NCBI RefSeq assembly: GCF_988242995.1
Contig: NZ_OZ547043.1
Direction: 5' to 3' (one strand)
DNA: 64,000 nt
Shown: positions 1 through 64,000 of the stretch, one piece after another
Position numbering within the stretch: position 1 is the stretch's first letter
Layout: the number at the start of each line of letters is the position of its first letter
The notes under the pieces: generated by a model
Databases searched by the model: none
What the model saw: only the letters and a program-made list of their open reading frames with translations
Told to the model about the DNA's origin: nothing
Translations under genes and position numbers: made by a program

Positions 1-513
1 ACTCATCAACAATTCGCTAGCGATTCGGGCTAATGTCCACTCATGGGCGATATTATTATTGATGACCGTACAAACTCGTGTTCGCATATTCGGTTGCAAC
101 ACGTTCAGAAGTAACGGTATAAACTGCGTATCCTCAAGAAAAACAGATAACAACGCAAAGATTAATGCCCTTTTACGTAGCATTTCTGCATAGCGAAGAT
201 TCTTATTCTGCGATAGTTGCGCAACTTCCTGAAAAACAGGAATATCTCTGGTACAGTGATGAACGAGTAATGAAGGAACTTTTTTATGTGCATGAAGTTT
301 TAATGCCTCCTCCTTGAGCATCGGGAGAAATAATGAAAGCGTGTCTCTTGAAACTAATACGAAATTCTCAACACACTTATCCACTTGAATTTGGCTTGCA
401 TCCGCAAAAACCAGATCACCGCCATTAAAATAGCGATATTCACCATTAACCATGGTGAGAATATATTTATGTCTTGCGTACGCAATTAGACAATTCCCAT
501 GTAATGATTGCAT
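1..513 (-). CDS. gadX: GadX, AraC-family acid-resistance regulator (N-terminal ~171 codons; 3' end lies beyond the window start)
   Basis: Reverse-strand translation from the ATG at 511-513 reads MQSLHGNCLIAYARHKYILTMVNGEYRYFNGGDLVFADASQIQVDKCVENF..., which I recognise as GadX. Frame runs off the window edge, so it is absent from the ORF track. Lies directly downstream of gadA as in the gadAX operon. Confidence 0.85.
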   Translation of the reverse strand, partial: MQSLHGNCLIAYARHKYILTMVNGEYRYFNGGDLVFADASQIQVDKCVENFVLVSRDTLSLFLPMLKEEALKLHAHKKVPSLLVHHCTRDIPVFQEVAQLSQNKNLRYAEMLRKRALIFALLSVFLEDTQFIPLLLNVLQPNMRTRVCTVINNNIAHEWTLARIASELLMS

Positions 514-881
514 AGTTGACTTAATATTACATAAACATATTACTGTTTATTAATGTAGCACGCCGCTCTCTTAAGTCAAATTGATTGATAAATAAATTTA
601 AACGAAGCGGGAGAACAGGATGATAATGTGTGATGTTCTACGGGCAGGATGACTGGATTTATAATACAAAAACGTGTTTAAGAACGCAGGGAAATTAATA
701 GCAAGCAAATAATCCCTTTTAGTTACATTAAATATAATTGCTACATTTAATAAACATTCATATAACATATATCTTATCAACACGATGAATAGACAGCCAA
801 TATATTATTGCGATTAATAAGCAACCGAATGCCCAGCTGTTTTTTAAAGGTTGGGCATTCGGTTTTTACAACGTTATGTTA

Positions 882-2282
882 TCAGGTATGTTTAAAGCTG
901 TTCTGCTGGGCAATACCCTGCAGTTTCGGGTGATCGCTGAGATATTTCAGGGAGGCTTTGTAGTCTTCCAGCAACAGTTCAGCAAAGTCCATTTCGAAGC
1001 CGCGACGACACATAATGCGCATCACCACGATGTCAGTGGCTTCACCGCCGAGAGTGAAGGCCGGAACCTGCCAGCCGCGCAGACGCAGACGTTCAGAGAG
1101 GTCGTACAGGGTGTATCCCGGATCTTCACCCTCTTTCAGTTTGAAGCAAACCGCCGGGATGCCTTCGTCCGGGCGACCCGTACAGATGAACTCATACGGC
1201 CCCAGTTTGGCGATTTCATCCGCGAGATAAGCGGCAACCTGGTAGGAAGCGTTCTGTACTTTGGTATAGCCTTCACGACCGAGGCGCAGGAATTCATAAT
1301 ACTGCGCAATTACCTGACCTGCCGGGCGGGAGAAGTTGATGGCGAAAGTACCAATCTGACCACCGAGGTAGTCAACGTTGAACACCAGTTCCTGCGGCAG
1401 TGCTTCTTCGTCACGCCAGATAACCCAGCCGCAGCCCAGCGGAGCCAGACCGAATTTATGGCCTGAAGCACTGATCGATTTCACACGCGGCAGGCGGAAG
1501 TCCCAGACGATATCCGGGGCGACGAACGGTGCCAGGAAGCCACCGCTGGCGGCGTCGATGTGCATGTCGATGTCGATACCAGTGTCGGCCTGGAATTTAT
1601 CCAGCGCATCGTGCAGCGGTTGCGGGAACTCATAGTTACCGGTGTAGGTCACGCCGAAAGTCGGCACCACGCCGATGGTATTTTCGTCGCAGGCTTCAAT
1701 CATGCGTTTCGGGTCCATAAACAACTGACCGGGGCGCATAGGGATCTCACGCAGCTCCACATCCCAGTAGCGGGCGAATTTATGCCAGCAGATTTGCACC
1801 GGACCGCACACCAGGTTTGGTTTGTTGGTCGGCTTACCTGCGGCTTCCATACGCTTGCGCCAACGCCATTTCATCGCCATCCCGCCGAGCATACAGGCCT
1901 CGGAAGAACCAATAGTGTTGGTGCCAACGGCCTGACCATTTTTCGGCGCAGGCGCATGCCACAGATCGGCAACCATGTTTACGCAACGCAGGTCGATGGC
2001 TGCAGATTGCGGATATTCTTCTTTGTCGATCCAGTTTTTATTGATCGACAAATCCATCAATTTATGGACGTTTTCGTCGTCCCAGGTCTGGCAGAAAGTG
2101 GCCAGGTTCTGACGAGCGTTGCCATCAAGATATAATTCATCATTGATAATCTGGAATGCGACATCATCGCGCATTTCGTGCAGCGGAAATCGTTTTGACT
2201 CCGCGATAGTAGAAATGGCCTTTGCGCCAAAACGTGAATCGAGTAGTTCTGAGCGGAAATCCGTTAACAGCTTCTGGTCCAT
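882..2282 (-). CDS. gadA: Glutamate decarboxylase alpha (PLP-dependent), 466 aa
   Basis: Track ORF 882..2345; conserved start [21 protein letters not shown] is at codon 22, giving 2282. Called gadA rather than gadB because of the gadX and yhjA neighbours. Confidence 0.95.
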
Positions 2283-2352
2283 TTCGAACTCCTTAAATTT
2301 ATTTGAAGGCAATAAAAAAGTAGGATTTATCCGCAATGGAAGCAAGGCATTA

Positions 2353-2372
2353 CAGGCTTAATTTAAATAACA
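2353..2372 (-). promoter_or_regulatory. GAD box (GadE/GadX-GadW binding site) upstream of gadA
   Basis: Plus strand reads tttaaataacaaaatcctaa, the reverse complement of the 20-bp GAD box TTAGGATTTTGTTATTTAAA, about 70-90 bp upstream of the gadA start. Confidence 0.75.
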
Positions 2373-2492
2373 AAATCCTAAGCAGAAAAACGACTTTTTA
2401 TAATATAAACATTTAACATGATAATATTAAAAACAGACTTTATTATCGTAATGAAAATCGCCCAAACATTCCTGTTCGGGCGATTAAATTAA

Positions 2493-3890
2493 TTATTGTT
2501 TATCCTGCATATACGGCGTGTAAACCCCGTTCAGACTGTGCAGGAAAGCTACGATATCATCCACATCCTCCTGCGGCAGCTCTTTGCCTACCTGATAGCG
2601 CAACATCAGTTTCACCGCCCCGTCCAGCGTCGGCACATCACCGCGATGGAAGTACGGTGCCGTTAGTGCAACGTTACGTAAACCGGGTACTTTCTGACGC
2701 AATTTATCGCGCTCTTCTTTAGTCACATTCATACGACCAATATCCGCCGCCGTAATTTCACCAAAGTTAAAGTCTTTTTTCAGCCCCAACGGTTCGAAGG
2801 AACGTCCGCCGAGAATAATACCACCATGACAAGTTGCACATTTATTATCTTTAAATAATTGATAGCCTTTTTTCTGTTGTGCCGTCAGCGCATTCTCATC
2901 TCCACGCAACCATTTATCAAATGGGGAATCCGGCGTAATTAATGTTTTCTCAAATTCAGCAATGGCATCAGTAATATTTTCGCCACTGAAACCTTGCGGA
3001 TAGACTTCGAGGAACTGCGCTTTAAGCTGCGGATCTTTTTCCAGCTTAGCAATAATTTCGTCCCAGGATTTCGACGCCATTTCAATCGGATTCAACGGCG
3101 GTCCACCAGCCTGATCCTGCAATGTTGCCGCACGACCATCCCAGAACTGCTCAACGTTAAATACTGAGTTAAATACCGTCGGCGCGTTAATCGGCCCCAC
3201 TGCGCCACCAACACCAATCGATGTTTTTCTGCCATCGACGCCCCCCGCATTCAACGCATGGCAATGAGCGCATGAAATGGTGCTATCCGCCGATAAACGG
3301 GGATCGTGATACAGCGCAAAGCCCAACGCCACTTTTTGCGCATCGGTAGGCAGTTTTTGCGGGATGGGCTGCACCGGTTCATTACGATGATCCGGTGCAG
3401 TGTCATTGCTGGCGTAATATTCCGCGCGCTGTTTTGCAATCCAGGCGAGTATTTCCGCCCGCTCTTCATCACTCACCTTACCCGCCCAGTGTAGCGCGGT
3501 ATAACGCGTTGGTGGCATGGTTTCATACTGCATCACCCATTCAATCTTATTCAGATCGCTTTGCGAAACGGGTTTATCAGCCAGCAGAGCCGCACGCACG
3601 GCCTCGAGGTTAAAAGATTTATATCCAAGCTTAATGTCGTAATCCATCAACTGTTTCGCGCCAGGAATATAATAATAGGCGGGTAATTCTGCCGAAGGCG
3701 TGTGGCAATAGTCGCATCCTTTTTCGCGGAGAAAGCCTAAAACCTGATTATTTTCACTGACAGCAGATGCCTGAACATCAGCCTGTTTACTGCGTTTATT
3801 ATCGTGGTACCACACATAACCAGATAACCCTAAATAGCAAATCGCGACGCCAGCCAGGCCGATCGCGGTAATACGTGAGACCATTTTCAT
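2493..3890 (-). CDS. yhjA: Di-haem cytochrome c peroxidase, 465 aa
   Basis: Track ORF MKMVSRITAIGLAGVAICYLGL...; contains CxxCH haem-binding motifs (CDYCH, CAHCH, CATCH); expected length and position. Confidence 0.93.
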   Translation of the reverse strand: MKMVSRITAIGLAGVAICYLGLSGYVWYHDNKRSKQADVQASAVSENNQVLGFLREKGCDYCHTPSAELPAYYYIPGAKQLMDYDIKLGYKSFNLEAVRAALLADKPVSQSDLNKIEWVMQYETMPPTRYTALHWAGKVSDEERAEILAWIAKQRAEYYASNDTAPDHRNEPVQPIPQKLPTDAQKVALGFALYHDPRLSADSTISCAHCHALNAGGVDGRKTSIGVGGAVGPINAPTVFNSVFNVEQFWDGRAATLQDQAGGPPLNPIEMASKSWDEIIAKLEKDPQLKAQFLEVYPQGFSGENITDAIAEFEKTLITPDSPFDKWLRGDENALTAQQKKGYQLFKDNKCATCHGGIILGGRSFEPLGLKKDFNFGEITAADIGRMNVTKEERDKLRQKVPGLRNVALTAPYFHRGDVPTLDGAVKLMLRYQVGKELPQEDVDDIVAFLHSLNGVYTPYMQDKQ

Positions 3891-4264
3891 TATTCTTCCC
3901 TCACGGTGGTGAGTTATTGTGACCCAGAAAATTTTCCAGAATGCTGCAAACGTCTCTGCGAGACAAAGCCATCATAAAAAACAGGGAAATATGCTTTTTG
4001 ATAGGAATCAATCAATTACATGAATATAAACTATCAATAAGATAGCCTGTGCCTATTACCCAGATCAGGAATGGCATATCATGATTGCGGCGAGAGCAGG
4101 ATTGAATGTTCTGAAAATGAAAAACAACACGAAATCTGTATTTTTATAAATTCCATGGATATTAGTGCGTTATATTTTTTGACAGGTAAATAAACGTGAT
4201 CCACCGCACGCTTTGTCGCCCACCAGGCGGAGCGAATGACTACCCTTAAAGAAAAGCCCGATAA

Positions 4265-5944
<1,680 letters not shown>

Positions 5945-5945
5945 T

Positions 5946-5985
5946 ATTTTTACAGCCAGCCGCTAACTTCCAGCTGGCTGTAAAA
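5946..5985. terminator. Bidirectional intrinsic terminator between convergent treF and yhjB
   Basis: Stem acagccagc / gctggctgt flanked by a T-run on one side and an A-run on the other (tttttacagccagccgctaacttccagctggctgtaaaa). Confidence 0.6.
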
Positions 5986-5994
5986 TTATCCTCT

Positions 5995-6597
5995 TCAGGA
6001 GGAGATATTTAACATCATTGCCGCCTGGGTGCGATTTTTCACTTCCAGACGGCGATACAGGGATTCCAGATGCGCTTTTACCGTTCCGGTACTGATATTC
6101 AGCGCCCTGCCGATCTCCTTATTTGATTCGCCCGCCGCTAACATGGTTAAAATCTCCCGCTGGCGGGCGCTTAACGATTTGAGATCTTTAATGTCCTTTT
6201 CCGGCGTCGTCCGCCAGTCTCCAGGCAGAAACATCATCCCCATCGCCGCACTATTTACCGCCAACGCAAATGTCTCGACGGTTGAATCACGAGGCACAAT
6301 GGCCAGCACATTAAAATGGATAACTTCCTGTAACCATCGTTTATTGCAATCCGTCGCCGTAATTAACACCTTAACCTCAGGAAATTGCACCACGGTTTTT
6401 TGCAGCAACCAGTAGCAAAACTCACCATCCTGATCGCCATCGAGCATCACTAAGGCTTCAGGGTAACTTTCCAGCTTTTGCCATAACTCGTCTGCCTGAC
6501 CGGCCCCCTGAATACTCACTCCTGGAATACGCTGCTGTAAACTGATTTTCATTCCATGAATAAATATTGACTGCCTGTCAAACATGACTATTTGCAT
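5995..6597 (-). CDS. yhjB: LuxR/FixJ-family response-regulator-like transcription factor, 200 aa
   Basis: Track ORF MQIVMFDRQSIFIHGMKISLQQRIPG...; C-terminal LuxR-type HTH (REILTMLAAGESNKEIGRALNISTGTVKAHL). Confidence 0.9.
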   Translation of the reverse strand: MQIVMFDRQSIFIHGMKISLQQRIPGVSIQGAGQADELWQKLESYPEALVMLDGDQDGEFCYWLLQKTVVQFPEVKVLITATDCNKRWLQEVIHFNVLAIVPRDSTVETFALAVNSAAMGMMFLPGDWRTTPEKDIKDLKSLSARQREILTMLAAGESNKEIGRALNISTGTVKAHLESLYRRLEVKNRTQAAMMLNISS

Positions 6598-7116
6598 AAC
6601 TGAATCTCCACCTGAATACGTTAAAAAGACTTAAGTAGTGGAAGGGTATTACCCGCGAGAAAAAATAAGAATTCGCCATTTGGCGGTGGCCATTCTACAG
6701 AGATGACGCGTAGAAAATAGTTGCCGATATAAATAGTTACAGCTAAACGCCTGAAATTACATGTCGAGGGCACTATTTAAAACAATTTTGAGGATTTCCT
6801 TATATTGATGGTTAGTACGCATGCAATTAAAAATGAAATTCCGCGACCACAAGCCAAAATAACAAACGGCAATGAGACAAAAATAAGCACAAATAGCCAA
6901 CACGTCCTCTGTTCACTTTAAAGGGAATCGCTGAAAAAAACGCTCTGTTTAGGGAAATTCACCTTTCTCATAAAGCTATTCCGCCCTTTTCCTGCTGAGA
7001 AATCGCCACATTCGTCATGACAACATTGTGAAACCCGGCATTAGATGTTAGAAAAAACAATAAACAATGCGATATGCGCGTTACTGTTTCGCTGTGAACA
7101 ACAATCGGTCAAAGAA

Positions 7117-8016
7117 ATGGATAAAATTCACGCAATGCAGTTGTTCATCAAAGTCGCTGAGCTGGAAAGTTTTTCCCGCGCAGCGGATTTCTTTGCTTTG
7201 CCAAAGGGAAGTGTTTCGCGCCAGATACAGGCACTGGAACATCAACTTGGCACCCAGCTTCTCCAGCGCACCACGCGGCGGGTCAAACTCACGCCAGAAG
7301 GCATGACCTATTATCAACGGGCAAAAGATGTGTTGAGTAATCTCAACGAACTGGACGGTCTGTTTCAACAGGATGCCACCAGTATCAGCGGTAAATTACG
7401 CATCGACATCCCGCCAGGAATCGCGAAAAGCCTGTTACTGCCGCGTCTGTCGGAATTTCTCTATCTGCATCCGGGAATTGAGTTGGAGCTGAGTAGCCAT
7501 GACCGTCCGGTAGATATTCTTCACGATGGTTTTGATTGCGTGATACGCACTGGCGCGTCACCGGAAGATGGCGTTATCGCCCGTCCCCTCGGCAAACTGA
7601 CCGTGGTCAATTGTGCCAGTCCACACTATCTGACGCGCTTTGGTTATCCGCAAAGCCCCGACGATCTGACTTCGCACGCAATAGTGCGCTACACACCGCA
7701 CCTGGGTGTACATCCGTTAGGTTTTGAGGTTGCCAGCGTTAATGGCGTCCAGTGGTTTAAGTCTGGCGGCATGTTGACGGTAAACAGTCGCGAAAACTAT
7801 CTCGCCGCCGGTCTTGCCGGTCTGGGGATTATTCAGATCCCGCGCATTGCCGTGCGCGAAGCCCTGCGTGCCGGGAGGCTTATTGAAGTATTACCTGGCT
7901 ACCGTGCCGAGCCGCTCTCCCTTTCGCTGATTTATCCGCAGCGTCGGGAGCTTTCCCGGCGTGTAAACCTGTTTATGCAGTGGCTGGCTGGCGTAATGAA
8001 AGAGCACCTGGACTGA
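7117..8016 (+). CDS. yhjC: LysR-family transcriptional regulator, 299 aa
   Basis: Track ORF 7045..8016 (323 aa); the LysR HTH begins at MDKIHAMQLFIKVAELESFSRAADF (codon 25), used as start. The longer 323-aa form cannot be excluded. Confidence 0.85.
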   Translation: MDKIHAMQLFIKVAELESFSRAADFFALPKGSVSRQIQALEHQLGTQLLQRTTRRVKLTPEGMTYYQRAKDVLSNLNELDGLFQQDATSISGKLRIDIPPGIAKSLLLPRLSEFLYLHPGIELELSSHDRPVDILHDGFDCVIRTGASPEDGVIARPLGKLTVVNCASPHYLTRFGYPQSPDDLTSHAIVRYTPHLGVHPLGFEVASVNGVQWFKSGGMLTVNSRENYLAAGLAGLGIIQIPRIAVREALRAGRLIEVLPGYRAEPLSLSLIYPQRRELSRRVNLFMQWLAGVMKEHLD

Positions 8017-8064
8017 CCGACTATACTTTTTAAGAATGACCACGACAGAAGGACAAAAGAGCGG

Positions 8065-9078
8065 ATGACGCAGGAAAACGAGATCAAACGTCCCACCCAG
8101 GATCTGGAGCACGAGCCGATTAAGCAGTTGGATAATAGCGAGAAAGGCGGCAAAGTTAGCCAGGCGCTGGAAACCGTCACCACCACTGCCGAAAAAGTCC
8201 AACGCCAACCGGTTATTGCGCACCTGATTCGCGCAACAGAACGCTTTAACGATCGGCTGGGTAACCAGTTTGGTGCGGCTATCACCTATTTCTCATTTTT
8301 ATCGATGATCCCGATTTTGATGGTGTCGTTTGCCGCAGGGGGCTTTGTGCTGGCCTCCCATCCGATGTTGCTACAGGATATCTTCGACAAAATTCTGCAA
8401 AACATCAGCGATCCGACGCTAGCCGCCACGTTGAAAAACACCATCAACACCGCCGTTCAGCAGCGTACGACTGTAGGGCTTGTCGGCCTGGCGGTGGCGC
8501 TTTATTCCGGCATCAACTGGATGGGTAACCTGCGTGAAGCGATTCGCGCCCAGTCACGCGATGTCTGGGAACGCTCGCCGCAAGATCAGGAGAAGTTCTG
8601 GGTAAAATATCTGCGTGATTTTATTTCGCTGATTGGTTTGTTGATTGCACTGATTGTGACGCTTTCGATCACCTCGGTTGCCGGTTCGGCGCAGCAAATG
8701 ATTATTAGCGCCCTGCACCTGAACAGCATTGAGTGGCTGAAACCGACGTGGCGGTTGATTGGCCTGGCGATTTCCATCTTCGCCAACTATCTGCTTTTCT
8801 TTTGGATCTTCTGGCGCTTGCCGCGCCACCGTCCGCGCAAAAAAGCCCTGATTCGCGGAACATTTCTGGCTGCGATTGGTTTTGAAGTGATTAAAATCGT
8901 GATGACCTACACCCTGCCATCGCTGATGAAATCCCCCTCTGGCGCAGCATTTGGTTCCGTGCTGGGACTGATGGCGTTTTTCTACTTCTTCGCCCGTTTG
9001 ACGCTGTTTTGCGCGGCGTGGATTGCCACCGCCGAATATAAAGACGACCCGCGAATGCCGGGGAAAACGCAGCGGTAA
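8065..9078 (+). CDS. yhjD: Inner-membrane protein of the YihY/BrkB family, 337 aa
   Basis: Track ORF MTQENEIKRPTQDLEHEPIKQLDNSEKGGK...; multiple hydrophobic segments; expected length. Confidence 0.9.
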   Translation: MTQENEIKRPTQDLEHEPIKQLDNSEKGGKVSQALETVTTTAEKVQRQPVIAHLIRATERFNDRLGNQFGAAITYFSFLSMIPILMVSFAAGGFVLASHPMLLQDIFDKILQNISDPTLAATLKNTINTAVQQRTTVGLVGLAVALYSGINWMGNLREAIRAQSRDVWERSPQDQEKFWVKYLRDFISLIGLLIALIVTLSITSVAGSAQQMIISALHLNSIEWLKPTWRLIGLAISIFANYLLFFWIFWRLPRHRPRKKALIRGTFLAAIGFEVIKIVMTYTLPSLMKSPSGAAFGSVLGLMAFFYFFARLTLFCAAWIATAEYKDDPRMPGKTQR

Positions 9079-9108
9079 TTCATTGGTTTATAATGCCTGA
9101 TAAACGCA

Positions 9109-9165
9109 CGGTCGATCCCCTCGCCCCTTCGGGGAGAGGATTAGGGTGAGGGGGTACAAGCCAGC
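9109..9165. repeat. GC-rich intergenic repeat with hairpin (boxC-like family), downstream of yhjD
   Basis: Sequence cccctcgccccttcggggagaggattagggtgaggggg recurs almost verbatim at 10881-10925; contains the cccc-ttcg-gggg stem-loop. Confidence 0.55.
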
Positions 9166-9469
9166 CAGAGACCAGGCAACGACATGCACATAACCACCTG
9201 AAACTACATCTCTTCAGGAGCAAACAATTTCATACCAACTCATAACCCCAGCATATAAATCCAGTTGGTAACTTTTATTTAACCTGAAACCAGTTTTATC
9301 CACTATTTATAAAATTATGTGAAGCATTTCATAGAAGAAAAATCACTGGCCTAAACATTATCCCCTTTTTGCCTGGTTTTTGACCATTTCCGCGATTTGT
9401 TACACATTGAAATATCACTTTTGCTGTGCGTAATATGGCTATTCGTTAGCCAAAAAATAAGAAAAGATT

Positions 9470-10792
9470 ATGCAAGCAACAGCCACAACACTCGACCACG
9501 AGCAAGAATACACGCCGATCAACTCGCGTAATAAAGTCCTTGTCGCCTCTCTCATTGGCACGGCCATTGAGTTCTTCGACTTTTACATTTACGCCACTGC
9601 GGCCGTTATTGTGTTTCCGCATATCTTCTTCCCGCAGGGCGATCCTACGGCAGCAACGCTCCAGTCGCTCGCCACCTTCGCCATCGCCTTCGTCGCGCGC
9701 CCCATTGGCTCTGCCGTTTTTGGTCATTTTGGCGATCGCGTTGGGCGTAAAGCGACGCTGGTCGCCTCGTTGCTAACGATGGGGATTTCGACCGTGCTGA
9801 TTGGTCTGCTGCCGGGCTATGCCACGATTGGTATTTTCGCCCCGCTGCTGCTGGCGCTGGCTCGATTTGGTCAGGGTCTGGGCTTAGGCGGTGAATGGGG
9901 CGGTGCGGCGCTGCTGGCGACTGAAAACGCCCCACCGCGCAAACGTGCTCTGTATGGCTCCTTCCCACAGCTGGGCGCACCGATTGGCTTCTTCTTTGCC
10001 AACGGCACTTTCTTGCTGCTTTCCTGGCTACTGACCGACGAGCAGTTTATGAGCTGGGGCTGGCGTGTGCCATTTATCTTCTCAGCGGTGCTGGTCATTA
10101 TCGGCCTGTATGTTCGCGTGTCGCTGCATGAGTCGCCGGTGTTTGAGAAAGTCGCTAAAGCGAAAAAGCAGGTGAAGATCCCGCTGGGTACGCTGCTGAC
10201 CAAACATGTTCGCGTAACCGTACTGGGTACGTTCATTATGCTGGCAACCTATACGCTGTTTTACATCATGACGGTCTACTCTATGACCTTTAGTACCGCC
10301 GCCGCGCCAGTTGGGCTTGGCCTGCCGCGTAACGAAGTATTGTGGATGCTGATGATGGCAGTGATTGGTTTTGGCGTGATGGTGCCAGTCGCCGGATTAC
10401 TGGCTGATGCCTTTGGTCGCCGTAAAAGCATGGTAATCATCACCACGCTGATCATCCTGTTCGCGCTGTTCGCCTTTAACCCTCTGCTCGGTTCTGGCAA
10501 CCCGATTCTGGTTTTTGCCTTCCTGCTGCTGGGGTTAAGTCTGATGGGACTGACCTTCGGGCCGATGGGCGCGCTGTTACCAGAGCTGTTCCCGACAGAA
10601 GTGCGTTACACCGGAGCATCGTTCTCTTACAACGTAGCGTCGATTCTCGGGGCTTCCGTTGCGCCGTATATCGCAGCCTGGTTGCAGACTAACTACGGGT
10701 TAGGTGCGGTGGGGTTATATCTGGCGGCGATGGCTGGCTTGACGTTAATCGCCCTGCTGCTGACCCATGAGACGCGACATCAGTCGTTGTAA
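9470..10792 (+). CDS. yhjE: MFS transporter (metabolite:H+ symporter family), 440 aa
   Basis: Track ORF MQATATTLDHEQEYTPINSRNKVLVASLIGTAIEFFDFYIY...; many predicted TM segments. Confidence 0.92.
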   Translation: MQATATTLDHEQEYTPINSRNKVLVASLIGTAIEFFDFYIYATAAVIVFPHIFFPQGDPTAATLQSLATFAIAFVARPIGSAVFGHFGDRVGRKATLVASLLTMGISTVLIGLLPGYATIGIFAPLLLALARFGQGLGLGGEWGGAALLATENAPPRKRALYGSFPQLGAPIGFFFANGTFLLLSWLLTDEQFMSWGWRVPFIFSAVLVIIGLYVRVSLHESPVFEKVAKAKKQVKIPLGTLLTKHVRVTVLGTFIMLATYTLFYIMTVYSMTFSTAAAPVGLGLPRNEVLWMLMMAVIGFGVMVPVAGLLADAFGRRKSMVIITTLIILFALFAFNPLLGSGNPILVFAFLLLGLSLMGLTFGPMGALLPELFPTEVRYTGASFSYNVASILGASVAPYIAAWLQTNYGLGAVGLYLAAMAGLTLIALLLTHETRHQSL

Positions 10793-10800
10793 GTATCGTG

Positions 10801-10935
10801 CGGGCTGCCACCCTCACCCCGGCCCTCTACCCAGAAAGTGAACGGAAAAGCGGTACTCGTTGTTTCAACACGCACAAAACAGTCCCCTCGCCCCTTTGGG
10901 GGGAGGGTTAGGGTGAGGGGAGCACGCTGCTCCCG
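10801..10935. repeat. GC-rich intergenic repeat pair (boxC-like), inverted copies downstream of yhjE
   Basis: ccaccctcacccc near 10808-10822 is the reverse complement of the ggggtgagggtgg core; cccctcgcccctttggggggagggttagggtgagggg at about 10881-10925 matches the 9109-9165 element. Confidence 0.55.
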
Positions 10936-10964
10936 AACTCACCAGCAAACACAATCCAACCTCA

Positions 10965-13025
10965 TCACTTCTTCATCTGCGACAAAATCGTCCGGCACTG
11001 ATTAGCCTCCCCTTCGGAAGGTGAGATCAGCGCCAGTAACGCCGCCGCTGGCGTAACCAGCGTTGCCAGTGCCGCCGCAACGGCTCCTCGGGCAATCAAC
11101 GGCCCGGCTTTCACCCCAGCCTGCGGATTTTTAAATGTCCCACGCACATACAGCGGCGAACGCAGCGTGATAATCCGAATCCCTTTACTTTCTGGATCGA
11201 TAGTCAAATCCAGTTGCTCCGAAGCAAAACTTGCCGTGCCGGTAACATTGATCAACGCATTCTCAGTATCAAAAGCAAAAATCTGCGGACGCGCCACGCC
11301 GTTGGCAATATCCAGATTCGCCGCCGCACAGTTCACCCGCACCTCATCGTCACCAAATATCGCACCGACAATGTAGTTGCCGACATTCAGCCCGACAATC
11401 TCCATCAGGTTGCGGCTCACCAGCCCGTCATTCATCAACAGTTTCAGGTTGCCGTTACTGTTGCCTAAAAGCGCCGCCACCGAGTTACCGCTACCGCGTA
11501 GTTCCGCGTCACCGTTCATTTCCCCCAGCGTCTTCTGCATCAGTTCTACATCGGGCATCAGTTCTTTCAGTTTCAGCCGACGAGCCTGAATATCTGCCCG
11601 CCCTTGCATCGGTTTTTTATCACCTTCCAGATGAATATTCGCCGCAATGCTGCCGCCCGCCATGCCAAATTTCAGCGGTTGCAGGCGCAGGTCAGCATTT
11701 TTGAGGATGATATGAGTAGAAAGATCGCTAATCGGCAGGCTACTGCCATGCTCAATGCGCCGCCCTTTGAAGCGAACATCGGCATCCATGACGTCCCATT
11801 TATCGGTTTCGAAGCGGTCATAAGGCAGCACTTTGCCCGCAGGCTGAACGCTTTTTTCACCCTTCTTCTGTTCAGACCGTTTCGACTTTTCAGCTCCTTT
11901 CCCGGAATCAACGCCAATCAACGGTCCCAGGTCCGCCAGCCGCAATTGCCGCGACTCGACATCACCTTCCAGTTTTGGTCGTGGCTTGCCGGTGGTGTAG
12001 ACCAGAGAACCGTGGATATCGCTATCGCCAATGCGCCCATTAAAACCGCGATAATCAAAGACCGACGATTTTTCAGTGTCGATTTTCGCTACCAGCCGAC
12101 CATCCGTTTCAAACGGCGGGGTATCGGGCAGCAGAACGCCCGTCAGTTCATAGAGATCACCCAGCGAATCGCCAGAAAATTTAAGCCGTAAATCGACACC
12201 ACCCATCTTCATTGGGTCATTCACAACGCCATCAAAAGCAACACGGGTGTTACCAGAGCGAAAATCAGCCTGTACCGGAAATGGTGTACCTTCGCCACGC
12301 AGCGCCAGCATACCGCCTATTTTTCCCGTACCAGTGAGCGGTTCACCGTTATAACGTCCATGCGCCTTCAGGCCAAAAACGTAATCACCCACCTTTTCTT
12401 TATCCGCTTTACCTTTCGATCCAGTAACTTCGCTGAACGGCAGCGGCTTGCCTAACGGATCGACAAAAATTTCCAGATCCGCTTTGCTTACTTTGTCATC
12501 AATGGCGATCCGCCCTTGATCGAAAAGAATATTATCCAGCCGAAACGACCATGCCGACGGCTTTGCATTCGCGTCTTTGTTATCATCGCTGGCGAGATTA
12601 AATGTCCAGTTGTTGTTCTTTTCTGAGAGGCGAATCAGGCGTGCGTCGGGCTTTTCCAGTTTGATCCACGGTAGCCAGACCGTTTTGGTCAGCAGCGCCA
12701 ACGGGGCCAGCGTTGCCTCTACGCGTGGCAAATGCACCATTGTGACTTCGGGAATATCTGGTGGGTTGCCGAGAATGATGTCTTCCGCGTGTATATGGGG
12801 CCACGGCACCCAGCTGCGCCAGCCAGTTTCTTGCTTTTGCCGCTCCCACACCACGCCCAGATCGCCACGGATAGCGAACGGACGATTCAACTCCGCAGAG
12901 ACTTTCTGGTTGATGGTCGGTTTGAGTCGATTCCAGTCAAAAGTTGCAATCAAAATGATCGCCACGACAATCAACAACAAGAAAGCCCCTGAAATCGCAG
13001 CGGTTATTTTGCCTGCCTTGCTCAT
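10965..13025 (-). CDS. yhjG: AsmA-family outer-membrane biogenesis protein, ~686 aa
   Basis: Track ORF 10965..13040 (691 aa); the N-terminal TM anchor follows MSKAGKITAAISGAFLLLIVVAIILIA, so the Met at codon 6 was used as start. The 13040 start is an alternative. Confidence 0.88.
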   Translation of the reverse strand: MSKAGKITAAISGAFLLLIVVAIILIATFDWNRLKPTINQKVSAELNRPFAIRGDLGVVWERQKQETGWRSWVPWPHIHAEDIILGNPPDIPEVTMVHLPRVEATLAPLALLTKTVWLPWIKLEKPDARLIRLSEKNNNWTFNLASDDNKDANAKPSAWSFRLDNILFDQGRIAIDDKVSKADLEIFVDPLGKPLPFSEVTGSKGKADKEKVGDYVFGLKAHGRYNGEPLTGTGKIGGMLALRGEGTPFPVQADFRSGNTRVAFDGVVNDPMKMGGVDLRLKFSGDSLGDLYELTGVLLPDTPPFETDGRLVAKIDTEKSSVFDYRGFNGRIGDSDIHGSLVYTTGKPRPKLEGDVESRQLRLADLGPLIGVDSGKGAEKSKRSEQKKGEKSVQPAGKVLPYDRFETDKWDVMDADVRFKGRRIEHGSSLPISDLSTHIILKNADLRLQPLKFGMAGGSIAANIHLEGDKKPMQGRADIQARRLKLKELMPDVELMQKTLGEMNGDAELRGSGNSVAALLGNSNGNLKLLMNDGLVSRNLMEIVGLNVGNYIVGAIFGDDEVRVNCAAANLDIANGVARPQIFAFDTENALINVTGTASFASEQLDLTIDPESKGIRIITLRSPLYVRGTFKNPQAGVKAGPLIARGAVAAALATLVTPAAALLALISPSEGEANQCRTILSQMKK

Positions 13026-13094
13026 CGTTCGCTTCCTCATATTCTTCCTGTGCCAGTCCTAAAGATAGTCCAGCCAGGCGGAAAATGAGGCAGC

Positions 13095-13862
13095 TTATAG
13101 CGCCAGAACCGCCGTATTCAGCGTTTCTATCGGTGCCGGGCGTGAAAGAAACCAGCCTTGTGCGGCGAATGCGGGCGAATTCTGAACATCACGCCACTCT
13201 TCCGGCGTTTCTACACCCTCGACGATCACCCCGCGACAATAGCGATTCATGAGATGTAAAAGCTGAGAAAAGAGTGTGCGTCCTTCCGGCGACTGACGCA
13301 GCATCATAAACAGTTCTCGCGCGATTTTGATGTAGTCATAACGCACTTCACTTAGCGCAGAGAAATTTGCCATCCCGGTGCCAAAATCATCCAGCCACAG
13401 CGGGCCAAATTCACACATCGAGGCAAAGGTTGAATCTTTCGGCAGACGGATATGCTCCACCAGTTCGAAACGCAGCCAGGGAAGACGCTCAATCTGGCGC
13501 AGGATTTTTGGTTGCTGACGCAGGGCGATGAGCGTAGGTCCATCAATATTGACCGATGCCAGCAGGCCGTGCTCTATAAAGAAGTCGGCTTTTTGCGCCA
13601 GCAAATCAATCTGCTCTTTCACAACCTCCATCCGATGGCTGACGGTGATTTCAGTAAAATAGCGATCCGGCGGCAGGCGTTGCGAAGGGTTCAAGGGATG
13701 CGTGACCACCGTTAATAGCTCCACGGCCATTAACCGTCCGCATGTTTGATAGATCGGCTGCCAGGTGTAAGCACGCTCACACTGCAACCAAAAACGCCGT
13801 TCCTGCAAGCTCTCGATGCTTGCTTCAGGGTTGCTTATTCGCTGGATAACCTGCCTTATCAT
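13095..13862 (-). CDS. pdeH: c-di-GMP phosphodiesterase (EAL domain only), 255 aa
   Basis: Track ORF 13095..13907; conserved start MIRQVIQRISNPEASIESLQERRFWLQCERAY at codon 16; EAL-domain protein (yhjH). Confidence 0.93.
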   Translation of the reverse strand: MIRQVIQRISNPEASIESLQERRFWLQCERAYTWQPIYQTCGRLMAVELLTVVTHPLNPSQRLPPDRYFTEITVSHRMEVVKEQIDLLAQKADFFIEHGLLASVNIDGPTLIALRQQPKILRQIERLPWLRFELVEHIRLPKDSTFASMCEFGPLWLDDFGTGMANFSALSEVRYDYIKIARELFMMLRQSPEGRTLFSQLLHLMNRYCRGVIVEGVETPEEWRDVQNSPAFAAQGWFLSRPAPIETLNTAVLAL

Positions 13863-13910
13863 CAAAGATGTCCTGTGTTTAAAAGTGATGCTGCCCGGAC
13901 TCGACAAAGA

Positions 13911-13937
13911 TTATCGGCGCACAAGGGCAGAACTTTA
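13911..13937 (-). promoter_or_regulatory. sigma28 (FliA) class-3 flagellar promoter of pdeH
   Basis: On the minus strand: TAAA, a 15-bp spacer, then GCCGATAA (plus strand ttatcggc at 13911-13918, ttta at 13934-13937), about 50-75 bp upstream of the pdeH start. Confidence 0.7.
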
Positions 13938-14006
13938 CCGCCTGGCCGGGGTAAATTTCCCCACTCCACAACGGAATCTTTCAGGAATACGTTCTGGCTC
14001 AAAAAA

Positions 14007-14029
14007 ATAATGGAACACTGTTTTAATAT
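14007..14029 (+). promoter_or_regulatory. Putative KdgR operator upstream of kdgK
   Basis: Imperfect palindrome aataatggaacactgttttaatat resembles the KdgR box (TGAAACA...TGTTTCA half-sites), about 65-85 bp upstream of the kdgK ATG. Confidence 0.5.
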
Positions 14030-14093
14030 GGTTGACCAGCAAACCACCACAGCGCAAACTAACGCTAATTTTTTACAGATCAGGTTCACGACT

Positions 14094-15023
14094 ATGTCCA
14101 AAAAGATTGCCGTGATTGGCGAATGCATGATTGAGCTTTCCGAGAAAGGCGCGGACGTTAAGCGCGGTTTCGGCGGCGATACCCTGAACACTTCCGTCTA
14201 TATCGCCCGTCAGGTCGATCCTGCGGCATTAACCGTTCATTACGTAACGGCGCTGGGAACGGACAGTTTTAGCCAGCAGATGCTGGACGCCTGGCACGGC
14301 GAGAACGTTGATACTTCCCTGACCCAACGGATGGAAAACCGTCTGCCGGGCCTTTACTACATTGAAACCGACAGCACCGGCGAACGTACGTTCTACTACT
14401 GGCGTAACGAAGCCGCCGCCAAATTCTGGCTGGAGAGCGAGCAGTCTGCGGCGATTTGCGAAGAGCTGGCGAATTTCGATTATCTCTACCTGAGCGGGAT
14501 TAGCCTGGCGATCTTAAGCCCGACCAGCCGCGAGAAACTGCTTTCTTTGTTGCGCGAATGCCGCGCCAACGGCGGAAAAGTAATTTTCGACAATAACTAT
14601 CGTCCGCGCCTGTGGGCCAGCAAAGAAGAGACACAGCAGGTGTACCAGCAAATGCTGGAATGCACGGATATCGCCTTCCTGACGCTGGACGATGAAGACG
14701 CTCTGTGGGGTCAACAGCCGGTGGAAGACGTCATTGCACGTACCCATAACGCGGGCGTGAAAGAAGTGGTGGTGAAACGCGGGGCGGATTCTTGCCTGGT
14801 GTCCATTGCTGGCGAAGGGTTAGTGGATGTTCCGGCGGTGAAACTGCCGAAAGAAAAAGTGATCGATACCACCGCAGCTGGCGACTCTTTCAGTGCCGGT
14901 TATCTGGCGGTACGTTTGACGGGCGGCAGTGCGGAAAATGCGGCGAAACGCGGGCACCTGACCGCAAGTACCGTTATTCAGTATCGCGGCGCGATTATCC
15001 CGCGTGAGGCGATGCCGGCGTAA
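14094..15023 (+). CDS. kdgK: 2-dehydro-3-deoxygluconokinase, 309 aa
   Basis: Track ORF 13746..15023 (425 aa) has a long spurious N-terminal extension overlapping pdeH; the conserved start MSKKIAVIGECMIELSEKG (ATG at 14094) was used. PfkB-family sugar kinase. Confidence 0.93.
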   Translation: MSKKIAVIGECMIELSEKGADVKRGFGGDTLNTSVYIARQVDPAALTVHYVTALGTDSFSQQMLDAWHGENVDTSLTQRMENRLPGLYYIETDSTGERTFYYWRNEAAAKFWLESEQSAAICEELANFDYLYLSGISLAILSPTSREKLLSLLRECRANGGKVIFDNNYRPRLWASKEETQQVYQQMLECTDIAFLTLDDEDALWGQQPVEDVIARTHNAGVKEVVVKRGADSCLVSIAGEGLVDVPAVKLPKEKVIDTTAAGDSFSAGYLAVRLTGGSAENAAKRGHLTASTVIQYRGAIIPREAMPA

Positions 15024-15118
15024 AAGCAGCATATGCAAAAGGCTGGATAAAGTGTTACCCCTCTATCCAGCTCATCCATAAATACCTGATGGTTGTGCTA
15101 ACTCATCACCATCAGGCA

Positions 15119-16615
15119 TTACTGTGCGGGTGGAATATCCGTCACTTCAGGATGAACGTCATCCGTGGCGACAGAGGTGGTCGCAGCGGCGGTAGATGGG
15201 GTCATGATTTGATCCCAGGCCGCCTGCAACGCTTTCATGTTAAATTCCGGCTCGCCTTTCGGCTGCAGCAGTATTAACGCCATATCATTCGACAACTGCT
15301 GACGCAGATCCTGATTTAACATCTCCACCGTCAGGCTGTTAAGGAAATCCTGACGCAGTTTCTGATATTGCTCCGGCGCGATATCGACGACCTGATTTTG
15401 CAACGAACGCATCCGCTGCCCCATCAGAATATCGGTATCAGCTCGCGCATAGGCGGCAAACAGTTTCTGCAGCTCCAGTTTCTTTTGCGCCACTAACGCA
15501 TTGAACTCTTCTTCCGGCAGACCTTTATCGCGAACCTTCGCCAGTTCACGCGCCACCAGATTAAGGTTGCTGCTCAGCTTGTCGTTTGGTGATTCGATGT
15601 TAATGGCACACTGCGCACGCAGATACAGCACACGACAGTCAAATCCAAGACCGATATCTTTGCTGTTACTGGCGCTTAACGCTTGCTGAACATGCCAGAA
15701 CAGCGCCTCACGGGCCAGGTCCGCACGCCAGTAGCGCAGCAGTGCGGCTGATTCACGAATCGGCTGCCACGGCGTATCCCACATGATTGATAACCGGTCC
15801 TGACGCACCGCGTCAGTCATAATACTCACCGCTTCCGCACGCAGCGGAGAAAGCGTCGGCACCGGAGCCGGTGTTTCACGTTTGCCTTTCAGTTCGCCAA
15901 ACGTTTTATTGATTTGGTCGACGACCGAGCGCGCATCCACGTTTCCCACCACCAGCAGCGTCATTGCATCCGGGGTGTACCATTTCTGATAGAAATCTTT
16001 AATCTTTTCCGCTTCAACGGGTTGTTTCAGCGGATCGGCAGGATCGTGACCTAACAAGGTTGATCCTTTCAGACGATAGCGCCACCAGCCCTCTTTAGTA
16101 TCGGCAGGCCAGGTTGCCACCATGTCCTGACTTTGCAGCGCGTGGTTGATGGTTTCTGGCGTGATAGTCAGTTTGCCAGTGGCATTTGCCAGATAAGAGA
16201 GCGCTTCTTTCAGCAAGTCGTTACGGTTATTGGGCAAACTCAGATTAAACAGCGTGGTGTCATAAGAGACAATTACCGGCGGCATCGGGCGTTTAGGGTC
16301 GATCCCCTGCTGCCACAATGAACGCGCCTGTGCTGCTTCAAGGCCACCGCTTTGCGTTAACGCAATACGAGGGATGGCGTGGCTGTAACCGCTCTGTTGT
16401 GTACTTTCGGCGAGCGAACCGGTATTAACCAGCAGGCGAATTTCAACACGATCGCTGGGACGCTGGGGCGTGGTCAGCACTTGCCACTGTAAACCGTTGG
16501 AAAGCGTCCCCTGTTGCCATGCTGGATCAGGCTGGAGCGCATCTGCCTGCACATAGCCAGCAGTGGCCATCATCAGCAAACCGCCCGCTAAAAGTCGAAT
16601 TTTTGTGCCCTGCAT
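15119..16615 (-). CDS. yhjJ: Periplasmic M16-family zinc peptidase-like protein, 498 aa
   Basis: Track ORF MQGTKIRLLAGGLLMMATAGYVQA... with signal peptide; expected length. Confidence 0.9.
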   Translation of the reverse strand: MQGTKIRLLAGGLLMMATAGYVQADALQPDPAWQQGTLSNGLQWQVLTTPQRPSDRVEIRLLVNTGSLAESTQQSGYSHAIPRIALTQSGGLEAAQARSLWQQGIDPKRPMPPVIVSYDTTLFNLSLPNNRNDLLKEALSYLANATGKLTITPETINHALQSQDMVATWPADTKEGWWRYRLKGSTLLGHDPADPLKQPVEAEKIKDFYQKWYTPDAMTLLVVGNVDARSVVDQINKTFGELKGKRETPAPVPTLSPLRAEAVSIMTDAVRQDRLSIMWDTPWQPIRESAALLRYWRADLAREALFWHVQQALSASNSKDIGLGFDCRVLYLRAQCAINIESPNDKLSSNLNLVARELAKVRDKGLPEEEFNALVAQKKLELQKLFAAYARADTDILMGQRMRSLQNQVVDIAPEQYQKLRQDFLNSLTVEMLNQDLRQQLSNDMALILLQPKGEPEFNMKALQAAWDQIMTPSTAAATTSVATDDVHPEVTDIPPAQ

Positions 16616-16834
16616 GTGAACCCCTGATCAACTATCCTGGTAATAAAAAACTGCCCGTTGTCGGTCAGTCTAAATGACGTTAAAAACACTTCGTGTTAGA
16701 CCGCAAGAACATGAAAATGTCACGGAAGAAGTGAAATAAACCTGAACTCACCCAGGTGGTAAGTTCAGGCACAGGGGTCAATTATGCGCAAACACCCGCA
16801 CTCGGGGAAGGGAGTGCGGGCATAAGTGGTGAGA

Positions 16835-18157
<1,323 letters not shown>

Positions 18158-18303
18158 TTATGGGGTACCTGCGGCCTTAAAATAACACCCAGACAACATC
18201 ACAGAAATGTACCTGGATCATAATTGAAACAAAAAGGTTAAAAAGTTTGAGCTGGCTCGCACAAACCAGCACTTTTTAAAGTTTTGTAATCAGTTTGGGG
18301 TAG

Positions 18304-20292
18304 CTACTTTTCTTCCAGGTAACTCTCTTCGAAGATTTCAATAGGGAGTGGGCGAGCAAAAAGGAAGCCCTGGGCAATACCAACGCCCGCTTTTGCCAGC
18401 CAGTCGCGTTGTGCTTCAGTCTCCACCCCTTCGGCAATCATTTGTAAGTTCAGGCTCTGCGCCAGCATGATAATTGCAGCAATCATGCTGCTATCTTCCG
18501 GCAAGCCTTCAACAAACATTTTGTCGATTTTCAGTACGTCGATTGGCAACGATTTCATATGCTGCAGCTGACGCAGCCCTGCGTAGCCCATGCCGAAATC
18601 ATCCAGCGCCACCCGAACTCCGGCATTGCGCAGCGGACGGAGGATTGCCACCGCAGCATGAGGGTCGTCAATACGTCGGCTTTCTGTCACTTCCAGAATC
18701 AGTGTTCCCGGCTGAATGCGATAGCGGGTTAACAGTTCCAGCATATCCGCCACCATATTTGGGTGCATCAGTTGCAGCGCTGAGAGGTTTACCGACAAGG
18801 GCAGCATAATGCCGCGCTCTTGCCAGGCAGCCAGCAATCGACAGGACTCTTCCAGCACCCAGTGACCAACGGTAACCATCAGCCCACAGCACTCAATGCG
18901 ATCGATTAAGCCATCCGGCAGATCCCAACTGCCATCCGGTTGCTGGATACGCAGTAACACTTCCGCACTGACCAGTTTACCGCTGTTCATCTCGACCTGT
19001 GGCTGTAACCAAATCGCAAACTGATGATTTTCCAGCGCATTAAGGATATCGCTCTCTTCCGTCAACCGCTGCTGGGCGGCTTCCATCTGCTGCGGATCAA
19101 AGAACTGAATCTGATTTTTGCCTTTATGGCGAGCGGTAAATGCCGCAGAAATAGCGCGACTGTAAAGCTGTTCGGCGGTGAGATCGCCGTAGAACATCGC
19201 CACGCCAATGCTACAGTGCGGACGGAGTTGAATACGTTCAATCGGCAGGCGCTCGCTCATGATAGTGAGCACTTGCTGACCCAAAGTGATTGCGTGCCAC
19301 GGTTCCTGTACACCGTTGGCAATGACAGCAAAGTCATAACCGCTAATCTGCGCGAGGATCATACGTGGCGACAGTACCGATTTGAGTTTTTCCACCAGCG
19401 TCAGCAGCAGAATTTCTCGTTGCGCCTCTTTCAGCACGCCCGCAGTATCACGCAGGGTTTCACAGGTGATAATCATCAGCGCGGTGGTTTGTTTACGCGC
19501 GACAACCTGCTCCAGCATCTCCATCAGCAAAGCTTTGTTCGGCAAATCCGACACCGGGAAGCGCATCGCGTTTTCGTTCTGTTCTTCATAATGGCGCTGC
19601 AGCAATTGCTGGTTGAGGTTGTAACTGCGCACCAGCATACCGATTTCATCATCCTGATGCAGACGCGGTAATGCCAGTTGGTGACCAACAAGCTCTTGGG
19701 CTGGGATGGCGTTTAGTTCGCGAGCAATATTGCGTAACGGATGCAAAATCAGGCGGTTAATGCACCAGCTAATCGCCACGGTCAATATTAACGACAAAAG
19801 TAAGTAAATGGTCACTAACGTTGAGAGGGTGCTCATCACGAACTTATACATACGGAAGGAATCCGCCTGTAGCACCAGATAGGCAATTGGCTGCGGATTT
19901 GCCGGACGTTCGAGCGAGTAGACGCCCAGCGAGATTTGCACCGGCAGCTCAAACAGGCGAGTAACCATTACCGGCACTGGCCGCTCTGGAATAAAACTTT
20001 TACGCAGCGCCTGGAACTGGTTAGGCAGCACTACATCGGCACGGCTGACCACGCCTGCCGGTTTAATGCTGGCAAGAATAGCTTCCGCTTCGGGAATATC
20101 GCCTTTCAAAATAGCTGAAGATAAGGGTTCGCGGACAGAGCGAGCAATGCTTTCCAGTTGCGTAGCCGTGTTATAGCGATTCTGCTGGACCAGATGGAAC
20201 AGCAAAACGGTGCAAAAAATAAAAACGAACACCAGGACAACGGCTGCCACCATTGCCATCTGCTTGATTGTTAACGAGCGACTTACGCGCAA
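18304..20292 (-). CDS. pdeK: Membrane-bound c-di-GMP phosphodiesterase (degenerate GGDEF + EAL), 662 aa in the longest frame
   Basis: Track [35 protein letters not shown]...; N-terminal TM segment, C-terminal EAL domain (yhjK). An in-frame Met 11-13 codons downstream is an alternative start. Confidence 0.9.
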
Positions 20293-20373
20293 ATTGTCTC
20301 CCCCCGGAAATCCCAGATTGCCGCCCGAGTATACCCGATCGCAGCGGCATTAAGAGAGGCGCTATCTGAAAAC

Positions 20374-23300
20374 TTACCAGTCGGCGTAAGGTATCAGCGG
20401 CTGCGGCGGTAAATCCATGTCACCCTGCCATCCGGCGGCGGAATAACGTACGTAGAGCAGGAAATGGCTGGGTGCGTAATCTTTTGCCTGCTGGATATCA
20501 ATTGCCGTGCCGACAAACCAGTTGGAAGTAACACGTCGTTCAAGTAATGCCCGCGCCGTGTAGCCAAAGCCCTGACTGCTGCCGCCATCGTTGGATTGCC
20601 GCGCAGCCTCTTCCTGCCAGTCGGTCGGGATCAGATTCATCAGCGGATAACGCGGCATGGTTTTGGTGCGTGAATGCGACCACGAGCCAGACGCCCCCAG
20701 CTCCCACGACCAGTTTTCCGTCCGCTCCCGCCACATCACCGGTATGGCAAACGACAGGTATTCCTGCGGGCTGTAGTAACCGCCCTGACCGAGTGAGTAG
20801 CCACTCAGGTCTTTGTCGTAATGCCAGATCATGTTGTTCAGGCCGATGGTGACGCGGCGATTGTTCTGGTTAATGACCTTATAGTAATAGCCCGTCATCC
20901 AGCGCACGCGCCAGTTATCTTCGACATTTTTACCGGTTAACTGGTCGCCACTAAGCGATGCCCAGACGCCGTTTGCTTCACCTTTATCGTAGCTCAGGCT
21001 TAGTCCCACGCCGTCGGCACGCACGCCGCCCCATTTTTTCCCGGTATTGCTCGGGGAGTCTTTTTGCCCGCCAAAGGCCAGCAAAGAACTGGAGATGGGC
21101 CGACGGTGGGCGTTAACGGTGTAACCCAGCGGCCCGATATCATCGCTGTAACTGATGCCGCCGACCACATCCACCACGTTGAAGCCCATCGGCGTGGTGC
21201 CGATATCCCAGCTCCAGACGTCATTTCGCCAGCCGACCGCCACGCTGGCACCGGAATCCGACTGGCTGCGGTTGCCGCTACAGTCCTGTAATGTACAGGT
21301 GCCCCAGTTGTCATCCCATTTACCATCGGCATTAGTGGAGAAACTGCCGACGTTCATATTGACGAAATCACTGCGAAAGAACATCCGCCCGTCAGAATAC
21401 GGCGCATCCACCTGCAACATAGTGGTGTGCGCTTTCAGATCGGAGTAACCACCGGTGCCGCTCGATCCCCAATAATCGTGCTCAAGGGTGACGTTAAGAT
21501 CCTGCTGGCGATAGAGGTCCGCCGCATCGCTGCGCACGCCGCGTTTCAGCCAGTCATCTTTCTCGTCATTGCGGGTCAGTCGGGTAAAGGTGTCGTTATC
21601 CTGTGGACGCATCGTGGTCACACCGGATGCAACCATGGCGTCTTTGTAGGTTTCCAGCGCCTGCGTTGGATCGCCCGCCTGCGCTTCAAACTTCGCACCG
21701 TCGCGCAGCACCATCGCACTTTCCATCGACGGCGGCTGAGATTTTGCCAGCGGGATCAACTGATTAAATGTCTGCTGCGCCGCTGCGGTATCGCCAAGCT
21801 GCGCCTGTGCCAGCGCCACGCGCCGCTGAGTGTTCAGCGAGGCGTTATTGGTGGCAGGCAGCTTCGCCAGCTGGCTACGTGCCGCCGCTTTGTCACCGGC
21901 AGCAATATCCACTTCCGTCAGACCAAGAATGGCATCGGCGTTAGTTGGCTCCCGCGTCAGGACATTCTGATATGCAGCGCGAGCGGCGGTGTAATCACGT
22001 CGCTGTTGCGCCCAGTCAGCCAGCGTGAGGTCTATGCGCGTGGAAGGTGGTTGCTGGCGCAGCATCGCTTCCGCTTCAGCTTCTTTGCCGCTTTCTCGCA
22101 GGCGATTAGCGGTTTCCAACACCTGATCGCTTTGCAGTCGATTAACCAGCTCCTGAATATTGCTGCTCCACTGCGCGCGCGGCAGGCTGTTGATATGCGC
22201 CAGCGCCGCTCTGTCCTGGTCATGACCAGAGAGATACAGCCCGTAAGCGTAAACCTGCTCCGGGTCGTTCGGCTTCTGCTGCGCCAGATTACGCATTAAC
22301 GTATCGGCCTGGCTACGTTGTCCGGCCTGCCAGAGATCCTGCGAAAGTCGGTAAGTAATCCATACGCTGCCGGGATCCAGCGCCAGTCGTTGCCGCTGAA
22401 GTGCTGCCGCCTGCGCCCATTTGCCCTGGTTTTCCAGTGCCTCTGCCTGCTGTGCCAGACGGTCGTTTTGTAGGCTGCGTTCGATATCATCAATGCTACG
22501 CCGCTGACTGGCAGAGAGCGAGGCGATAAACGCTTCAGCTTTTTCTGGCGATTGCTGGCGGTATATATTTGCCAGCCCGCGCACGGCGTTAGTGTTGCTA
22601 CTGTCCATACGCAGGGTCTGCTGGTAATAGCGTTCAGCGGCGGGATAATCTTTGCGCGCCATCGCCACATCGCCCAGCCCCAGCACTGCATAGCTGTCGG
22701 TGTTATCGACATTACGCGCCTGCTGGAACAGGCGTTCTGCCCGGTCAGGATTATTGGCTTTCAGCGCAGCATCGCCCTGCTGGATCGCCAGCCAGTAGCG
22801 GTTTACTTTCAGGAGACTGTTCCATTTGTCGTTGTTGCTGCTGTGCGGATCCAGGGCGAGGGCTTTTTCCAGATTCGCCACCGCATTAGCGCGATCGCCT
22901 TTCTGAGAATACGCCTGGCCCAGCGCCCCCAGAGCCTCACTGTCTTTCGGGTTCGCCCGCACCGCCTGTTGTAGTTCGGGAATGGCTTTACCCGCCATAC
23001 CAGAGTCCACCGCCGCTAAACCTTGCGCGCGAGCGCGGAAAGCAGGGTCGGCCAGCTGTTTTTGCTGTTCTGCCAGTTGCGATTGCGCCGCAGCTACGCT
23101 ATCGCCATCACTAAAGATCGAGAGATATTTTTTCAGCGCCGACACACTGGCATCGCTGACGGGCATGTCTTTAATCTGCCCGTACCAGATTTTAGAGGCC
23201 CCTTCGCGCCCGGCGTTTGATTTCGCCATCTGTTCCAGGACGGCAAAACCTTCGTCACGGCGATCGCTACTAAACAGCAATAGCGCCAGATTGTTTTGCA

Positions 23301-23847
23301 GGCCCGTATTGCCCGGCGTATCCGCATTAATGCGTTTTAGCTGATTAATCGCTTCGCCACGGCGAGCCGGAATTTTCGCCACCGTACTCCAGTACTCGAC
23401 GGCAATGTCACCTTCCGGCGGCGCACCGTTGAACAGTTTGTTGTAACTCGCCACAGCTTCTTCTGCATGACCAGTAGTCGCCTGCAATCTTGCCTGTTGC
23501 AGTGCCTGACGACCATCCGGCGTGGAAAGCAACATTGTGGTCCGCGACGATTTATACGCATTTGAACTCGGCGCTAACTGCGACAGCCGATCGAGCTGTT
23601 TTTGCGCGCCATCAATATCGCCCTGACGTAACAGAGAACGGAAACGGGCGGCAACGACTTCCGGGTTATTCGGATCAATAAGTTCCAGACGATACAACGA
23701 CTGTTGCACCAGGTCTTCACGATGGGTCGCTTCGCCTAACCGAACTTGCTCCAGCAACTGTTGCTGAGCGGTTGGTGCTGCCTCGACCATCGGCATGACG
23801 GCCAGACCGAGAGAAAGCGTGAATATGTTTAGTGTGAATTTGCGCAT
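20374..23847 (-). CDS. bcsC: Cellulose synthase outer-membrane subunit BcsC (TPR repeats + beta-barrel), 1157 aa
   Basis: Track [43 protein letters not shown]...; expected length; last gene of bcsQABZC. Confidence 0.95.
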
Positions 23848-24935
23848 TCCTGGCCCCAGTCAGGTAATAACTCACCTTTTGTCGAGAAGCGGAAACGGTG
23901 TTGATCCCAGCCTTGTCCAAACAGGGTCAGCACATAGTTGTAATAGGCATCGCTGCCGGGAAAGTTATCGGCCACGCGCTGGCGCTGAACGGCCTGCGCA
24001 TCGCGGTTTTGTAAAAAGGGCAGCATGGCGGCAGAAAAACCGACCGGTCCTTTACCCTGCGCTTTCCCCGTAGCCACATCCACTTTTTCTGGCGGATAGC
24101 CGTTTTTCTCGGTGAATGTCGCCATCGGTTTAAACCGGTTGAGCATCCGCGCTTTTTGCGGATCGCTGTCAGGCATCATGCCTACCCACATGTAAACGCG
24201 GATCGCGTCGTAGCTGCTGATCAATGTTTTTTCGGCTTTTAGCTGCCAGCCTTTGTCTTTCTCATAGCGCACCCAGTCTGGCGAAAAGCCTTTCGGGGCG
24301 GTTTCCAGCAATAAACGTTGATTGGTTTCGCGCAGCGTAGTCCACGGCGCGCCAAAGCGGGTGAAATACTGCGCCAGCGTCGGCGGCAGGTAGCTGGGGT
24401 TAAAACGCCAGCTGTTATCCTCAGCAAAACCCACTTTGCCCGGTAACAACATGGAACCCAGCCCAGGCACCGTCACCACTTCCTCCCGCGCGATACGTTT
24501 TAACAACGCGCTGCCGATGTCGGTATAACGCTGCTCTTTCCACAAACGCCCCGCCTCCAGCAACGACCAGGCCATCCAGACATCACCATCGGAGGCCGAA
24601 TTGCTGTCCAGCACTTCCCACTTACTGTTCTCTTTCTTGCCCCACAGCCAGGCAGGCAAACGTTCTTTTAAAGAACCCTGAGCGAGATTGTTCTGCGTCC
24701 AGTCGAGAATATTATCGAAAGCTGCACGGTCGTTAGCCGCCAGGGCAAAGAACATGCCGTAACTTTGTCCTTCGGAGGTGGTGATTTTGCGCGCGTCGCT
24801 GGGGTCGATGACGCGCCCTTCCTGACTGATGTAATCCTTTTTAAACTGCTCCCAGGCAGGCCAGGTACAGGCTGCCTGAACACTAAAGGCAGCCAGCAGC
24901 AGCATCGTCACGAGTCCACTACGCAACACATTCAT
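23829..24935 (-). CDS. bcsZ: Endo-1,4-beta-glucanase BcsZ (GH8), 368 aa
   Basis: Track ORF 23829..24941; start taken at [21 protein letters not shown] (signal peptide). The 3' end overlaps the bcsC start by 19 bp. Confidence 0.93.
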
Positions 24936-24941
24936 CTTCAA

Positions 24942-27281
24942 TTACTCGTTATCCGGGTTAAGACGACGACGGCTGATAATACGCAGCAGACGCCACAGTA
25001 CCCATGCCAGCAGCACGACGCTGATTGCCGCCAGCACCGCCAGCAGAATCGGATGGTTTGCCAGCGCATACCATAAGCGTTCGAACCACGGCAGATGGCC
25101 AACGTAATAGACGTCGCCAACGCGTAGGCTATTGATACCGGACTCGCGGATCACCGCGACCGAACCGAACATGGTGGCGCGTTTGCCGCTATCGTTCACC
25201 GCATCGTTAAGCATTTCATAACCGCGTGGGCTATCTGCCAGCAGCGCAATCACGCTGCGCTGGTCGTTATACGGCGACTGGAAGCCAATCACCGCCGCCA
25301 TCGCACCGGAAGAGGTCAGCGTTGACTGGGTTTCTGCCGCGCGATCGCTCTCGTCCGGAACAATGCCGGGGAACGGGGTCTGGCGCATCGGCGTTTTCAC
25401 CCAGCTTTCGGTCGCCTGCACCAACAGGTCGATCTGCTTGTCGTCTTTCAGTTTGTCCGGGATACCACCGATGATCATGATGTCGGCATCTTTGCCCTGA
25501 ATGGTGCTGCCATCATCGGTCACCGTCAGATTAATCGCCGGGAAGCCCGCCTGTGCGCCGATAAAACCAACAGTATTCAGCAAGGTTTCCATCTGTGCTT
25601 CGTTAGGCGTTTTCGGCATCACGGTGATGGTTTGCGACAGATCCGCCATCCGGCTGAACGGGAAGCCCGCGTTAGCAAAGGCGCGTAGATCCGGCATCGG
25701 GATGAAGTGGTAATACTTCGAGAAGTCGATGGTGGAGTCGTCACCAATCACCACATGATTCTGCACCGGCTGGAAGGTAATACAGTTATCCACCGAACCG
25801 CCAGGCATCGGGTTCATATACTCAAAGTCAAAGCGCAGCTGGTTGGTCGCGCCCAGTTTCAGCGCCGGAATAGAGACATCCGTTTTGCCATCCAGCAAAC
25901 CTTGTAATACCGGAATCCGCAGCAGCAGGCGGTTCGCCTCCTGTTTGCTGCTCAGATTGAATGATTGCAGGAACTGGTTATTCAGGCTGATATCCATCCG
26001 CGAACTGTCTTTCACCGGCGGCATGGTGTAGCGGTAATTAATATCCATATCAATGCCGGTACTGCGCATCAGGTAGAGATCTGGCGGCAGGTTTAGCGAA
26101 ACATTAATCGCTGCTGGCTCAAGACCGCTGGATTGCAACTGTTCTTCATAGGTTTTCAGTTCACCAAAGGTGACCGGACGATCGGTACGCACCCAGTTCG
26201 GCGCATCGTACGGCTTACGCGGTAGCAGCGGTTTCACTTCATTCACTACCACGCTTTCACCACGGAACAGAATGTTACCCTGAGCGATACCTTTCGCTGC
26301 CTGCAACAGGTCTTTGTCGTCACGACCAAACACCACCAGCAGTTTGACGTAAGGATTCTGCGGATGGTTGATCATCTCAATCACCGGGGCTTTTACCGCC
26401 GGATGATCGCGCAGGAAATCCGGGCGTTTGTCATTGGTGGCAAAAACGATGGCATTGCGATCCGGCAATTGGTTATAGAGCACCGGGAAGTTCTGCCCAC
26501 GCCAGCCAGAACGCGAACCAAACCACGAGGCGACAATGGCAGATGCTTGTTGCAGCCCGACATCCGGCGCACCCGCAAAGACAATCGGCAAGGTGTTAGT
26601 ACGGTTATCACGCGGGTCAAAGAATGGTACCGGGAAGTGTGACAGGTCATTCTTCACATTCAGGGTCTGATAGGTCAAATCCAGTCCACTGCTCCGCCCA
26701 ACATCCAGCCAAAGCGTGGTGCTGGCCGGGTTTTCGCACACGTCCTGATAATGGCCGACAAACTCCAGCCGCACACGGTTGAAGTCGGTAATAAACAGTG
26801 GGTTAATGGGCATTTGCGCCAGCGTTTTTTTACCCAACTGTTCTTTGGTCACTGGCAGCACGCCCATCAGTTCATCATTGAGATAAACCTTTAACTGCGA
26901 CTGGACAGGCAGTAACGATGGCGATGGCGTGTATTCGAGGTTGAGCATCGCCTTCGTCACCACTTCATCGCTGCGCATACCAAACTCAATGCTGCCGTTC
27001 GGGTTAATGCCACGTAGCACCATGCTGCCCGGCGGCGGCGCAATTTGCGCAAAGGTCAGCTTCACATCACGCGAAGGACCGTTCTGCGCCACGATAGGGG
27101 CATCAGCGCCCTGCACGCCCGGCATCACTTGCCCAACCTGCGGATTTTGTTCCGTCTGGGCGGCTACAGCTGGCTCAGCATTGATCAGTGGTTGCGTTGC
27201 TGGCGTCGCCTGCGTCATGAAAGAGGGGAACGCACTCATCCCCATAGCCACTGCACAAATCCAGAATAGTTTTCTTTTCAT
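24942..27281 (-). CDS. bcsB: Cellulose synthase periplasmic subunit BcsB, 779 aa
   Basis: Track ORF 24942..27368 (808 aa); conserved start MKRKLFWICAVAMGMSAFPSFMTQA at codon 30. Confidence 0.94.
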   Translation of the reverse strand: MKRKLFWICAVAMGMSAFPSFMTQATPATQPLINAEPAVAAQTEQNPQVGQVMPGVQGADAPIVAQNGPSRDVKLTFAQIAPPPGSMVLRGINPNGSIEFGMRSDEVVTKAMLNLEYTPSPSLLPVQSQLKVYLNDELMGVLPVTKEQLGKKTLAQMPINPLFITDFNRVRLEFVGHYQDVCENPASTTLWLDVGRSSGLDLTYQTLNVKNDLSHFPVPFFDPRDNRTNTLPIVFAGAPDVGLQQASAIVASWFGSRSGWRGQNFPVLYNQLPDRNAIVFATNDKRPDFLRDHPAVKAPVIEMINHPQNPYVKLLVVFGRDDKDLLQAAKGIAQGNILFRGESVVVNEVKPLLPRKPYDAPNWVRTDRPVTFGELKTYEEQLQSSGLEPAAINVSLNLPPDLYLMRSTGIDMDINYRYTMPPVKDSSRMDISLNNQFLQSFNLSSKQEANRLLLRIPVLQGLLDGKTDVSIPALKLGATNQLRFDFEYMNPMPGGSVDNCITFQPVQNHVVIGDDSTIDFSKYYHFIPMPDLRAFANAGFPFSRMADLSQTITVMPKTPNEAQMETLLNTVGFIGAQAGFPAINLTVTDDGSTIQGKDADIMIIGGIPDKLKDDKQIDLLVQATESWVKTPMRQTPFPGIVPDESDRAAETQSTLTSSGAMAAVIGFQSPYNDQRSVIALLADSPRGYEMLNDAVNDSGKRATMFGSVAVIRESGINSLRVGDVYYVGHLPWFERLWYALANHPILLAVLAAISVVLLAWVLWRLLRIISRRRLNPDNE

Positions 27282-27291
27282 CGCGTTATCA

Positions 27292-29910
27292 TCATTGTTG
27301 AGCCAAAGCCTGATCCGATGGTTGTGCCGTTTCGCTCCGCGCCGGGCGGCGCGGAATAAACGATACAACCCAGGAAACCAGAGAAGTCAGCACACGGAAT
27401 ATGCCCTTCACCGAAGAAGGCGCAAACTCCGCCAGATGGCGGTAGCCACGGAAGCCGAGCTTCAGAATATCCAGCAGACTTTCCAGCGGCTTATCTTCCG
27501 GATAGCTGTCCTGCCAGAGCGCCCATGTATCCGCACGGGCAAACGTACACTGCACAAAATCGATATGTTGCTGGGTGGTGAGCGGCATTAATTTCAGCCC
27601 AACTTCATTACCCATCACGCGCGCCACCTGGGTGGGGAAGACGTATTCCTGCTGACCGCGTTTAAGCAACAGATTCACTTTCTGCCCTTCCAGAATCTGC
27701 GCCTGACCGTTGATCTTGATCCCCAAACCACCGTCGGAGAAATCCTGAACGGTACATGAGAAGAGGTGACCATCTTCGCGGGCAATTGCCGCGGGCATCG
27801 TCATCTCCACGCGGTGCGATCGGCGTACCTGTTTGCTTTCTACCGATACCGCAACTGCGCCGCCAAGAACAATCAGGTTGTAGAATACCCACACCATACT
27901 GACGACCACGGTGAGCATCTCGGTTGGCGGGCCATAGAAGTAGCGCCAGATGCCTACCGCAACGCCCACCAGGTTGAGCAGAACAAGGAAGATGTAGGGC
28001 CGCGAGATCACCCAGTCGACGTACTCTTCTTCCACCAGTCCACCTTTGGCGGTAACGTTAAATTTGCCTTTGTGCGGGTTAATCAGCGCCACCAGCGTCG
28101 GTGGTGCGATATACCACGCCAGCACCGTTTCGTAGATTTCACTCCAGAAAGAGTGGCGATATTTGCCCTGGATCTTGGAGTTGGTCAGGCTGGCATGGAT
28201 CATATGCGGCAGCACGAACAGGGCAATCATCAACGCTGGCGCATAGATGATGTAGGCATGAAGCAGCAGGAACGCCAGCGGCGCAGTCAGGAAGATCAGC
28301 CGTGGAATGCCCGACAAGAAGTGGAACATGGCGTTGACGTAACATAGCCGCTGAGCAAACTTCAGCCCTTTACCGGTGAGCGGGTTATCGAGACGAAAGA
28401 TTTGCACCATCCCGCGCGCCCAGCGAATACGCTGACCAATATGCGCCGACAGACTTTCGGTCGCCAGCCCCGCCGCCTGCGGAATACGCATATATGCAGA
28501 GGTGTAGCCACGACGGTGCAGGCGCAAAGAGGTATGCGCATCTTCAGTCACAGTTTCGACAGCAATGCCGCCAATTTCATCCAGCGGCTTACGGCGAATC
28601 ACCGCACAGGAACCGCAGAAGAAAGTGGCGTCCCACATATCGTTGCCATCCTGCACCAGACCATAGAACAGCGTGCCTTCGTTCGGTGTTTTACGAAATC
28701 GCCCCAGGTTGCGTTCAAACGGGTCCGGTGAGAAGAAGTGGTGCGGCGTCTGCATCATCGCCAGCTGTTTTTCTTTCAGGAACCAGCCCATGGTCATTTG
28801 CAGGAACGATCGCGTTGGTACGTGGTCGCAGTCGAAAATCGACACGAACTCGCCTTTGGCATATTTCAGCGCATTGTTGATGTTGCCCGCTTTCGCATGT
28901 TCATGAGTGGTGCGGGCGATATATTTCACCCCCACGTTTTGCGCAAACTGGCGAAACTCTTCCCTGCCGCCGTCATCGAGGATCCAGATGTTCAGTTTGT
29001 CTTTCGGCCAGTCGATACCCAGCGAGGCGTAAATGGTATTTTTCACCACGTTGAGATCTTCGTTGTAAGTCGGGACAAAGATATCCACCGACGGCCACAG
29101 CGACATATCTTTCGGCAATGGCACCGGCTGACGATTCAGCGGCCATACTACCTGGAAGTAGCCGAGCACGAGCACAATCCACGCGTACGTTTCAGCGAAC
29201 AGCAGAATAAGCCCGCACACCAGGCTGACCGGATCGTCCCAGTTCAGCGTAGAGGTGTAGCGCCACCAGATATAACGGCAAGAAACGGTCAGCGACAGCA
29301 CAATCAACATTAGCGCCGAGAAGCGCCCCGGCATCCGCCGTACGATCAGCGCTACACCCCACAGCAGCATCAGGAAGATAAACTGCGCCAGCGGGTTAAA
29401 CGGCTGGGTAACGCAGATTAACGCCAGAATCAGCGAGAAGGTGACGATGATACCGAGGATCAACCGCCGCGCCCCGGCGCTCAAATGACCGAGCTCTTTT
29501 TTCTCATCGAGATGCTGTGTTTTATGGCTAACGCGCTCAGGCAGCTCGTTCATCCATTGATGGTAACGTCCACGAATATTCTGCAGACCTGAAAATGTCC
29601 GCCTGTGCGGTTTCGGCGTTTCTTTGCGCGATGTACCGATCAGTAACCAGCATGTTTGAATGAGATAACGGACCGGGTCCAGCGGACGCGGACGCGAGGC
29701 GTTGATATGCGGATACAGGTTTTTATGTTCTGCGCGAATACGCTGCCAGCGCGGGTGCTCCAGCGGAATAAAAATCCAGGCCAGGATCAACCAAAAACAG
29801 CCGAGCGTCGCGCTGAAAGCCGACGCGCCGTGACGACGATAATCGCGATAACGCCCGATAAGCCGCGCGTTGACCGGCGGGATAAGCAACCACCGGGTCA
29901 GGATACTCAT
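27292..29910 (-). CDS. bcsA: Cellulose synthase catalytic subunit BcsA (GT2 + PilZ), 872 aa
   Basis: Track ORF MSILTRWLLIPPVNARLIGRYRDYRRHGASAF...; QxxRW-type glycosyltransferase with C-terminal PilZ domain. Confidence 0.96.
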   Translation of the reverse strand: MSILTRWLLIPPVNARLIGRYRDYRRHGASAFSATLGCFWLILAWIFIPLEHPRWQRIRAEHKNLYPHINASRPRPLDPVRYLIQTCWLLIGTSRKETPKPHRRTFSGLQNIRGRYHQWMNELPERVSHKTQHLDEKKELGHLSAGARRLILGIIVTFSLILALICVTQPFNPLAQFIFLMLLWGVALIVRRMPGRFSALMLIVLSLTVSCRYIWWRYTSTLNWDDPVSLVCGLILLFAETYAWIVLVLGYFQVVWPLNRQPVPLPKDMSLWPSVDIFVPTYNEDLNVVKNTIYASLGIDWPKDKLNIWILDDGGREEFRQFAQNVGVKYIARTTHEHAKAGNINNALKYAKGEFVSIFDCDHVPTRSFLQMTMGWFLKEKQLAMMQTPHHFFSPDPFERNLGRFRKTPNEGTLFYGLVQDGNDMWDATFFCGSCAVIRRKPLDEIGGIAVETVTEDAHTSLRLHRRGYTSAYMRIPQAAGLATESLSAHIGQRIRWARGMVQIFRLDNPLTGKGLKFAQRLCYVNAMFHFLSGIPRLIFLTAPLAFLLLHAYIIYAPALMIALFVLPHMIHASLTNSKIQGKYRHSFWSEIYETVLAWYIAPPTLVALINPHKGKFNVTAKGGLVEEEYVDWVISRPYIFLVLLNLVGVAVGIWRYFYGPPTEMLTVVVSMVWVFYNLIVLGGAVAVSVESKQVRRSHRVEMTMPAAIAREDGHLFSCTVQDFSDGGLGIKINGQAQILEGQKVNLLLKRGQQEYVFPTQVARVMGNEVGLKLMPLTTQQHIDFVQCTFARADTWALWQDSYPEDKPLESLLDILKLGFRGYRHLAEFAPSSVKGIFRVLTSLVSWVVSFIPRRPARSETAQPSDQALAQQ

Positions 29911-30659
29911 GATTTACTCCCGACTGGCGTTTTCAGCCCGGAATAGTTCAACAGGCACCAGTTAGCCAGCGTCAGTATCTCTTCAGCCGCCAGCGCATCA
30001 CTGCGATATTCACCGACTGGTTGCTTAGCCGCCAGGCATTCAGCCATCGCTTCATCACGATGAATGAGCATCGGCAGTAATCGGCGCTGGCTTTGCAACC
30101 AAAGCTGGTAAATATCGTCCTGAACTTGACTGCCGATACGGAAGTCATTAATCAAAATATGCGCGCCATCCGGCAGCGCCTGCTGATGCAGCCGGATATG
30201 GCAGTTGGCATCCACATTGACGATTGCCAGCGAGTGATCGCACAAACTCAGCAGCTGGTGGGTTATCTGCGAGGAATCACGCGGTAAGTCGATTAAAATC
30301 CAATGGTAACGCCCGCTGGCTTTTAGTTGCTGTAAGCCGGAGCAAATATCGCTCAGCCGGGTTTGCCAGTGCTGTGGATTTTCTTGTTCTTCAATGGATA
30401 ACTGACCAAAAGGCAGCAAATCGAGTTGCGAGGTATAGCGCAACCCAGCGTCACGCCAGTCCTGGCCATCCAGCATAGCTCTGGCCCAGCCCTGACGGTG
30501 GGTAAAATCAACGTTAAATGACAGGCGCAACAAGTTGTCCGGGCAGGCATCGACCACCAGGACATTTTCTCCCAACATTTGTAATGACCAGGCTAATGCG
30601 GCGGTGATGGTTGTTGTCCCCACGCCTCCCCGCACCCCCTGCAATCCCAGTACGGCCAT
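29907..30659 (-). CDS. bcsQ: Cellulose biosynthesis protein BcsQ (MinD/ParA-like ATPase), 250 aa, apparently intact
   Basis: Track ORF MAVLGLQGVRGGVGTTTITAALAWSLQ... is open for 250 codons with Walker-A-like GGVGTTT; overlaps the bcsA start by 4 bp. Confidence 0.9.
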   Translation of the reverse strand: MAVLGLQGVRGGVGTTTITAALAWSLQMLGENVLVVDACPDNLLRLSFNVDFTHRQGWARAMLDGQDWRDAGLRYTSQLDLLPFGQLSIEEQENPQHWQTRLSDICSGLQQLKASGRYHWILIDLPRDSSQITHQLLSLCDHSLAIVNVDANCHIRLHQQALPDGAHILINDFRIGSQVQDDIYQLWLQSQRRLLPMLIHRDEAMAECLAAKQPVGEYRSDALAAEEILTLANWCLLNYSGLKTPVGSKS

Positions 30660-30670
30660 TCACCAATCCC

Positions 30671-30859
30671 CTACTTTTGTTGCGCAAACTCTGCCAGCAA
30701 CGGCCAGCGTTTTAATGCCGCGGCCAACTGTTCGCGTTGGGAAATATCGGCATAATCAATATCAGGCAGTGAAAATGCCTGCTTTAACGCCAAAATATCA
30801 TTCTGGAAGATATAGCCTATCGCGGGATCAGGCAGAGTATCTGGTTCATTGTTATTCAT
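30671..30859 (-). CDS. bcsR: Cellulose biosynthesis protein BcsR, 62 aa
   Basis: Track ORF 30671..30901 starts at a non-ATG codon; the conserved protein starts MNNNEPDTLPDPAIGYIFQNDILALKQAF (codon 15). Confidence 0.85.
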   Translation of the reverse strand: MNNNEPDTLPDPAIGYIFQNDILALKQAFSLPDIDYADISQREQLAAALKRWPLLAEFAQQK

Positions 30860-31130
30860 TTGCTTGATCCCTATGAAATAACCGTACCGTTCATGAGACA
30901 ATTCTAACCGTGAGCATTTCGCCGGTTTATTGTTTACGGCGAGACGGGAATTTGCTCACTTTTTGACTTTCCGTTACGCAACAAAAAAAGTTAAAAACGA
31001 AAAGACTAAAATCACACGTCTTGTGACCTGCTAAATTGATTCACATGCTAAATCTGATAAGTTTTAATTTCAATGGTAGGTTTATTTCTTAGCTTTCGCT
31101 AGTAAACTGATAATCAGACAAAATGATGAC

Positions 31131-32702
31131 ATGAGGGACATTGTGGACCCTGTATTCTCTATCGGTATCTCATCATTATGGGATGAGCTGCGACATATGC
31201 CAGCAGGCGGCGTCTGGTGGTTTAACGTCGATCGCCATGAAGATGCTATCAGTCTGGCGAATCAAACAATTGCATCCCAGGCTGAAACCGCACACGTCGC
31301 GGTCATTAGCATGGACAGCGATCCGGCGAAAATCTTTCAATTAGATGATTCTCAAGGGCCGGAAAAAATAAAATTATTTTCAATGCTAAATCATGAAAAA
31401 GGTCTATACTATTTGGCCCGTGATTTGCAGTGTTCTATTGATCCCCATAATTACCTTTTTATTCTTGTTTGCGCAAATAACGCATGGCAAAACATTCCTG
31501 CCGAGCGGCTTCGCTCATGGTTGGATAAAATGAATAAATGGAGCAGGTTAAACCATTGTTCGCTTTTGGTAATTAATCCCGGAAATAATAACGATAAACA
31601 ATTTTCATTGTTGCTTGAGGAATACCGTTCACTTTTTGGTCTTGCCAGTTTGCGTTTTCAGGGCGACCAACATTTGCTGGATATTGCCTTCTGGTGCAAC
31701 GAAAAAGGGGTCAGCGCCCGTCAGCAGCTTAGCGTTCAGCAACAAAAGGGTATCTGGACCTTAGTTCAAAGCGAAGAGGCGGAGATCCAACCACGCAGCG
31801 ACGAAAAACGCATTCTGAGTAATGTTGCTGTACTGGAAGGTGCGCCGCCGCTATCAGAACACTGGCAACTGTTCAACAATAACGAAGTCCTGTTCAATGA
31901 AGCCCGTACCGCTCAGGCGGCGACGGTGGTCTTTTCTTTACAACAAAATGCGCAAATCGAGCCACTGGCCCGCAGCATTCATACTCTGCGTCGCCAGCGC
32001 GGTAGTGCGATGAAAATCCTCGTACGGGAAAATACCGCTAGCCTGCGCGCCACCGATGAACGTTTGTTATTGGCCTGCGGTGCAAATATGGTTATCCCAT
32101 GGAATGCCCCACTCTCCCGCTGTCTGACGATGATCGAAAGCGTGCAAGGGCAGAAGTTTAGTCGCTATGTGCCGGAAGATATCACTACCTTGCTGTCAAT
32201 GACCCAGCCGCTCAAACTGCGTGGTTTCCAGAAGTGGGATGTGTTCTGTAATGCCGTCAACAACATGATGAATAACCCTCTATTACCTGCCCACGGTAAA
32301 GGCGTTCTGGTTGCCCTACGTCCGGTACCGGGTATCCGCGTTGAGCAAGCCCTGACGCTGTGTCGCCCTAACCGCACCGGCGATATCATGACTATTGGCG
32401 GTAATCGGCTGGTGCTGTTTCTCTCATTCTGTCGGATTAACGATCTGGATACCGCGTTGAATCATATTTTCCCATTGCCGACTGGCGACATTTTCTCAAA
32501 CCGTATGGTCTGGTTTGAAGATGATCAAATCAGTGCCGAGCTGGTGCAGATGCGCCTGCTTGCCCCAGAACAATGGGGCATGCCGCTGCCTTTAACGCAA
32601 AGTTCTAAACCGGTCATCAATGCCGAGCACGATGGTCGCCACTGGCGACGAATACCAGAACCAATGCGACTGTTAGATGATGCTGTGGAGCGCTCATCAT
32701 GA
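31131..32702 (+). CDS. bcsE: c-di-GMP-binding cellulose biosynthesis protein BcsE (GIL domain), 523 aa
   Basis: Track [42 protein letters not shown]...; divergent from bcsR. Confidence 0.94.
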
Positions 32703-32890
32703 TGACCATCAGCGATATCATTGAAATTATTGTCGTTTGCGCACTGATATTTTTCCCGCTGGGCTATCTGGCGCGGCACTCTTTGCGACGCATTCGCGAC
32801 ACCTTACGTTTGTTCTTTGCTAAACCTCGTTATGTTAAACCGGCCGGGACGTTACGCCGCACGGAAAAAGCCAGGGCAACCAAAAAATGA
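32699..32890 (+). CDS. bcsF: Small membrane protein BcsF, 63 aa
   Basis: Track [36 protein letters not shown]...; 4-bp overlaps with bcsE and bcsG (translational coupling). Confidence 0.88.
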
Positions 32891-34566
32891 CTCAATTTAC
32901 GCAAAATACCGCCATGCCTTCTTCCCTCTGGCAATACTGGCGCGGTCTTTCCGGCTGGAACTTCTATTTTCTGGTTAAGTTCGGCCTGTTGTGGGCGGGA
33001 TATCTTAACTTCCATCCGCTCCTCAATCTGGTGTTTGCCGCGTTTCTGCTGATGCCCATTCCGCGCTACAGCCTGCATCGCTTACGCCACTGGATTGCCC
33101 TGCCGATCGGCTTTGCTTTGTTCTGGCATGACACCTGGTTGCCTGGCCCGGAAAGCATAATGAGCCAGGGTTCGCAGGTGGCGGGGTTCAGTACCGATTA
33201 TTTAATCGACCTTGTCACACGCTTTATTAACTGGCAGATGATTGGGGCCATTTTTGTTTTATTAGTGGCCTGGTTATTCCTGTCACAATGGATTCGCATT
33301 ACCGTTTTTGTGGTTGCCATTCTGCTATGGCTGAACGTACTTACCCTGGCGGGACCAAGTTTCTCCTTGTGGCCAGCCGGTCAACCGACGACCACTGTAA
33401 CAACGACGGGTGGTAACGCAGCGGCAACCGTTGCGGCGACGGGTGGCGCACCGGTAGTGGGTGATATGCCCGCACAAACTGCACCGCCAACAACGGCGAA
33501 TCTTAACGCCTGGCTGAATAATTTCTATAACGCGGAGGCGAAACGTAAATCGACCTTCCCGTCTTCGCTGCCCGCTGATGCTCAGCCATTTGAACTACTG
33601 GTGATTAATATCTGTTCGCTTTCCTGGTCGGATATTGAAGCCGCCGGGTTGATGTCGCATCCGCTGTGGTCGCATTTCGATATTGAGTTCAAGAACTTTA
33701 ACTCCGCCACCTCCTACAGTGGCCCGGCGGCGATCCGTTTACTGCGCGCCAGCTGCGGGCAGACTTCGCACACTAATCTGTATCAACCGGCAAATAACGA
33801 CTGCTATCTGTTTGATAACCTGTCGAAACTGGGCTTTACCCAGCACCTGATGATGGGACATAACGGCCAGTTCGGCGGTTTTTTGAAAGAAGTTCGCGAA
33901 AATGGCGGCATGCAGAGCGAATTGATGGATCAAACAAATCTGCCGGTTATTTTGCTGGGCTTTGATGGTTCGCCGGTTTATGACGATACCGCCGTGCTTA
34001 ACCGCTGGCTGGACGTTACCGAAAAAGATAAAAACAGCCGTAGTGCCACGTTCTACAACACGCTTCCACTGCATGACGGCAACCATTATCCGGGCGTCAG
34101 CAAAACAGCGGATTACAAAGCGCGAGCGCAGAAATTCTTTGATGAGCTGGACGCCTTCTTTACTGAACTGGAGAAATCGGGTCGTAAAGTGATGGTGGTC
34201 GTGGTGCCGGAACACGGTGGCGCGCTGAAGGGCGACAGAATGCAGGTATCTGGCCTACGTGATATCCCTAGCCCGTCTATCACAGACGTCCCCGTTGGGG
34301 TGAAATTCTTCGGCATGAAGGCACCACATCAGGGGGCACCGATTGTCATCGACCAACCGAGCAGCTTCCTGGCTATCTCCGATCTGGTGGTTCGCGTTCT
34401 TGATGGCAAGATTTTCTCCGAAGACAATGTTGACTGGAAAAAACTCACCAGTGGGTTACCACAAACAGCACCGGTCTCCGAGAACTCAAATGCAGTAGTT
34501 ATTCAATACCAGGATAAACCGTACGTTCGCCTGAACGGCGGCGACTGGGTGCCTTACCCGCAATAA
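32887..34566 (+). CDS. bcsG: Cellulose phosphoethanolamine transferase BcsG, 559 aa
   Basis: Track [43 protein letters not shown]...; membrane N-terminus plus periplasmic alkaline-phosphatase-like domain. Confidence 0.94.
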
Positions 34567-34652
34567 GAACGAAAAAGGCCGCAGAGTTTCACCCCTGCGG
34601 CCTGGTCCGGGCGCAAATTGCCATTACGGCAGCCTGACGCCCGCATGACACG

Positions 34653-34760
34653 TTACTTCCGCTTATTCAGCGAGTTCACGATCAGACTGGCAAGAATGCC
34701 AGCAATGATCGGAGCCGCTAAATCATGCCAGAAGGCCATGCCCAGCTCTGCGAGCGTCAT
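34653..34760 (-). CDS. Ldr-family type I toxin, 35 aa (copy 1, divergent)
   Basis: Last 35 codons of track ORF 34653..34895: MTLAELGMAFWHDLAAPIIAGILASLIVNSLNKRK. ATG (cat on plus strand) at 34758-34760. Confidence 0.8.
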   Translation of the reverse strand: MTLAELGMAFWHDLAAPIIAGILASLIVNSLNKRK

Positions 34761-34808
34761 ATAGCCGCCTGTGTTGTAATGACAACGTTTCGCGGCTATT
34801 CTTGTATT

Positions 34809-34874
34809 GTTTGGATGCAAGAATGGCCCCCGTGGTGTTGTCAGGTGCATACCTGCAACGTGCGGGGGTTTTCT
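34809..34874 (+). ncRNA. Rdl-family antisense RNA (copy 1); coordinates approximate
   Basis: Plus-strand hairpin cccccgtggtgttgtcaggtgcatacctgcaacgtgcggggg followed by ttttctct, antisense to the ldr leader. Its 5' part differs from copy 2. Confidence 0.5.
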
Positions 34875-35135
34875 CTCTCCAGCAACCAATGCCACCAGGG
34901 ATTAAGCCCCCGCAACATTGCGCCTCACCGGAACCCTTCCGGCTTGACGCTGATTCTACGACTGTTTTTCTGTTCCGGAATCCATCACGTCTTCACTCTG
35001 TGCTGCGCATTCCGCAGAATATTATCCGCTTGCAACCGTTGCATTTTTCTTACGAAAAAGGCCGCAGAGTTTCACCCCTGCGGCCTGATCCGGGCGCAAA
35101 TTGCCATTACGGCAGCCTGACGCCCGCATGACACG

Positions 35136-35243
35136 TTACTTCCGCTTGTTCAGCCAGTTCATGATCATACTGGCAAGAATGCCAGCAATGACCGGAGCCG
35201 CTAAATCATGCCAGAAGGCCATGCCCAGTTCTGCGAGCGTCAT
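35136..35243 (-). CDS. ldrD: Ldr-family type I toxin, 35 aa (copy 2, LdrD-like)
   Basis: Last 35 codons of track ORF 35136..35378: MTLAELGMAFWHDLAAPVIAGILASMIMNWLNKRK. ATG at 35241-35243. Confidence 0.8.
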   Translation of the reverse strand: MTLAELGMAFWHDLAAPVIAGILASMIMNWLNKRK

Positions 35244-35291
35244 ATAGCCGCCTCTGTTGTAATGACAACGTTTCGCGGCTATTCTTGAGTG

Positions 35292-35357
35292 GTCTAGAGT
35301 CAAGATTAGCCCCCGTGGTGTTGTCAGGTGCATACCTGCAACGTGCGGGGGTTTTCT
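35292..35357 (+). ncRNA. rdlD: RdlD-like antisense RNA (copy 2); coordinates approximate
   Basis: ggtctagagtcaagattagcccccgtggtgttgtcaggtgcatacctgcaacgtgcgggggttttct: hairpin plus U-run, antisense to the ldr leader. Resembles RdlD as I recall it. Confidence 0.55.
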
Positions 35358-35718
35358 CTCTCCAGCGACCAATGCCACCAGGGATTAAGCCCCCGCAACA
35401 TTGCGCCTCACCGGAACCTTTCCGGCTTGCCGCTGATTCTACGACTGTTTTTTACCGTCAGCACCCGGCAATCTTCCTCATTGCGTGATGCCTTCCAGCT
35501 TAATTTCTTTATTTGCATTAGTTGCAGTTCATATCCGGGCTGACTCCAGACTGGTAGTGAAATGCGCAATTTTGTAGAATTGCGCCTCCTCGCGACCTCC
35601 CCAGTGAATCTGTTGCCTCATTTTTTACATACTGCGTATTCGACTTCTCCACCTGTTGCGCAAGAGAAACTGGGTTTATTCATTTTTGCGAGGCCGACTT
35701 CTTTCTGGACAGGACTTT

Positions 35719-36990
35719 ATGCAGCACAACACACTACCGAAACACGATCAGAAAATGCCGTTTACACGCTACGACTTCGGCTGGGTTTTATTATGCATAG
35801 GCATGGCGATTGGTGCCGGAACCGTGCTGATGCCAGTACAAATTGGCTTGAAGGGAATTTGGGTATTTATTACCGCAGCGATCATTGCTTATCCTGCCAC
35901 CTGGGTAGTGCAGGACATTTATTTAAAAACCCTTTCTGAAAGCGATTCCTGTAATGACTACACCGATATTATCAGTCATTACCTGGGGAAGAACTGGGGA
36001 ATTTTCCTCGGGGTTATCTACTTTTTGATGATTATCCACGGGATTTTTATCTACTCTCTCTCCGTGGTTTTCGACAGCGCCTCGTACCTGAAAACCTTCG
36101 GTTTAACCGATGCCGATCTTTCACAATCTCTACTTTATAAAGTCGCTATTTTCGCCGTACTGGTGGCGATTGCGTCTGGTGGTGAACGATTACTGTTTAA
36201 GATTTCCGGGCCAATGGTGGTGGTCAAAGTAGGGATTATTGTCGTGTTCGGTTTTGCGATGATCCCGCACTGGAATTTCGCCAATATAACCGCCTTCCCG
36301 CAAGCCTCCGTCTTTTTCCGCGATGTCCTGCTTACCATTCCATTTTGCTTCTTTTCTGCAGTATTTATTCAGGTACTAAACCCAATGAATATTGCCTATC
36401 GTAAACGGGAAGCGGATAAAGTACTGGCAACCCGGCTCGCGCTGCGTACCCACCGAATTAGTTATATCACGCTCATCGCGGTGATCCTGTTTTTTGCCTT
36501 TTCGTTTACCTTCTCAATTAGCCACGAAGAAGCCGTTTCTGCCTTTGAACAAAATATCTCGGCACTGGCACTGGCCGCGCAGGTGATCCCTGGGCATATC
36601 ATTCATATCACCTCTACGGTGCTGAATATCTTTGCCGTACTGACCGCATTCTTTGGCATTTATCTCGGTTTCCACGAGGCCATTAAAGGCATTATTCTCA
36701 ATCTGTTAAGCCGAATTATTGATACCAAGAAAATTAATTCACGCGTGCTGACTCTGGCGATCTGCGCTTTTATCGTCATTACGTTGACGATTTGGGTTTC
36801 GTTTCGTGTATCGGTGCTGGTGTTCTTTCAGTTGGGAAGCCCGTTATATGGCATTGTGTCGTGCCTCATTCCGTTTTTCCTGATCTATAAAGTCGCACAA
36901 CTGGAAAAACTTCGCGGATTTAAAGCCTGGCTGATTCTGCTTTACGGCATTTTGCTATGCTTGTCGCCACTGTTGAAGCTGATTGAGTAA
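35719..36990 (+). CDS. yhjV: Putative amino-acid permease (HAAAP family, SdaC/TdcC-like), 423 aa
   Basis: Track ORF 35656..36990; conserved start [34 protein letters not shown] (ATG at 35719). Confidence 0.9.
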
Positions 36991-37019
36991 ACCGGAGCGC
37001 ATGGCCCCGGTTTTGTGAG

Positions 37020-38024
37020 TTAACGCTGCGGATTTTCATCCTGATCAACAGCAAAACAAGCTACCAGTTGACCGCCGTAGTCTTTTAGCTGCGGCTGCAA
37101 CTGGGTGCAGGGGCCGAAGTGCCGACGACAGCGGGCGTTAAACGCGCAGCCCGGCGGTGGATTGAGCGGGCTTGGCAGTTCACCGGTGAGCTTGATGCGC
37201 TCGCGGCGATCGTCCGGGTTCAGGCGCGGCGTCGCGGAGAGTAGCGCCTGAGTGTACGGATGACGCGGGTTATTGAAGATTTGGTCCTTCGTTCCCTTCT
37301 CCACGCAGCGGCCCAGGTACATCACCATCACTTCATCGGCAATGTGCTCAACCACTGACAGGTCGTGCGAGATAAAGACATAAGACAGCCCCAACTCCTG
37401 CTGCAAATCCATCATCAGATTCAGCACCTGCGCACGCACTGAAACGTCCAGCGCGGAAACCGGTTCATCGGCAATCACCACATCCGGGTCGAGCATCAGA
37501 CCACGGGCAATGGCGATACGCTGACGCTGACCGCCGGAGAACATATGCGGATAGCGGTCATAATGTTCGGTTTTCAGGCCGACTTTCGCCATCATCGACA
37601 GGGCTTTTTCCCGACGCTGTTCTTTGCTTAAGCTGGTATTAATCAGCAGCGGCTCCTCAAGAATTTGCCCGACTTTTTTACGTGGATTCAGCGAACCGTA
37701 AGGGTTCTGGAAGACAATCTGGATTTTCTGCCGACGCAGCTTCTGCGCCTGCGGATCGTGCTTGAGCAGATCCTGCCCCTGGTAATACAGCTCACCGCCG
37801 GTGGGCGTTTCGATCATCGTAAGCAACCGACCGAGGGTAGATTTACCGCAGCCGGATTCACCTACTACCGCCAGCGTTTTGCCACGTTCAAGGTTAAACG
37901 AAACGCCATCCAGCGCCTTCACCAGACGTTCCGGAGCGAACATACCTTTCTTCACCGGATAATGTTTTTTCAGGTCGATAGCCTGCAACAGCGGTTGTTG
38001 CGAGGTGGCCTCATGCGTACTCAT
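37020..38024 (-). CDS. dppF: Dipeptide ABC transporter ATP-binding protein DppF, 334 aa
   Basis: Track [32 protein letters not shown]...; Walker [13 protein letters not shown] signature LSGGQRQR. Confidence 0.96.
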
Positions 38025-39004
38025 AGTGTCGGCCTCCCGGCATCATCAAGTGGGTAATGGCATTTGGACTGACGCCCGTCAGAGAGCATATTCAGCGCCG
38101 GTTCTTCAGCGCGACATCTGTCAGTGGCATAGGGGCAGCGCGGGTTAAGCAGGCAGCCGTTCGGGCGGTCGTACTTACCGGGAACGACACCTGGCAACGA
38201 CGCCAGACGTTCTTTGTCCTGAGCAAATTCCGGCAGCGCACGCAGCAATGCCTGAGTATACGGGTGACGCGGCGCATGGAAGATAGCGTGCGCATCGCCC
38301 GTTTCTACTACCTGGCCTGCATACATCACGATGATTTTATGTGCCGCTTCCGCCACCAGTGCCAGGTCATGAGTGATCAACACCAGCGCCATGTTCTCTT
38401 TCTGCTGTAGCTCCAGCAGTAGTTCAATGATTTGCGCCTGAATGGTCACGTCCAGCGCAGTGGTTGGTTCATCGGCAATCAGCAGCTTTGGCCGACAGGC
38501 AATCGCCATGGCGATCATCACGCGCTGGCTCATGCCGCCGGAAAGCTGATGCGGGTAAACATCCAGACGCGATGCCGGATCGGGAATACCGACCTGATTC
38601 AGCAGGTCAATCGCTCGCTGACGGCGGGTACTTTTGTTGCCGCCCTGATGCACCTTTATCGCTTCCATAATCTGGAAACCCACGGTGTAGCACGGGTTAA
38701 GGCTGGTCATCGGGTCCTGGAAGATCATTGCCACTTCGGCACCCACCAGGTTGCGGCGCTCTTTTTCTGAGATACGCTGTAAATCCTGACCGTTAAACTC
38801 CAGCTTTTCCGCCATTACGCGGCCCGGATAATCAATCAGCCCCATAATCGCCAGCGAACTGACCGATTTACCAGAGCCGGACTCACCCACAATCCCGACC
38901 ACTTCGCCCTGTTTTACGCTGTAGCTGATGCGGTCTACGGCGCGGAACGGTGCGCTTTCGTCGCCGAAATGCACCGATAATTTATCTACATTTAATAACG
39001 CCAT
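38021..39004 (-). CDS. dppD: Dipeptide ABC transporter ATP-binding protein DppD, 327 aa
   Basis: Track [33 protein letters not shown]...; Walker A GESGSGKS; 4-bp overlap with dppF. Confidence 0.96.
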
Positions 39005-39014
39005 CTCGAACCTC

Positions 39015-39917
39015 TTACTGCTTCAGTTTGGGATCGAGCGCGTCACGCAGACCGTCACCCATCAGGTTAAATGCCAGCACCGTCAGCAGGATCGCCAGAC
39101 CCGGGAAGGTCACGACCCACCAGGCGCTTTGCGCGAACTGCAACACATCGGAGAGCATGGTGCCCCACTCCGGCGTTGGCGGCTGCGCCCCCATGCCGAG
39201 GAAACCAAGAGCAGCCATATCGAGAATGGCGTTAGAGAAACCGAGCGACGCCTGAACAATCAGAGGCGCAAGGCAGTTCGGGAAGATGTTAATAAACATC
39301 TGACGCATCGCCCCGGCACCTGCCACGCGAGACGCGGTAACGTAATCGCGATTCACCTCCACCAGCACGGCGGCGCGTGTTAAGCGCACATAGTGCGGCA
39401 AGGCAACGAAGGTCAGCGCCAGCGCGGCGTTACCAATCGACGGGCCGAAAATCGCCACCAGCACCAGTGCCAACAGCAGACTTGGCAGCGCCAGCATGAT
39501 ATCGACCACGCGCATGATGATGTTATCGACCAGGCCGCCGAAGTAACCGGCGATCAGGCCGAGAATAACGCCCATAATCAGCGATAACACAACTACCAGA
39601 CAGCCAACCAGCAGTGACAATCGCGCACCGTACATCAGACGCGACAGCACATCACGGCCTACGTCATCGGTGCCCAGCAAGTGCGCCATGCTGCCGCCTT
39701 CCTGCCAGGCTGGCGGGGCGAGCAGTGCATCGCGGAACTGTTCCGCCGGGTTATAGGGTGCAATCCAGTTGGCAAAGATCGCGATAAACAGCACGATGAC
39801 GACGTAAACCAGCCCGACGACCGCGCCTTTGTTGCGTTTAAAATAGTGCCAGAACTCCTGTAACGGGGTCATCGGCACCGGTGCGCTAATCACTTTATTT
39901 TCAGTAACCTGTGACAT
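39015..39917 (-). CDS. dppC: Dipeptide ABC transporter permease DppC, 300 aa
   Basis: Track [40 protein letters not shown]... Confidence 0.96.
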
Positions 39918-39926
39918 GATGTCCCC

Positions 39927-40946
39927 TTACTTCTTATGACGAATACGCGGGTTCACCACGCCGTACAGCAGATCGACCAGCAAGTTGACGAGGATAATCA
40001 TCGTCGCCACCAGCAATACGCCGCCCTGCACTACCGGATAGTCGCGGCGTTGCAGTGCGTCAATCAACCAGCGCCCCAGACCGGGCCACGAGAAGATGGT
40101 TTCGGTCAGAATCGCCCCCGCCAGCAATGTTCCCACCTGGAGGCCGATAACGGTCACTACCGGCAGCATCGCGTTACGCAGCGCATGGACGATAATCACC
40201 CGCATGCGGGTCAACCCTTTGGCGCGCGCGGTGCGGATATAATCTTCACCCAGCACTTCCAGCATCGAGGAGCGTGTCATACGCACAATGACCGCCAGCG
40301 GGATAGTACCCAGCACAATGGCGGGCAAGATCATATGGGCGACGGCATCGATAAAGTTACCGTCTTCACCCCAGATGGCGGTGTCGATCAGCATAAAACC
40401 GGTTAACGGATTGGAATCATCGAGGAACACCATGTCGCTCACGCGACCGGAGACGGGCGTCAGGTTCCAGTGCACCGAAACCAGCATGATCAGCATCATG
40501 CCCCACCAGAAGATCGGCATTGAATAACCTGTCAGCGCCAGGCCAACCGCCGTGTGATCGAAAATGGAACCGCGTTTAACCGCAGCCAGCACACCAACCG
40601 GAATACCGACTGCCGTAGCAAAAATCATCGCGCAGACGCCAAGTTCCAGCGTGGCCTGAAAGCGCGGCACGAACTCTTCCCATACCGGGATGCGGCTTTT
40701 CATCGAAATGCCTAAATCGCCGTGCATTACGCCCCAAATGTAATGGAGATACTGCTGCCACATCGGTTTATCTAAGCCGAGTTCAGCCAGCAGCTGCGCG
40801 TGACGCTCTGGGGAGATCCCACGCTCGCCCGCCATGATCATCACCGGATCGCCCGGGATCATGTGGACAAAGGCAAATGTGAGAAGGGTAATACCGATAA
40901 ACGTGGGGATGACGAGTCCCAAACGTCGGAGAATAAACTGCAACAT
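39927..40946 (-). CDS. dppB: Dipeptide ABC transporter permease DppB, 339 aa
   Basis: Track ORF 39927..41072 (381 aa); conserved start MLQFILRRLGLVIPTFIGITLLTFAFVHMIPGDP at codon 43 (ATG at 40944-40946). Confidence 0.95.
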   Translation of the reverse strand: MLQFILRRLGLVIPTFIGITLLTFAFVHMIPGDPVMIMAGERGISPERHAQLLAELGLDKPMWQQYLHYIWGVMHGDLGISMKSRIPVWEEFVPRFQATLELGVCAMIFATAVGIPVGVLAAVKRGSIFDHTAVGLALTGYSMPIFWWGMMLIMLVSVHWNLTPVSGRVSDMVFLDDSNPLTGFMLIDTAIWGEDGNFIDAVAHMILPAIVLGTIPLAVIVRMTRSSMLEVLGEDYIRTARAKGLTRMRVIIVHALRNAMLPVVTVIGLQVGTLLAGAILTETIFSWPGLGRWLIDALQRRDYPVVQGGVLLVATMIILVNLLVDLLYGVVNPRIRHKK

Positions 40947-41096
40947 AACCCGGATTCTCTGTAGTGACCCGCAGCCTGGAACTGCGTGTCTGTATTGCTC
41001 ACAAATCAATTCCCGCCCAGGTTGGGCAGGGAATGAAGTATTGCTGCCGGATGGCGCTGCACGCAGAGGCACAGCGCCACCGGGTATGGCTTTTAA

Positions 41097-42704
41097 TTAT
41101 TCGATAGAGACGTTTTCGAAGTGATGTTTGCCTAATGGATCAACCACATAGCCTTTAACTTCTTTGCGTACCGGTTCAAACACGGTGGAGTGAGCGATGA
41201 TCAGTGCCGGAGCCTGATCGTGCATCACCACCTGTGCTTGTTTGTACAGTTCAACGCGCTTGTTGTGGTCGTCGGTGGCACGCGCCGGTTGAATCAGATC
41301 TTCAAACGGTTTGTAGCACCATTTTGAGTAGTTGGAGCCTTGTTCAGAGGCGGCGCAGCTGAACAGGGTGGCGAAGAAGTTATCCGGATCCCCGTTATCG
41401 CCAGTCCAGCCCATCATTACCGTCTGGTGCTCGCCATCTTTCGCACGCTTGAGGTACTCACCCCATTCGTAGGTGACAATTTTGGCCTGCACGCCGACTT
41501 TCGCCCAGTCTGCCTGAATCATCTCTGCCATGCGGCGAGCGTTCGGGTTATACGGACGTTGTACCGGCATTGCCCACAGGTCGATGGAGAAGCCTTTTTC
41601 CAGGCCCGCTTCTTTCAGCAAGGCTTTCGCTTTTTCGGGATCGTAGGTGTAGTCCTGAACGTCGTCGTTATAGCCCCACATGGTTGGCGGGATCAGGTTT
41701 TTCGCTGCCACGCCCGCGCCCTGATAAACCGCTTTGATGATAGCGTCTTTGTTCACCGCGTAGGTCAGAGCCTGGCGAACTTTCACGTCATCAAGTGGTT
41801 TTTTCTGCACGTTATATGAAAGATAGCCGACGTTAAGCCCCGGCATTTCCATCAGGTTGATGGATTTATCCTGCTTCATGCGAGCGATGTCTGCCGGGTT
41901 CGGGTACGGCATCACCTGGCATTCATTCTTCTGCAATTTCGCGTAACGCACGGAAGCATCAGGGGTAATAGAGAAGACCAGCGTATCGATCTGCGGTTTG
42001 GTGCCCCAGTAGCCATCAAACGCTTTGTAGCGGATACGGGAATCTTTTTGATACTGCTGTAACTGGAACGGACCGGTGCCGATTGGGTTGAGGTCCAGTT
42101 TTTCCGGCGTACCGGCTTTCATCATCGCGTCAGCATATTCTTTTGACAGAATAGAGGCGAAGTCCATTGCCAGATCCGCGAGGAACGGCGCTTCCGGGCG
42201 AGTCAGCACGAACTGAACGGTGTTATCGTCCACCTTTTTCACTTCGCTGATCAGCTCCGGCAAGCCCATGCCTTCGAAGTATTCGTAGCTGCCGCCAGAG
42301 ACTTTATGGTACGGGTTTTGCGCGTTTTTCTGACGATCGAACGAGAACACCACGTCATCGGCGTTCAGTTCGCGCGTCGGTTTGAATTCTTTGTTGTCGT
42401 GCCACTTCACACCTTTACGCAGATGGAAGGTATAGGTTTTTCCGTCTTCGCTGACTTCCCACTTTTCAGCGAGGCCCGGGATTACTTCGGTGGTGCCGAT
42501 TTTAAATTCAACCAGGCGGTTATAAAGCGGCACGGAAGAGGCGTCATAGGTGGTACCGGAGGTAAACAGCTGCGGGTTAAACCCTTCCGGAGATCCTTCT
42601 GAGCAATAAACCAGAGTTTTAGCCTGAACACTTGCTGCGACGGTCATAGCCACCAGGCTGAGACCAAGCTTCAGCATCCCTGACTTTTTCAAGGAAATAC
42701 GCAT
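41097..42704 (-). CDS. dppA: Periplasmic dipeptide-binding protein DppA, 535 aa
   Basis: Track ORF MRISLKKSGMLKLGLSLVAMTVAASVQAKTLVYCSEGSPEGFNPQLF... with signal peptide. Confidence 0.96.
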   Translation of the reverse strand: MRISLKKSGMLKLGLSLVAMTVAASVQAKTLVYCSEGSPEGFNPQLFTSGTTYDASSVPLYNRLVEFKIGTTEVIPGLAEKWEVSEDGKTYTFHLRKGVKWHDNKEFKPTRELNADDVVFSFDRQKNAQNPYHKVSGGSYEYFEGMGLPELISEVKKVDDNTVQFVLTRPEAPFLADLAMDFASILSKEYADAMMKAGTPEKLDLNPIGTGPFQLQQYQKDSRIRYKAFDGYWGTKPQIDTLVFSITPDASVRYAKLQKNECQVMPYPNPADIARMKQDKSINLMEMPGLNVGYLSYNVQKKPLDDVKVRQALTYAVNKDAIIKAVYQGAGVAAKNLIPPTMWGYNDDVQDYTYDPEKAKALLKEAGLEKGFSIDLWAMPVQRPYNPNARRMAEMIQADWAKVGVQAKIVTYEWGEYLKRAKDGEHQTVMMGWTGDNGDPDNFFATLFSCAASEQGSNYSKWCYKPFEDLIQPARATDDHNKRVELYKQAQVVMHDQAPALIIAHSTVFEPVRKEVKGYVVDPLGKHHFENVSIE

Positions 42705-43467
42705 TATTCTGCTCCAATTGTGATGTTTGTTGTTTTAACCCTTTGCAGTGGGTTGTCGCTGCCTGACCTTTTTTGTTTTTTGCCCGGTCGGGTCAACGTT
42801 ATGAGGTGGGGATGCCGTACTAATTAACATCAGTGTAACAGTGCGGATCCTCCATAAAATGCCCCTCGTGACCTACAATCTGTCAACAGAATGTGAAAAC
42901 GTCAATACAGCCAACCGGGATTTACACCAACGGTGAGAATCCACAAACAAAGATTAAAAAAACTTCAAACAGCTATTTGCAGCAGAGAAATTTGTGCTAC
43001 TCCAACATGACCAGAACAATCAGCTTAATATTTAGCAACAATTGGTGATTAAGTTTTATGCATTTAGTGAAAAAAATCTGAGGAAAAGGTGGATATCTGA
43101 GCGATTAATACCATGAACGCTAAAACGCACAGGGGAAAATGCCAGCGCCAGCCATAAGTAACGCAAAAAAAGATTTAAGCAAATATAAAAAAAGACAATG
43201 GTTTCTGTCACAAATCCGTTAATGGATAGTGAGATATGGGGCGCAAATTTGGCAGGGAAATATGTGGTGTGTTGCCGTTTAGATCGGATAAGACGGATAC
43301 GCTGTATCCCACAATGAGTGCGGTGCCGAATTTGGTCGGTGCCAGAGGATTACTCGCCACTTCGTGGCTCGCCCTGCGGGCCGTTGCTGGCGCAACGTTC
43401 TCTCGCTTCGCTCGAGTCGAACCTCCCTGCCCCCGGAGGTTCTCATCCTCTTCAGGCCGCAGAAAGC

Positions 43468-43495
43468 AAAAAAACCAGCCCGTAGGCTGGTTTTT
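43468..43495 (-). terminator. Intrinsic terminator downstream of proK
   Basis: aaaaaaccagcccgtaggctggttttt: perfect ccagcc/ggctgg stem with U-run on the proK (minus) strand. Confidence 0.7.
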
Positions 43496-43501
43496 CTAAA
43501 T

Positions 43502-43578
<77 letters not shown>

Positions 43579-43669
43579 AATGCGGGGCGCATCTTACTGC
43601 GCAGATACGCCCTCGTCAATCCCTTAATAGCAAAATGCCTTTTGATCGGCGAGAAAGTCAGCAGGCCTC

Positions 43670-45361
43670 TTAGTTAGCCGCTGCCTCTTTTGCCTGCGGG
43701 ATGTGACACCAGTTGTTGTTTTCGTTAATTCCACCATCAGGTGAAGTATAGCCAAGACACCCCATGATGGTGTCGTACAGCTCTACGTGACGGCGTGACA
43801 CTTTCATGTCGGCTTCTTTTTTCAGCTGCGCAAATGCCTGCGCATTGGCCGGATTTTCCAGATATTTATCCGACATCCAGACCATCATCGGCACACGGAA
43901 CTGTTCCGGCGGTGCCAGTTCACGCGGCGTGCCGTGCAGGTGCTCGCGTTCATTAATTGACTCACCGTGGTCAGCTGCGTAGAACACAATCGCTTTCTTA
44001 TCGCGAACCTGATCAATCACGCTGGAGATAAAGTGATCCACATAGGTCACCGAGTTGTCATAGGAGTTGATCATCTGCGCTTTGGTACAGCCGCTATCAA
44101 CACCAATACATTCCGGCTTCCACTGCGCAAAGCTGCGCGGGTAACGCTGGGTGTAGTTAAAGTGTGAGCCTTTGGTATGCAGAATGATCAGATGCTTACC
44201 ATCCGGGTTGCGCCCCAGCGATTGCTGCATTTCGTCTACCAGCAACATATCATCTACCGGCTTGCCACGGTTACGTGGCTCCGCACCAATCTGCTCACGA
44301 TAAGCAATGTTGTCCGCCATCGTATTGCTGTAGAACCACATTTCGCTTTGCATAGCGTAGAGATCAGAACTGAATCCTAACTGCTTCAATACCGCGAAAA
44401 TGTTCTGTTCTTTTAATGTGCGCTGCGGATTATCTTCTGCTCCACCCTGACGTACAAACATGCAACGCAGTGAGAGTTTGGTTGCGGTATCACAGGAGTA
44501 ACCACGGAACGCCGCCAGATTTTTCTCCTGGGCCAGCTTCGGCGTGGTATTACGCTCATAGCCAAAAATGCCCATATGGTCCCAACGCGTGGTTTCACCG
44601 ATGATAAACACGACATAAGTGTCATCAACGTTTTGCGGTGCCTGATAAGTGAATTTCTTCGCCGGATTAAGCAATGAATTATTATCGGAAGATTCATCGA
44701 CCCGCGCCCAGGCATACAGCCCCAACGCAGAAAGCCAGTTTGATGGCAGATAAGAGTTCGCTACGACACCGCCATAACTCGGCAAATCAACGCCGGTCGC
44801 CCTCTCCACTTTCTTCTGCTGGATATCCAGCAAACGAATCGGTGCCCAAACCATAATACCCGCCAGTACGACGACCGCCAGGCTGCGAATACGCTGCCCT
44901 GGGGTTCGCAGTTGTCGGAGCAAGGTGTAGCGACAGCGGTTATTCCAGATAAGGATAAGAGGCAATGCACTAACGGCGATTAACCAGAGAATAAAGTTCA
45001 GACCAACAACTTCTTTTGACAGGTCGATATCGGTGGTCATGACGGAAGCGATGATGCCATAACCAATGACCACATTAAGGAAGGTCATGTAATAGCTGGC
45101 ACCGGCGGAAAAGAGCACCACCAGCGATGCCAGAATACGCCAACTGCGGCGGCCAAACAGCGAAAGAAGACGTAGTAAAAAGAAGGTCACCAGTACGGTG
45201 GCAGCCAGTTCAACAACAGCAGAAATGCCTTTCCAGACGGTAAAATCGTGCGCATAGCTGCCGAAGCGGCGGTAAAAAACCGCGCCATTCATAAAAAGGC
45301 CAATATAGATTGCAAGCAAAAAGCTCAGCTTCTGCTGTGTAATCGATTTGATGTATCTCAT
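43670..45361 (-). CDS. eptB: Kdo2-lipid A phosphoethanolamine transferase EptB, 563 aa
   Basis: Track ORF 43670..45394; conserved start [34 protein letters not shown] at codon 12 (ATG at 45359-45361). Confidence 0.93.
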
Positions 45362-45684
45362 GCAAACAAACCCTGGACAAACAGGTGATAACACCCTGCT
45401 TAACGGCTTTTCAGGCCCGGCAGGGGAAAAGTGCGGAGGTAGTCAGATAAGTAAAATCTACACGCGCGAATAAGTAGACCACAGCAAAGGGAAAAAGTGT
45501 GGGGAAAGAGTGTGCACGAAGCACAAATTTACAAAAATGCAAGTTTGAAAAGAGACTTTAGCGTTACAAAAAGCAGTAAAAAGGGCCAGTTAACTGGCCC
45601 AAATTTTACGCGTCATTGTTTATACATTGCGTTGAAGCGTTTGATTCACACTAAGGCTAAAGCCCAGTAGCTCGCGGCAGATGA

Positions 45685-46893
45685 TTAAAGGGAGCCATGC
45701 GCCTCACGCAACATTTTCTGCTCTGGCTGACGAATCGTCGTAGAGAGCGCCAGTGACAGAATCAGCAGGGCGAAAATCACGTAGAAGGTCACATAGAAGC
45801 CGCCAAACAGTGAGGCGATAATCGACCCACAAATGCTGCCGATACCGAAACCGAGATAAATCACACCGTAGTTTTTCGCCAGGTTATTGAGGCCGAAGAA
45901 CTCACTGACCAGTGACGGGAACACCGTGATAGTGCCGCCAAAGTTAAACGCCACGCAGGCAATCGCTGCAAAGAACGTCACTGCATTCAATGGTGCAAAC
46001 AGCAGGGCCGCCATACCCACCAGCGAAATCACCTGACCAATGGTGATAACACGGATTCGGGCGATTTTGTCAGACAGTATCCCCAGAACCAGACGGCCTG
46101 AAAGGTTGGCGATGGAAATAACAGTGACTGCATTGGCTGCGGAAACCACATCAAGGTGTGCCAGACTTTGGGCGATATCTTTCGCTACCCCAATCACGTA
46201 CAGGCCGCTCATGCAGGCAGTCAGGAACATTACCGCTAACATCCAGTACTGCGGTTTACGCATCGACTCTGCCAGCGTGTAATCTTTCTCCACGACACCA
46301 TTGCTGGTTTTCACTTCCTGTTTTGGTGCGTCTTTCATTAACGTTGCGCCGAAAACAATCATCACCAGCGCAATCGCTCCCCAAATCACAAAAGTTTTTT
46401 CCAGACCCACCGTTTCCAGCAGCTGCGTGTCGATAAATTTGAACCCCAGGCTACCCAGACCATAAGAACCGATAGCGAACGCGGAGATCAGACCTTTACG
46501 CTCCGGGAACCACTTCACGCAGTTAGAGAGCGTCAGCAGGTAACCCGCGCCATCCGCCAGACCGACCAGCACACCGGCGCTTAACCACAGCATCATCAGG
46601 TTGTCAGAATGCGCTGTCAGGAAGAAGCCTAATCCCAGCAAAATGCCGGAAGCCATAGTGACGCGTTTAACGCCAAAACGTTCCTGTAATTTCCCCGCAA
46701 CAGAAGATGAAATTGCCAGCCCCAGACTTAACAAGCCGAAAGAGAAAGCGACCTGGCTTACCGGCGCATCCAGCTTGGCAGAAAGCGCGCCGTTAAACAG
46801 GCTCCAGGTATAAACCGACCCAAGGGCAAACTGGGTAATGATAGTACCGATGAGTGTCAACCAGCGGGTACGCTGATAATTTGAAGGTGTCAT
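45685..46893 (-). CDS. yhjX: MFS transporter (oxalate/formate antiporter-like), 402 aa
   Basis: Track ORF 45685..46938; conserved start MTPSNYQRTRWLTLIGTIITQFALGSVYTW at codon 16. Confidence 0.92.
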   Translation of the reverse strand: MTPSNYQRTRWLTLIGTIITQFALGSVYTWSLFNGALSAKLDAPVSQVAFSFGLLSLGLAISSSVAGKLQERFGVKRVTMASGILLGLGFFLTAHSDNLMMLWLSAGVLVGLADGAGYLLTLSNCVKWFPERKGLISAFAIGSYGLGSLGFKFIDTQLLETVGLEKTFVIWGAIALVMIVFGATLMKDAPKQEVKTSNGVVEKDYTLAESMRKPQYWMLAVMFLTACMSGLYVIGVAKDIAQSLAHLDVVSAANAVTVISIANLSGRLVLGILSDKIARIRVITIGQVISLVGMAALLFAPLNAVTFFAAIACVAFNFGGTITVFPSLVSEFFGLNNLAKNYGVIYLGFGIGSICGSIIASLFGGFYVTFYVIFALLILSLALSTTIRQPEQKMLREAHGSL

Positions 46894-47121
46894 GGCAGTA
46901 TTCCTGCAGTAATAAAAAGGAAAAATCTCTGCTGACAACCATAACGAAGTGCACTTTATGCCTGGGGAAAAACGGCATGAAATGCCATCAGAACGGAATG
47001 AAATGCATTAGTTCAGGAATGAATGACTCGACAATTATTCACCAAATTTATTATTTAGTAAGTTAGCACCCACTATCGCCACAACTGTTGTTATTCAATG
47101 GTTTCAATTGTATCTATAACG

Positions 47122-47826
47122 TTAAAATCTGGCGCTAACCCCCATCGTATACAGATAGTCGCTATTGTTAGTGGTATTTTCTGCCTGAGATAGCGCAGCA
47201 TAGGCAGCAATATTTTGATTGAGCAACATATCAGCGCCTACGGTGACATCCAGCCAGTTGCCGTTCTGGTTTGTCGCCGTCATCCGGCTCAGGCCTGATT
47301 GCGCCTTCCAGATATTCTCGCCAAATTGCTGGTTATAGCTGATTTGCGCCCAGGGTCGGAGATCGCCAAGCCGGGAGTCAACACGCCAGCCTAAGGTACT
47401 CACGCTGGCATGCCATAACGGATCGGCCAGCGTGGTAGTACTGTCGCCAAACTCGTTATACATCGAGGTGGTTGTGCCATCGTAATGTAATGCCGCGACC
47501 GGGCCGGTTGTAACCTGCTCATATAAAGGAAAATTCCAGCCCATACTCATACTGCTGGTCACATCCACAGGAGTTTCTTCCGCCAGATTGACTTCCAGTC
47601 CCAGCGCCCTTTGGCTACTTTGAATACGTTGCGACAAAATATCGTTGTAATCAGGTTGATGGTCACTATCCCAGGTGTAACGCTCTGTGGAATGTCCGGG
47701 TTGCGTATCAACGATATATTCTTGTTGCCAGGCGTAAGCTGTGTTGAGAAAAAAGGCACTGATTACCACACTCGCCAGCAGGCTTAGCTGCCAGCGACCA
47801 CCGCTTTTTTTTATGATCATTAACAC
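47122..47826 (-). CDS. yhjY: Autotransporter beta-domain-like outer-membrane protein, ~232-234 aa
   Basis: Track ORF MLMIIKKSGGRWQLSLLASVVISAFFLNTAYA...; ends in an aromatic residue (ARF) typical of beta-barrels. The start could be 6 bp downstream. Confidence 0.82.
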   Translation of the reverse strand: MLMIIKKSGGRWQLSLLASVVISAFFLNTAYAWQQEYIVDTQPGHSTERYTWDSDHQPDYNDILSQRIQSSQRALGLEVNLAEETPVDVTSSMSMGWNFPLYEQVTTGPVAALHYDGTTTSMYNEFGDSTTTLADPLWHASVSTLGWRVDSRLGDLRPWAQISYNQQFGENIWKAQSGLSRMTATNQNGNWLDVTVGADMLLNQNIAAYAALSQAENTTNNSDYLYTMGVSARF

Positions 47827-47977
47827 GACTCCAGGGAAGAGCCGAATTCGGCAATATTATTGTCATTGTATGAAGGATATCGGGCATAGTAGCCCTGTAT
47901 TAAATATTGACTTTTTCACCGATGCGTCAAGAAAAGCGGCTGAAATTTTTACGATCGGGTACATAGCGAGGGAAAGT

Positions 47978-48541
47978 ATGGAACGTTGCGGCTGGGTGAG
48001 TCAGGACCCGCTTTATATTGCCTACCATGATAATGAATGGGGCGTGCCTGAAACTGACAGTAAAAAACTGTTCGAAATGATCTGCCTTGAAGGGCAGCAG
48101 GCTGGGTTATCGTGGATCACCGTCCTCAAAAAACGCGAAAACTATCGCGCCAGCTTTCATCAGTTCGATCCGGTGAAGGTGGCTGCAATGCAGGAAGAGG
48201 ATGTCGAAAGACTGGTACAGGACGCCGGGATTATCCGCCATCGCGGGAAAATTCAGGCAATTATTGGTAATGCGCGGGCGTACCTGCAAATGGAACAGAA
48301 CGGCGAACCGTTTGCCGACTTTGTCTGGTCGTTTGTCAATCATCAACCACAGGTGACACAAGCCACAACGTTGAGCGAAATCCCTACATCTACGCCCGCC
48401 TCCGACGCTCTATCTAAAGCCCTGAAAAAGCGTGGTTTTAAGTTTGTTGGTACCACAATCTGTTACTCCTTTATGCAGGCATGTGGGCTGGTGAATGATC
48501 ATGTGGTTGGCTGCTGTTGCTATCCGGGAAATAAACCATGA
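47978..48541 (+). CDS. tag: DNA-3-methyladenine glycosylase I, 187 aa
   Basis: Track ORF 47741..48541 (266 aa) has a spurious N-terminal extension overlapping yhjY; conserved start MERCGWVSQDPLYIAYHDNEWGVPETDSKKLFEM (ATG at 47978). Confidence 0.94.
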   Translation: MERCGWVSQDPLYIAYHDNEWGVPETDSKKLFEMICLEGQQAGLSWITVLKKRENYRASFHQFDPVKVAAMQEEDVERLVQDAGIIRHRGKIQAIIGNARAYLQMEQNGEPFADFVWSFVNHQPQVTQATTLSEIPTSTPASDALSKALKKRGFKFVGTTICYSFMQACGLVNDHVVGCCCYPGNKP

Positions 48542-48978
48542 TTCGGGAAGCGCAACGTTCAGAACTCCCCGCGATCCTCGAACTGTGGCTGGAAAGTACA
48601 ACCTGGGGGCATCCCTTTATAAAAGCGAATTACTGGCGTGATTGCATTCCGCTGGTGCGGGATGCCTATCTTGCCAACGCGCAAAACTGGGTCTGGGAAG
48701 AAGACGGTAAGTTTCTCGGTTTTGTCAGCATTATGGAAGGCCGATTTCTGGCTGCAATGTTTGTCGCACCGAAGGCCGTCAGACGCGGTATTGGTAAGGC
48801 GCTGATGCAGTATGTGCAGCAGCGCCATCCCCATCTGATGCTGGAGGTTTATCAAAAAAATCAACCGGCGATAGATTTCTACCATGCGCAGGGTTTTCAC
48901 ATTGTCGACTGCGCATGGCAGGATGAAACCCAACTACCCACCTGGATTATGAGCTGGCCGGTGGTTCAAACGCTGTAA
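48538..48978 (+). CDS. yiaC: GNAT-family N-acetyltransferase, 146 aa
   Basis: Track [36 protein letters not shown]...; 4-bp overlap with the tag stop. Confidence 0.9.
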
Positions 48979-51280
48979 GTGTCAGTTCCGGACCGTTGTA
49001 TTTTTCCAGCCATGCCAGCGCCGTATTACCCGCACAGCCATTCCCCAGCCGCGAGCTGGGGAGATCTTTGGTCAGAACGTTCACCGCGCCGTTTTTACAA
49101 ATACCGTCAGCGGTTAAATCCAGATCCGGCCAAGCCCCTTCATGAATACAAATCACGCCAGGTTTAATTCCCTCGCTAATGACCGCTCCGGCAAGAATTT
49201 GCCCGCGTGCGTTCCACAACCGAACAATATCGCCATCTTGTATGCCGCGCGCCTGGGCATCGTCAGGATGAATGGTGACAGGCTCACGATTTGCCACCGC
49301 GTACAATTCGCGCAGAGAACTGTAATTCAGCTGGCTGTGCAGACGATGTGCCGGATGAGCAGAAAGTACCTGCAACTGTTCCGGTTCGGCATTGCCCTGC
49401 CATTCGTCCGGCTCCAGCCACATTGGATGCCCAGGGCAATCCGGATAAGCGTAATCGGCAATACGCTGCGAGAAGATTTCAATCTTGCCGCTGGCGGTTT
49501 TTAATGGATGCGCCTGCGGATCGCGGCGAAAATCGGCGAAGCGAATAAACCGCTCGCTGTCCGGGTTTTCCGGCATCTCAATTAACTGGTTGGCTTGCCA
49601 GAACTCAGCAAATGGCGGCAATTCAACCTGCTGGCTTGCCCCGCGCTGCCGGGCAACGTTATAAAACGTTTCCAGCCATTGCAGCTCACTTTTTCCTTCC
49701 GTAAACCGCGCATAGCCGCCCTTCTCCCAACGTTCACTCAACTCGGCAAAGACATCAAAATCATTACGCGCTTCATAACGTGGCGGCACCACTTGTTTCA
49801 TCGGCACCAGATGCTGATTGCTGTAATCGCCGGTCATGGTGAGATCATTACGCTCAAACGAAGTGGTCGCAGGCAGAACGATATCCGCGTGTTTCGCCGC
49901 AGCCGTCCAGAAACATTCGGAGATAACCACCAGTTCCGGTTTTTGCCAGGCACGGATCAGGCGATTGGTATCCTGATGATGAGTAAAGTTGGCACCGCCC
50001 GCCCACCAGATAAAACGAATATCCGGGAAATGTCGGTTCATACCGTTGTGTTGATATGCGCCACCAGGGTTTTCCAGTGCTTCAACAATGCGGGCAACAG
50101 GGATTTTATCTACCGCATCGGTGCCGCCAGGCAAGCTGCCCTGCATGGAAGAGAGCACCGCAGAACGCCGCGTGGGGTTACCACCATTGGCAAAATGATA
50201 AGAAAGACCAAAACCGCCGCCGGGTGTGCCGATTTGCCCCAACATTGCCGCCAGCGTGACGATCATCCAATGTTTTTGCTCACCAAACTGTTGACGCTGC
50301 ATTCCCCAGCCAGCCATCAGCATGGTCGTGTTTTGGTGGAAAAGAGCCGCCAGCTCGCGGATTTTCTCTGCGTTAACCCCACAAATCCCTGCCGCCCATT
50401 CGGCGGTTTTGGCTATTCCGTCACTCTCGCCCAGCAAATAAGAGGCGAAGACGGCATAACCGGTGGTGCAACGCGCCAGAAACGCTTCGTCGTGCCAACC
50501 ATTTTCCACCAACGTATGGGCGATCCCCAGCATCAGCGCAACATCGGTGCCCATGTGCGGTGCCACCCACTCCATTTTATCGCCAAAGAAATCGACGGTT
50601 TCCGATCGCATTGGATCAATGCAGATCAGCTTTTTCCCGCTGTCACGCAGTGCGGAAAAGTAAGAAAGCCCCTGCTCATCGGATGCATTCCAAGCAATTT
50701 TCAGCGTATTGAGTGGATTAGCACTCCACAGCACCACAACATCGCTATGTTCCAGCACCAGCGGCCAACTGGTTTGCTGTTGATAAACTTCGCTGCCACC
50801 CACGACATACGGCATGATCGCCTGTGCCGCGCCGGTCGAATAATCCCCCAGATGCCCGGTATAACCGCCTGCCAGCGCCATATAGCGTTGTAATAATGTC
50901 GAGGCCTTATGCAGCACGCCGTTTGAACGCCAGCCGTAGGAACCAGCAAAAATCGATGCCGGACCATAAGCCTCACGAATGCGTTTATGTTGTTGGTGAA
51001 TAAGCTCCAGCGCCTCATCCCAACTCACACGAACAAATTCATCCTGCCCGCGAATGCCTTGCGGTTTTTCCGGTGACGCAAGAAAGCCTTTGCGCACCAT
51101 TGGAAATCGTACCCGCGTATTGCTGTGAACCTGGTCGCGAACCGCGCTCTGCAAGGAGTTTTCCATTCCTGTGACTAACGCGCCACGCGAGCTAAACACG
51201 GTTTCGCCGTCGGTTTCAACCAGCATCGGCCCCCAGTGGGCGGCAGTCAGAACGGAATATCGTGAGGATGAGTTGGCCAA
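48947..51280 (-). CDS. bisC: Biotin sulfoxide reductase (molybdopterin oxidoreductase), 777 aa
   Basis: Track [41 protein letters not shown]...; the 3' end overlaps the yiaC 3' end convergently by about 32 bp. Confidence 0.94.
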
Positions 51281-51432
51281 ACCGAAGACTCCTGAAAGGT
51301 TAGATGTATTGAGCAGTTAAATATTACTTACAAATTTCCGAGTATTCCCAGGAATAATCTTCATGTTCACGCGGCATAATCTCCCGCCACGGAACCCGTG
51401 GCAAAGAATAAAAAGGTTATTAAGGATTAACA

Positions 51433-52092
51433 ATGAAGAAACGTGTTTATCTTATTGCCGCAGTAGTGAGTGGCGCTCTGGCGGTATCTGGCTGCACAAC
51501 TAACCCTTACACCGGCGAACGCGAAGCAGGTAAATCTGCTATTGGCGCAGGTCTGGGCTCTCTCGTGGGCGCGGGTATTGGTGCGCTCTCTTCTTCGAAG
51601 AAAGATCGCGGTAAAGGCGCGCTGATTGGCGCAGCAGCAGGCGCAGCTCTGGGCGGCGGCGTGGGTTATTACATGGATGTGCAGGAAGCGAAGCTACGTG
51701 ACAAAATGCGCGGCACTGGTGTTAGCGTAACCCGCAGCGGGGATAACATTATCCTCAATATGCCGAACAATATGACCTTCGACAGCAGCAGCGCGACCCT
51801 GAAACCGGCAGGCGCTAACACCCTGACCGGCGTGGCAATGGTGCTGAAAGAGTATCCGAAAACGGCGGTTAACGTGATTGGTTATACCGACAGCACGGGT
51901 GGTCACGACCTGAACATGCGTCTCTCCCAGCAGCGTGCGGATTCCGTTGCCAGCGCGTTGATCACCCAGGGCGTGGACGCCAGCCGCATCCGTACTCAGG
52001 GCCTTGGCCCGGCTAACCCAATCGCCAGCAACAGCACCGCAGAAGGTAAGGCGCAAAACCGCCGTGTAGAAATTACCTTAAGCCCGCTGTAA
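51433..52092 (+). CDS. yiaD: OmpA-family outer-membrane lipoprotein, 219 aa
   Basis: Track ORF MKKRVYLIAAVVSGALAVSGCTTNPYTGE... (lipobox VSGC); C-terminal OmpA peptidoglycan-binding domain (NRRVEITL). Confidence 0.92.
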   Translation: MKKRVYLIAAVVSGALAVSGCTTNPYTGEREAGKSAIGAGLGSLVGAGIGALSSSKKDRGKGALIGAAAGAALGGGVGYYMDVQEAKLRDKMRGTGVSVTRSGDNIILNMPNNMTFDSSSATLKPAGANTLTGVAMVLKEYPKTAVNVIGYTDSTGGHDLNMRLSQQRADSVASALITQGVDASRIRTQGLGPANPIASNSTAEGKAQNRRVEITLSPL

Positions 52093-52195
52093 TCCCTTTC
52101 ATGCCAGGTGATGCAGAAATCACCTGGCATTCTTCAGTTTTCCTTCATCATATTTCAGGCTAAGGTGATCGCCTTATCAGTGAATGGAGAGAAGC

Positions 52196-53170
52196 ATGAA
52201 GCCGTCCGTTATCCTCTACAAAGCCTTACCTGATGATTTACTGCAACGCCTGCAAGAGCATTTCACCGTTCACCAGGTGGCAAACCTCAGCCCACAAACC
52301 GTCGAACAAAATGCAGCAATTTTTGCCGAAGCTGAAGGTTTACTGGGTTCAAACGAGAATGTTGATGCCGCATTGCTGGAAAAAATGCCGAAACTGCGTG
52401 CCACATCAACGATCTCTGTCGGCTATGACAATTTTGATGTCGATGCGCTTACCGCCCGAAAAATTCTGCTGATGCACACGCCAACCGTATTAACAGAAAC
52501 CGTCGCCGATACGCTGATGGCGCTGGTGTTGTCTACCGCTCGTCGGGTTGTGGAGGTAGCAGAACGGGTAAAAGCAGGCGAATGGACCGCGAGCATAGGC
52601 CCGGACTGGTACGGTACTGACGTTCACCATAAAACACTGGGCATTGTCGGGATGGGACGGATCGGTATGGCGCTGGCACAACGTGCGCACTTTGGTTTCA
52701 ACATGCCCATCCTCTATAACGCGCGCCGCCACCATAAAGAAGCAGAAGAACGCTTCAACGCCCGCTACTGCGATTTGGATACACTGTTACAAGAGTCAGA
52801 TTTCGTTTGCCTGATCCTGCCGTTAACTGATGAAACGCATCATCTGTTTGGCGCAGAACAATTCGCCAAAATGAAATCCTCCGCCATATTCATTAATGCC
52901 GGACGTGGCCCGGTGGTTGATGAAAATGCACTGATTGCTGCATTGCAGAAAGGGGAAATTCACGCTGCCGGGCTGGATGTCTTCGAACAAGAGCCACTGT
53001 CTGTAGATTCGCCGTTGCTCTCAATGGCCAACGTCGTCGCAGTACCGCATATTGGATCTGCCACTCATGAGACGCGTTATGGCATGGCCGCCTGTGCCGT
53101 GGATAATTTGATTGATGCGTTACAAGGAAAGGTTGAGAAGAACTGTGTGAATCCGCACGTCGCGGACTAA
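52196..53170 (+). CDS. ghrB: Glyoxylate/hydroxypyruvate reductase B (D-2-hydroxyacid dehydrogenase), 324 aa
   Basis: Track ORF 52184..53170; conserved start [25 protein letters not shown] (ATG at 52196); NAD-binding GxGxxG (GIVGMGRIG). Confidence 0.93.
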
Positions 53171-53219
53171 GCCGCGACTGCGTGGAGTAAAGCCCGATAA
53201 TCGCTCGGGCTTTTACTCT

Positions 53220-53930
53220 TTATTGGGTTGCAGTAACTGCTGTAGTCCAGGCCTGATTAAACGCCTGATGCTGTGCCGGTAATGGCGCAATCAGTTTGTT
53301 ATATTCACTTGCCTGCTGTGACGTCGGGAACTGGATGCCATTTGCGACAAAGCTCACCTGAGTACCTTGCTGAGCAATGTAGTCTCCAACCATCACCAGT
53401 TGTTGCGTGAAAGTTTGTGCCGCCGGAATCAACGGTTGCAATGCATCAGCTGGCGTCGTTACCACTTTGGTGAATGCCTGATCAAAGACCGGTTTCAGGT
53501 CATCGCTCTGTTTTAGCGCAGAGTGCGCAGCATCGGCCTGCAACTTCGCATTTTGCAGCTGTTGCGCCAGTACGCCCAGAGAACCGTTCATTTCACGCAG
53601 TGGGCCGCTTTGCGTAACGTAATCCTGCGGTACGCGAATTGCGTTAACGCTGTCTACGACCGGGCGCAGACCGGAATCCATCGCCTGATTCACCTGCTGA
53701 GAATAACCATACAGAATCGCGTAATCAGAGACAAAAGGACCAAATTGTTTTTTCTGATCGGCAGTCAGGGTAGGTAGACGTTCACCGCTACGCATCACTG
53801 TATTCTGCAGGAAGTCGATAAACGCTTTACGCTGATCGCCTTCTTTATCAAAACACCCACTCAGGCTAACTACCATTAATAACGCCGCAAGAGGCGCAAA
53901 CCAGCGAGAGCAGGACTTTCCTGTCGCCAT
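53220..53930 (-). CDS. yiaF: Putative lipoprotein YiaF, 236 aa
   Basis: Track ORF 53220..54050; start at MATGKSCSRWFAPLAALLMVVSLSGCFDK (lipobox LSGC), ATG at 53928-53930. Confidence 0.88.
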   Translation of the reverse strand: MATGKSCSRWFAPLAALLMVVSLSGCFDKEGDQRKAFIDFLQNTVMRSGERLPTLTADQKKQFGPFVSDYAILYGYSQQVNQAMDSGLRPVVDSVNAIRVPQDYVTQSGPLREMNGSLGVLAQQLQNAKLQADAAHSALKQSDDLKPVFDQAFTKVVTTPADALQPLIPAAQTFTQQLVMVGDYIAQQGTQVSFVANGIQFPTSQQASEYNKLIAPLPAQHQAFNQAWTTAVTATQ

Positions 53931-54363
53931 TTTCTTACTCCTTTCACCCAAAAAAAGCGCACAACGACACACGCGTGTCTGACGTGACAAGGATAGTCCA
54001 GGACAGGCTTGCAGGATACCCTTTCTACGTAATCTTCCTGGTAAAATCATGGAGAAAATGAAACAAGGTTAATTTGTTGTTTCATTGTTAAAAAATGATG
54101 GTGCCGTTGCTTTTTTTGTAGCCAGAGATTTACGCCTTCGCAGAACATTAGATTTTCGAAATCTTTACAAACCGGGAGTGGTAAGAGATATATCGGCATT
54201 TATCAGATCGTTAGGTGGCTATAAGTCACGCTAAATGACTGGCTGAATCGAATCATAGCCAGAGCATGCCCTGACTTCACCCCGCTGTGTCTGCTTTTCC
54301 CGACTATTCTTAATGAGCTTCGATGCAATTCACGATCCCGCAGTGTGATTTGAGGAGTTTTCA

Positions 54364-54654
54364 ATGGAATATAAAGATCCAATGCATGAGCTGTTGAGCA
54401 GCCTGGAACAGATTGTTTTTAAAGATGAAACGCAGAAAATTACCCTGACGCACAGAACAACATCCTGTACCGAAATTGAGCAGTTACGAAAAGGGACAGG
54501 ATTAAAAATCGATGATTTCGCCCGGGTTTTGGGCGTATCAGTCGCCATGGTAAAGGAATGGGAATCCAGACGCGTGAAGCCTTCAAGTGCCGAACTAAAA
54601 TTGATGCGTTTGATTCAAGCCAACCCGGCATTAAGTAAGCAGTTGATGGAATAG
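54364..54654 (+). CDS. yiaG: XRE-family HTH transcriptional regulator, 96 aa
   Basis: Track ORF MEYKDPMHELLSSLEQIVFKDETQKITLTHRTTSCTEIEQLRKGTGLKIDDFARVLGVSVAMVKEWE... Confidence 0.9.
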   Translation: MEYKDPMHELLSSLEQIVFKDETQKITLTHRTTSCTEIEQLRKGTGLKIDDFARVLGVSVAMVKEWESRRVKPSSAELKLMRLIQANPALSKQLME

Positions 54655-54775
54655 ACTTTTATCCACTTTATTGCTGTTTACGGTCCTGATGACAGGACCG
54701 TTTTCCAACCGATTAATCATAAATATGAAAAATAATTGTTGCATCACCCGCCAATGCGTGGCTTAATGCACATCA

Positions 54776-54934
54776 ACGGTTTGACGTACAGACCATTAAA
54801 GCAGTGTAGTAAGGCAAGTCCCTTCAAGAGTTATCGTTGATACCCCTCGTAGTGCACATTCCTTTAACGCTTCAAAATCTGTAAAGCACGCCATATCGCC
54901 GAAAGGCACACTTAATTATTAAAGGTAATACACT
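54776..54934 (+). promoter_or_regulatory. cspA long 5' UTR (cold-box / RNA thermosensor leader)
   Basis: The leader acggtttgacgtacagaccattaaagcagtgtagtaaggcaagtcccttcaagagttatcgttgatacccctcgtagtgcacattcc... precedes the cspA ATG by about 159 nt. A -35/-10 pair (ttgcat ... gcttaat) and an AT-rich UP element lie just upstream. Confidence 0.8.
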
Positions 54935-55147
54935 ATGTCCGGTAAAATGACTGGTATCGTAAAATGGTTCAACGCTGACAAAGGCTTCGGCTTCATCACT
55001 CCTGACGATGGCTCTAAAGACGTGTTCGTACACTTCTCTGCTATCCAGAACGATGGTTACAAATCTCTGGACGAAGGTCAGAAAGTGTCCTTCACCATCG
55101 AAAGCGGCGCTAAAGGCCCGGCAGCTGGTAACGTAACCAGCCTGTAA
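54935..55147 (+). CDS. cspA: Major cold-shock protein CspA, 70 aa
   Basis: Track [73 protein letters not shown]; RNP1 motif KGFGFI. Confidence 0.97.
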
Positions 55148-55173
55148 TCTCTGCTTAAAAGCACAGAATCTAA

Positions 55174-55208
55174 GATCCCTGCCATTTGGCGGGGATTTTT
55201 TTATTTGT
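55174..55208 (+). terminator. cspA intrinsic terminator
   Basis: atccctgccatttggcggggat followed by ttttttta. Confidence 0.7.
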
Positions 55209-55334
55209 TTTTCAGGAAATAAATAATCGATCGCGTAATAAAATCTATTATTATTTTTGTGAAAAATAAATTTGGGTGCAATGAGAATGCGCAACGCCGT
55301 AAGAAAGGCGGGAATAACTTCCCGCCGAAGACTC

Positions 55335-55487
55335 TTACTCTTTCAAATTGCAGGCTAAAAATGCCGCCAGCTCATAACTCCCCTGTTTAATATGCAATTC
55401 ACACAGTGAATCTCTTATCATCCAGGTGAAAAATAAAAGCGTGAAACAAATCACTATTAAAGAAAGTAATCTATATTTCTGCGGCAT
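55335..55487 (-). CDS. hokA: Hok-family type I toxin HokA, 50 aa
   Basis: Track ORF 55335..55547 (70 aa); the last 50 codons MPQKYRLLSLIVICFTLLFFTWMIRDSLCELHIKQGSYELAAFLACNLKE are the Hok toxin. The in-frame upstream extension probably covers the mok/leader region. Confidence 0.85.
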   Translation of the reverse strand: MPQKYRLLSLIVICFTLLFFTWMIRDSLCELHIKQGSYELAAFLACNLKE

Positions 55488-55766
55488 TCCCAGCCCCCTA
55501 TGTTGATTTCCAACGAGTAAGAGGCTAACCTTATGGTGTTCAGGCATAGGGTAGCCTCACTTTGATTTATAGTCAGGTGGGGCTTTTCTCTGTCTGCCTT
55601 TCGGTGAATACCTGAGACAAACAGTCTCAAGCACCCGCAGCTATTCTAGCTTAATAAGTTCGTTTCTTCTCCTTGATATAATCCTAAAAAAATCTCATAA
55701 AATTAATATATGAGACAATCTTTATTCAGCAGAAGATTATTAAAGGTTGCTCTATTATTTAGCGAT

Positions 55767-55795
55767 AAAAAAGCCTGCCAGATGGCAGGCTTTTT
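55767..55795 (-). terminator. glyQS operon intrinsic terminator
   Basis: aaaaaagcctgccagatggcaggcttttt: stem gcctgcca / tggcaggc with flanking T/A runs, just 3' of the glyS stop. Confidence 0.7.
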
Positions 55796-55808
55796 AATAA
55801 CGGCGTTA

Positions 55809-57878
55809 TTACTGTAACAGCGAAATATCCGCAACGCGCAGGAACAGTTCGCGCAGTTTCTCCAGCATGGTCAAACGGTTGATACGCAATTCTTTGTCAT
55901 CAACCATGACCATCACTTTATCGAAGAAGGCATCAACCGGTTCACGCAGCTCAGCCAGTTCGACCAGCGCATCCTGGTAACGACCTTCAGCAAAGTACGG
56001 CTCCAGTTTATCGCGCAGCACAACCACCTGCATCGCCAGTTTAATTTCTTCCGGCTCTTTCAGAGTAGAAGCATTCACGCGATCGCTCAGCACTTCGTCA
56101 GACTTCGCCAGAATGTTAGATACACGTTTGTTCGCCGCCGCCAGTGCAGCAGCTGCATCCAGGGTACGGAAGTGCGATACCGCCTTCATACGGGCATCGA
56201 AATCTGCCGGACGAGTCGGACGACGCGCCAGTACCGCCTGGATGGTATCAACGGTATAACCTTCGTCCTGATACCAGGCGCGGAAGCGACCGAGCATAAA
56301 GTCGATAACATCATCAACCACGTTGGCATTAGTCAGCTTATCGCCATACAGACGCACTGCTTCTTCGGTCAGCGTTTGCAGATCAAGGTTGAGGTTCTTC
56401 TCAACGATAATGCGCAGCACACCAAGTGCGGCACGACGCAGCGCAAACGGGTCTTTATCGCCTTTCGGATGCTGACCGATACCGAAGATACCTGCCAGGG
56501 TGTCCATCTTGTCAGCAATCGCCAGCGCACAAGCCACTGGGTTAGACGGCAGGTCATCACCGGCAAAACGCGGCTGATACTGCTCGTTCAGCGCCACTGC
56601 CACATCTTCCGCTTCGCCATCGTGACGCGCGTAGTGCATCCCCATAACGCCCTGGGTGTCGGTGAACTCGAAGACCATGTTGGTCATCAGGTCGCACTTG
56701 GACAGCAGGCCCGCACGGGTTGCGTGGTTAACGTCAGCGCCAATCTGTTCAGCAATCCAGCCAGCCAGCGCCTGGATGCGGTCAGTTTTGTCGCGCAGTG
56801 TACCCAGCTGTTGCTGAAACAACACGGTTTGCAGGCGCGGCAGGTTATCTTCCAGACGTTTTTTACGGTCAGTGTTGAAGAAGAACTCGGCATCCGCCAA
56901 ACGTGGACGAACGACTTTCTCGTTACCAGAGATAATTTGCTGCGGATCTTTCGATTCGATGTTGGCAACGAAGATAAAGTTCGGCAGCAGTTTGCCGTCG
57001 TTCGCGTACACCGGGAAGTACTTCTGGTCACCTTTCATGGTGTAAACCAGCGCTTCAGACGGCACAGCGAGGAATTTCTCTTCAAATTTCGCGGTCAGCA
57101 CAACCGGCCACTCCACCAGCGAAGCCACTTCTTCCAACAGGCTTTCGCTTAAGTCAGCGTTACCGCCAATCTTACGCGCCGCTTCTTCGGCATCGGCTTT
57201 AATCTTCGCCTTACGTTCTTCGTAATCGGCGATGACTTTCCCGCGCTCACGCAGAATTTCCGGATACTGATCGGCATTGTCGATAGTGAATTCCGGCTCG
57301 CCCATAAAGCGGTGGCCGCGAATCACGCGATCGGACTGAATGCCCAGAATGGTAGCCGGAATAACTTTGTCGCCCAGCAGCAGGGTCACGGTGTGCACCG
57401 GACGCACGAAGTGCACGTCGCTTGCACCCCAACGCATCAGTTTCGGGATCGGCAGTTTCGCCAGCGAAGTCGCAACCATATTCGGCAACAGTGCTTCAGT
57501 GCTTTCGCCCTTCACGTGGGCGCGATACAGCAGCCATTCACCTTTATCGGTAGTCAGACGCTCAGCCTGGTCTACGGTAATACCGCAACCACGCGCCCAG
57601 CCTTCTGCCGCTTTGCTCGGTTTGCCTTCAGCGTCGAACGCCTGAGCAATCGCCGGGCCGCGTTTTTCGATTTCACGATCCGGTTGCGCTTCCGCCAGGT
57701 TAGCTACTTTCAGCGCCAGACGACGCGGAGCAGCAAACCATTGAACGGTGCCGTGTGCGAGACCAGCGTTATCCAGCTCCGCAGTAAAATTCGCAGCAAA
57801 GGACTCAGCCAGGCTGCGCAGTGCTTTTGGTGGCAGCTCTTCAGTGCCAATTTCCACCAGGAAAGTTTTCTCAGACAT
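55809..57878 (-). CDS. glyS: Glycine--tRNA ligase beta subunit, 689 aa
   Basis: Track [43 protein letters not shown]...; expected length. Confidence 0.97.
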
Positions 57879-57887
57879 AGCCGCCTC

Positions 57888-58799
57888 TTACTTATCTTTG
57901 TTGCACATCGGGAAGCCGAGGGCTTCACGGGAAGCGTAGTATGCTTCAGCCACTGCTTTGGTCAGGGTGCGAATGCGCAGAATGTAGCGCTGACGCTCGG
58001 TGACGGAGATGGCTTTACGCGCATCCAGCAGGTTGAAGCTGTGGGCGGCTTTTAGAATACGCTCGTAGGCTGGCAGCGGCAGTGGATTTTCCAGCGCCAG
58101 CAGCTGCTGCGCTTCTTTCTCGTACTGCTCAAAGCAGGTGAACAGGAAGTCCACATCCGCGTATTCGAAGTTGTAAGTGGACTGCTCCACTTCGTTCTGA
58201 TGGAACACGTCGCCGTAGGTGGTTTTACCCAGCGGGCCGTCGCTCCAGACCAGGTCGTAAACGCTGTCTACGCCCTGAATGTACATTGCCAGACGTTCCA
58301 GACCGTAGGTGATCTCGCCGGTAACCGGTTTACACTCCAGACCACCAACCTGCTGGAAGTAAGTGAACTGCGTCACTTCCATGCCGTTCAGCCACACTTC
58401 CCAGCCCAGCCCCCAGGCACCCAGCGTCGGGTTTTCCCAGTTATCTTCCACGAAACGGATGTCGTGGATGGTCGGGTCCATGCCCAGCTCTTTCAGAGAA
58501 CCAAGGTACAGCTCCTGAATATTGTCCGGCGATGGCTTAATGACCACCTGGAACTGATAGTAGTGCTGTAAACGGTTGGGGTTTTCGCCGTAGCGACCAT
58601 CGGTCGGGCGACGAGAAGGCTGAACATAAGCAGCCGCCATCGGTTCTGGCCCCAGCGCGCGCAGACAGGTCATTGGGTGAGAGGTTCCCGCGCCGACTTC
58701 CATGTCCAATGGTTGAACAATGGTGCAGCCCTGGCGAGCCCAGTAATCCTGTAAGGTCAGGATCAAGCCCTGGAAGGTCCTGGTATCAAACTTTTGCAT
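57888..58799 (-). CDS. glyQ: Glycine--tRNA ligase alpha subunit, 303 aa
   Basis: Track [45 protein letters not shown]... Confidence 0.97.
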
Positions 58800-58893
58800 A
58801 TTATTTCGTGCTGGATACGTGTGGATTTAAAGGAAGGGATCAGTATACCCGCTGGATGGAAGATATACAGTACGAAACGGGAAAAAGCAGGGC

Positions 58894-59202
58894 TTAACGC
58901 ATGGAAAGATGCAAAAAATGGCCATCTGCGTCAAAAGAACAGACAAACTGCTCTTTACGGAAGGTATAACCGCGCATTTCGTAGCTCCCCTGGAACTGTT
59001 CAAATGCGGTGACGTCGATTTTTTGCGCACCTGTATTATAGCGTTTTGCCGCCTGATCTTTGCATAGCCCTTCCATATTCAACGAACGCAGAGGATCAAC
59101 CTTTACCCGTTGTGCTTTCTGCACGGGTGGCGGTGTAGAACAACCCACTAGCGCCATAAGCACCATAAGCGCCATTGCCGGAAAGAAAGAGTTCATCATC
59201 AT
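58894..59202 (-). CDS. ysaB: Small lipoprotein YsaB, 102 aa
   Basis: Track ORF MMMNSFFPAMALMVLMALVGCSTPPPVQKAQRVKVDPL... (lipobox LVGC). Confidence 0.8.
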   Translation of the reverse strand: MMMNSFFPAMALMVLMALVGCSTPPPVQKAQRVKVDPLRSLNMEGLCKDQAAKRYNTGAQKIDVTAFEQFQGSYEMRGYTFRKEQFVCSFDADGHFLHLSMR

Positions 59203-59376
59203 TAAATTACCGTCTGGTTTGCAGGTGAGTCTTATTATTTATATCGGTATAGTGGCTGATATCTTACGAATTTCCTTAAGCCTCTATAAGCTGTAGTGAT
59301 AAAACTCAGATTATTCCAGTGCGCCAACCGAATGATTTATCGGTCAGACTTTTTTTAACCAGATACAGAGACACAG

Positions 59377-60372
59377 ATGCAGCCCAAAATTTACTGGATT
59401 GATAACCTGCGAGGGATAGCGTGTTTAATGGTGGTGATGATTCACACCACTACCTGGTATGTGACCAATGCTCATAGTGTTAGCCCCGTCACATGGGATA
59501 TCGCCAATGTTCTGAATTCTGCCTCTCGTGTCAGCGTGCCGCTATTTTTCATGATTTCCGGCTATCTCTTTTTTGGCGAACGCAGCGCCCAGCCGCGCCA
59601 TTTCTTGCGTATCGGCTTATGTCTGCTTTTTTATAGCGCAATCGCACTGCTCTACATTGCGCTGTTTACCTCCATCAATATGGAGTTAGCGCTGAAAAAC
59701 CTGCTGCAAAAGCCAGTGTTTTACCACTTGTGGTTTTTCTTCGCGATTGCGGTGATTTATCTGGTTTCACCGCTGATTCAGGTGAAGAACGTCGGCGGAA
59801 AAATGTTGCTGGTGCTAATGGTGGTGATTGGCATTATCGCTAACCCAAACACAGTGCCGCAGAAAATTGACGGTTTTGAATGGCTGCCAATTAACTTATA
59901 TATCAATGGCGATACTTTTTACTACATCCTGTATGGCATGTTGGGCCGCGCTATAGGGATGATGGACACACAGCATAAAGCACTGTCGTGGGTGTGCGCC
60001 GCACTGTTTGCGACGGGGGTTTATATTATCTCTCGCGGGACATTATATGAATTGCAGTGGCGCGGAAATTTTGCCGATACCTGGTATCTTTACTGTGGGC
60101 CGATGGTTTTTATCTGCGCAATCACGCTATTGACTCTGGTTAAAAACACGCTGGATACGCGTACCGTTCGCGGACTTGGCTTAATCTCCCGCCATTCGTT
60201 GGGTATATACGGATTCCACGCCTTGATTATCCATGCACTGCGCACCCGGGGGATTGAGCTTAAAAACTGGCCAATACTCGATATTATTTGGATCTTTTGC
60301 GCGACGTTGGCAGCGAGTTTGTTACTTTCTATGCTGGTACAACGAATCGACAGAAACAGACTAGTGAGTTAA
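59377..60372 (+). CDS. wecH: Membrane O-acetyltransferase for enterobacterial common antigen, 331 aa
   Basis: Track [38 protein letters not shown]...; acyltransferase-3 family. Confidence 0.92.
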
Positions 60373-60380
60373 ATAAATAT

Positions 60381-60405
60381 CCTCCGGCATAGCCGGAGGT
60401 TTTTC
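60381..60405 (+). terminator. wecH intrinsic terminator
   Basis: cctccggcatagccggagg followed by ttttt. Confidence 0.7.
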
Positions 60406-61110
60406 AAATGCGCCTATAAGGCTCTCTTACCAGCCGCGCCCTAACAGGCGCACACGATCTGACATTTGCATCCAACTTCGTTACTTACGGCCCGTAAACG
60501 GGCTGCCCGGATAGGGAATCGATAACTGCTCTCCCATTTTATCCTCTTCAAGCTGGTGCTTTATGTAATCCTGTATCTTCGCCGTGTTCTTACCCACTGT
60601 ATCGACGTAGTACCCTCTGCACCAGAACTCCCTGTTCCTGTATTTGAATTTCAAATCACCAAACTGCTCGTAAAGCATCAGACTGCTTTTCCCTTTCAGA
60701 TATCCCATAAAGCCGGATACGCTCATTTTGGGCGGGATCTCCACAAGCATATGGATATAATCTGCACAGCATTCAGCTTCCAGAATCCGTACGCTTTTCC
60801 ACTCACACAGCTTTCTCAAAATACTGCCTATTGCTCTACGCTTCTCTCTGTAGAACACCTGTCTTCGGTATTTTGGCGCAAAAACTATGTGATATTTACA
60901 GTTCCATCGGGTGTGCGCTAAGCTCTTTTCGTTCCCCATTGGGACCCCCTTTTGATTTCTTGTTTGACACTTGCAGTTGCCAGACCGCAAAGTGTTTTAA
61001 CAAATCAAAAGGGGTTTTAATAACTGGCTCAAAGCTGAAAGCTTTCCGGAACCCCCAGCCTAGCTGGGGGTTTTCTGTGCACAATAAAGGCCCGGTCACA
61101 TTGGACTGAC
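60405..61110 (-). mobile_element. IS200-like insertion sequence (IS200/IS605 family); boundaries approximate within about 30 bp
   Basis: Single Y1 (HuH) transposase gene with about 75 bp after the stop and about 170 bp before the start. The upstream end carries the characteristic perfect hairpin acccccagcctagctgggggtt. Total about 0.7 kb, as expected for IS200; no terminal inverted repeats, consistent with the family. Confidence 0.8.
60481..60939 (-). CDS. tnpA: IS200-family transposase TnpA (Y1 HuH transposase), 152 aa
   Basis: Track ORF 60481..60990; conserved start MGNEKSLAHTRWNCKYHIVFAPKYRRQVFY; HuH motif (HMLVEI) and catalytic Tyr region (RGYYVDTVG) present. Confidence 0.92.
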   Translation of the reverse strand: MGNEKSLAHTRWNCKYHIVFAPKYRRQVFYREKRRAIGSILRKLCEWKSVRILEAECCADYIHMLVEIPPKMSVSGFMGYLKGKSSLMLYEQFGDLKFKYRNREFWCRGYYVDTVGKNTAKIQDYIKHQLEEDKMGEQLSIPYPGSPFTGRK

Positions 61111-61118
61111 CGGGCTTA
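61087..61118 (-). terminator. Probable yiaA terminator hairpin
   Basis: Stem cccggtca / tgaccggg followed on the minus strand by ctttattgt, just 3' of the yiaA stop. It could instead be part of the IS200 end. Confidence 0.45.
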
Positions 61119-61124
61119 TGTGAA

Positions 61125-61562
61125 TTATTCGCTGTATTCTTCCTGGGTAACCTGTGTTTCTTTTAGTGGGTTTATTCCGGCATCACGAATATTCTTCTGC
61201 ACCGCTACTGCACCAAACAAGCTTAAGAAGAAAGCTAGTCCATAAAAACCTTTCTCGCTGAGTAATAATGTCGCATTCCACAGACCTACCATCAGTAATG
61301 CAACAGAGATAATAAAGACAGTCAGGCAGGTCATATAATAAATGGAAGTGGTCGGTATGCCTTCATACTTGTCCCGAACGGTCTTTTGATAAGACGCAGC
61401 AGAAAACAGTCCTAATACCAGTACGGCAAAATAATATCCTTTTTCATTTAACTGCATCTCTGCATTCCATAGCCCTAACAGATAGGTAACGATACCACCA
61501 ACGAGAGCTATCCATGACACAATACTGAATGCCGGAGAATAGGTTGATATTTTGTTGTCCAT
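61125..61562 (-). CDS. yiaA: Inner-membrane protein YiaA, ~145 aa
   Basis: Track ORF 61125..61565 [33 protein letters not shown]...; second Met taken as start; paralogue of the adjacent yiaB. Confidence 0.88.
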
Positions 61563-61607
61563 CACAGTATTCCTTTCATTCCTGAATGTGTAAGAGCTTT
61601 ATGTTGC

Positions 61608-61949
61608 TCATGCCGGGCGAAACAAACGCATTTGACCAAACAAGCAGACAAAAAAGGCGATAGGGTAGATCACCATTTCATAAGCATTGATAGGTGCGTT
61701 TAAAACACCTATAAACAAGAGACCGATAGTGATTAACGCAACTAACTGGCAGATGTGGGTAAAAAAATCATCCAGTTGCCCGAGTTTTTCTGCGCGAAGA
61801 TATGCATAGTTGCCAAAAGTTGCCGTCATTAACACGCCAAGAAAATAGCCTTTTCCACTTAACAATGGGCATGAGATCCATAGCCCAAGCAGATAAACCA
61901 GCGCCCCGGCAACAAATAATATTTTTGCCACAGTCTTTGAGGTTTTCAT
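61608..61949 (-). CDS. yiaB: Inner-membrane protein YiaB, 113 aa
   Basis: Track ORF 61608..61991; start taken at MKTSKTVAKILFVAGALVYLLGLW (ATG at 61947-61949); shares the YLLGLW and ...LFG motifs with YiaA. Confidence 0.85.
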   Translation of the reverse strand: MKTSKTVAKILFVAGALVYLLGLWISCPLLSGKGYFLGVLMTATFGNYAYLRAEKLGQLDDFFTHICQLVALITIGLLFIGVLNAPINAYEMVIYPIAFFVCLFGQMRLFRPA

Positions 61950-62116
61950 AACGATCTCCATATCTACCAGCGATACATTACGAGTAACCAACGAAAGACA
62001 AAACTGAAAAATGCCATTAACAAATGATTTCAGAATAAATTCATACTAAATATTAATTAATTACTGATATATATAGATGTAAATTATCCCCCACCCGGTC
62101 AGGCAGGGGATAACGT

Positions 62117-63571
62117 TTACGCCATTAATGGCAGAAGTTGCTGATAGAGGCGACGGAACGTTTCACGTCGTGGCTGATAAGCGGCATAACGCTGCGCATC
62201 TGGTAGATGCGACTGTTCTAACGGCAGTTGCGGCAACAACTCAATGAGCGATTTCTCTGGATTCGCCGCAATCTGCGCCAGCCTTGCTGCGCCCAGTGCT
62301 GGCCCCACATCCCCCCCCGTACGGTAATCGAGCCGCTGACCGCTGATATCCGCCAGCATCTGACGCCAGTACTCACTACGCGCCCCGCCACCAATCAACG
62401 TAACACTTTGCGGTTTAATGCCGCAGGCATGCACGACATCCATGCCATCTGCCAGCGCATAACCCACGCCTTCCAGCACTGCTCGCGCCAGTTCATTGGG
62501 GCCATGTTGATGAGTCAAACCAAAGAAAACCCCCTTCGCCTGGGGATTATTGTGTGGTGTACGCTCGCCGGAAAGATAAGGCAGAAACCAAACTGGCTCG
62601 GCACTTTCATCAGCCTGTTGAGCAGCCGCGATTAAAGCTGGGACATTGTTCAGGCCCGTTAATTTCGCAGCCCAATCCAGACACGACGCTGCACTCAGCA
62701 TTACAGACATTAAATGCCAACGCTGCGGTAGCGCATGGCAAAAGCTGTGTACGGCGCTTTCTGGCTTGCTTAAGAACCCTTCGCTGACAGCAAAATAGAC
62801 CCCCGACGTCCCCAGCGATAACATTGCCTGATTAGCATCAACCATTCCTACACCAACCGCACCAGCTGCATTATCACCACCGCCTGCGACAACTGGCACC
62901 GCCGCCATACCCCACGCTTTCGCAACTTCAGGTAGCAAAGCACCAGTAATTTCGCTGCCTTCGTATAATGCGGGCATCTGGTCACGAGATAAGTGGCAAG
63001 CCTGCAGCATGACGTCACTCCAGTCACGCTTTGCGACATCCAGCCACATGGTGCCAGCTGCGTCAGACATATCGCTGGCAAACTCCCCCGTCATACGCAG
63101 ACGCAAGTAATCTTTCGGTAACAATACTTTGTCGATTTGACGGAATATCTCCGGCTCATGCCGCTGAACCCATAGCAATTTAGGCGCAGTAAATCCGGGC
63201 ATCATCAGGTTACCGGTAATCACCCGCGATTGCGGAACTCGCGCTTCCAGCAAAGCGCACTCTTGCGCACAGCGCCCGTCGTTCCACAAAATGGCAGGGC
63301 GTAATAACCGTTGCTGGGCATCCAGTAAGGTTGCACCGTGCATCTGGCCGGCAATACCCAATGCTTTAACGTCCTGCAGAGAATGCTGATCGCCCAGGGC
63401 TTTCATTGCGCGATCAGTTGCCTGCCACCACTGTTCCGGGTCTTGTTCCGACCAGAGTGGATGCGGGCGCGAAACGGTCAGCTTTTCCGTTTGCGAAGCA
63501 ACCACCTCGCCCTGCTCGTTGAGCAAAATAACTTTTACGCCCGAGGTGCCAAGATCTATCCCGATATACAT
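62117..63571 (-). CDS. xylB: Xylulokinase, 484 aa
   Basis: Track ORF MYIGIDLGTSGVKVILLNEQGEVVASQTEKLTVSRPHPLWSEQDP...; FGGY carbohydrate kinase. Confidence 0.96.
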   Translation of the reverse strand: MYIGIDLGTSGVKVILLNEQGEVVASQTEKLTVSRPHPLWSEQDPEQWWQATDRAMKALGDQHSLQDVKALGIAGQMHGATLLDAQQRLLRPAILWNDGRCAQECALLEARVPQSRVITGNLMMPGFTAPKLLWVQRHEPEIFRQIDKVLLPKDYLRLRMTGEFASDMSDAAGTMWLDVAKRDWSDVMLQACHLSRDQMPALYEGSEITGALLPEVAKAWGMAAVPVVAGGGDNAAGAVGVGMVDANQAMLSLGTSGVYFAVSEGFLSKPESAVHSFCHALPQRWHLMSVMLSAASCLDWAAKLTGLNNVPALIAAAQQADESAEPVWFLPYLSGERTPHNNPQAKGVFFGLTHQHGPNELARAVLEGVGYALADGMDVVHACGIKPQSVTLIGGGARSEYWRQMLADISGQRLDYRTGGDVGPALGAARLAQIAANPEKSLIELLPQLPLEQSHLPDAQRYAAYQPRRETFRRLYQQLLPLMA

Positions 63572-63642
63572 ATCGATCGTTCCTTAAAAAAATGCCCGGT
63601 ATCGCTACCGATAACCGGGCCAACGGACTGCACAGTTAGCCT

Positions 63643-64000
63643 TTATTTGTCGAACAGATAATGGTTTACCAGATTTTCCAGTTGCTCCTGGCGACCACTC
63701 TGATGCACCGGAGACAAATTGTGTTCCTGAGCATATTTGGCTAAATCTGCCAGTGACATTTGGCCTTTCAGGATTTGCTGGCCTAATTCGCTATTCCAGC
63801 CGGAATAACGCTGCGCGATGCGTTTATCCAGCTCGCCATCTTCAATCATGCGTGCTGCAATTTTCAGCGCCAACGCCATCGTATCCATCGCGCCGATATG
63901 ACCGTAAAACAGATCATATTTATCAGTACTTTGACGACGTACTTTGGCATCGAAGTTCAGACCGCCGGTGGTGAAACCGCCTGCTTTGAGAATTTCATAC
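63643..64000 (-). CDS. xylA: Xylose isomerase (C-terminal ~119 codons; 5' end beyond the window)
   Basis: Track fragment 63643..63888 ends ...[14 protein letters not shown], the XylA C-terminus; the frame stays open to the window edge and sits upstream of xylB as in xylAB. Confidence 0.88.

What the first reader, a model, noticed from the sequence alone, without database searches (positions are those of the whole stretch)
9109..9165. GC-rich hairpin repeat downstream of yhjD
The element cccctcgccccttcggggagaggattagggtgaggggg has no obvious role as a simple terminator (no U-run) and recurs after yhjE. It resembles the small interspersed boxC-type repeats of E. coli, whose function is unknown.
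Basis: partly seen in the sequence, partly recalled or inferred. Interest (0 to 1): 0.3.

Follow-up and report, generated by a model that had tools for sequence, protein, structure and literature searches.

The report
Known BoxC triplex-type intergenic repeat
The GC-rich hairpin after yhjD is an ordinary copy of BoxC (also called PIT or TMECO), a known small E. coli repeat with no proven function; following it up showed that repeats of this design flank DUF559 nuclease genes in many bacteria.

Summary
A 38-nt element lies at window 9117-9154, 38 nt after the yhjD stop. A 92%-identical copy lies at 10884-10920 after yhjE, next to a truncated inverted copy at 10811-10831. It has no T-run and no terminator-like hit.

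It belongs to a known interspersed family: BoxC, also called PIT element or TMECO (consensus CCCTCNCCC-N3-6-GGGNGAGGG-N3-GGGNGAGGG). Copy 2 fits the consensus exactly and copy 1 has one mismatch. Similar sequences occur in 5,418 of 5,426 complete E. coli genomes, median 15 places each.

Published work shows that the single strand forms a purine-motif triplex in vitro. It found no triplex in vivo and no promoter or terminator activity, and it linked the repeat to locally variable DNA. This locus fits: K-12 carries REP/BIME elements in both slots, other strains carry a minimal 40-nt spacer, and the window allele has a 61-nt deletion inside the BoxC pair.

New lead, outside the window: repeats of the BoxC design flank DUF559 (Vsr-like nuclease) genes in 26-28 of 28 independently sampled loci. 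One is E. coli ycjD, next to a K-12 BoxC copy (TMECO no. 9). This resembles the REP-RAYT pairing.

Verdict: already known; interest low to moderate.

The parts
9117..9154 (+). BoxC/PIT/TMECO copy 1 (type A, TTA second loop), 38 nt after the yhjD stop. Block 1 is 9117-9127 CCCCTCGCCCC, loop 9128-9130 TTC, block 2 is 9131-9140 GGGGAGAGGA, loop 9141-9143 TTA, block 3 is 9144-9154 GGGTGAGGGGG.
   Evidence: Sequence. One mismatch to the two-block consensus. Detected by an independent three-block detector. RNA fold -29.4 kcal/mol, z -2.9.
10884..10920 (+). BoxC/PIT/TMECO copy 2 (type A), between the convergent genes yhjE and yhjG. Block 1 is 10884-10894, loop 10895-10897 TTT, block 2 is 10898-10907 GGGGGGAGGG, loop 10908-10910 TTA, block 3 is 10911-10920 GGGTGAGGGG.
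   Evidence: Exact match to the published consensus, 0 expected in shuffles. 92% identical to copy 1.
10811..10831 (-). Truncated inverted copy (type B, CCG second loop). Only blocks 3 and 2 remain; block 1 and 61 nt in all were lost.
   Evidence: The complete copy is seen in strain EC21Z-048 (L006).
10828..10829 (.). Junction of a 61-nt deletion relative to the full inverted-pair allele. The end points lie in the direct repeats AGCCCTC.
   Evidence: Pairwise alignment.
9074..9185 (.). Variable segment of the yhjD-yhjE spacer. It starts inside the second-last yhjD codon. It carries BoxC here and a two-REP BIME in K-12.
   Evidence: Alignments. The BoxC allele is in 600 of 5,426 genomes.
10793..10964 (.). 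yhjE-yhjG spacer, replaced as a whole between strains. The alleles are a BoxC pair (here, with the deletion), a BIME plus REP-like hairpin (K-12), or a 40-nt minimal spacer.

Best explanation
The element is a copy of the known BoxC repeat (also called PIT element or TMECO). It has three blocks: a C-rich block, its G-rich complement, and a second G-rich block that mirrors the first (CCCTCNCCC - loop - GGGNGAGGG - TTA or CCG - GGGNGAGGG).

Identity is shown. The mechanism is inferred. Most likely the element has no dedicated job for yhjD or yhjE. It is a structure-prone, REP-like passenger that persists in 'safe' intergenic slots just past gene ends.

In a transcript it folds into a very stable GC-rich hairpin without terminator activity. 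In transiently single-stranded DNA (replication, repair) the G-rich strand can fold into a hairpin or a purine-motif triplex. That structure can stall polymerases and favour slippage, small deletions and replacement of whole spacers. The visible effect is local polymorphism rather than regulation.
For: Identity: copy 2 matches the consensus exactly and copy 1 has one mismatch. The K-12 fabI-upstream copy is the same sequence type. The family is interspersed, in 5,418 of 5,426 E. coli genomes with a median of 15 places. The type A plus type B inverted pair is as published.

Structure: both copies satisfy the triplex rule with at most 1 mismatch per block pair. Published CD and NMR show a triplex in vitro for the single strand.

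No regulatory signature: no T-run and no terminator-like site, no Rfam family. Published tests found no promoter or terminator activity and no bias in gene class, orientation or distance.

Instability at this locus: there are three or four alleles at each slot. A 61-nt deletion between 7-nt direct repeats lies inside the pair. The two slots vary independently, since EC21Z-048 has a BIME after yhjD and a BoxC pair after yhjE. This matches the published link with variable loci and the 'palindrome effect'.
Against: No triplex was detected in vivo by DMS footprinting, and the duplex form shows no triplex signal. The instability mechanism is therefore inferred. High polymorphism could simply reflect repeated gain and loss of a mobile repeat rather than structure-induced damage. 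The three blocks are conserved across distant phyla while the loops vary. That points to sequence- or structure-specific recognition by some factor, which a purely passive model does not explain. REP/BIME elements, which have known RNA-level effects, occupy the same two slots in K-12, so a shared 3'-end function is not excluded. No expression data were available.
Confidence: 0.65

Rival explanations
1. BoxC-type repeats are the cis partner, or decayed ends, of small selfish cassettes that encode a DUF559 (Vsr-like PD-(D/E)XK) nuclease. This would parallel REP and its RAYT transposase. The solo copies in the window would then be relics spread or created by such a nuclease. This is compatible with the best explanation for what the copies do today; it concerns origin and spread.
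For: DUF559 genes were picked by protein similarity alone: 6 from plasmids or chromids of 5 genera (two of them Azospirillum species) and 22 from viral contigs. Homopyrimidine/homopurine hairpins lie within 220 nt of the gene ends in 28 of 28 loci, at 6.17 per kb against 0.31 per kb further out. Full three-block elements occur in 26 of 28 loci, 87 observed against 0.17 in shuffles. The typical layout is element(+) - gene - element(-), with the ORF often running into the downstream element. In an E. coli allele, ycjD ends inside a complete inverted BoxC and is followed by the fabI-upstream BoxC. This layout was predicted from Mitsuaria and then confirmed. ycjD sits at one locus in 62% of E. coli genomes, much as tnpA-REP sits at one locus in two thirds. 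Block sequences differ between lineages but keep the design. The Vsr/DUF559 clade includes a homing endonuclease.
Against: There is no DUF559 gene or remnant in the window. BoxC persists in about 2,000 E. coli genomes that lack ycjD. No target-site duplication, no clean filled and empty site pair, and no recent identical copies were found. No nuclease activity on these elements is known. The viral-contig sample includes near-duplicate loci, so the P value is overstated. The link could equally mean that the gene homes into pre-existing repeats, or that the repeats insulate a toxic gene.
Confidence: 0.3
2. The element works at the RNA level as a 3'-UTR hairpin. It would protect the yhjD and yhjE mRNAs from 3' exonucleases or attenuate read-through, as REP elements do.
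For: It lies 38 nt after the yhjD stop, and the pair lies between convergent genes. The RNA folds are very stable: -29.4 kcal/mol for copy 1, and -63.6 kcal/mol (z -3.2) for the pair region. REP/BIME elements occupy exactly these slots in K-12. The BoxC spacer lacks the REP-like hairpin present in the other alleles, so it could substitute for it.
Against: Published tests found no terminator activity and no effect on RNA polymerase. The family shows no orientation bias and is reported more often upstream than downstream of ORFs. The best RNA helix (block 1 with block 3) is not kept by covariation: the variable positions in 145 Mitsuaria copies are independent or lean towards mismatches. Conservation of a third block is unnecessary for a protective hairpin.
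Confidence: 0.15
3. It is a regulatory DNA structure (G-quadruplex or i-motif) or a protein-binding site that acts on neighbouring promoters.
For: The G-rich half of the canonical element and of copy 2 has four G3 tracts (GGG-N4-GGG-TTA-GGG-TGA-GGG), seen directly in the sequence. The blocks are conserved across phyla.
Against: Copy 1 has lost one G3 tract (GGGGAGAGGA). Published NMR favoured a triplex over a quadruplex. The elements show no fixed distance to promoters and no gene-class bias. The only promoter-like site near yhjE is more than 250 nt away.
Confidence: 0.04
4. It is a local duplication or a chance GC-rich palindrome confined to this region.
For: There are only two full copies in the 64-kb window, 1.77 kb apart.
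Against: There are thousands of matches across E. coli genomes and on distant taxa. The flanks of the two copies are unrelated. The two sites vary independently between strains.
Confidence: 0.01

Closest known systems
BoxC, also called PIT (potential intrastrand triplex) element or TMECO. Sources: Bergler 1992 and Bachellier 1990s (from memory); Hoyne and Maher 2000-2002 and Holder et al. 2015 (PMC4666352).
   Same: Same three-block sequence, same TTA and CCG loop types, same common G.A 'mismatch' subtype, intergenic, multi-copy, occurs as type A plus type B inverted pairs, and sits in loci that vary between strains.
   Different: Nothing essential. Each window copy carries one substitution relative to the commonest K-12 form. 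Neither site is occupied by BoxC in K-12 MG1655 (no entry near 3.67 Mb in the published table), so these two loci are not among the 23 K-12 copies.
REP/BIME elements and their RAYT (TnpA-REP) transposase
   Same: Short GC-rich palindromic intergenic repeats just past gene ends, often in inverted pairs, and a major source of intergenic polymorphism. K-12 has BIMEs at exactly these two slots. A single-copy associated nuclease gene, flanked by the repeats, is present in about two thirds of E. coli strains (tnpA-REP; compare ycjD).
   Different: The sequence is unrelated. BoxC has a third, mirror-repeat block that REP lacks. The candidate partner is a PD-(D/E)XK Vsr-like nuclease, not an HUH Y1 transposase. 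No binding proteins or RNA effects are documented for BoxC.
H-DNA and mirror-repeat triplex motifs of eukaryotes
   Same: A purine-motif triplex (G*G-C, A*A-T, T*A-T) formed by mirror-related purine blocks, associated with polymerase stalling and genetic instability.
   Different: Here all three strands come from one DNA strand (hairpin plus third block). The motif is only about 37 nt and is a dispersed repeat family rather than a long homopurine tract.
Rho-independent terminators
   Same: A GC-rich stem-loop just downstream of a stop codon.
   Different: No U-run. No terminator-like hit. Published assays were negative.

Membership tests
BoxC / PIT / TMECO | Consensus CCCTCNCCC-N3-6-GGGNGAGGG-N3-GGGNGAGGG | tested here: met
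   Copy 2 (10885-10919) matches exactly, with 0 expected in shuffles. Copy 1 has one mismatch, GGGAGAGGA in block 2. The consensus is taken from PMC4666352.
BoxC / PIT / TMECO | Interspersed and multi-copy in E. coli (23-32 copies reported for K-12) | tested here: met
   A 121-nt query finds 71,534 places in 5,418 of 5,426 genomes, median 15 and maximum 26 per genome. There are 10-13 places in the genomes identical to the window.
BoxC / PIT / TMECO | Intergenic location | tested here: met
   All three copies lie between annotated genes: yhjD/yhjE and yhjE/yhjG.
BoxC / PIT / TMECO | Second loop of type A (TTA) or type B (CCG); inverted pairs combine A with B | tested here: met
   Both full copies have TTA and the truncated inverted copy has CCG. 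The full pair in EC21Z-048 combines a type A copy with a B-like CTG copy. Published rule.
BoxC / PIT / TMECO | Same sequence as the locus where BoxC was first described (near envM/fabI) | tested here: met
   The K-12 fabI-upstream copy is CCCTCGCCCCTCTGGGGAGAGGGTTAGGGTGAGGG, which is TMECO no. 9. That BoxC was first described at envM/fabI is from memory (Bergler 1992), not read here.
BoxC / PIT / TMECO | Ability of the G-rich strand to form an intrastrand purine-motif triplex | not testable with these tools
   In silico, both copies obey the triad rule with at most 1 mismatch. Physical triplex formation was shown by others for consensus oligonucleotides only.
REP / BIME | REP consensus palindrome (GCCGGATG...CATCCGGC or GCCTGATG... 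types) | tested here: not met
   No REP pattern in the window. The K-12 alleles of both spacers do carry REP sequences, so the slots are shared but the families differ.
Rho-independent terminator | GC-rich stem-loop followed by a T/U run | tested here: not met
   There is no terminator-like site after yhjD or yhjE. The sequence after the stems is TACAAGCC and AGCACGCT.
Any Rfam RNA family | Covariance-model match at or near the gathering score | tested here: not met
   Only chance-level hits overlap the elements (E of 0.9 or higher, far below gathering scores). Nothing at gathering threshold in the window overlaps them.
MITE (miniature inverted-repeat transposable element) | Terminal inverted repeats plus a target-site duplication, with clean filled and empty sites | tested here: inconclusive
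   Inverted pairs exist. The alleles differ by replacement of the whole spacer, so no insertion boundaries or duplications could be read.
DUF559-flanking repeat (proposed here, not an established family) | A three-block element next to a DUF559 gene | tested here: not met
   The window has no DUF559 gene or remnant. The association holds for the family elsewhere, not for these copies.

The most novel reading that the evidence does not exclude
BoxC/PIT/TMECO repeats are not orphan structures. They are the REP-like partners of DUF559 (Vsr-like PD-(D/E)XK) nuclease genes. The autonomous unit would be element(+) - DUF559 - element(-). Solo copies and pairs such as those after yhjD and yhjE would be its non-autonomous or decayed derivatives, and E. 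coli ycjD would be the resident nuclease gene. The association itself is shown here in 26-28 of 28 independently sampled loci and at ycjD. I found no report of it: none of the titles and abstracts of the 25 DUF559 and 17 ycjD papers in the library concerned repeats, and the four I opened do not mention it. The unproven step is that the nuclease recognises, spreads or creates the repeats.
Probability: 0.3. Interest if true: 0.7.

Novelty: already known. Interest (0 to 1): 0.3.

Why it matters
As it stands, the finding re-identifies a repeat family described in the early 1990s and studied again in 2000-2002 and 2015, so it adds little.

Two points give it some value. First, this locus is a clean natural example of two unrelated repeat families, BoxC and REP/BIME, alternating in the same two intergenic slots across 5,426 E. 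coli genomes. It also carries a slippage deletion inside a BoxC pair, which illustrates the published "instability" claim at single-locus resolution.

Second, what creates, spreads or uses BoxC elements has been open for about 30 years. The observed flanking of DUF559 nuclease genes by elements of this design, across several bacterial phyla, gives a direct experiment: test YcjD against BoxC DNA. If it held, the REP-RAYT idea would extend to a second, mechanistically different nuclease family. It would also assign a role to a widespread domain of unknown function.

Tried and rejected
- **Rfam**, at permissive and gathering thresholds: no family, only chance hits.
- **Promoter and terminator scan**: nothing at the elements.
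- **Block 1 with block 3 RNA helix**: this is the predicted minimum-energy fold, with a G.U pair at the variable position. I rejected it as a selected structure. In 145 Mitsuaria copies the two variable positions do not co-vary to keep a pair (T/T 74, G/T 43, G/A 15, T/A 12; Fisher p = 0.08, leaning towards mismatches).
- **Insertion boundaries or target-site duplications**: not possible from the BoxC, BIME and minimal alleles, because whole spacers differ.
- **Filled and empty site at ycjD**: in O157:H7 the region is replaced by the eef efflux island with no clean junction.
- **DUF559 remnants next to the window copies**: only noise.
- **Phage association**: 3 of 50,697 phage records match. 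IMG/VR contigs, however, hold at least 120 stretches.
- **Global taxonomic census**: Distribution therefore rests on the plasmid BLAST and the literature.
- **Bachellier 1997**, on boxC insertions into BIMEs: not held, so it is cited from memory only.
- **REP pattern search in the window**: no hit.

Full report
**Observation**

The quoted 38-nt sequence is at window 9117-9154 on the + strand, inside the reported 9109-9165. It starts 38 nt after the stop codon of a 337-aa ORF. An identical annotated genome names that ORF yhjD, and the neighbours are rcdB/yhjC, yhjE and yhjG. No T-run follows, and a terminator scan of 8900-11100 finds nothing after yhjD or yhjE.

A second copy lies at 10884-10920 (+), between the convergent genes yhjE and yhjG, and is 92% identical over 38 nt. 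The flanks of the two copies are unrelated.

A truncated copy in inverted orientation lies at 10811-10831, directly after the yhjE stop.

**Significance**

The three-block pattern, however, never occurs in shuffled sequence. My own three-block detector finds exactly these two full copies in the 64-kb window.

**Identity**

Full-text search led to Holder et al. 2015 (PMC4666352). [quoted passage not shown] Copy 2 fits it exactly. Copy 1 has one substitution at the end of block 2.

Both full copies have the TTA second loop ("type A") and the truncated copy has CCG ("type B"). Both full copies have G at the variable position of block 1. Opposite it in block 2, copy 1 has the usual A, which gives the common "mismatch" subtype. 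Copy 2 has G there instead.

The K-12 copy upstream of fabI is TMECO no. 9, and I recall this locus as the one where BoxC was first described. It is the same sequence type. Cozzuto et al. 2008 also list BoxC as a known E. coli stem-loop family, 56 bp and 32 copies by earlier counts.

A 121-nt query finds matches in 5,418 of 5,426 complete E. coli genomes, with a median of 15 places per genome.

**What is published about function**

- The G-rich single strand forms a stable purine-motif triplex in vitro (CD, NMR).
- The duplex does not, and in vivo DMS footprinting found no triplex.
- Earlier work found polymerase blockage in vitro but no promoter or terminator activity and no effect in vivo.
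- There is no bias in orientation, neighbouring gene class or distance to ORFs.
- Loci with the element are much more variable between strains than control intergenic regions, and inverted pairs tend to suffer partial deletions.
- I found no later functional work.

**This locus as a case study**

K-12 MG1655 has no BoxC at either slot. It has a two-REP BIME after yhjD, and a BIME plus a REP-like hairpin after yhjE. This agrees with the absence of any entry near 3.67 Mb in the published K-12 table.

Across 5,426 genomes:

| Slot | BoxC allele | Other alleles |
|---|---|---|
| After yhjD | 600 genomes | BIME alleles of two lengths |
| yhjE-yhjG spacer | 1,600 genomes | K-12-type BIME spacer; a 40-nt minimal spacer with only the hairpin GCCGGATGTCAGACATCCGGC |

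The alleles differ by replacement of the whole spacer. After yhjD the replaced segment starts inside the second-last codon. No insertion boundaries can therefore be read.

Strain EC21Z-048 has the BIME after yhjD but a complete BoxC inverted pair after yhjE, so the two sites vary independently. Relative to that complete pair, the window allele lacks 61 nt. The end points lie in 7-nt direct repeats (AGCCCTC), and the loss removes block 1 of the inverted copy. This is a typical slippage deletion of the kind reported for such pairs.

**Structure**

As RNA, copy 1 folds at -29.4 kcal/mol (z -2.9), and the pair region folds into a long helix at -63.6 kcal/mol (z -3.2). The predicted best helix pairs block 1 with block 3 through a G.U pair. 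The variable positions in 145 copies from another genome do not co-vary to keep that pair, so I do not regard it as a selected structure.

The G-rich half of copy 2 and of the canonical element also qualifies as a potential quadruplex. Copy 1 has lost one G tract, and published NMR argued against a quadruplex.

**Distribution beyond E. coli**

- Near-identical 41-45-nt matches occur on plasmids and chromids of Klebsiella, Sinorhizobium, Azospirillum (up to 27 per replicon), Rhizobium and Aeromonas.
These included a Methylomirabilota MAG, Candidatus Contendobacter and Mitsuaria chitosanitabida, which has at least 145 copies.
- Viral contigs also hold many copies.
- Across these taxa the three blocks are constant while the loops are lineage-specific.
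- In Mitsuaria, 49 of 59 close pairs have the same (-)(+) arrangement as the window pair.

**An unexpected lead**

Two Mitsuaria elements 399 nt apart flank a 125-aa ORF that is 47-50% identical to E. coli YcjD (DUF559, PF04480, E = 1e-49). All five DUF559 genes in the sequence I held lay next to such elements. At the four outside E. coli the layout was element(+), gene, element(-), and E. coli ycjD had elements only on its 3' side. The ORF often ran into the downstream element. Those loci had been selected for the repeat, so I resampled by protein alone:

- six tblastn hits on plasmids and chromids (two Azospirillum species, Shinella, Sinorhizobium, Sphingomonas, Neisseria);
- 22 close homologues from viral contigs.

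Results:

- Homopyrimidine/homopurine hairpins lie within 220 nt of the gene ends in 28 of 28 loci. The density is 6.17 per kb against 0.31 per kb more than 400 nt away.
- Three-block elements obeying the mirror rule occur in 26 of 28 loci, 87 observed against 0.17 in shuffles.
- Block sequences differ between lineages but the design is kept.
- Where the purine arm is asymmetric, the third block fits its mirror image (50 of 124 tests) better than a direct repeat (22 of 124). This is covariation in favour of the triplex-type relation.

The Mitsuaria layout predicted that E. coli ycjD should end in a complete inverted BoxC. K-12 has only a truncated one. Strain PS_131_S11 has the full element, 12 nt longer. 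It is followed by a second partial DUF559 3' end with a degenerate element, and then by the fabI-upstream BoxC. A recent paper independently notes a 12-nt longer ycjD in ST69 and ST182, and reports that ycjD replaces the eef operon in phylogroups A, B1 and C. The passages I read do not mention BoxC.

ycjD is present at one locus in 3,378 of 5,426 genomes. This closely resembles tnpA-REP, which is flanked by REPs at one locus in two thirds of strains. The Vsr/DUF559 clade includes a homing endonuclease, and a DUF559 protein behaves as a damaging Vsr-like nuclease in Caulobacter.

**Limits of the lead**

- The window has no DUF559 gene or remnant.
- BoxC persists in the roughly 2,000 E. coli genomes without ycjD.
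- Some sampled loci are near-duplicates, so the P value is overstated.
- No activity is known.
- Direction of cause is open: the gene may home into repeats, the repeats may derive from gene ends, or the repeats may insulate the gene.
- The titles and abstracts of the DUF559 and ycjD papers in the searchable library did not concern repeats, and the four I opened do not report the association. The library is incomplete.

**Verdict**

The element is a known BoxC/PIT/TMECO repeat. Most likely it is a structure-prone passenger with no dedicated role for yhjD or yhjE. Its visible effect here is spacer polymorphism. Novelty: already known. The DUF559 association is recorded as the most novel reading that my evidence does not exclude.

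Noticed in passing
L051 5881-6350; L052 1113-1582; L054 11500-12020; L240 378-1197; L249-L276: DUF559 (Vsr-like nuclease) genes from many taxa are flanked by elements of the BoxC design: element(+) upstream and element(-) downstream, often as [- +] gene [- +]. Hairpin density is 20 times higher near the gene ends than further out.
   Followed up: yes
L248 1700-1925 (K-12) and L286 770-1010 (strain PS_131_S11): E. coli ycjD ends inside an inverted BoxC, which is complete in PS_131_S11 and 12 nt shorter in K-12. A second partial copy of the DUF559 3' end with a degenerate element follows, and then the fabI-upstream BoxC.
   Followed up: yes
window 9074-9185 and 10793-10964, compared with L002, L003, L004, L006, L007: The same two intergenic slots carry BoxC in some strains, REP/BIME in K-12 and most others, and a minimal hairpin-only spacer in a few. 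The two slots vary independently.
   Followed up: yes
L285 1-2623 (O157:H7): In O157:H7, a TetR regulator and RND efflux genes lie upstream of fabI in place of ycjD and its BoxC. This matches the published eefRABCD / ycjD alternation.
   Followed up: partly
L005 3419-4116: Strain CUVM53 has an IS1A insertion in the yhjD-yhjE spacer.
   Followed up: no
L254 2038-2738 (N. gonorrhoeae): About 200 nt downstream of the DUF559 gene there are three tandem 281-bp units. Each holds one (+) and one (-) variant of the three-block element.
   Followed up: no
L054 about 12020-12113: A run of the heptamer ACGGAGC in tandem lies directly next to a three-block element in Mitsuaria.
   Followed up: no
L248 2263-2305 and L286 400-442: A 15-bp perfect stem-loop (CACCTCATTCTGACA ... 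TGTCAGAATGAGGTG) overlaps the ycjD start codon. It could occlude translation initiation.
   Followed up: no
H121, H122 (Campylobacter phages A18a and A11a): Two 174-kb Campylobacter phage records each hold three BoxC-like matches at 90% identity. This is odd for an AT-rich host and may reflect contamination or a mislabelled record.
   Followed up: no
window 10898-10920: The G-rich half of copy 2 (GGGGGGAGGGTTAGGGTGAGGGG) has four G3 tracts and contains the telomere-like GGGTTAGGG, so it is also a potential G-quadruplex. Copy 1 has lost one tract.
   Followed up: partly
window 34809-35357, 43333-43578, 54775-55636, 60949-61072: Rfam gathering-score hits elsewhere in the window: two rdlD antitoxin RNAs, RtT RNA beside a tRNA, the cspA thermoregulator, sok antitoxin and STnc490.
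   Followed up: no

Follow-up and report, generated by a model that had tools for sequence, protein, structure and literature searches.

We analyzed a 64-kb stretch of E. coli DNA (hereafter, the window), with gene names taken from the annotation of homologous E. coli records. The ORF table and the annotation of matching records place yhjD at 8065-9078 (plus strand), yhjE, which encodes an MFS transporter, at 9470-10792 (plus strand), and yhjG, which encodes a protein of the AsmA family and is convergent with yhjE, at 10965-13040 (minus strand). The spacer between yhjE and yhjG is 172 bp long, and it contains a long inverted repeat with arms at 10806-10833 and 10897-10924. According to a repeat finder, the two arms are 28 nt each, 75% complementary, and separated by a gap of 63 nt.

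An initial annotation of this DNA, made from the sequence alone, had pointed to ccaccctcacccc and ggggagggttagggtgagggg as inverted GC-rich sequences about 60 bp apart downstream of yhjE. Both strings are where it placed them (10808-10820 and 10900-10920), and the arms that we found confirm the pair. It had also reported a matching element after yhjD. That element is real: it lies at 9118-9153 and has a single mismatch to the consensus of the family described below. So, yhjE is indeed the gene between the repeats, with one repeat family on either side of it (9118-9153 versus 10806-10924).

These matches stand out within the window. The half-consensus GGGNGAGGGNNNGGGNGAGGG, with up to one mismatch, has three matches in 64 kb, versus none in 100 shuffles, and all three are in the spacers that flank yhjE (9132-9152 on the plus strand, 10811-10831 on the minus strand, and 10899-10919 on the plus strand). 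Similarly, the 20-mer of the right arm and the hairpin that precedes it each occur twice in the window, here and after yhjD, while about zero occurrences are expected in shuffles. The ORF table indicates that both of the repeat-bearing spacers beside yhjE are intergenic, and the pair after yhjE is inside the 3' untranslated regions of both yhjE and yhjG.

The repeats are BoxC elements

The inverted GC-rich sequences after yhjE belong to a known family, BoxC, and form a pair that is partly deleted; the initial annotation had seen the repeats and had not named the family. BoxC was first described as a repeat in the 1990s and was later rediscovered, first as PIT elements and then as TMECO triplex motifs (Holder et al. 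2015, PMC4666352). PIT stands for "potential intrastrand triplex," a name that Holder et al. attribute to Hoyne and Maher (cited in PMC4666352). The family was later found yet again as the G-quadruplex candidates HPG1 and HPG2 (bioRxiv 10.1101/032615), and BoxC of E. coli is also included in a published survey of families of stem-loops (PMC2267715).

The published consensus for BoxC/TMECO is CCCTCNCCC-N3-6-GGGNGAGGG-N3-GGGNGAGGG[GTC-] (PMC4666352). In the window, 10885-10920 fits this consensus with no mismatches and 9118-9153 fits with one. The left arm, on the minus strand at 10811-10831, matches just the last two blocks of the consensus, with one mismatch; having no C-block, it counts as a fragment. 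Subtypes are distinguished by loop 2, which is TTA in type A and CCG in type B, and each of the five inverted pairs in E. coli K-12 combines an A with a B (PMC4666352). The pair after yhjE has the same composition: the right copy has TTA (type A), and the left copy has CCG (type B; this loop is CTG in the O26 allele). The initial annotation described the pair as the same repeat twice, which holds for the family, but the two copies are not equivalent: the right one is a complete element, and the left one is a truncated member of the sister subtype on the opposite strand.

Across E. coli genomes, blastn finds BoxC at a median of 15-16 places per genome, with a maximum of 28-29. Few of these places are on plasmids (39 of 78,333 in one count and 29 of 73,690 in another). 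A scan of 6000-16000 with the covariance models of Rfam 15 gave no match at E <= 1. Some of the strains that carry the full form of the yhjE-yhjG pair (IAI1, O26 11368, and LY180) belong to the set of 56 strains that was analyzed by Holder et al., so the locus has in effect been catalogued already. In other words, the feature between yhjE and yhjG is an ordinary instance of a catalogued repeat family, at a kind of locus that has been surveyed before.

Anatomy of the two elements

To describe the elements, we compared the window to ten BoxC loci from K-12, to the lldD-trmL pair, and to the O26 allele. This comparison of K-12, O26, and the window shows that BoxC elements extend beyond the 36-nt core into conserved flanks. 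The complete core in the window, of type A, is at 10885-10920 on the plus strand and matches the published consensus exactly. It comprises the C-block CCCTCGCCC (10885-10893), a loop (10894-10898), G-block 1 GGGGGAGGG (10899-10907), loop 2 (TTA, 10908-10910), and G-block 2 GGGTGAGGG (10911-10919), followed by a G at 10920. Of its nine base triads, which would form a purine-motif intrastrand triplex, eight are canonical. The exception falls at the "mm" position, where most members of the family are mismatched; one mismatched triplet is allowed in the family. The segment 10898-10920 is also a canonical four-tract G-quadruplex motif (runs of at least 3 G, with loops of 1-7 nt). In K-12, type-A elements have approximately AAAGCGCACnnnCnGTC just before the core and GAACAGnCnGCAC after it. 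By their likeness to these, we assigned 10858-10884 (which ends in TTTCAACACGCACAAAACAGTC) as the 5' flank and 10921-10935 (AGCACGCTGCTCCCG) as the 3' flank, both on the plus strand and with approximate boundaries.

The truncated type-B copy is on the minus strand at 10806-10857 and was recognized from its match to the half-consensus, with one mismatch. Reading along that strand, its 5' flank includes CCGCTTTTCC (10844-10853), where the type-B copies of K-12 and O26 have CGCTTTTCY in common. Next, GTTCAC (10838-10843) stands where the C-block of a type-B copy is expected, and it is followed by a loop, by G-block 1 (GGtAGAGGG, 10823-10831), by loop 2 (CCG, 10820-10822), which defines the type, and by G-block 2 GGGTGAGGG (10811-10819); both G-blocks are part of the half-consensus match. 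This remnant on its own does not fold (z = +1.2). Overall, the A element extends over about 10858-10935 and the B element over about 10857-10806 on the minus strand, so that they adjoin head to head and occupy almost the whole spacer. Both the repeat finder and the folding identify the right arm of the long inverted repeat with the two G-blocks of the type-A copy.

The solo copy in the yhjD-yhjE spacer (9118-9153, plus strand) is a slightly degenerate type-A element, with GGGAGAGGA as G-block 1 and with 7 of 9 Watson-Crick pairs. We considered whether GCCTGATAAACGCAC, which is upstream of this copy, might be a REP half-site, as if BoxC had inserted into a REP element. We dropped this idea because the positions match the conserved 5' flank of BoxC.

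The spacer differs between strains

We surveyed the alleles of both spacers in 5426 complete E. coli genomes, and we found four alleles of the yhjE-yhjG spacer and two alleles of the yhjD-yhjE spacer. The yhjE-yhjG spacer is of the BoxC type in 1600 of the 5426 genomes (about 30%). The full-pair allele is found in about 1470 genomes, including O26, O111, IAI1, and LY180; it is 61 bp longer than the window's allele and contains a complete B copy as well as a partial B copy. The junction that is seen in the window, which marks the truncated form, is found in 132 of the 5426 genomes (2.4%). The other alleles mostly have REP/BIME elements and a hairpin, or else a hairpin alone. For example, K-12, O157, and S14 have two REPs and the perfect hairpin TGCCGGATGTCAGACATCCGGCA, while strain A32 has just the hairpin TGCCGGATGTCAGACATCCGGCA in a 40-bp spacer. 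The REP consensus palindrome (of the type GCC[G/T]GATGCG…CGCATC[C/A]GGC) is present at both spacer sites in K-12, O157, O6, and S14 and is absent from both of these spacers in the window. At the yhjD-yhjE spacer, about 600 of the 5426 genomes have BoxC and most of the others have two REPs. All four combinations of left (yhjD-yhjE) and right (yhjE-yhjG) alleles exist.

In Salmonella enterica, Kosakonia radicincitans, and an unclassified Enterobacter, the yhjE-yhjG spacer is just 38-39 bp and contains one plain hairpin. Since the outgroups have this form, the short hairpin spacer is ancestral, and the alleles with REP or with BoxC arose later. The initial annotation had proposed that the repeats might stabilize the mRNA and had recommended a comparison of strains: about 70% of E. 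coli genomes lack the repeats and yet retain the flanking genes, which argues, by the annotation's own criterion, against a required function. The BoxC allele after yhjE is thus derived and dispensable. There is no target-site duplication at the borders of the yhjE-yhjG alleles, which differ over the whole distance between the two stop codons.

When the spacer is aligned to L002 and L005, the junction of the 61-bp change falls at 10823-10838, as judged against the full-pair allele (O26 RM8426 type). The gap lies between two imperfect direct repeats, CCCTCTCCCTGAAAG and CCCTC-CCCCAGAAAG. Based on parsimony and on the allele frequencies, the difference is probably a deletion, not an insertion, and the 61 bp were probably lost by slippage or by short-homology recombination between the direct repeats. 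The initial annotation also suggested that the repeats could promote local rearrangement, which fits with this deletion, with the four alleles of the spacer, and with the literature on BoxC: TMECO loci are far more variable across strains than control spacers are, and at "palindromic" TMECO sites, parts have been deleted so as to leave a stable stem-loop (the "palindrome effect"; PMC4666352). The yhjE-yhjG allele is a textbook case of a partial deletion that leaves a stem-loop at an inverted TMECO pair.

Both of the spacers that flank yhjE alternate between REP and BoxC, so we also considered a special mechanistic link between the two kinds of repeats, which we do not favor. A REP element is within 70 bp at 3 of 10 BoxC loci that we sampled from K-12. 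The alternation looks like a common preference for 3' spacers rather than a link.

Predicted folding of the spacer

The initial annotation had proposed that the 3' region of yhjE could fold into a long stem, and in silico, as RNA, this is correct. When 10790-10940 is folded as it recommended, the minimum free energy of the plus-strand RNA is -66.5 kcal/mol (z = -3.6), and 0 of 200 shuffles folded as well. For the minus strand of 10790-10940, the energy is -75.2 (z = -2.2). According to the RNA partition function, most pairs in the long stem have probabilities above 0.95, with a few positions that are lower or unpaired, and the long stem outcompetes the hairpin that the type-A copy would form by itself. 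With DNA parameters, the same stem is the minimum free energy structure, and it is unexceptional for its composition (z = -1.1). In strain 2012C-4221, the stem has 9 + 15 uninterrupted pairs. The window has private substitutions at 10829 (C>A) and 10902 (A>G), which affect neighboring pairs of the stem; both weaken the pairing, and neither compensates for the other. G-quadruplex-aware folding of the RNA prefers hairpins, whether the core or the entire spacer is folded.

A scan of both strands of 10793-10964 found no promoter and no terminator-like site. More specifically, the arrangement of a rho-independent terminator (a GC-rich stem and then, directly, a run of T or U) does not occur in 10793-10964. 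The terminator-like hairpin of the ancestral spacer is missing from the BoxC allele.

YcjD-like genes lie beside BoxC-like repeats

We scanned a genome collection for the BoxC consensus. The matches listed are dominated by one genome of Mitsuaria, so they are not a taxonomic census; they come from Mitsuaria chitosanitabida (Burkholderiales), a metagenome-assembled genome (MAG) of Methylomirabilota, and a MAG of Contendobacter. Among the matches listed, 28 of 31 pairs have the orientation - +, and the three + - pairs are all from the Methylomirabilota MAG. The palindromic ends of the pairs among these matches continue beyond the core, and the interiors are variable and often tandemly repeated. 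In Mitsuaria, BoxC-like copies bracket ORFs of 139 amino acids that belong to the DUF559 family (Pfam E ~ 1e-38). One copy precedes the ATG by 25 bp, and the C-terminus is encoded by a copy in inverted orientation; this is true for all three paralogues in the DNA that we examined.

E. coli K-12 has a DUF559 gene as well, ycjD, whose product is 50% identical to the Mitsuaria protein. The stop codon of ycjD is in the loop of a decayed B-type hairpin, and 3' of the gene there is a 42-nt duplicate of the gene's 3' end and then, at 167 bp, TMECO no. 9. The solved structure that is closest to the YcjD family is 3hrl, an "endonuclease-like protein," and YcjD was placed close to Vsr in the PD-(D/E)XK superfamily long ago (PMC1189080).

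More broadly, ycjD-like DUF559 genes adjoin, or are bracketed by, BoxC-like inverted repeats in 13 of 13 cases that we inspected and in 13 of 13 cases that we scored; both samples were chosen by sequence patterns or by proximity to repeats and are not an unbiased census. The cases that we inspected are from E. coli (ycjD), Enterobacter asburiae, Klebsiella quasipneumoniae, Kluyvera, Franconibacter, Phytobacter, L159, two metagenome contigs, and Mitsuaria (three paralogues). By eye, all 13 genes end in or directly adjoin an antisense BoxC-like copy. Among the enterobacterial genomes other than E. coli, all but one have an ORF that continues into a type-B copy in antisense orientation; the stop codon falls within the loop of the hairpin or close to it, and the protein ends in …PSPRPSP. 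In the exception (L159), the type-B copy begins immediately after the stop codon. A sense type-A copy follows in every enterobacterial case, which gives the same B(-)/A(+) doublet as after yhjE. These enterobacterial genes are found in at least five different chromosomal contexts. The two metagenome homologues, which are more distant, have copies both before and after the ORF, and for one of the two these are of a diverged variant of the motif. The variant of the repeat changes with the lineage of the gene (again, by eye).

For the scored sample, we used protein patterns to select relatives of DUF559 from IMG/VR, independently of the cases above, and we tested for inverted repeats that were anchored on the domain. 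All 13 evaluable loci had inverted repeats of 53-134 bp around the ORF, with scores of 56-127, versus a maximum of 34 in 202 controls with the same geometry. (Five further contigs end 30-82 bp after the domain and hence are outside the evaluable set.) For the enterobacterial ycjD-like genes, a test for inverted repeats from the start to the end of the gene was negative, with scores of 14-19, because both repeats are downstream of the gene. We did not see target-site duplications at the YcjD-like cassettes.

Within E. coli, ycjD is reported from phylogroups A, B1, and C, where it replaces eefRABCD (PMC12817139), and it is present in 3375 of the 5426 genomes. The published counts of TMECO are 26-30 for IAI1, O26 11368, O111, W, LY180, KO11FL, SE11, and E24377A, 23 for K-12, 19-20 for HS and H10407, 10-11 for O157:H7 and O55:H7, 6 for IAI39 and CE10, and 1 for IHE3034, JJ1886, and NA114 (PMC4666352). 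In our sample of 59 genomes, BoxC is at 11-26 places if ycjD is present and at 1-18 places if it is not (Mann-Whitney p = 3e-9, a correlation that is phylogenetically confounded). Of the strains with published counts, those with many copies are from phylogroups B1 and A, and those with a single copy are from B2. TMECO has been reported to be absent from Salmonella, and there is no Salmonella protein among the best 120 homologues of YcjD. The 64-kb window has no DUF559 gene. In the literature that we searched, we found no paper that links DUF559 or YcjD with BoxC repeats.

Interpretation

We are fairly confident that the feature after yhjE is a decayed head-to-head doublet of BoxC, which is derived and dispensable and has no function that is specific to yhjE. 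The short hairpin spacer of the ancestor would have given way, in some E. coli lineages, to REP/BIME and, in others, to a BoxC doublet. The 61 bp would then have been lost in one lineage, through replication slippage or recombination across a pair of direct repeats of about 15 nt in the doublet, and the G-blocks of the B copy would have been left directly complementary to the G-blocks of the A copy, as a long stem. The doublet itself would be a dispensable and structure-prone repeat, either selfish or a relic, and any effects on the 3' ends of the yhjE and yhjG mRNAs would be incidental. Its demonstrable consequence is the local instability of the spacer. That it probably has no function specific to yhjE follows from its dispensability and from published negative assays of other copies, rather than from assays at the yhjE-yhjG locus. 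Holder et al. found no function for TMECO, and no bias in the class of the neighboring genes or in the distance to the ORFs (PMC4666352). Earlier reporter work, as cited by Holder et al., showed no promoter or terminator activity of these elements (PMC4666352).

The long stem might instead be an RNA element in the shared 3' region of yhjE and yhjG, either a terminator or a barrier to 3'-5' exonucleases. Some REP elements have been shown to act as such barriers, and the alternative alleles of this spacer likewise place structured repeats (REP) here. Furthermore, the predicted RNA structure is very stable on both strands, and the minus-strand hairpin of the A copy is followed by ACTGTTTTGTG. Since the ancestral hairpin is gone and no other terminator-like site was detected in the spacer, the repeat structure may have taken over the formation of the 3' ends of these convergent genes. 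We consider a dedicated RNA element unlikely, however. The T-run is specific to the yhjE-yhjG locus and is not a feature of the family, which has no Rfam match and, as far as the reporter work cited by Holder et al. goes, no promoter or terminator activity (PMC4666352). Also, the allele is found in just ~30% of genomes and the truncated form, with the long stem, in 2.4%, and the private substitutions degrade the stem. A role of the long stem at the 3' ends of the mRNAs is possible but unsupported.

It is much less probable still that the element controls the neighboring genes as a switch between G-quadruplex, hairpin, and duplex, or as a triplex in vivo. The family has been proposed to be such a switch (bioRxiv 10.1101/032615), the four-tract motif at 10898-10920 would suit it, and the strand by itself folds stably into a triplex in vitro (PMC4666352). 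That triplex was seen by CD and NMR with oligonucleotides of the consensus sequence (PMC4666352); the window's variant has GGGGGAGGG as its G-block 1. Against this proposal, the double-stranded motif stays duplex in vitro, in vivo footprinting with DMS did not support a stable triplex, and there is no bias in gene class or ORF distance (PMC4666352). In our predictions, hairpins win over the G-quadruplex, which published evidence does not favor in vivo either, and in the window's allele the left arm would sequester the G-tracts. As for an inverted repeat that arose by chance in GC-rich intergenic DNA, the fold with DNA parameters is no better than for shuffles of the same composition, but shuffles are expected to give zero matches to the consensus, and members of the family occur throughout the genome. 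These results refute a chance origin, to which we assign a negligible probability.

The decayed doublet is compatible with a broader idea about the origin and mobility of BoxC, which would complement our explanation and not exclude it. By analogy to RAYT and REPIN, or to insertion sequences and MITEs, YcjD and BoxC may be functional partners. We are evenly divided as to whether BoxC doublets, as non-coding sequences, derive from or partner a miniature element that carries the gene for a nuclease of the YcjD family (DUF559, Vsr-like PD-(D/E)XK) and whether that nuclease recognizes the BoxC hairpin, with the doublet after yhjE as one relic. The association of every inspected gene with an antisense copy, the B(-)/A(+) order that the enterobacteria share with the window, the variety of chromosomal contexts, the covariation of repeat variant and gene lineage as seen by eye, and the scores from IMG/VR all favor this idea. 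So do the distributions of the repeat and the gene: the E. coli lineages that carry ycjD (A, B1, and C; PMC12817139) have many copies of BoxC, and Salmonella has neither reported TMECO nor a protein among the best 120 homologues of YcjD. On the other hand, the link is one of co-location, in samples that were picked by sequence patterns or by proximity to repeats, and the correlation across E. coli is confounded by phylogeny. The window does not encode a DUF559 protein, E. coli strains that lack ycjD still have up to 18 copies of BoxC, the enterobacterial cassettes lack an upstream copy of the repeat, and no target-site duplications were seen. Alternatively, the gene might home into repeats that already exist.

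A more specific version of this idea, to which we would give slightly less than an even chance, is that a widespread miniature element of about 470-660 bp, which encodes the YcjD/DUF559 nuclease (Vsr-like, PD-(D/E)XK), has BoxC/TMECO as its terminal repeats or as its partners. The inverted repeats of the element, of 53-134 bp, would overlap the start and stop of the ORF, doublets that have no ORF, such as the one by yhjE, would be relatives, and the nuclease would recognize the hairpin, possibly via the conserved mismatch.

Implications

On its own, the finding at yhjE-yhjG is of minor importance: it adds another locus to a catalogued family, and the spacer in question is hypervariable between E. 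coli strains. It can serve as an instructive example of "switched" intergenic regions, in which a hairpin was replaced independently by REP/BIME or by BoxC and the region was then remodelled by a 61-bp change. Comparisons of the expression of yhjE or yhjG between strains should consider that their 3' regions differ completely from strain to strain. The BoxC pair after yhjE is of an already known kind, and the part of potential importance is the lead on an association of DUF559 with BoxC. The origin and the function of BoxC have been open questions since the 1990s, and if the partnership with YcjD is true, it could be tested directly by biochemistry and comparative genomics. It would explain the patchy distribution of BoxC across taxa and phylogroups as well as the instability of BoxC loci, and a large family of genes with a "domain of unknown function" would gain a biological context.

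Comparison with known systems

The feature matches BoxC/PIT/TMECO elements in the following respects: it has the exact consensus, it is intergenic, its A and B subtypes are inverted, it has the usual mismatched triplet and the conserved flanks, the family is multi-copy and chromosomal, the locus varies between strains, and a partial deletion has left a long stem. Nothing essential differs, although K-12 itself has REP/BIME and no BoxC between yhjE and yhjG. The window's pair is head to head (- +), like lldD-trmL of K-12, whereas four of the five pairs in K-12 are tail to tail, and unlike full BoxC pairs, its left copy is truncated. HPG1 and HPG2 are the same sequences renamed, as GGGAGAGGGTTAGGGTGAGGG and GGGAGAGGGCCGGGGTGAGGG; their C-rich 5' flank is conserved, and they often occur as pairs on opposite strands (bioRxiv 10.1101/032615); the difference is that a switch was proposed there, for which there is no support at yhjE-yhjG.

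A rho-independent terminator would also be a GC-rich hairpin in a convergent 3' spacer, and here the repeat replaces an ancestral terminator-like hairpin. However, the stem is not followed right away by a U-run, the terminator scan did not pick it up, and the assays of the family that Holder et al. cite were negative (PMC4666352). As in MITEs, terminal inverted repeats surround a short and variable core, the whole is under 300 bp, and it is polymorphic for presence or absence. But there is no target-site duplication or clean empty site at yhjE-yhjG, where the whole spacer varies, and in E. coli the solo copies of BoxC outnumber the pairs.

REP/BIME elements and the REPIN-RAYT system (reportedly described by Bertels and Rainey in 2011) offer another parallel. 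These are also short, GC-rich, structured intergenic repeats at the 3' ends of genes, their inverted doublets form long hairpins, and their singlets resemble decayed remnants. The sequences are unrelated, and the candidate partner of BoxC is a PD-(D/E)XK nuclease instead of a tyrosine (HUH) transposase. Even so, REPs occupy the same two spacers beside yhjE in other strains of E. coli, and if the DUF559 lead holds, then BoxC would resemble REPIN-RAYT in having a dedicated gene that is flanked by the repeats.

Alternative spacers on both sides of yhjE

We compared the spacers on both sides of yhjE (9079-9469 and 10793-10964 in the window) with E. coli records L001, L004, and L006-L008. Depending on the E. 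coli strain, each spacer is of a BoxC-bearing or a REP/BIME-bearing version, and the two spacers are found in all four combinations. Of 60 genomes in a spread sample, about 2 had BoxC in both spacers, about 16 had REP/BoxC (with the yhjD-yhjE spacer given first), about 5 had BoxC/REP, and the remainder had REP/REP. Over window 9000-11000, identity to the best-matching complete E. coli genome is only 98.7%, whereas sub-segments match different strains at 100%. These 2 kb look mosaic, which is expected if the region has recombined.

Some E. coli YhjE proteins (P0004-P0008) are listed with 461-462 amino acids instead of 440; the shared part is identical.

In outgroup species, the spacer 3' of yhjE is just 38-39 bp and contains a single hairpin (L140 2824-2862, L143 2818-2855, L145 2824-2862, and L003 501-540). 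The hairpins from Kosakonia and from an unclassified Enterobacter (CCCTCTC…GAGAGGG / CCCCTCTCC…GGAGAGGGG) strongly resemble BoxC in its first two blocks. In this Enterobacter, the gene downstream of this spacer is methionine-synthase-like, instead of yhjG.

BoxC-like repeats at DUF559 nuclease genes

Inverted BoxC-like repeats bracket or terminate YcjD-family DUF559 nuclease genes at all 13 loci that we inspected by eye. The gene lies at 1501-18xx in each of L148, L151-L153, and L155-L159; the other loci are L147 1385-1961 (K-12), L053 5881-6600, L054 1113-1752, and L056 11518-11880. In a sampled set (L161-L178), every evaluable locus (13/13) had inverted BoxC-like repeats, with scores of 56-127 (the control maximum was 34). 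In enterobacteria, the B(-)/A(+) doublet comes after the gene, which matches the arrangement 3' of yhjE. Within the library open to searching, no paper describes BoxC-like repeats at YcjD-family DUF559 genes.

Five "viral" contigs from IMG/VR (L165, L167-L169, and L172) end 30-82 bp past the DUF559 domain, as expected if assemblies break at a repeat that overlaps with the gene at its 3' end. The contigs are short and GC-rich, and their viral label is doubtful.

The betaproteobacterium Mitsuaria chitosanitabida NBRC 102408 (L018-L129) has over 100 BoxC copies of consensus grade. Its doublets are in - + orientation and have extended ends in common (GAAGA-CCCTCACCCC … GGGGTGAGGG-TCTTC). Their interiors are 46-272 bp, often with tandem repeats or partial duplications of the hairpin.

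Tandem units and duplications

In K-12, the ycjD-fabI interval (L147 1385-1620) contains a 42-nt copy of the 3' end of ycjD (GGAGACGGTGCTGGAGAATATTC…CTGAACCG) downstream of the gene, followed by degenerate BoxC pieces and then by the complete TMECO no. 9. This succession suggests that the site has been rearranged repeatedly.

At other DUF559 loci, tandem units separate the B and A copies 3' of the gene: three units of 66 bp in Klebsiella (L151/L152 1875-2050), and about 8 units of 57 bp in L159 (1885-2320). A short CCCT…AGGG hairpin is present in every unit of either length. The yhjE-yhjG allele of O26 has a comparable partial duplication in its interior.

Follow-up and report, generated by a model that had tools for sequence, protein, structure and literature searches.

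The region at positions 13095–34566 of the window (the whole stretch of 64,000 nucleotides that was analysed) is almost certainly the core-genome cellulose secretion locus of Escherichia coli, of Type II (E. coli-like), comprising bcsRQABZC and the divergent bcsEFG plus conserved neighbours. The Type II system was reportedly defined by Romling and Galperin in 2015. The stop codon of pdeH, a minus-strand gene, has its last base at 13095, and bcsG ends at 34566; the gene order between these positions is pdeH-kdgK-yhjJ-dctA-pdeK-bcsCZBAQR / bcsEFG (15 genes). The features are as follows.

13095..13862, minus strand: pdeH (yhjH), stand-alone EAL c-di-GMP phosphodiesterase of 255 aa (Pfam EAL 8.8e-33, motifs, K-12 comparison)
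13911..13937, minus strand: putative sigma28 (FliA) class-3-type promoter of pdeH, TAAAGTTC-N11-GCCGATAA (consensus match and conservation)
14094..15023, plus strand: kdgK, 2-dehydro-3-deoxygluconokinase, intervening and unrelated to c-di-GMP (Pfam PfkB 1.5e-73, annotation)
15119..16615, minus strand: yhjJ, M16-family peptidase-like, intervening (Pfam Peptidase_M16_C / M16, annotation)
16835..18121, minus strand: dctA, C4-dicarboxylate transporter, intervening (Pfam SDF 1.7e-118, annotation)
18304..20292, minus strand: pdeK (yhjK; PGAP name hmsP), membrane GAPES3-HAMP-GGDEF(degenerate)-EAL phosphodiesterase (Pfam, motifs, transmembrane prediction)
20374..23847, minus strand: bcsC, outer-membrane TPR and beta-barrel cellulose export subunit (Pfam BCSC_C 4e-120 and TPR repeats; full length, 99.0% amino-acid identity to K-12)
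23829..24935, minus strand: bcsZ, periplasmic GH8 endoglucanase (Pfam Glyco_hydro_8 2.5e-161)
24942..27281, minus strand: bcsB, periplasmic co-catalytic subunit, docking partner of PdeK and DgcC (Pfam BcsB 3e-223; PMC8461298, PMC4646962, PMC7397504)
27292..29910, minus strand: bcsA, GT2 cellulose synthase with C-terminal PilZ (Pfam Glycos_transf_2, Cellulose_synt, PilZ 8.6e-15)
29907..30659, minus strand: bcsQ, MinD/ParA-like ATPase (Pfam CBP_BcsQ 1.1e-114; codon 6 is Leu, TAG in K-12)
30671..30859, minus strand: bcsR (yhjR), small regulatory subunit, first gene of bcsRQABZC (Pfam CBP_BcsR 2.8e-17)
31131..32702, plus strand: bcsE, cytosolic c-di-GMP receptor with GIL domain (Pfam CBP_BcsE 4e-227, 755 bits)
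32699..32890, plus strand: bcsF, small single-pass membrane subunit (Pfam CBP_BcsF 1.9e-34; 100% identical to K-12)
32887..34566, plus strand: bcsG, membrane-anchored phosphoethanolamine transferase modifying cellulose (Pfam CBP_BcsG 6.7e-236; full length)

Conservation and integrity of the locus

Of 5426 complete E. coli genomes, megablast found the 21,472-base region in 5424; in 5318 of them a single place covered at least 80% of the region. The best identity, reached in several complete genomes, was 99.3%. In this strain the locus is intact, in the sense of full-length ORFs with conserved motifs, and some 98% of the complete E. coli genomes likewise have an intact locus. Its alignment with K-12 is colinear, with a nucleotide identity of about 98% overall (96.5–100% per gene against MG1655). 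Compared gene by gene, 15 of 15 genes have the MG1655 length, no internal stops and an amino-acid identity of 98.4–100%; relative to K-12, BcsC carries 11 substitutions and BcsB 10. The window itself is colinear with K-12 3665298–3729800, where no further GGDEF, EAL or PilZ gene is annotated, and its sole sizeable insertion is an IS200-like element. An Rfam scan of positions 10000–38000 returned two rdlD antitoxin RNAs only, and thus neither a c-di-GMP riboswitch nor another RNA in the cluster. Simple scans for sigma70 promoters and terminators gave fewer sites than shuffled sequence, or no more, and yielded no reliable promoters.

A sequence-only reading of the window had described an intact and established arrangement, with c-di-GMP genes clustered around the cellulose operon within 21 kb. 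The clustering was borne out at exact coordinates, the gene lengths and lack of internal stops bear out the intactness, and the arrangement is indeed the established one of E. coli. The Pfam search that it had proposed recovered EAL in PdeH, GAPES3-HAMP-GGDEF-EAL in PdeK, PilZ in BcsA and the BcsE (GIL) family in BcsE.

Because every gene is full length, bcsQ included, the locus should, judging from its sequence, be able to make pEtN-cellulose; the strain is unlike K-12 at bcsQ and so probably cellulose-competent. We consider it quite unlikely that the module only looks intact and is silent or defective here, through regulatory or missense changes that are invisible to ORF inspection. In favour of such a defect, BcsC, BcsB, BcsA and PdeK show several residue differences from their K-12 counterparts. 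Against it, no signature residue is missing, several complete genomes match the region at 99.3% identity, and where this was checked it is K-12 that has the derived state and the window the common one (residue 599 of PdeK is E in this strain and in most orthologues). Everything in this picture has been published before, from the locus and its c-di-GMP logic to the control of pdeH by sigma28 and the interaction of PdeK with BcsB, and nothing here is new. The result thus has little weight as a discovery; its practical use is that the strain is shown not to be K-12-like at bcsQ.

Receptors of c-di-GMP

As is established, BcsA polymerises glucose only with c-di-GMP bound to its C-terminal PilZ domain. 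This domain spans aa 694–790 (nt 27541–27831; 55.4 bits) and holds both RxxxR (R696RSHR700) and DxSxxG (D723FSDGG728), and the catalytic motifs D360CD, T455ED, Q493RIRW and FFCGS (430–434) are present as well. BcsE carries the I-site-like motif R415TGD (nt 32373–32384) and a second motif, R306ATD; both motifs and the c-di-GMP sites of BcsE/BcsRQ are described in PMC8892547. In the established scheme BcsE, with these two RxxD sites, forms together with BcsR and BcsQ a cytosolic vestibule round the PilZ domain of BcsA that retains the nucleotide.

The sequence-only reading had counted three receptors. BcsA PilZ and BcsE hold by Pfam and motifs, whereas BcsB drops out by topology and literature. 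That BcsB is a genuine third receptor is suggested by its names, which are 'cyclic di-GMP-binding regulatory protein BcsB' as RefSeq product and 'Cyclic di-GMP-binding protein' as PDB molecule, but we regard this as wholly improbable. The protein has one predicted transmembrane segment, which is C-terminal (738–770 of 779) and leaves a cytoplasmic tail of about 12 residues, and a Pfam search found the BcsB periplasmic family domain only, with no PilZ, GGDEF, EAL or GIL domain. According to reviews (PMC8461298, PMC4646962), BcsB is a periplasmic protein with carbohydrate-binding domains, and it is the PilZ domain of BcsA that binds c-di-GMP. BcsB is not a c-di-GMP receptor, and its name is a legacy label. 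It matches the E. coli cryo-EM chains 6yg8/7lby over its full length (1767 bits). BcsB is the periplasmic partner, which does not bind c-di-GMP and offers a docking surface for the local sink, PdeK, and for DgcC, the local source with its gene elsewhere in the genome; both enzymes bind BcsB (PMC7397504).

Two phosphodiesterases and a putative flagellar promoter

The Pfam EAL match of PdeH scores 114.1 bits against a gathering cut-off of 31.3, and the signature residues E48LL, N105, E133/E136, D158D159FGTG, K179, E215GVE218 and Q235 are present. Its tripeptide is ELL rather than EAL, and where ExLxR has Arg it has Val (ELLTV), as in the active K-12 enzyme; motif-reading alone is thus not decisive. 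A single substitution, V186M, separates it from K-12 PdeH, and from this 99.6% identity PdeH is predicted to hydrolyse c-di-GMP. K-12 PdeH is described as the main c-di-GMP phosphodiesterase (PMC4238805, PMC8892547) and keeps the c-di-GMP pool low (PMC8892547).

The promoter that the sequence-only reading had recognised upstream of pdeH was confirmed as a match. It ends 48 nt upstream of the ATG (13862) and has one mismatch to the consensus TAAAGTTT-N11-GCCGATAA (15/16 positions) with the 11-nt spacing. No second match occurs in the 64 kb, where chance alone would give 0.05. Both boxes are present in 27 of 27 loci from five genera (Escherichia, Citrobacter, Kosakonia, Pseudescherichia-like and UBA7338), with 15 of the 16 box positions invariant and 10 of the 11 spacer positions variable. 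Fixed boxes around a free spacer are a clear phylogenetic footprint at this putative sigma28 site. The passage of PMC4238805 on yhjH, citing Ko and Park 2000, Frye 2006 and Girgis 2007, lists it as a class 3 FliA-dependent gene. In the established scheme PdeH is the stand-alone EAL 'master' phosphodiesterase; with a class 3 flagellar promoter of the sigma28 type, it holds the global c-di-GMP pool low in motile cells and so affects cellulose only indirectly.

PdeK lies directly beside bcsC, as had been claimed, on the same strand and with a gap of 81 bases (20292 and 20374); the simple scan, whose matches did not exceed those in shuffled sequence, found no terminator in this gap. Pfam detected GAPES3, a weak HAMP, GGDEF (2.7e-11, 43.9 bits) and EAL (3.8e-60, 203.6 bits), and two transmembrane segments are predicted, one on either side of the periplasmic domain. 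The EAL domain (aa 415–648; nt 18349–19050) holds E444VLLR, N502, E534/E537, D564D565FGMG (564–569), K588, E621GVE624 and Q641, motifs that almost all of the 29 orthologues compared have kept. The tripeptide is E444-V-L. In vitro, PdeK has phosphodiesterase activity that depends on E431/V432 and E611 in the 649-aa numbering (PMC7397504), which correspond to E444/V445 and E624 here. A literal EAL is thus absent from both enzymes (ELL in PdeH, EVL in PdeK), although both keep the catalytic Glu and the remaining signature residues; the refutation proposed by the sequence-only reading, a failure to find the catalytic EAL motifs, would if taken literally wrongly reject both.

The GGDEF fold of PdeK is detected, but its active-site motif is SGYDF (aa 317–321), which fails the test for an intact GG(D/E)EF, and the domain is called degenerate in PMC7397504. 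It would be wrong to class PdeK as a cyclase. A cluster that both makes and breaks c-di-GMP, with the GGDEF domain of PdeK as its source, was ruled out by this motif and by PMC7397504. Neither the cluster nor the 64-kb window holds a diguanylate cyclase. The 'turnover' genes of the earlier description are therefore right as to degradation, with two EAL enzymes, and wrong as to synthesis: with the GGDEF domain of PdeK degenerate, the cluster holds only c-di-GMP-degrading enzymes. The dedicated cyclase DgcC and the regulator CsgD, which are required to switch cellulose on, are encoded outside the window. PdeK itself, encoded 81 bp downstream of bcsC, combines an active EAL phosphodiesterase with a non-catalytic, degenerate GGDEF domain and a periplasmic GAPES3 sensor.

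Linkage of pdeH and comparison with known systems

Three unrelated genes (kdgK, yhjJ and dctA) separate pdeH from pdeK, so that the proximity of pdeH may be plain synteny. Alternatively, the whole 21 kb could be a selected 'c-di-GMP supermodule', in which pdeH is retained near bcs and pdeK for advantageous co-inheritance or co-regulation of this global sink with the cellulose machinery. K-12 has 29 GGDEF/EAL genes, and two of them lie inside 21.5 kb where 0.13 are expected (P(>=2) ~0.008, a rough value that ignores conserved synteny); the chance that such a gene directly neighbours a given cluster is ~0.013, with the same reservation. All orthologous loci of sufficient length keep the order pdeK-dctA-yhjJ-kdgK-pdeH-yhjG, and the order from pdeK to pdeH is kept across five genera. 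The single-protein scan of genome contigs reached close relatives only (Escherichia, Citrobacter, Kosakonia, Phytobacter and Pseudescherichia). The remaining matches, from Photobacterium and Vibrio, were unrelated EAL proteins of ~30% identity without shared synteny and were set aside. Common descent by itself would lead one to expect a conserved gene order in enterobacterial genera as close as these.

Further observations make a selected unit that includes pdeH very unlikely. Of the three intervening genes, one runs in the opposite direction, and the simple scan shows a terminator-like hairpin after dctA, although its terminator matches do not exceed those in shuffled sequence. The sigma28 promoter of pdeH is its own and ties it to flagella rather than cellulose, and the documented role of PdeH is global pool control and YcgR/motility (PMC4238805, PMC8892547). 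Among the two enzymes, a functional tie to cellulose synthase is documented for pdeK only. In the Citrobacter freundii complex, moreover, pdeK is retained at full length and with its catalytic residues intact, along with the entire pdeK-dctA-yhjJ-kdgK-pdeH block, while a sigma54 regulator, a Ser/Thr transporter and a methionine gamma-lyase take the place of bcs beside pdeK; the linkage of pdeK and pdeH is thus independent of bcs. A further reading, which we consider unlikely, is that PdeK has a conserved role independent of an adjacent cellulose machine or, alternatively, that the pdeK–pdeH linkage is itself the selected unit. If bcs is truly absent from these genomes and not relocated, PdeK must have another target.

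Compared with known systems, no difference was detected from the Type II Bcs system reviewed in PMC8892547: the distinguishing BcsE and BcsG, the BcsR, BcsQ and BcsF subunits and the core BcsA, BcsB, BcsZ and BcsC are all present. The K-12 MG1655 locus (b3525–b3538; bcsQ pseudo, bcsR = yhjR) has the same genes, order, strands and lengths. It differs in bcsQ, which is intact here (Leu6) and has TAG in K-12, a stop codon reported in PMC8461298; in PdeK residue 599, which is E here and G in K-12; and in the ldrD/rdlD module 3' of bcsG, which is duplicated here. With flagellar class 3 sigma28 promoters and the PdeH/YcgR motility brake, pdeH shares 15 of 16 consensus positions, and its FliA dependence here rests on the literature. 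In their study of the local DgcC/PdeK signalling module at cellulose synthase, Richter et al. (2020, PMC7397504) mutated the EVL motif and the catalytic Glu; PdeK here has both, the latter as E624. The source half of the module, dgcC, lies outside the window, and only the sink is clustered with bcs.

Gene content and enzymatic capacity of the region

We transferred RefSeq annotation from the best-matching genome and from E. coli K-12 MG1655, with which the window, a segment of an E. coli chromosome, is colinear (3,665,298-3,729,800; ~98% nucleotide identity). A sequence-only reading had proposed a c-di-GMP cluster at 13095-34566, and its boundaries coincide exactly with the ends of pdeH and bcsG.

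Genes of the region (transferred RefSeq annotation)
13095-13862, minus strand, pdeH
14094-15023, plus strand, kdgK
15119-16615, minus strand, yhjJ
16835-18121, minus strand, dctA
18304-20292, minus strand, pdeK
20374-23847, minus strand, bcsC
23829-24935, minus strand, bcsZ
24942-27281, minus strand, bcsB
27292-29910, minus strand, bcsA
29907-30659, minus strand, bcsQ
30671-30859, minus strand, bcsR
31131-32702, plus strand, bcsE
32699-32890, plus strand, bcsF
32887-34566, plus strand, bcsG

The observation is confirmed and its interpretation is largely right, with four corrections: BcsB is not to be counted as a receptor, the literal EAL tripeptide is missing from both enzymes, PdeK has a degenerate GGDEF domain, and pdeH is a neighbour by synteny.

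In Pfam searches, PdeH has an EAL domain (114 bits), and PdeK has GAPES3, a weak HAMP, GGDEF (44 bits) and EAL (204 bits). The signature residues are E48-L-L, N105, E133/E136, DDFGTG 158-163, K179, EGVE 215-218 and Q235 in PdeH, and E444-V-L-L-R, N502, E534/E537, DDFGMG 564-569, K588, EGVE 621-624 and Q641 in PdeK. The catalytic residues are thus present in both proteins, whereas the literal tripeptide is found in neither, so that the refutation proposed earlier, a failure to find catalytic EAL motifs in pdeH or pdeK, has to be taken as referring to catalytic residues. Among PdeK orthologues the tripeptide differs (EVL, EAL, EQL), while the remaining motifs are conserved in nearly all of the 29 compared. 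When Richter et al. (PMC7397504) mutated PdeK, its phosphodiesterase activity proved to depend on the residues numbered E431/V432 and E611 in a 649-aa form; counted on 662 aa, as here, they are E444/V445 and E624. At residue 599 of PdeK (18496-18498), the window and most orthologues examined have Glu (PED) and K-12 has Gly (PGD), thus the K-12 reference holds a derived variant inside the EAL domain.

The GGDEF motif of PdeK reads SGYDF and has been published as degenerate. Of the proposed c-di-GMP turnover, degradation therefore stands but synthesis does not: judged from its motifs, the cluster is predicted to encode two enzymes that degrade c-di-GMP and none that makes it. By colinearity with annotated K-12, the window contains no other GGDEF/EAL genes, which places the dedicated cyclase DgcC outside it.

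Receptors of c-di-GMP

Three receptors had been proposed, and two of these are supported. BcsA combines GT2 and cellulose-synthase domains with a PilZ domain (55 bits, aa 694-790) that has both signatures, RRSHR 696-700 and DFSDGG 723-728, and BcsE contains the R415TGD motif as well as the second site R306ATD (PMC8892547). The remaining gene products match the Pfam families BcsB, BcsC, BcsE, BcsF, BcsG, BcsQ, BcsR and GH8.

For BcsB, Pfam detects no domain beyond the BcsB family domain. A hydropathy scan finds one hydrophobic segment (738-770 of 779 residues), which, with the sequence end ...LWRLLRIISRRRLNPDNE, leaves about a dozen cytoplasmic residues. BcsB has been described as periplasmic with carbohydrate-binding domains, and c-di-GMP binding is assigned to the BcsA PilZ domain (PMC4646962, PMC8461298). 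The protein matches BcsB chains of E. coli cryo-EM structures over its full length (1767 bits), and these are still named 'Cyclic di-GMP-binding protein'. Domains, topology and reviews together indicate that the receptor assignment of BcsB reflects a legacy name and not a function. Its contribution to signalling is instead to provide the surface on which PdeK and DgcC dock (PMC7397504).

The pdeH promoter and the meaning of the clustering

The recognisable sigma28 promoter reported for pdeH is well supported. The site, TAAAGTTC-TGCCCTTGTGC-GCCGATAA (13937-13911, minus strand), stops 48 nt short of the pdeH start codon (ATG) and has one mismatch to the consensus TAAAGTTT-N11-GCCGATAA; at two mismatches or fewer it is the single match in 64 kb (0.05 expected). 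Loci orthologous to that of pdeK, 29 in number, were retrieved from Escherichia, Citrobacter, Kosakonia, Phytobacter and Pseudescherichia. The stretch preceding pdeH is included in 26 of these, and every one of the 26 has the site. Its 18 distinct versions share 15 of the 16 box positions and a constant spacing of 11 nt, whereas 10 of 11 spacer positions vary. Such a pattern would be expected for a functional sigma-factor site and agrees with the literature, in which yhjH (pdeH) is a class 3 gene expressed under FliA (PMC4238805). In Citrobacter amalonaticus S646 (fetched locus L027, 16567-16829) the distance from the site to pdeH, which it precedes, is 236 nt, compared to ~49-58 nt elsewhere, which implies a ~190-nt insertion in the leader.

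By a rough calculation, 29 GGDEF/EAL genes in 4.64 Mb give 0.13 expected per 21.5 kb, a probability of ~0.008 for at least two in such a stretch, and ~0.013 for one directly adjoining a given cluster. The adjacency of pdeK to bcs has functional backing, as PdeK interacts with BcsB and serves as the local sink. As to pdeH, between it and pdeK stand three genes of unrelated function, for a sugar kinase, a protein resembling M16 peptidases and a transporter of dicarboxylates; it has its own flagellar promoter, and it is documented to keep global c-di-GMP levels low while cells are motile (PMC8892547, PMC4238805). All orthologous loci that reach far enough show the order pdeK-dctA-yhjJ-kdgK-pdeH-yhjG, as common descent predicts among close genera. 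In 11 loci of the C. freundii complex (L013, L015-L022, L029, L048), this block is kept with a full-length pdeK and intact PdeK motifs, and bcs does not adjoin; upstream of pdeK are dppABCDF, a sigma54-dependent regulator, a Ser/Thr transporter and methionine gamma-lyase, in this order (e.g. L018, 1-9929). Thus, the pdeK-pdeH linkage is independent of neighbouring bcs genes, and the evidence points to pdeH as a neighbour by synteny, not a demonstrated part of the cellulose module.

At the Citrobacter koseri NCTC10786 locus (L033), bcsZ, dctA and pdeH matches are fragmentary, pdeK has 66% identity, and bcsB and bcsC have no match, which points to assembly errors or to decay of the region as a whole.

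Comparison with K-12 and the species

Several neighbouring features differ from K-12. After bcsG, the ldrD/rdlD type I toxin-antitoxin module is a tandem duplicate (34569-35357), as in strain ECA64, whereas K-12 has one copy. A ~0.7-kb insertion lies between wecH and yiaA (60377-61085), and at 55519-55559 the IS150 that interrupts hokA/sokA in K-12 is absent, which may leave this strain with an uninterrupted hok/sok module.

Features outside the cellulose locus
34569-34868 and 35052-35351, ldrD/rdlD copies, 300 nt each, 94% identical, 483 nt apart, with two identical terminator-like hairpins
34809-34874 and 35292-35357, rdlD, two Rfam matches
60481-60990, minus strand, IS200-like Y1 transposase ORF inside the wecH-yiaA insertion (Pfam Y1_Tnp, 7e-37)

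Among 5585 places matching 13095-34566 in the E. coli genome collection, 130 are plasmid-borne, so that portions of the region, presumably bcs genes, are carried on E. coli plasmids too. Horizontal transfer of bcs clusters is the subject of a 2025 preprint (10.1101/2025.05.09.653004).

The whole module had been called intact, and notable for it. Open reading frames and motifs are indeed intact, but this is the usual state of the species: the region is matched in 5424 of 5426 complete E. coli genomes, with at least 80% covered at one place in 5318 (top identity 99.3%). It represents published E. coli biology and is already known. Gene by gene, lengths and start codons equal those of K-12, no internal stops occur, and amino-acid identity is 98.4-100%. 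The sole qualitative difference is codon 6 of bcsQ, which encodes Leu in the window and is a stop in K-12, where bcsQ is annotated as a pseudogene; this stop is the published reason for the absence of cellulose in K-12 (PMC8461298).

Follow-up and report, generated by a model that had tools for sequence, protein, structure and literature searches.

An intact bcsRQABZC-bcsEFG cellulose locus with the usual open bcsQ reading frame in a presumably natural, non-K-12 Escherichia coli

In the cellulose machinery of E. coli, BcsA and BcsB polymerise the glucan once c-di-GMP binds to the PilZ domain, and BcsG adds phosphoethanolamine. BcsQ, a MinD/ParA-type (SIMIBI) ATPase, is essential for cellulose secretion and makes up, together with BcsR and BcsE, the cytosolic module of the secretion machine. 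Synthesis of the polymer requires c-di-GMP from DgcC, which is controlled by CsgD/RpoS. The primary paper for the bcsQ lesion of K-12 and its repair is that of Serra et al. (2013). The lesion is a single-nucleotide polymorphism, 17T>A, which turns codon 6 from TTG to TAG and has been placed in the common ancestor of K-12 (PMC5944007). Changing codon 6 of W3110 from TAG to TTG is on its own sufficient to yield the cellulose-proficient strain AR3110 (PMC7397504; PMC5944007). Lesions of the bcs genes are found well beyond K-12: nonsense or frameshift mutations occur in some strains of 74 of the 76 common STs, and in 14 of the 76 more than 80% of the strains are bcs mutants (PMC10881479). Loss of bcs function is common in particular clones, yet it is a derived state.

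Here, we analysed a stretch of 64,000 nucleotides from contig NZ_OZ547043.1 (NCBI RefSeq assembly GCF_988242995.1), which we refer to as the window. A sequence-only reading of this DNA had described an open, 250-residue bcsQ frame with a leucine at codon 6, where it placed a stop codon in K-12. Both halves of this description proved correct. On the minus strand, between bcsR and bcsA, which have the same orientation, bcsQ occupies positions 29907..30659 as 250 uninterrupted codons, recognised both in the open reading frame list of the window and by a match to the NCBIfam model NF007460. According to the same list, its product has 250 amino acids and starts MAVLGLQGVRGG. Codon 6 (30642..30644, minus strand) is TTG, encoding leucine. 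In a codon alignment with the MG1655 reference region (NC_000913.3, 3,680,000-3,700,000), the first seven codons read ATG GCC GTA CTG GGA TTG CAG in the window and ATG GCC GTA CTG GGA TAG CAG in MG1655, the annotation of which lists bcsQ (b3534) as a pseudogene. The polymorphism lies at nucleotide 17 of the gene, window position 30643, so that the K-12 stop is borne out by the alignment as well as by the literature (PMC5944007; PMC7397504).

Apart from the codon-6 change, bcsQ differs from its K-12 counterpart at 16 more nucleotides, and the protein differs by three amino acids in addition to Leu6. The predicted protein scores 541.2 bits against the NF007460 equivalog (cut-off 399), with residues 1-249 aligned to a model of 250 positions. 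A P-loop, GVRGGVGTT, is found at residues 8-16 and is the same in crystallised E. coli BcsQ (PDB 6ybu), from which the window protein differs at 3 of 250 residues (Q119H, A129S, and N173D). The full-length match, the P-loop and the position in the operon place the protein in the BcsQ families NF007460 / TIGR03371 of NCBIfam and CBP_BcsQ of Pfam. Exactly the same protein is encoded on at least 1000 public contigs.

The distribution of the two codon-6 alleles was determined by counting exact matches to the 61-mer centred on the bcsQ polymorphism in 5426 complete E. coli genomes. The TTG version of the window was found in 3551 of these genomes and the TAG version of K-12 in 348-349; the remaining genomes that match do so with differences elsewhere in the 61-mer. 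We inspected the best 60 of the 348-349 TAG carriers, plus 60 spread evenly over 348. All TAG genomes among these listed matches (60 + 60) are K-12 laboratory derivatives or K-12-type recipients, including MG1655, W3110, DH5alpha, C600, J53, HB101, TG1, and MC4100, with chromosomes of 4.46-4.79 Mb. No codon-6 TAG outside the K-12 lineage was seen among the matches listed (the evenly spread 60 of 348). TTG at codon 6 is the ancestral state, from which K-12 has departed by a nonsense mutation to TAG that is specific to its lineage. Going by these counts, the open bcsQ frame, which the sequence-only reading treated as noteworthy, is the default state and the norm of the species. As the broken bcsQ is peculiar to K-12 laboratory strains, the open frame of the window is ordinary.

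BcsQ nonsense mutations have been mentioned for the ST10 complex (PMC10881479). The occurrence of the TAG allele in natural isolates was considered separately and found to be unsupported, the even sample (60 of 348 TAG genomes) comprising only K-12 laboratory strains, transconjugant recipients, and chromosomes of K-12 size.

The remainder of the cluster is equally well preserved. The nine genes, bcsRQABZC and bcsEFG, form two divergent operons in the E. coli-type layout; all have the K-12 lengths and proper start and stop codons, and none contains an internal stop. Each of the nine predicted proteins exceeds its curated NCBIfam cut-off, in a match that runs essentially from end to end except in BcsR. 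This agrees with the proposal from the sequence-only reading that bcsR, Q, A, B, Z, C, E, F, and G are full length, which the K-12 comparison and the NCBIfam models both uphold. Over 5,633 codons, the nine genes differ from K-12 by 38 amino acids, and all substitutions are conservative and located outside known motifs. The Nei-Gojobori dN/dS ratio over the nine genes relative to K-12 is 0.046, a value that indicates purifying selection on the bcs genes. The exact sequences of all nine proteins are already public, and six of them each occur on 856 contigs or more.

The first gene of the minus-strand operon, bcsR (yhjR; 30671..30859), has 62 codons and a single amino acid difference from K-12 (V23L). 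Its product scores 75.8 bits against NF040717 (cut-off 46) in one match of residues 20-61, which covers all of the 42-position model, and the exact protein is present on at least 1000 public contigs. The 872 codons of bcsA (27292..29910, minus strand; five amino acid differences from K-12) encode the catalytic cellulose synthase, which has a PilZ domain at its C-terminus. BcsA matches NF008558 with 1790 bits over 1-872/872 and aligns over its full length to the E. coli cryo-EM chains PDB 9fmv/7lby. It carries the GT2 motifs DDG312, DCD360, TED455, and QRIRW493 and the PilZ c-di-GMP motifs RRSHR696 and DFSDGG723. The patterns searched for are those that we take to define the two domains (DDG, DxD, TED, and QxxRW for GT2; RxxxR and D/NxSxxG for PilZ). 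A cluster of substitutions (M41L, A93T, R102H, A105T) is located at the N-terminus.

The gene for the periplasmic co-catalytic subunit, bcsB (24942..27281, minus strand), has 779 codons and 10 amino acid differences from K-12; its product matches NF008325 over the full length with 1384 bits. This exact BcsB allele is found on one public contig only, and its substitutions V63I, M233I, and T578A occur in neither K-12, nor strain C4, nor nine sampled cluster members. Further along the operon, bcsZ (23829..24935, minus strand; 368 codons, two amino acid differences from K-12) encodes the periplasmic GH8 endoglucanase, which scores 595 bits against NF008305, retains the catalytic acids E55 and D243, and occurs in identical form on at least 1000 public contigs. 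Free of stops over its 1157 codons, bcsC (20374..23847, minus strand) differs from K-12 by 11 amino acids and specifies the TPR and outer-membrane channel subunit; its product scores 2195 bits against NF008520 over 1-1157/1157, and the exact protein is present on 90 public contigs.

On the plus strand, bcsE (31131..32702; 523 codons, two amino acid differences from K-12) encodes the c-di-GMP-binding (GIL domain) regulator, which carries RTGD415 and scores 1189 bits against NF011619 over 1-523/523. It is followed by bcsF (32699..32890, plus strand; 63 codons), which does not differ from K-12 in a single nucleotide and whose product scores 116 bits against TIGR03493. The last gene, bcsG (32887..34566, plus strand; 559 codons, three amino acid differences from K-12), encodes the phosphoethanolamine transferase that modifies cellulose. 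Its product scores 819 bits against TIGR03368 and has the nucleophile and the metal ligands C243, S278, H396, E442, and H443. The catalytic residue numbers used for BcsG and BcsZ are those of published structures, and none of these residues is among the differences from K-12.

Between the two operons lies a putative divergent bcsR-bcsE control region of 271 nt (30860..31130). It is identical to that of the natural strain C4 and differs from K-12 by three single-nucleotide polymorphisms and one 1-nt indel beside the bcsR start codon; the region measures 272 nt in K-12, and the indel touches no reading frame. A coding frameshift in bcsE, bcsF, or bcsG was also considered and rejected, because the apparent scrambling of these genes is due to the intergenic 1-nt indel and they are intact once the offset is corrected. 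The sequence-only reading had allowed for a bcs frameshift missed by eye; none was found, and the intergenic 1-bp indel is the sole change that had been overlooked.

Two genes for c-di-GMP phosphodiesterases are present in the window. One of them, pdeK (yhjK/hmsP; 18304..20292, minus strand), adjoins bcsC and is intact, with 662 codons and four amino acid differences from K-12; PdeK acts locally on cellulose synthase (PMC7397504). The other, pdeH (13095-13862), is likewise intact. Both are ordinary alleles without obvious alteration.

How an open bcsQ frame would bear on the whole operon can be proposed from the arrangement of the genes. The TGA of bcsQ overlaps the ATG of bcsA as ATGA at 29907-29910, as read in the sequence, and bcsE/bcsF and bcsF/bcsG overlap likewise. 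With leucine at codon 6, ribosomes would translate all of bcsQ and yield full-length BcsQ. On reaching the bcsQ stop codon, they would initiate bcsA by translational coupling at the ATGA, and the downstream bcsBZC genes could be expressed. In K-12, termination at codon 6 would remove BcsQ and leave about 735 nt untranslated before bcsA, which fits the polar effect that has been offered as one explanation (PMC5944007). An open bcsQ frame followed by a translated, coupled bcsA would thus render the locus genetically competent for phosphoethanolamine-cellulose. The polymer would be made when DgcC supplies c-di-GMP under CsgD/RpoS control, a step that, like the functions of the proteins, is predicted. 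Taken together, the locus is very probably an ordinary wild-type E. coli bcsRQABZC-bcsEFG cluster in a natural non-K-12 strain, with the genetic competence for phosphoethanolamine-cellulose.

A TTG at codon 6 would also be expected in a K-12 derivative with a repaired bcsQ, since AR3110 has exactly this TAG-to-TTG change. However, the window is collinear with MG1655 3,665,298-3,729,800 at only 97.2-98.4% identity per block, which already refutes an origin of this kind, and bcsQ itself carries the 16 further nucleotide differences. The structure of the window differs as well. The IS150 of the K-12 hokA/sokA locus is missing, with the site uninterrupted at 55519-55559 and sok intact; there are two ldr/rdl copies, compared with one in K-12; and an extra IS200-type element of about 700 bp lies between wecH and yiaA. 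Moreover, the non-K-12 draft contig DBJUBQ010000015.1 (GCA_052135105.1) is 100% identical to the window over 22,340 bp, and the closest complete RefSeq genome shows 99.0% identity over 25 kb. The chance that the window is a repaired K-12 is therefore practically nil, and just as negligible is the idea, for which nothing speaks, that errors of sequencing or assembly produced the TTG and mask a real stop: the same 61-mer is present in the 3551 independent complete genomes counted above, and 22 kb of the window recur unchanged in an independent draft assembly. Judged by its sequence, the window is DNA of a natural, non-K-12 E. coli, and the earlier statement that the strain is not a standard K-12 is supported by the nucleotide divergence of about 2% together with the structural differences.

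The further proposal that the strain is "probably cellulose-proficient" goes beyond the data of the window and is plausible but unproven, because the regulators CsgD, DgcC, RpoS, and MlrA are encoded outside the window and because BL21 and H10407 give no calcofluor signal despite possessing all bcs genes (PMC5944007). An intact bcs cluster is necessary for cellulose but not sufficient. The strain could have an intact cluster and still be cellulose-negative in standard assays, because its regulation is impaired at another locus (csgD promoter, rpoS, mlrA, dgcC) or because of one of the missense differences, such as the rare combination V63I/M233I/T578A in BcsB. The behaviour of BL21 and H10407 speaks for this outcome (PMC5944007), as do the wide variation of rdar/cellulose expression among isolates, which has regulatory causes (PMC5635171), and the presence of the BcsB allele on a single contig. 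Against it, the substitutions are conservative and outside known motifs, the dN/dS of 0.046 indicates continuing purifying selection, and the PdeK and PdeH encoded in the window are ordinary intact alleles. On balance, we consider a cellulose-negative phenotype possible but rather unlikely. It is far more doubtful that the rare BcsB allele (V63I, M233I, T578A) or the N-terminal substitution cluster of BcsA (M41L, A93T, R102H, A105T) measurably alters the assembly or output of the synthase; were this highly improbable effect real, the locus would encode a naturally occurring version of the E. coli Bcs machine that differs in function.

The bcsQ finding is correct but ordinary and already known: the nonsense mutation of K-12 and the effect of its repair have been in print since 2013. 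Beyond correct annotation its value is small, and consists in identifying the window as DNA of a presumably natural E. coli outside K-12, with an ancestral and intact cellulose locus. The intact state of the bcs genes is a useful strain descriptor, because mutations that abolish bcs function are a hallmark of several virulent clones.

Three described groups allow the locus to be placed. Lineages with bcs loss of function (ST95, ST11, ST1193, Shigella, and others) have the same locus as the window, and differ from it by a nonsense or frameshift mutation in at least one bcs gene, of which the window has none (PMC10881479). The K-12 locus (MG1655/W3110) is collinear in gene content, and its genes besides bcsQ are equal in length to those of the window; however, bcsQ of K-12 is a TAG pseudogene in a cellulose-negative strain, whereas in the window codon 6 is TTG, the nucleotide divergence amounts to about 2%, and the bcsR-bcsE intergenic region is 1 nt shorter. 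Cellulose production has been demonstrated for E. coli 1094 and AR3110 (enterobacterial type II cellulose secretion system, phosphoethanolamine-cellulose), whereas for the strain of the window it is a prediction from the genes. The differences from 1094 and AR3110 are allelic only, comprising the 38 amino acids that separate the nine proteins from those of K-12/AR3110, with the rare BcsB allele among them. These two strains and the window have in common the set of nine genes, their order and orientation, and a bcsQ frame that is open and has Leu6.

BcsB, the periplasmic co-catalytic subunit encoded within the cellulose locus (window 24942–27281), is a rare allele, its exact sequence being present on only one public contig. 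The substitutions V63I, M233I and T578A, all three of them conservative, were found in neither K-12 (MG1655), nor the natural E. coli strain C4, nor the nine sampled cluster members with which BcsB was compared.

The surrounding region was compared with public genomes. Window 14942–37281 is 100% identical (22,340 of 22,340 nt) to the draft contig DBJUBQ010000015.1 (GCA_052135105.1, NCBI), and among complete RefSeq E. coli genomes, none exceeded 99.0% identity over window 18001–43000. The differences between the window and strain C4 are unevenly distributed along the region, which suggests that it is a recombination mosaic.

Directly upstream of the bcsR ATG, the window has 1 nt fewer than K-12 (window 30860), so that the distance from the ribosome-binding site to the start codon is changed. 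Because strain C4 carries the same deletion, it may be K-12 that is atypical at this position too.

Outside the bcs genes, an RtT repeat RNA (RF00391; 43333–43467, minus strand) lies immediately 3′ of tRNA-Pro(CGG) (43502–43578, minus strand), together spanning window 43333–43578. The alignment blocks to K-12 break at 43266/43327, between dppA and proK, with a repeat match of 86%; this interval differs from that of K-12 by short indels or a repeat rearrangement. An IS200-family element, absent from K-12, is inserted between wecH and yiaA (60378–61084). Its Y1 transposase ORF occupies 60481–60990 on the minus strand (PF01797, E = 7e-37), and its leader (60949–61072, minus strand) matches Rfam STnc490.

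Two toxin–antitoxin loci also differ from their K-12 counterparts. The hokA/sokA locus (55485–55640), with its sok RNA (RF01794; 55485–55636, minus strand), is uninterrupted, and since the IS150 that splits the K-12 locus is missing here, the module may still be functional. The type I ldr/rdl system is present as two tandem copies (34570–35450), with Rdl antitoxin RNAs (RF01813) at 34809–34874 and 35292–35357 and minus-strand Ldr toxin ORFs within 34653–34895 and 35136–35378, respectively. The copy number at this site thus differs among strains, with a single copy in K-12 (ldrD/rdlD) and four in strain C4.

Follow-up and report, generated by a model that had tools for sequence, protein, structure and literature searches.

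The closest described counterpart of the locus analysed here is LDR-D of Escherichia coli K-12, a type I toxin-antitoxin module (ldrD/rdlD) that was reportedly characterised by Kawano et al. in 2002. Modules of this kind follow a common pattern, in which a stable ldr mRNA is paired with a short-lived antisense RNA, Rdl. The chromosomal position of LDR-D lies between bcsG and yhjV (PMC7232551). LdrD of K-12 is toxic when overexpressed, and the toxicity is relieved by RdlD (PMC4147584, PMC8309996). Both RNAs are detected in E. coli by Northern analysis, and the region in which ldrD and rdlD overlap gives a peak of double-stranded RNA that is cleaved by RNase III (PMC7373196). According to the proposed model, Rdl blocks a leader open reading frame, ldrX, which is translationally coupled to ldr (PMC4147584, PMC8167048), although reviews call this mechanism unproven (PMC4147584, PMC8309996). 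The proposed arrangement resembles hok/mok/sok in its long 5' UTR, its leader ORF and an antisense RNA located upstream of the toxin ribosome-binding site.

Tandem arrangements of such modules are also on record. K-12 carries the LDR-A/B/C array between chaA and kdsA (PMC7232551, PMC4147584), which agrees with the statement in a preliminary description of the present sequence that this array lies elsewhere in the K-12 chromosome. LDR-A/B/C shares with our locus the presence of tandem Ldr/Rdl modules in one intergenic region, but differs in its position and in its Ldr subgroup: Fozo et al. set the LdrB group apart from the LdrD group (PMC2887945), and LdrA is 57% identical to LdrD (review PMC8309996). 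Tandem duplication of ldr-rdl and lineage-specific duplication or loss have been described as well (PMC2887945). The ibs/sib and zorO-orzO / zorP-orzP systems likewise consist of tandem small-toxin/cis-antisense modules whose antisense regions diverge between the copies. Their toxin families are unrelated to Ldr, however, and it is for them that cognate specificity has been shown experimentally.

Two tandem Ldr/Rdl modules between bcsG and yhjV

We analysed a 64,000-nucleotide stretch of contig NZ_OZ547043.1 (RefSeq assembly GCF_988242995.1), hereafter called the window. Its bcsG-yhjV interval, the position of LDR-D, contains two LDR units in head-to-tail orientation, which form an 884-bp array (34569-35452) with a period of 483 bp (Table 1). 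Homology between the copies starts 2-3 bp past the stop of bcsG (34566). The direct repeat (34569-34868 versus 35052-35351, 94% identity over 300 nt) is the sole long direct repeat of the window, and pairwise alignment extends the homology to approximately 401 nt per unit, ending at 34969 and 35452. Across these common 401 nt, 20 positions differ (95.0% identity). The 82-nt spacer between the units (34970-35051) is unrelated to the sequence that follows unit 2. Each repeat unit of roughly 0.5 kb bears both genes, and the same 483-bp period was found in 20 other arrays. The preliminary description had reported two head-to-tail units of about 480 bp in this interval, each with a terminator hairpin, a 35-codon ldr ORF and an Rdl-like hairpin with a U-run on the plus strand; the period, the alignment and the flanking ORFs agree with the first part of this report, and the ORFs, the PF13940 and RF01813 matches and a hairpin scan with the second.

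Table 1 Features of the LDR array and its flanks. Positions refer to the window; promoter elements are putative and were read by eye.
Feature	Position	Strand	Details
bcsG	32887-34566	+	left flank ORF
LDR unit 1, bcsG-proximal	34569..35051		483-bp period: 401 nt common to unit 2 plus 82-nt spacer
Intrinsic terminator of ldr-1 mRNA	34570..34603	-	stem 34603-34576, then T-run; 11 pairs, 8 GC, loop 6, tail TTTTCGTTCT
ldr-1 CDS, allele T1	34653-34760	-	35 codons + stop; MTLAELGMAFWHDLAAPIIAGILASLIVNSLNKRK; Pfam PF13940 Ldr_toxin, 83.4 bits
Putative rdl-1 promoter	34774-34802	+	TTGTAA-17-TATTCT; ends 6 nt before the Rfam-defined Rdl 5' end
rdl-1, 5' tail allele R1	34809-34874	+	66 nt; RF01813, 81.7 bits
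Rdl-1 terminator hairpin and T-run	34852-34866	+	at Rdl 3' end
Putative -10 of ldr-1 promoter	34953-34958	-	TAGAAT; low certainty; conserved in unit 2 and K-12
LDR unit 2, yhjV-proximal	35052..35452		K-12 LDR-D ortholog; 97.5% identical to K-12 LDR-D over 401 nt
Intrinsic terminator of ldr-2 mRNA	35053..35086	-	stem 35086-35059, then T-run; 11 pairs, 8 GC
ldr-2 CDS, allele T2	35136-35243	-	35 codons + stop; MTLAELGMAFWHDLAAPVIAGILASMIMNWLNKRK; Pfam PF13940 Ldr_toxin, 89.1 bits
Putative rdl-2 promoter	35257-35285	+	TTGTAA-17-TATTCT; hexamers identical to unit 1
rdl-2, 5' tail allele R2	35292-35357	+	66 nt; RF01813, 87 bits; 66/66 identical to K-12 RdlD
Rdl-2 terminator hairpin and T-run	35335-35349	+	at Rdl 3' end
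Putative -10 of ldr-2 promoter	35436-35441	-	TAGAAT; aligns with unit 1 and K-12
yhjV	start ~35720	+	right flank ORF

Both peptides match the Ldr_toxin profile PF13940 end to end (1-35 of 35), far above its cut-off of 27 bits, and both rdlD matches are full length (1-66 of 66; gathering score of RF01813, 50). The differences between the units are unevenly placed: six lie inside the toxin ORF, four of which change an amino acid, and nine fall into a 21-nt patch (34805-34825) that covers the Rdl start and the first 17 nt of Rdl. Four terminator-like sites lie where they would be expected, compared to 1.0 such sites in shuffled sequences. No sigma-70-like site reached the threshold when 34450-35750 was scanned for consensus promoters, and the rdl and ldr promoters in Table 1 were therefore assigned by hand. 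Upstream of the putative ldr -10, the common repeat continues for approximately 11 bp only; beyond this point the two units have unrelated sequences, and so do internal and terminal units in their -35 regions. The promoters of ldr-1 and ldr-2 may consequently differ in strength.

Other assignments were considered and rejected. Two long ORFs on the plus strand extend from one unit into the next (131 aa, 34725-35120; 109 aa, 34802-35131) and are not regarded as genes, since their counterparts in unit 2 comprise only 26 and 67 aa. Matches of the hok/sok family RF01794 to the ldr 5' UTRs (30.3 and 23.9 bits) stay below the gathering score of 59, and Ldr_toxin is the sole Pfam match of the peptides, with no match to Hok_Gef. 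A genuine hok/sok-type element occurs elsewhere in the window (55485-55636, 125 bits).

The comparison with K-12 supports the statement of the preliminary description that this strain carries one LDR-D unit at bcsG-yhjV. In RP437, a K-12-derived strain, a single ldrD unit is annotated between both genes and its Rdl is identical to rdl-2; in MG1655 the matched span of 2601 equals 2200+401 and thus corresponds to a single unit. Site and unit architecture are the same as in the window, where two units replace the one of K-12. Unit 2 shares not only the complete Rdl with K-12 LDR-D but also its right flank (3 differences in 82 nt), and its toxin deviates from LdrD in two of the 35 residues (F3L, V28M). 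Unit 1 shares 95.0% of the 401 nt with K-12 LDR-D, the same figure as in the comparison with unit 2, and differs by six nucleotides in the Rdl 5' tail and by a toxin with I18, L26 and S30. Judged by sequence, K-12 LDR-D has its ortholog in unit 2, and unit 1 represents an additional, older paralog.

Taken together, we assign a probability of about 0.9 to the reading that the chromosomal LDR-D array of E. coli is present here as a two-unit allele, made up of two complete tandem modules of the Ldr/Rdl type I toxin-antitoxin family. Our data establish the anatomy, the family membership, the orthology and the distribution in the population. Based on the work on K-12, both RNAs of each module would be expected to be transcribed, the peptides to be toxic and their synthesis to be repressed by Rdl. 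The minus strand of each unit would give rise to an ldr mRNA of ~380 nt with a long 5' UTR, the 35-codon ORF for a small membrane toxin and the intrinsic terminator, while the plus strand would yield a 66-nt Rdl with perfect complementarity to the 5' UTR of ldr, whose pairing with the mRNA would block toxin synthesis. Each rdl is encoded in cis opposite the 5' UTR of its ldr, 49-114 nt upstream of the ATG (34760 and 35243) and clear of the ribosome-binding site and start of the toxin. A direct occlusion of this binding site is therefore impossible, and Rdl would, as in the published model, act indirectly via the leader ORF ldrX in the manner of hok/mok/sok, with the duplex as a substrate of RNase III.

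Copy number and unit alleles across E. coli

To place the two-unit array in the species, we used a flank-only query, in which the 3' end of bcsG was joined straight to the yhjV-side flank, and recovered 5421 matching complete E. coli genomes. Pieces of a match are joined only if they are at most L/2+500 bp apart, so that genomes can be binned by array size (Table 2). Among the matches listed, the spans fit 401+483(n-1) within a few bp in all joined rows except two, in which the alignment was slightly shortened at the end of the query. In sampled genomes, the RefSeq annotation gives 1, 2, 3 or 4 Ldr coding sequences, in agreement with the unit count derived from the span.

Table 2 LDR-D units at bcsG-yhjV in 5421 complete E. 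coli genomes.
Array size	Genomes	Share	Basis
1 unit	2093	38.6%	gap ≤700 bp
2 units	532	9.8%	2625 with gap ≤1100 bp, minus smaller bin
3 units	1821	33.6%	4446 with gap ≤1600 bp, minus smaller bins
4 units	828	15.3%	5274 with gap ≤2100 bp, minus smaller bins
Other (≥5 units, interrupted or deleted)	147	2.7%	remainder of 5421

The census bears out a copy-number polymorphism of 1 to 4 or more units at this locus. The rarity that the preliminary description had implied was not found: ~61% of the complete genomes that carry the locus have at least two units and ~10% exactly two, in a set of RefSeq 'complete' genomes in which K-12 derivatives and O157:H7 (both single-unit) are over-represented, repeats may be collapsed in some older assemblies and any unrelated insertion of about the same length would have been put into the wrong bin. 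Despite these caveats, most of the genomes have a multi-unit array, and arrays of two units are common. The single LDR-D unit of K-12, at ~39% and inflated by laboratory strains and O157:H7, is a minority-to-plurality state and not the norm. It had been stated beforehand that a commonly found two-copy arrangement would make the locus unremarkable, and this largely applies. The array belongs to a known type I toxin-antitoxin family, lies at a known locus, has a common copy number and is annotated routinely by PGAP; public annotation and the literature already contain the module, its tandem occurrence and the exact haplotype.

We then compared the alleles of individual units. In the window the array has the composition R1/T1 - R2/T2, where R denotes the Rdl tail allele and T the toxin allele. 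The same arrangement is present in MEI003, an independent complete genome (99.5% identity over 1.5 kb, flanks 99.6-100%). Of eight clean two-unit arrays that were inspected in other public assemblies for the unit 1 toxin, two match the 884-bp array of the window at 100% identity and four at 99.2%. Other multi-unit arrays in RefSeq, with 2, 3 or 4 'Ldr family' coding sequences (for example MEI003, HM670, SBF45, RM13745, HUSEC2011), share the 483-bp period, the flanks and the element order with the window, and only the combination of unit alleles differs. When 21 multi-copy arrays, that of the window and 20 from complete genomes, were typed by nt 1-28 of Rdl, 14 tail alleles were distinguished. 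R1 is a regular internal member of three- and four-unit arrays, and R2 is the RdlD allele of K-12.

These data bear on the possibility that the second unit arose recently in this strain, by duplication of a single LDR-D unit of the K-12 type, or is an artefact of assembly. Such an origin would fit the single unit of K-12 and the susceptibility of 483-bp tandem repeats to unequal crossing-over and to misassembly, the latter of which has been suspected for a missing ldr unit (PMC7232551). The units of the window differ, however, at 20 of 401 positions, including four amino-acid changes, which exceeds the ~1-2% divergence of the flanks among strains; furthermore, the haplotype recurs in MEI003 and, at 99.2-100% identity, in six other assemblies, and the tail allele R1 is standard in three- and four-unit arrays. 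We regard this explanation as effectively refuted.

The two-unit state instead looks derived, given the 5% divergence of the units and the recurrence of Rdl tail alleles at set positions in three- and four-unit arrays. The order R6-R4-R1-R5 contains several of the arrays as nested subsets (R4-R1-R5, R6-R1-R5, R1-R5 and R6-R5), and by their tail order the sampled arrays look like a deletion series, produced by unequal recombination, of a four-unit array. At least six distinct two-unit haplotypes were found; the two-unit state therefore arose repeatedly. In our reading, the copy number at bcsG-yhjV varies from 1 to 4 or more by homologous recombination between units. Judged by allele composition, the two-unit state of the window accordingly appears to be one among many products of recombination or deletion in an old multi-unit array, and not a K-12-like single unit that was newly duplicated. 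Two wordings of the preliminary description need to be adjusted in this light. It had spoken of a duplicated locus, which is right as to the two copies and misleading as to the direction, since the units differ by 5% and their tail alleles recur in larger arrays. The expansion and contraction by unequal recombination that it proposed is supported, mainly as reassortment and loss among old paralogs and not as fresh duplication. From a practical point of view, the LDR-D locus will be mis-handled in short-read assemblies and in qPCR designs.

Divergent Rdl tails and predicted pairing

In the predicted folds of both Rdl RNAs, the 5' tail stays single-stranded and the terminator forms a stable stem-loop behind it; the minimum free energies are -30.1 kcal/mol for Rdl-1 (z -3.19) and -29.5 for Rdl-2 (z -3.98). 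All six differences between Rdl-1 and Rdl-2 are located within nt 1-17, hence in the single-stranded tail, and the other 49 nt are identical. This distribution is mirrored in the larger sample: nucleotide diversity among 35 units from 14 arrays peaks at 34808-34827 with a value of 0.195, compared to ≤0.093 in any other 20-nt bin of the common 401 nt. Within the 21 typed arrays no tail allele was repeated (0/21), while 15/21 repeat a toxin protein.

It may be speculated that the modules are functionally insulated from each other, the diverged 5' tail causing each antitoxin to prefer its own mRNA as in Sib/Ibs and OrzO/ZorO. In addition to the clustering of differences and the allele distribution, computed energies of tail-only duplexes point in this direction, with -27.9 and -26.3 for the cognate compared to -13.5 and -9.0 for the non-cognate pairs. 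The picture changes if the complete RNAs are considered. Cognate duplexes of Rdl and mRNA span all 66 nt and reach computed values of -144.6 and -142.5 kcal/mol, but the full non-cognate duplexes, owing to the 49 identical nucleotides, remain strong as well (-127.6 and -117.3 kcal/mol). Cross-repression between the units is therefore plausible and thermodynamically easy, even though the tails alone discriminate. The variable patch also overlaps the discriminator of the Rdl promoter and the Rdl start and may simply be weakly constrained, and the sampled arrays are phylogenetically non-independent. Moreover, the idea that Rdl tails never repeat within an array held in 21/21 arrays and failed in 2/10 draft contigs, in which repeated tail alleles could reflect gene conversion, recent duplication or misassembly; it can be upheld as a tendency only. 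We found no report of tail-based cognate specificity for Ldr/Rdl in the accessible literature, and on balance we consider insulation unlikely. If it were true, the array would represent a set of independently regulated toxins and not an extra gene dose. As the arrays are built of distinguishable paralogs, probes against the allele-specific Rdl 5' tails could resolve which of the units are expressed.

The Ser30 toxin allele of unit 1

A highly conserved Trp after the transmembrane helix, followed by basic residues, is the signature of the Fst/Ldr superfamily (Fozo et al., PMC2887945). In T2 this residue (W30) is kept and followed by KRK; compared to the commonest toxin allele, T2 carries the exchange V28M. 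T1 has a Ser at this position (W30S), again followed by KRK. Trp30 is present in all seven other toxin alleles, the frameshift-free ones included, and among the intact alleles seen T1 alone has Ser30. The Trp is a conserved residue and not a formal criterion of membership; by its profile match, unit 1 still belongs to the family. With Ser in place of the signature Trp, the toxicity of the unit 1 peptide is nevertheless not assured.

This raises the question of whether unit 1 is attenuated or decaying, which would leave unit 2 as the only fully functional toxin-antitoxin pair. The exchange W30S removes the conserved interfacial Trp of Fst/Ldr toxins, four of the six nucleotide differences between the ORFs alter an amino acid, and the sequence upstream of the putative TAGAAT of ldr-1 derives from the spacer, is not K-12-like and is unrelated to unit 2. 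Decay does occur in such arrays, as the fourth unit of HUSEC2011 is frameshifted. On the other hand, the ORF of unit 1 is intact with a Pfam score that still amounts to 83 bits, and its ribosome-binding region, Rdl gene, promoter hexamers and both terminators are intact too. The same kind of spacer sequence lies upstream of ldr in the internal units of all three- and four-unit arrays, and T1 is stably inherited. An attenuated or decaying unit 1 is an improbable explanation in our view. A combined scenario, in which the Rdl tails are kept different so that each antitoxin prefers its own ldr mRNA and the W30S peptide is attenuated or functionally shifted, appears doubtful. No mutagenesis of LdrD was found in the one review consulted on this point, which proposes such work for the future (PMC8309996).

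We favour the reading of the array as two complete modules, in which T1 is a stably inherited allele that may be attenuated or simply tolerated. Its exact sequence is found on 419 public contigs, that of T2 on at least 1000. In the ten places inspected, T1 always occupied the bcsG-proximal unit (10/10), and eight of these ten were clean two-unit arrays.

Leader and promoter regions of the two ldr genes

The ldr 5' UTRs of both units were matched by the Rfam model RF01794, 'sok (CssrC)', with the terminal AUG of the model aligning at the ldr start codon. Both scores lie below the gathering score (GA). The matches are compatible with the proposed hok-like organisation of the leader, but are no evidence that the ldr 5' UTRs belong to RF01794. 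Each leader also contains a 25-codon upstream ORF, which is preceded by a GAGG motif about 4 nt 5' of its ATG and is covered by Rdl over its 3' 34 nt. Furthermore, the ldr reading frame itself extends upstream and stays open for 45 more codons, from a GTG at 34895 in unit 1 and at 35378 in unit 2. This frame also includes an ATG (34850 in unit 1), located in the stretch that is complementary to the loop of the Rdl hairpin. The 25-codon ORF or the upstream-extended ldr frame may correspond to the published 'ldrX'.

Since the two repeats cease to be homologous at a point about 11 bp 5' to the putative -10 of ldr (34959-34981 compared with 35442-35464), the -35 regions of the two units are unrelated, being spacer-derived in unit 1 and K-12-like in unit 2. 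The two ldr promoters may differ in strength.

Features of the ldr leaders and other Rfam matches in the window
Feature	Position	Strand	Detail
RF01794 match, sub-threshold, unit 1 ldr 5' UTR	34758-34911	-	30.3 bits, GA 59
RF01794 match, sub-threshold, unit 2 ldr 5' UTR	35241-35394	-	23.9 bits, GA 59
25-codon upstream ORF, unit 1	34841-34918	-	MLRGLNPWWHW[L/S]LERENPRTLQVCT
25-codon upstream ORF, unit 2	35324-35401	-	MLRGLNPWWHW[L/S]LERENPRTLQVCT
tRNA and adjacent RtT element	43333-43578	-	at gathering score
cspA thermoregulator	54775-55202	+	at gathering score
Genuine hok/sok-type element	55485-55636	-	RF01794, 125 bits, at gathering score
STnc490	60949-61072	-	at gathering score

Decay, repetition and possible loss of units in other genomes

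Single LDR units decay in some lineages: in the four-unit array of HUSEC2011 (O104:H4), the fourth, yhjV-proximal Ldr CDS (L021, 3134-3240) is annotated as frameshifted. Two draft assemblies, L023 and L025, carry the same Rdl-tail allele on two units within one array, and in L023 both of these units encode the W30S toxin. These repeated alleles could result from gene conversion, recent duplication or short-read misassembly.

In a few complete genomes (H100, H160 and H180), counted within the 147 'other' genomes, only the far end of the flank on the yhjV side was matched; the annotation there is 'transporter', with dppF in addition in H180. This suggests that the bcsG-LDR interval was removed by deletion or rearrangement.

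LDR-like sequence on plasmids

Plasmids also carry sequence that resembles LDR and has an Ldr family toxin annotated in it. The E. coli collection contained 26 plasmid places; one example (H40, NZ_CP195449.1, 122138-122501) is about 81% identical.
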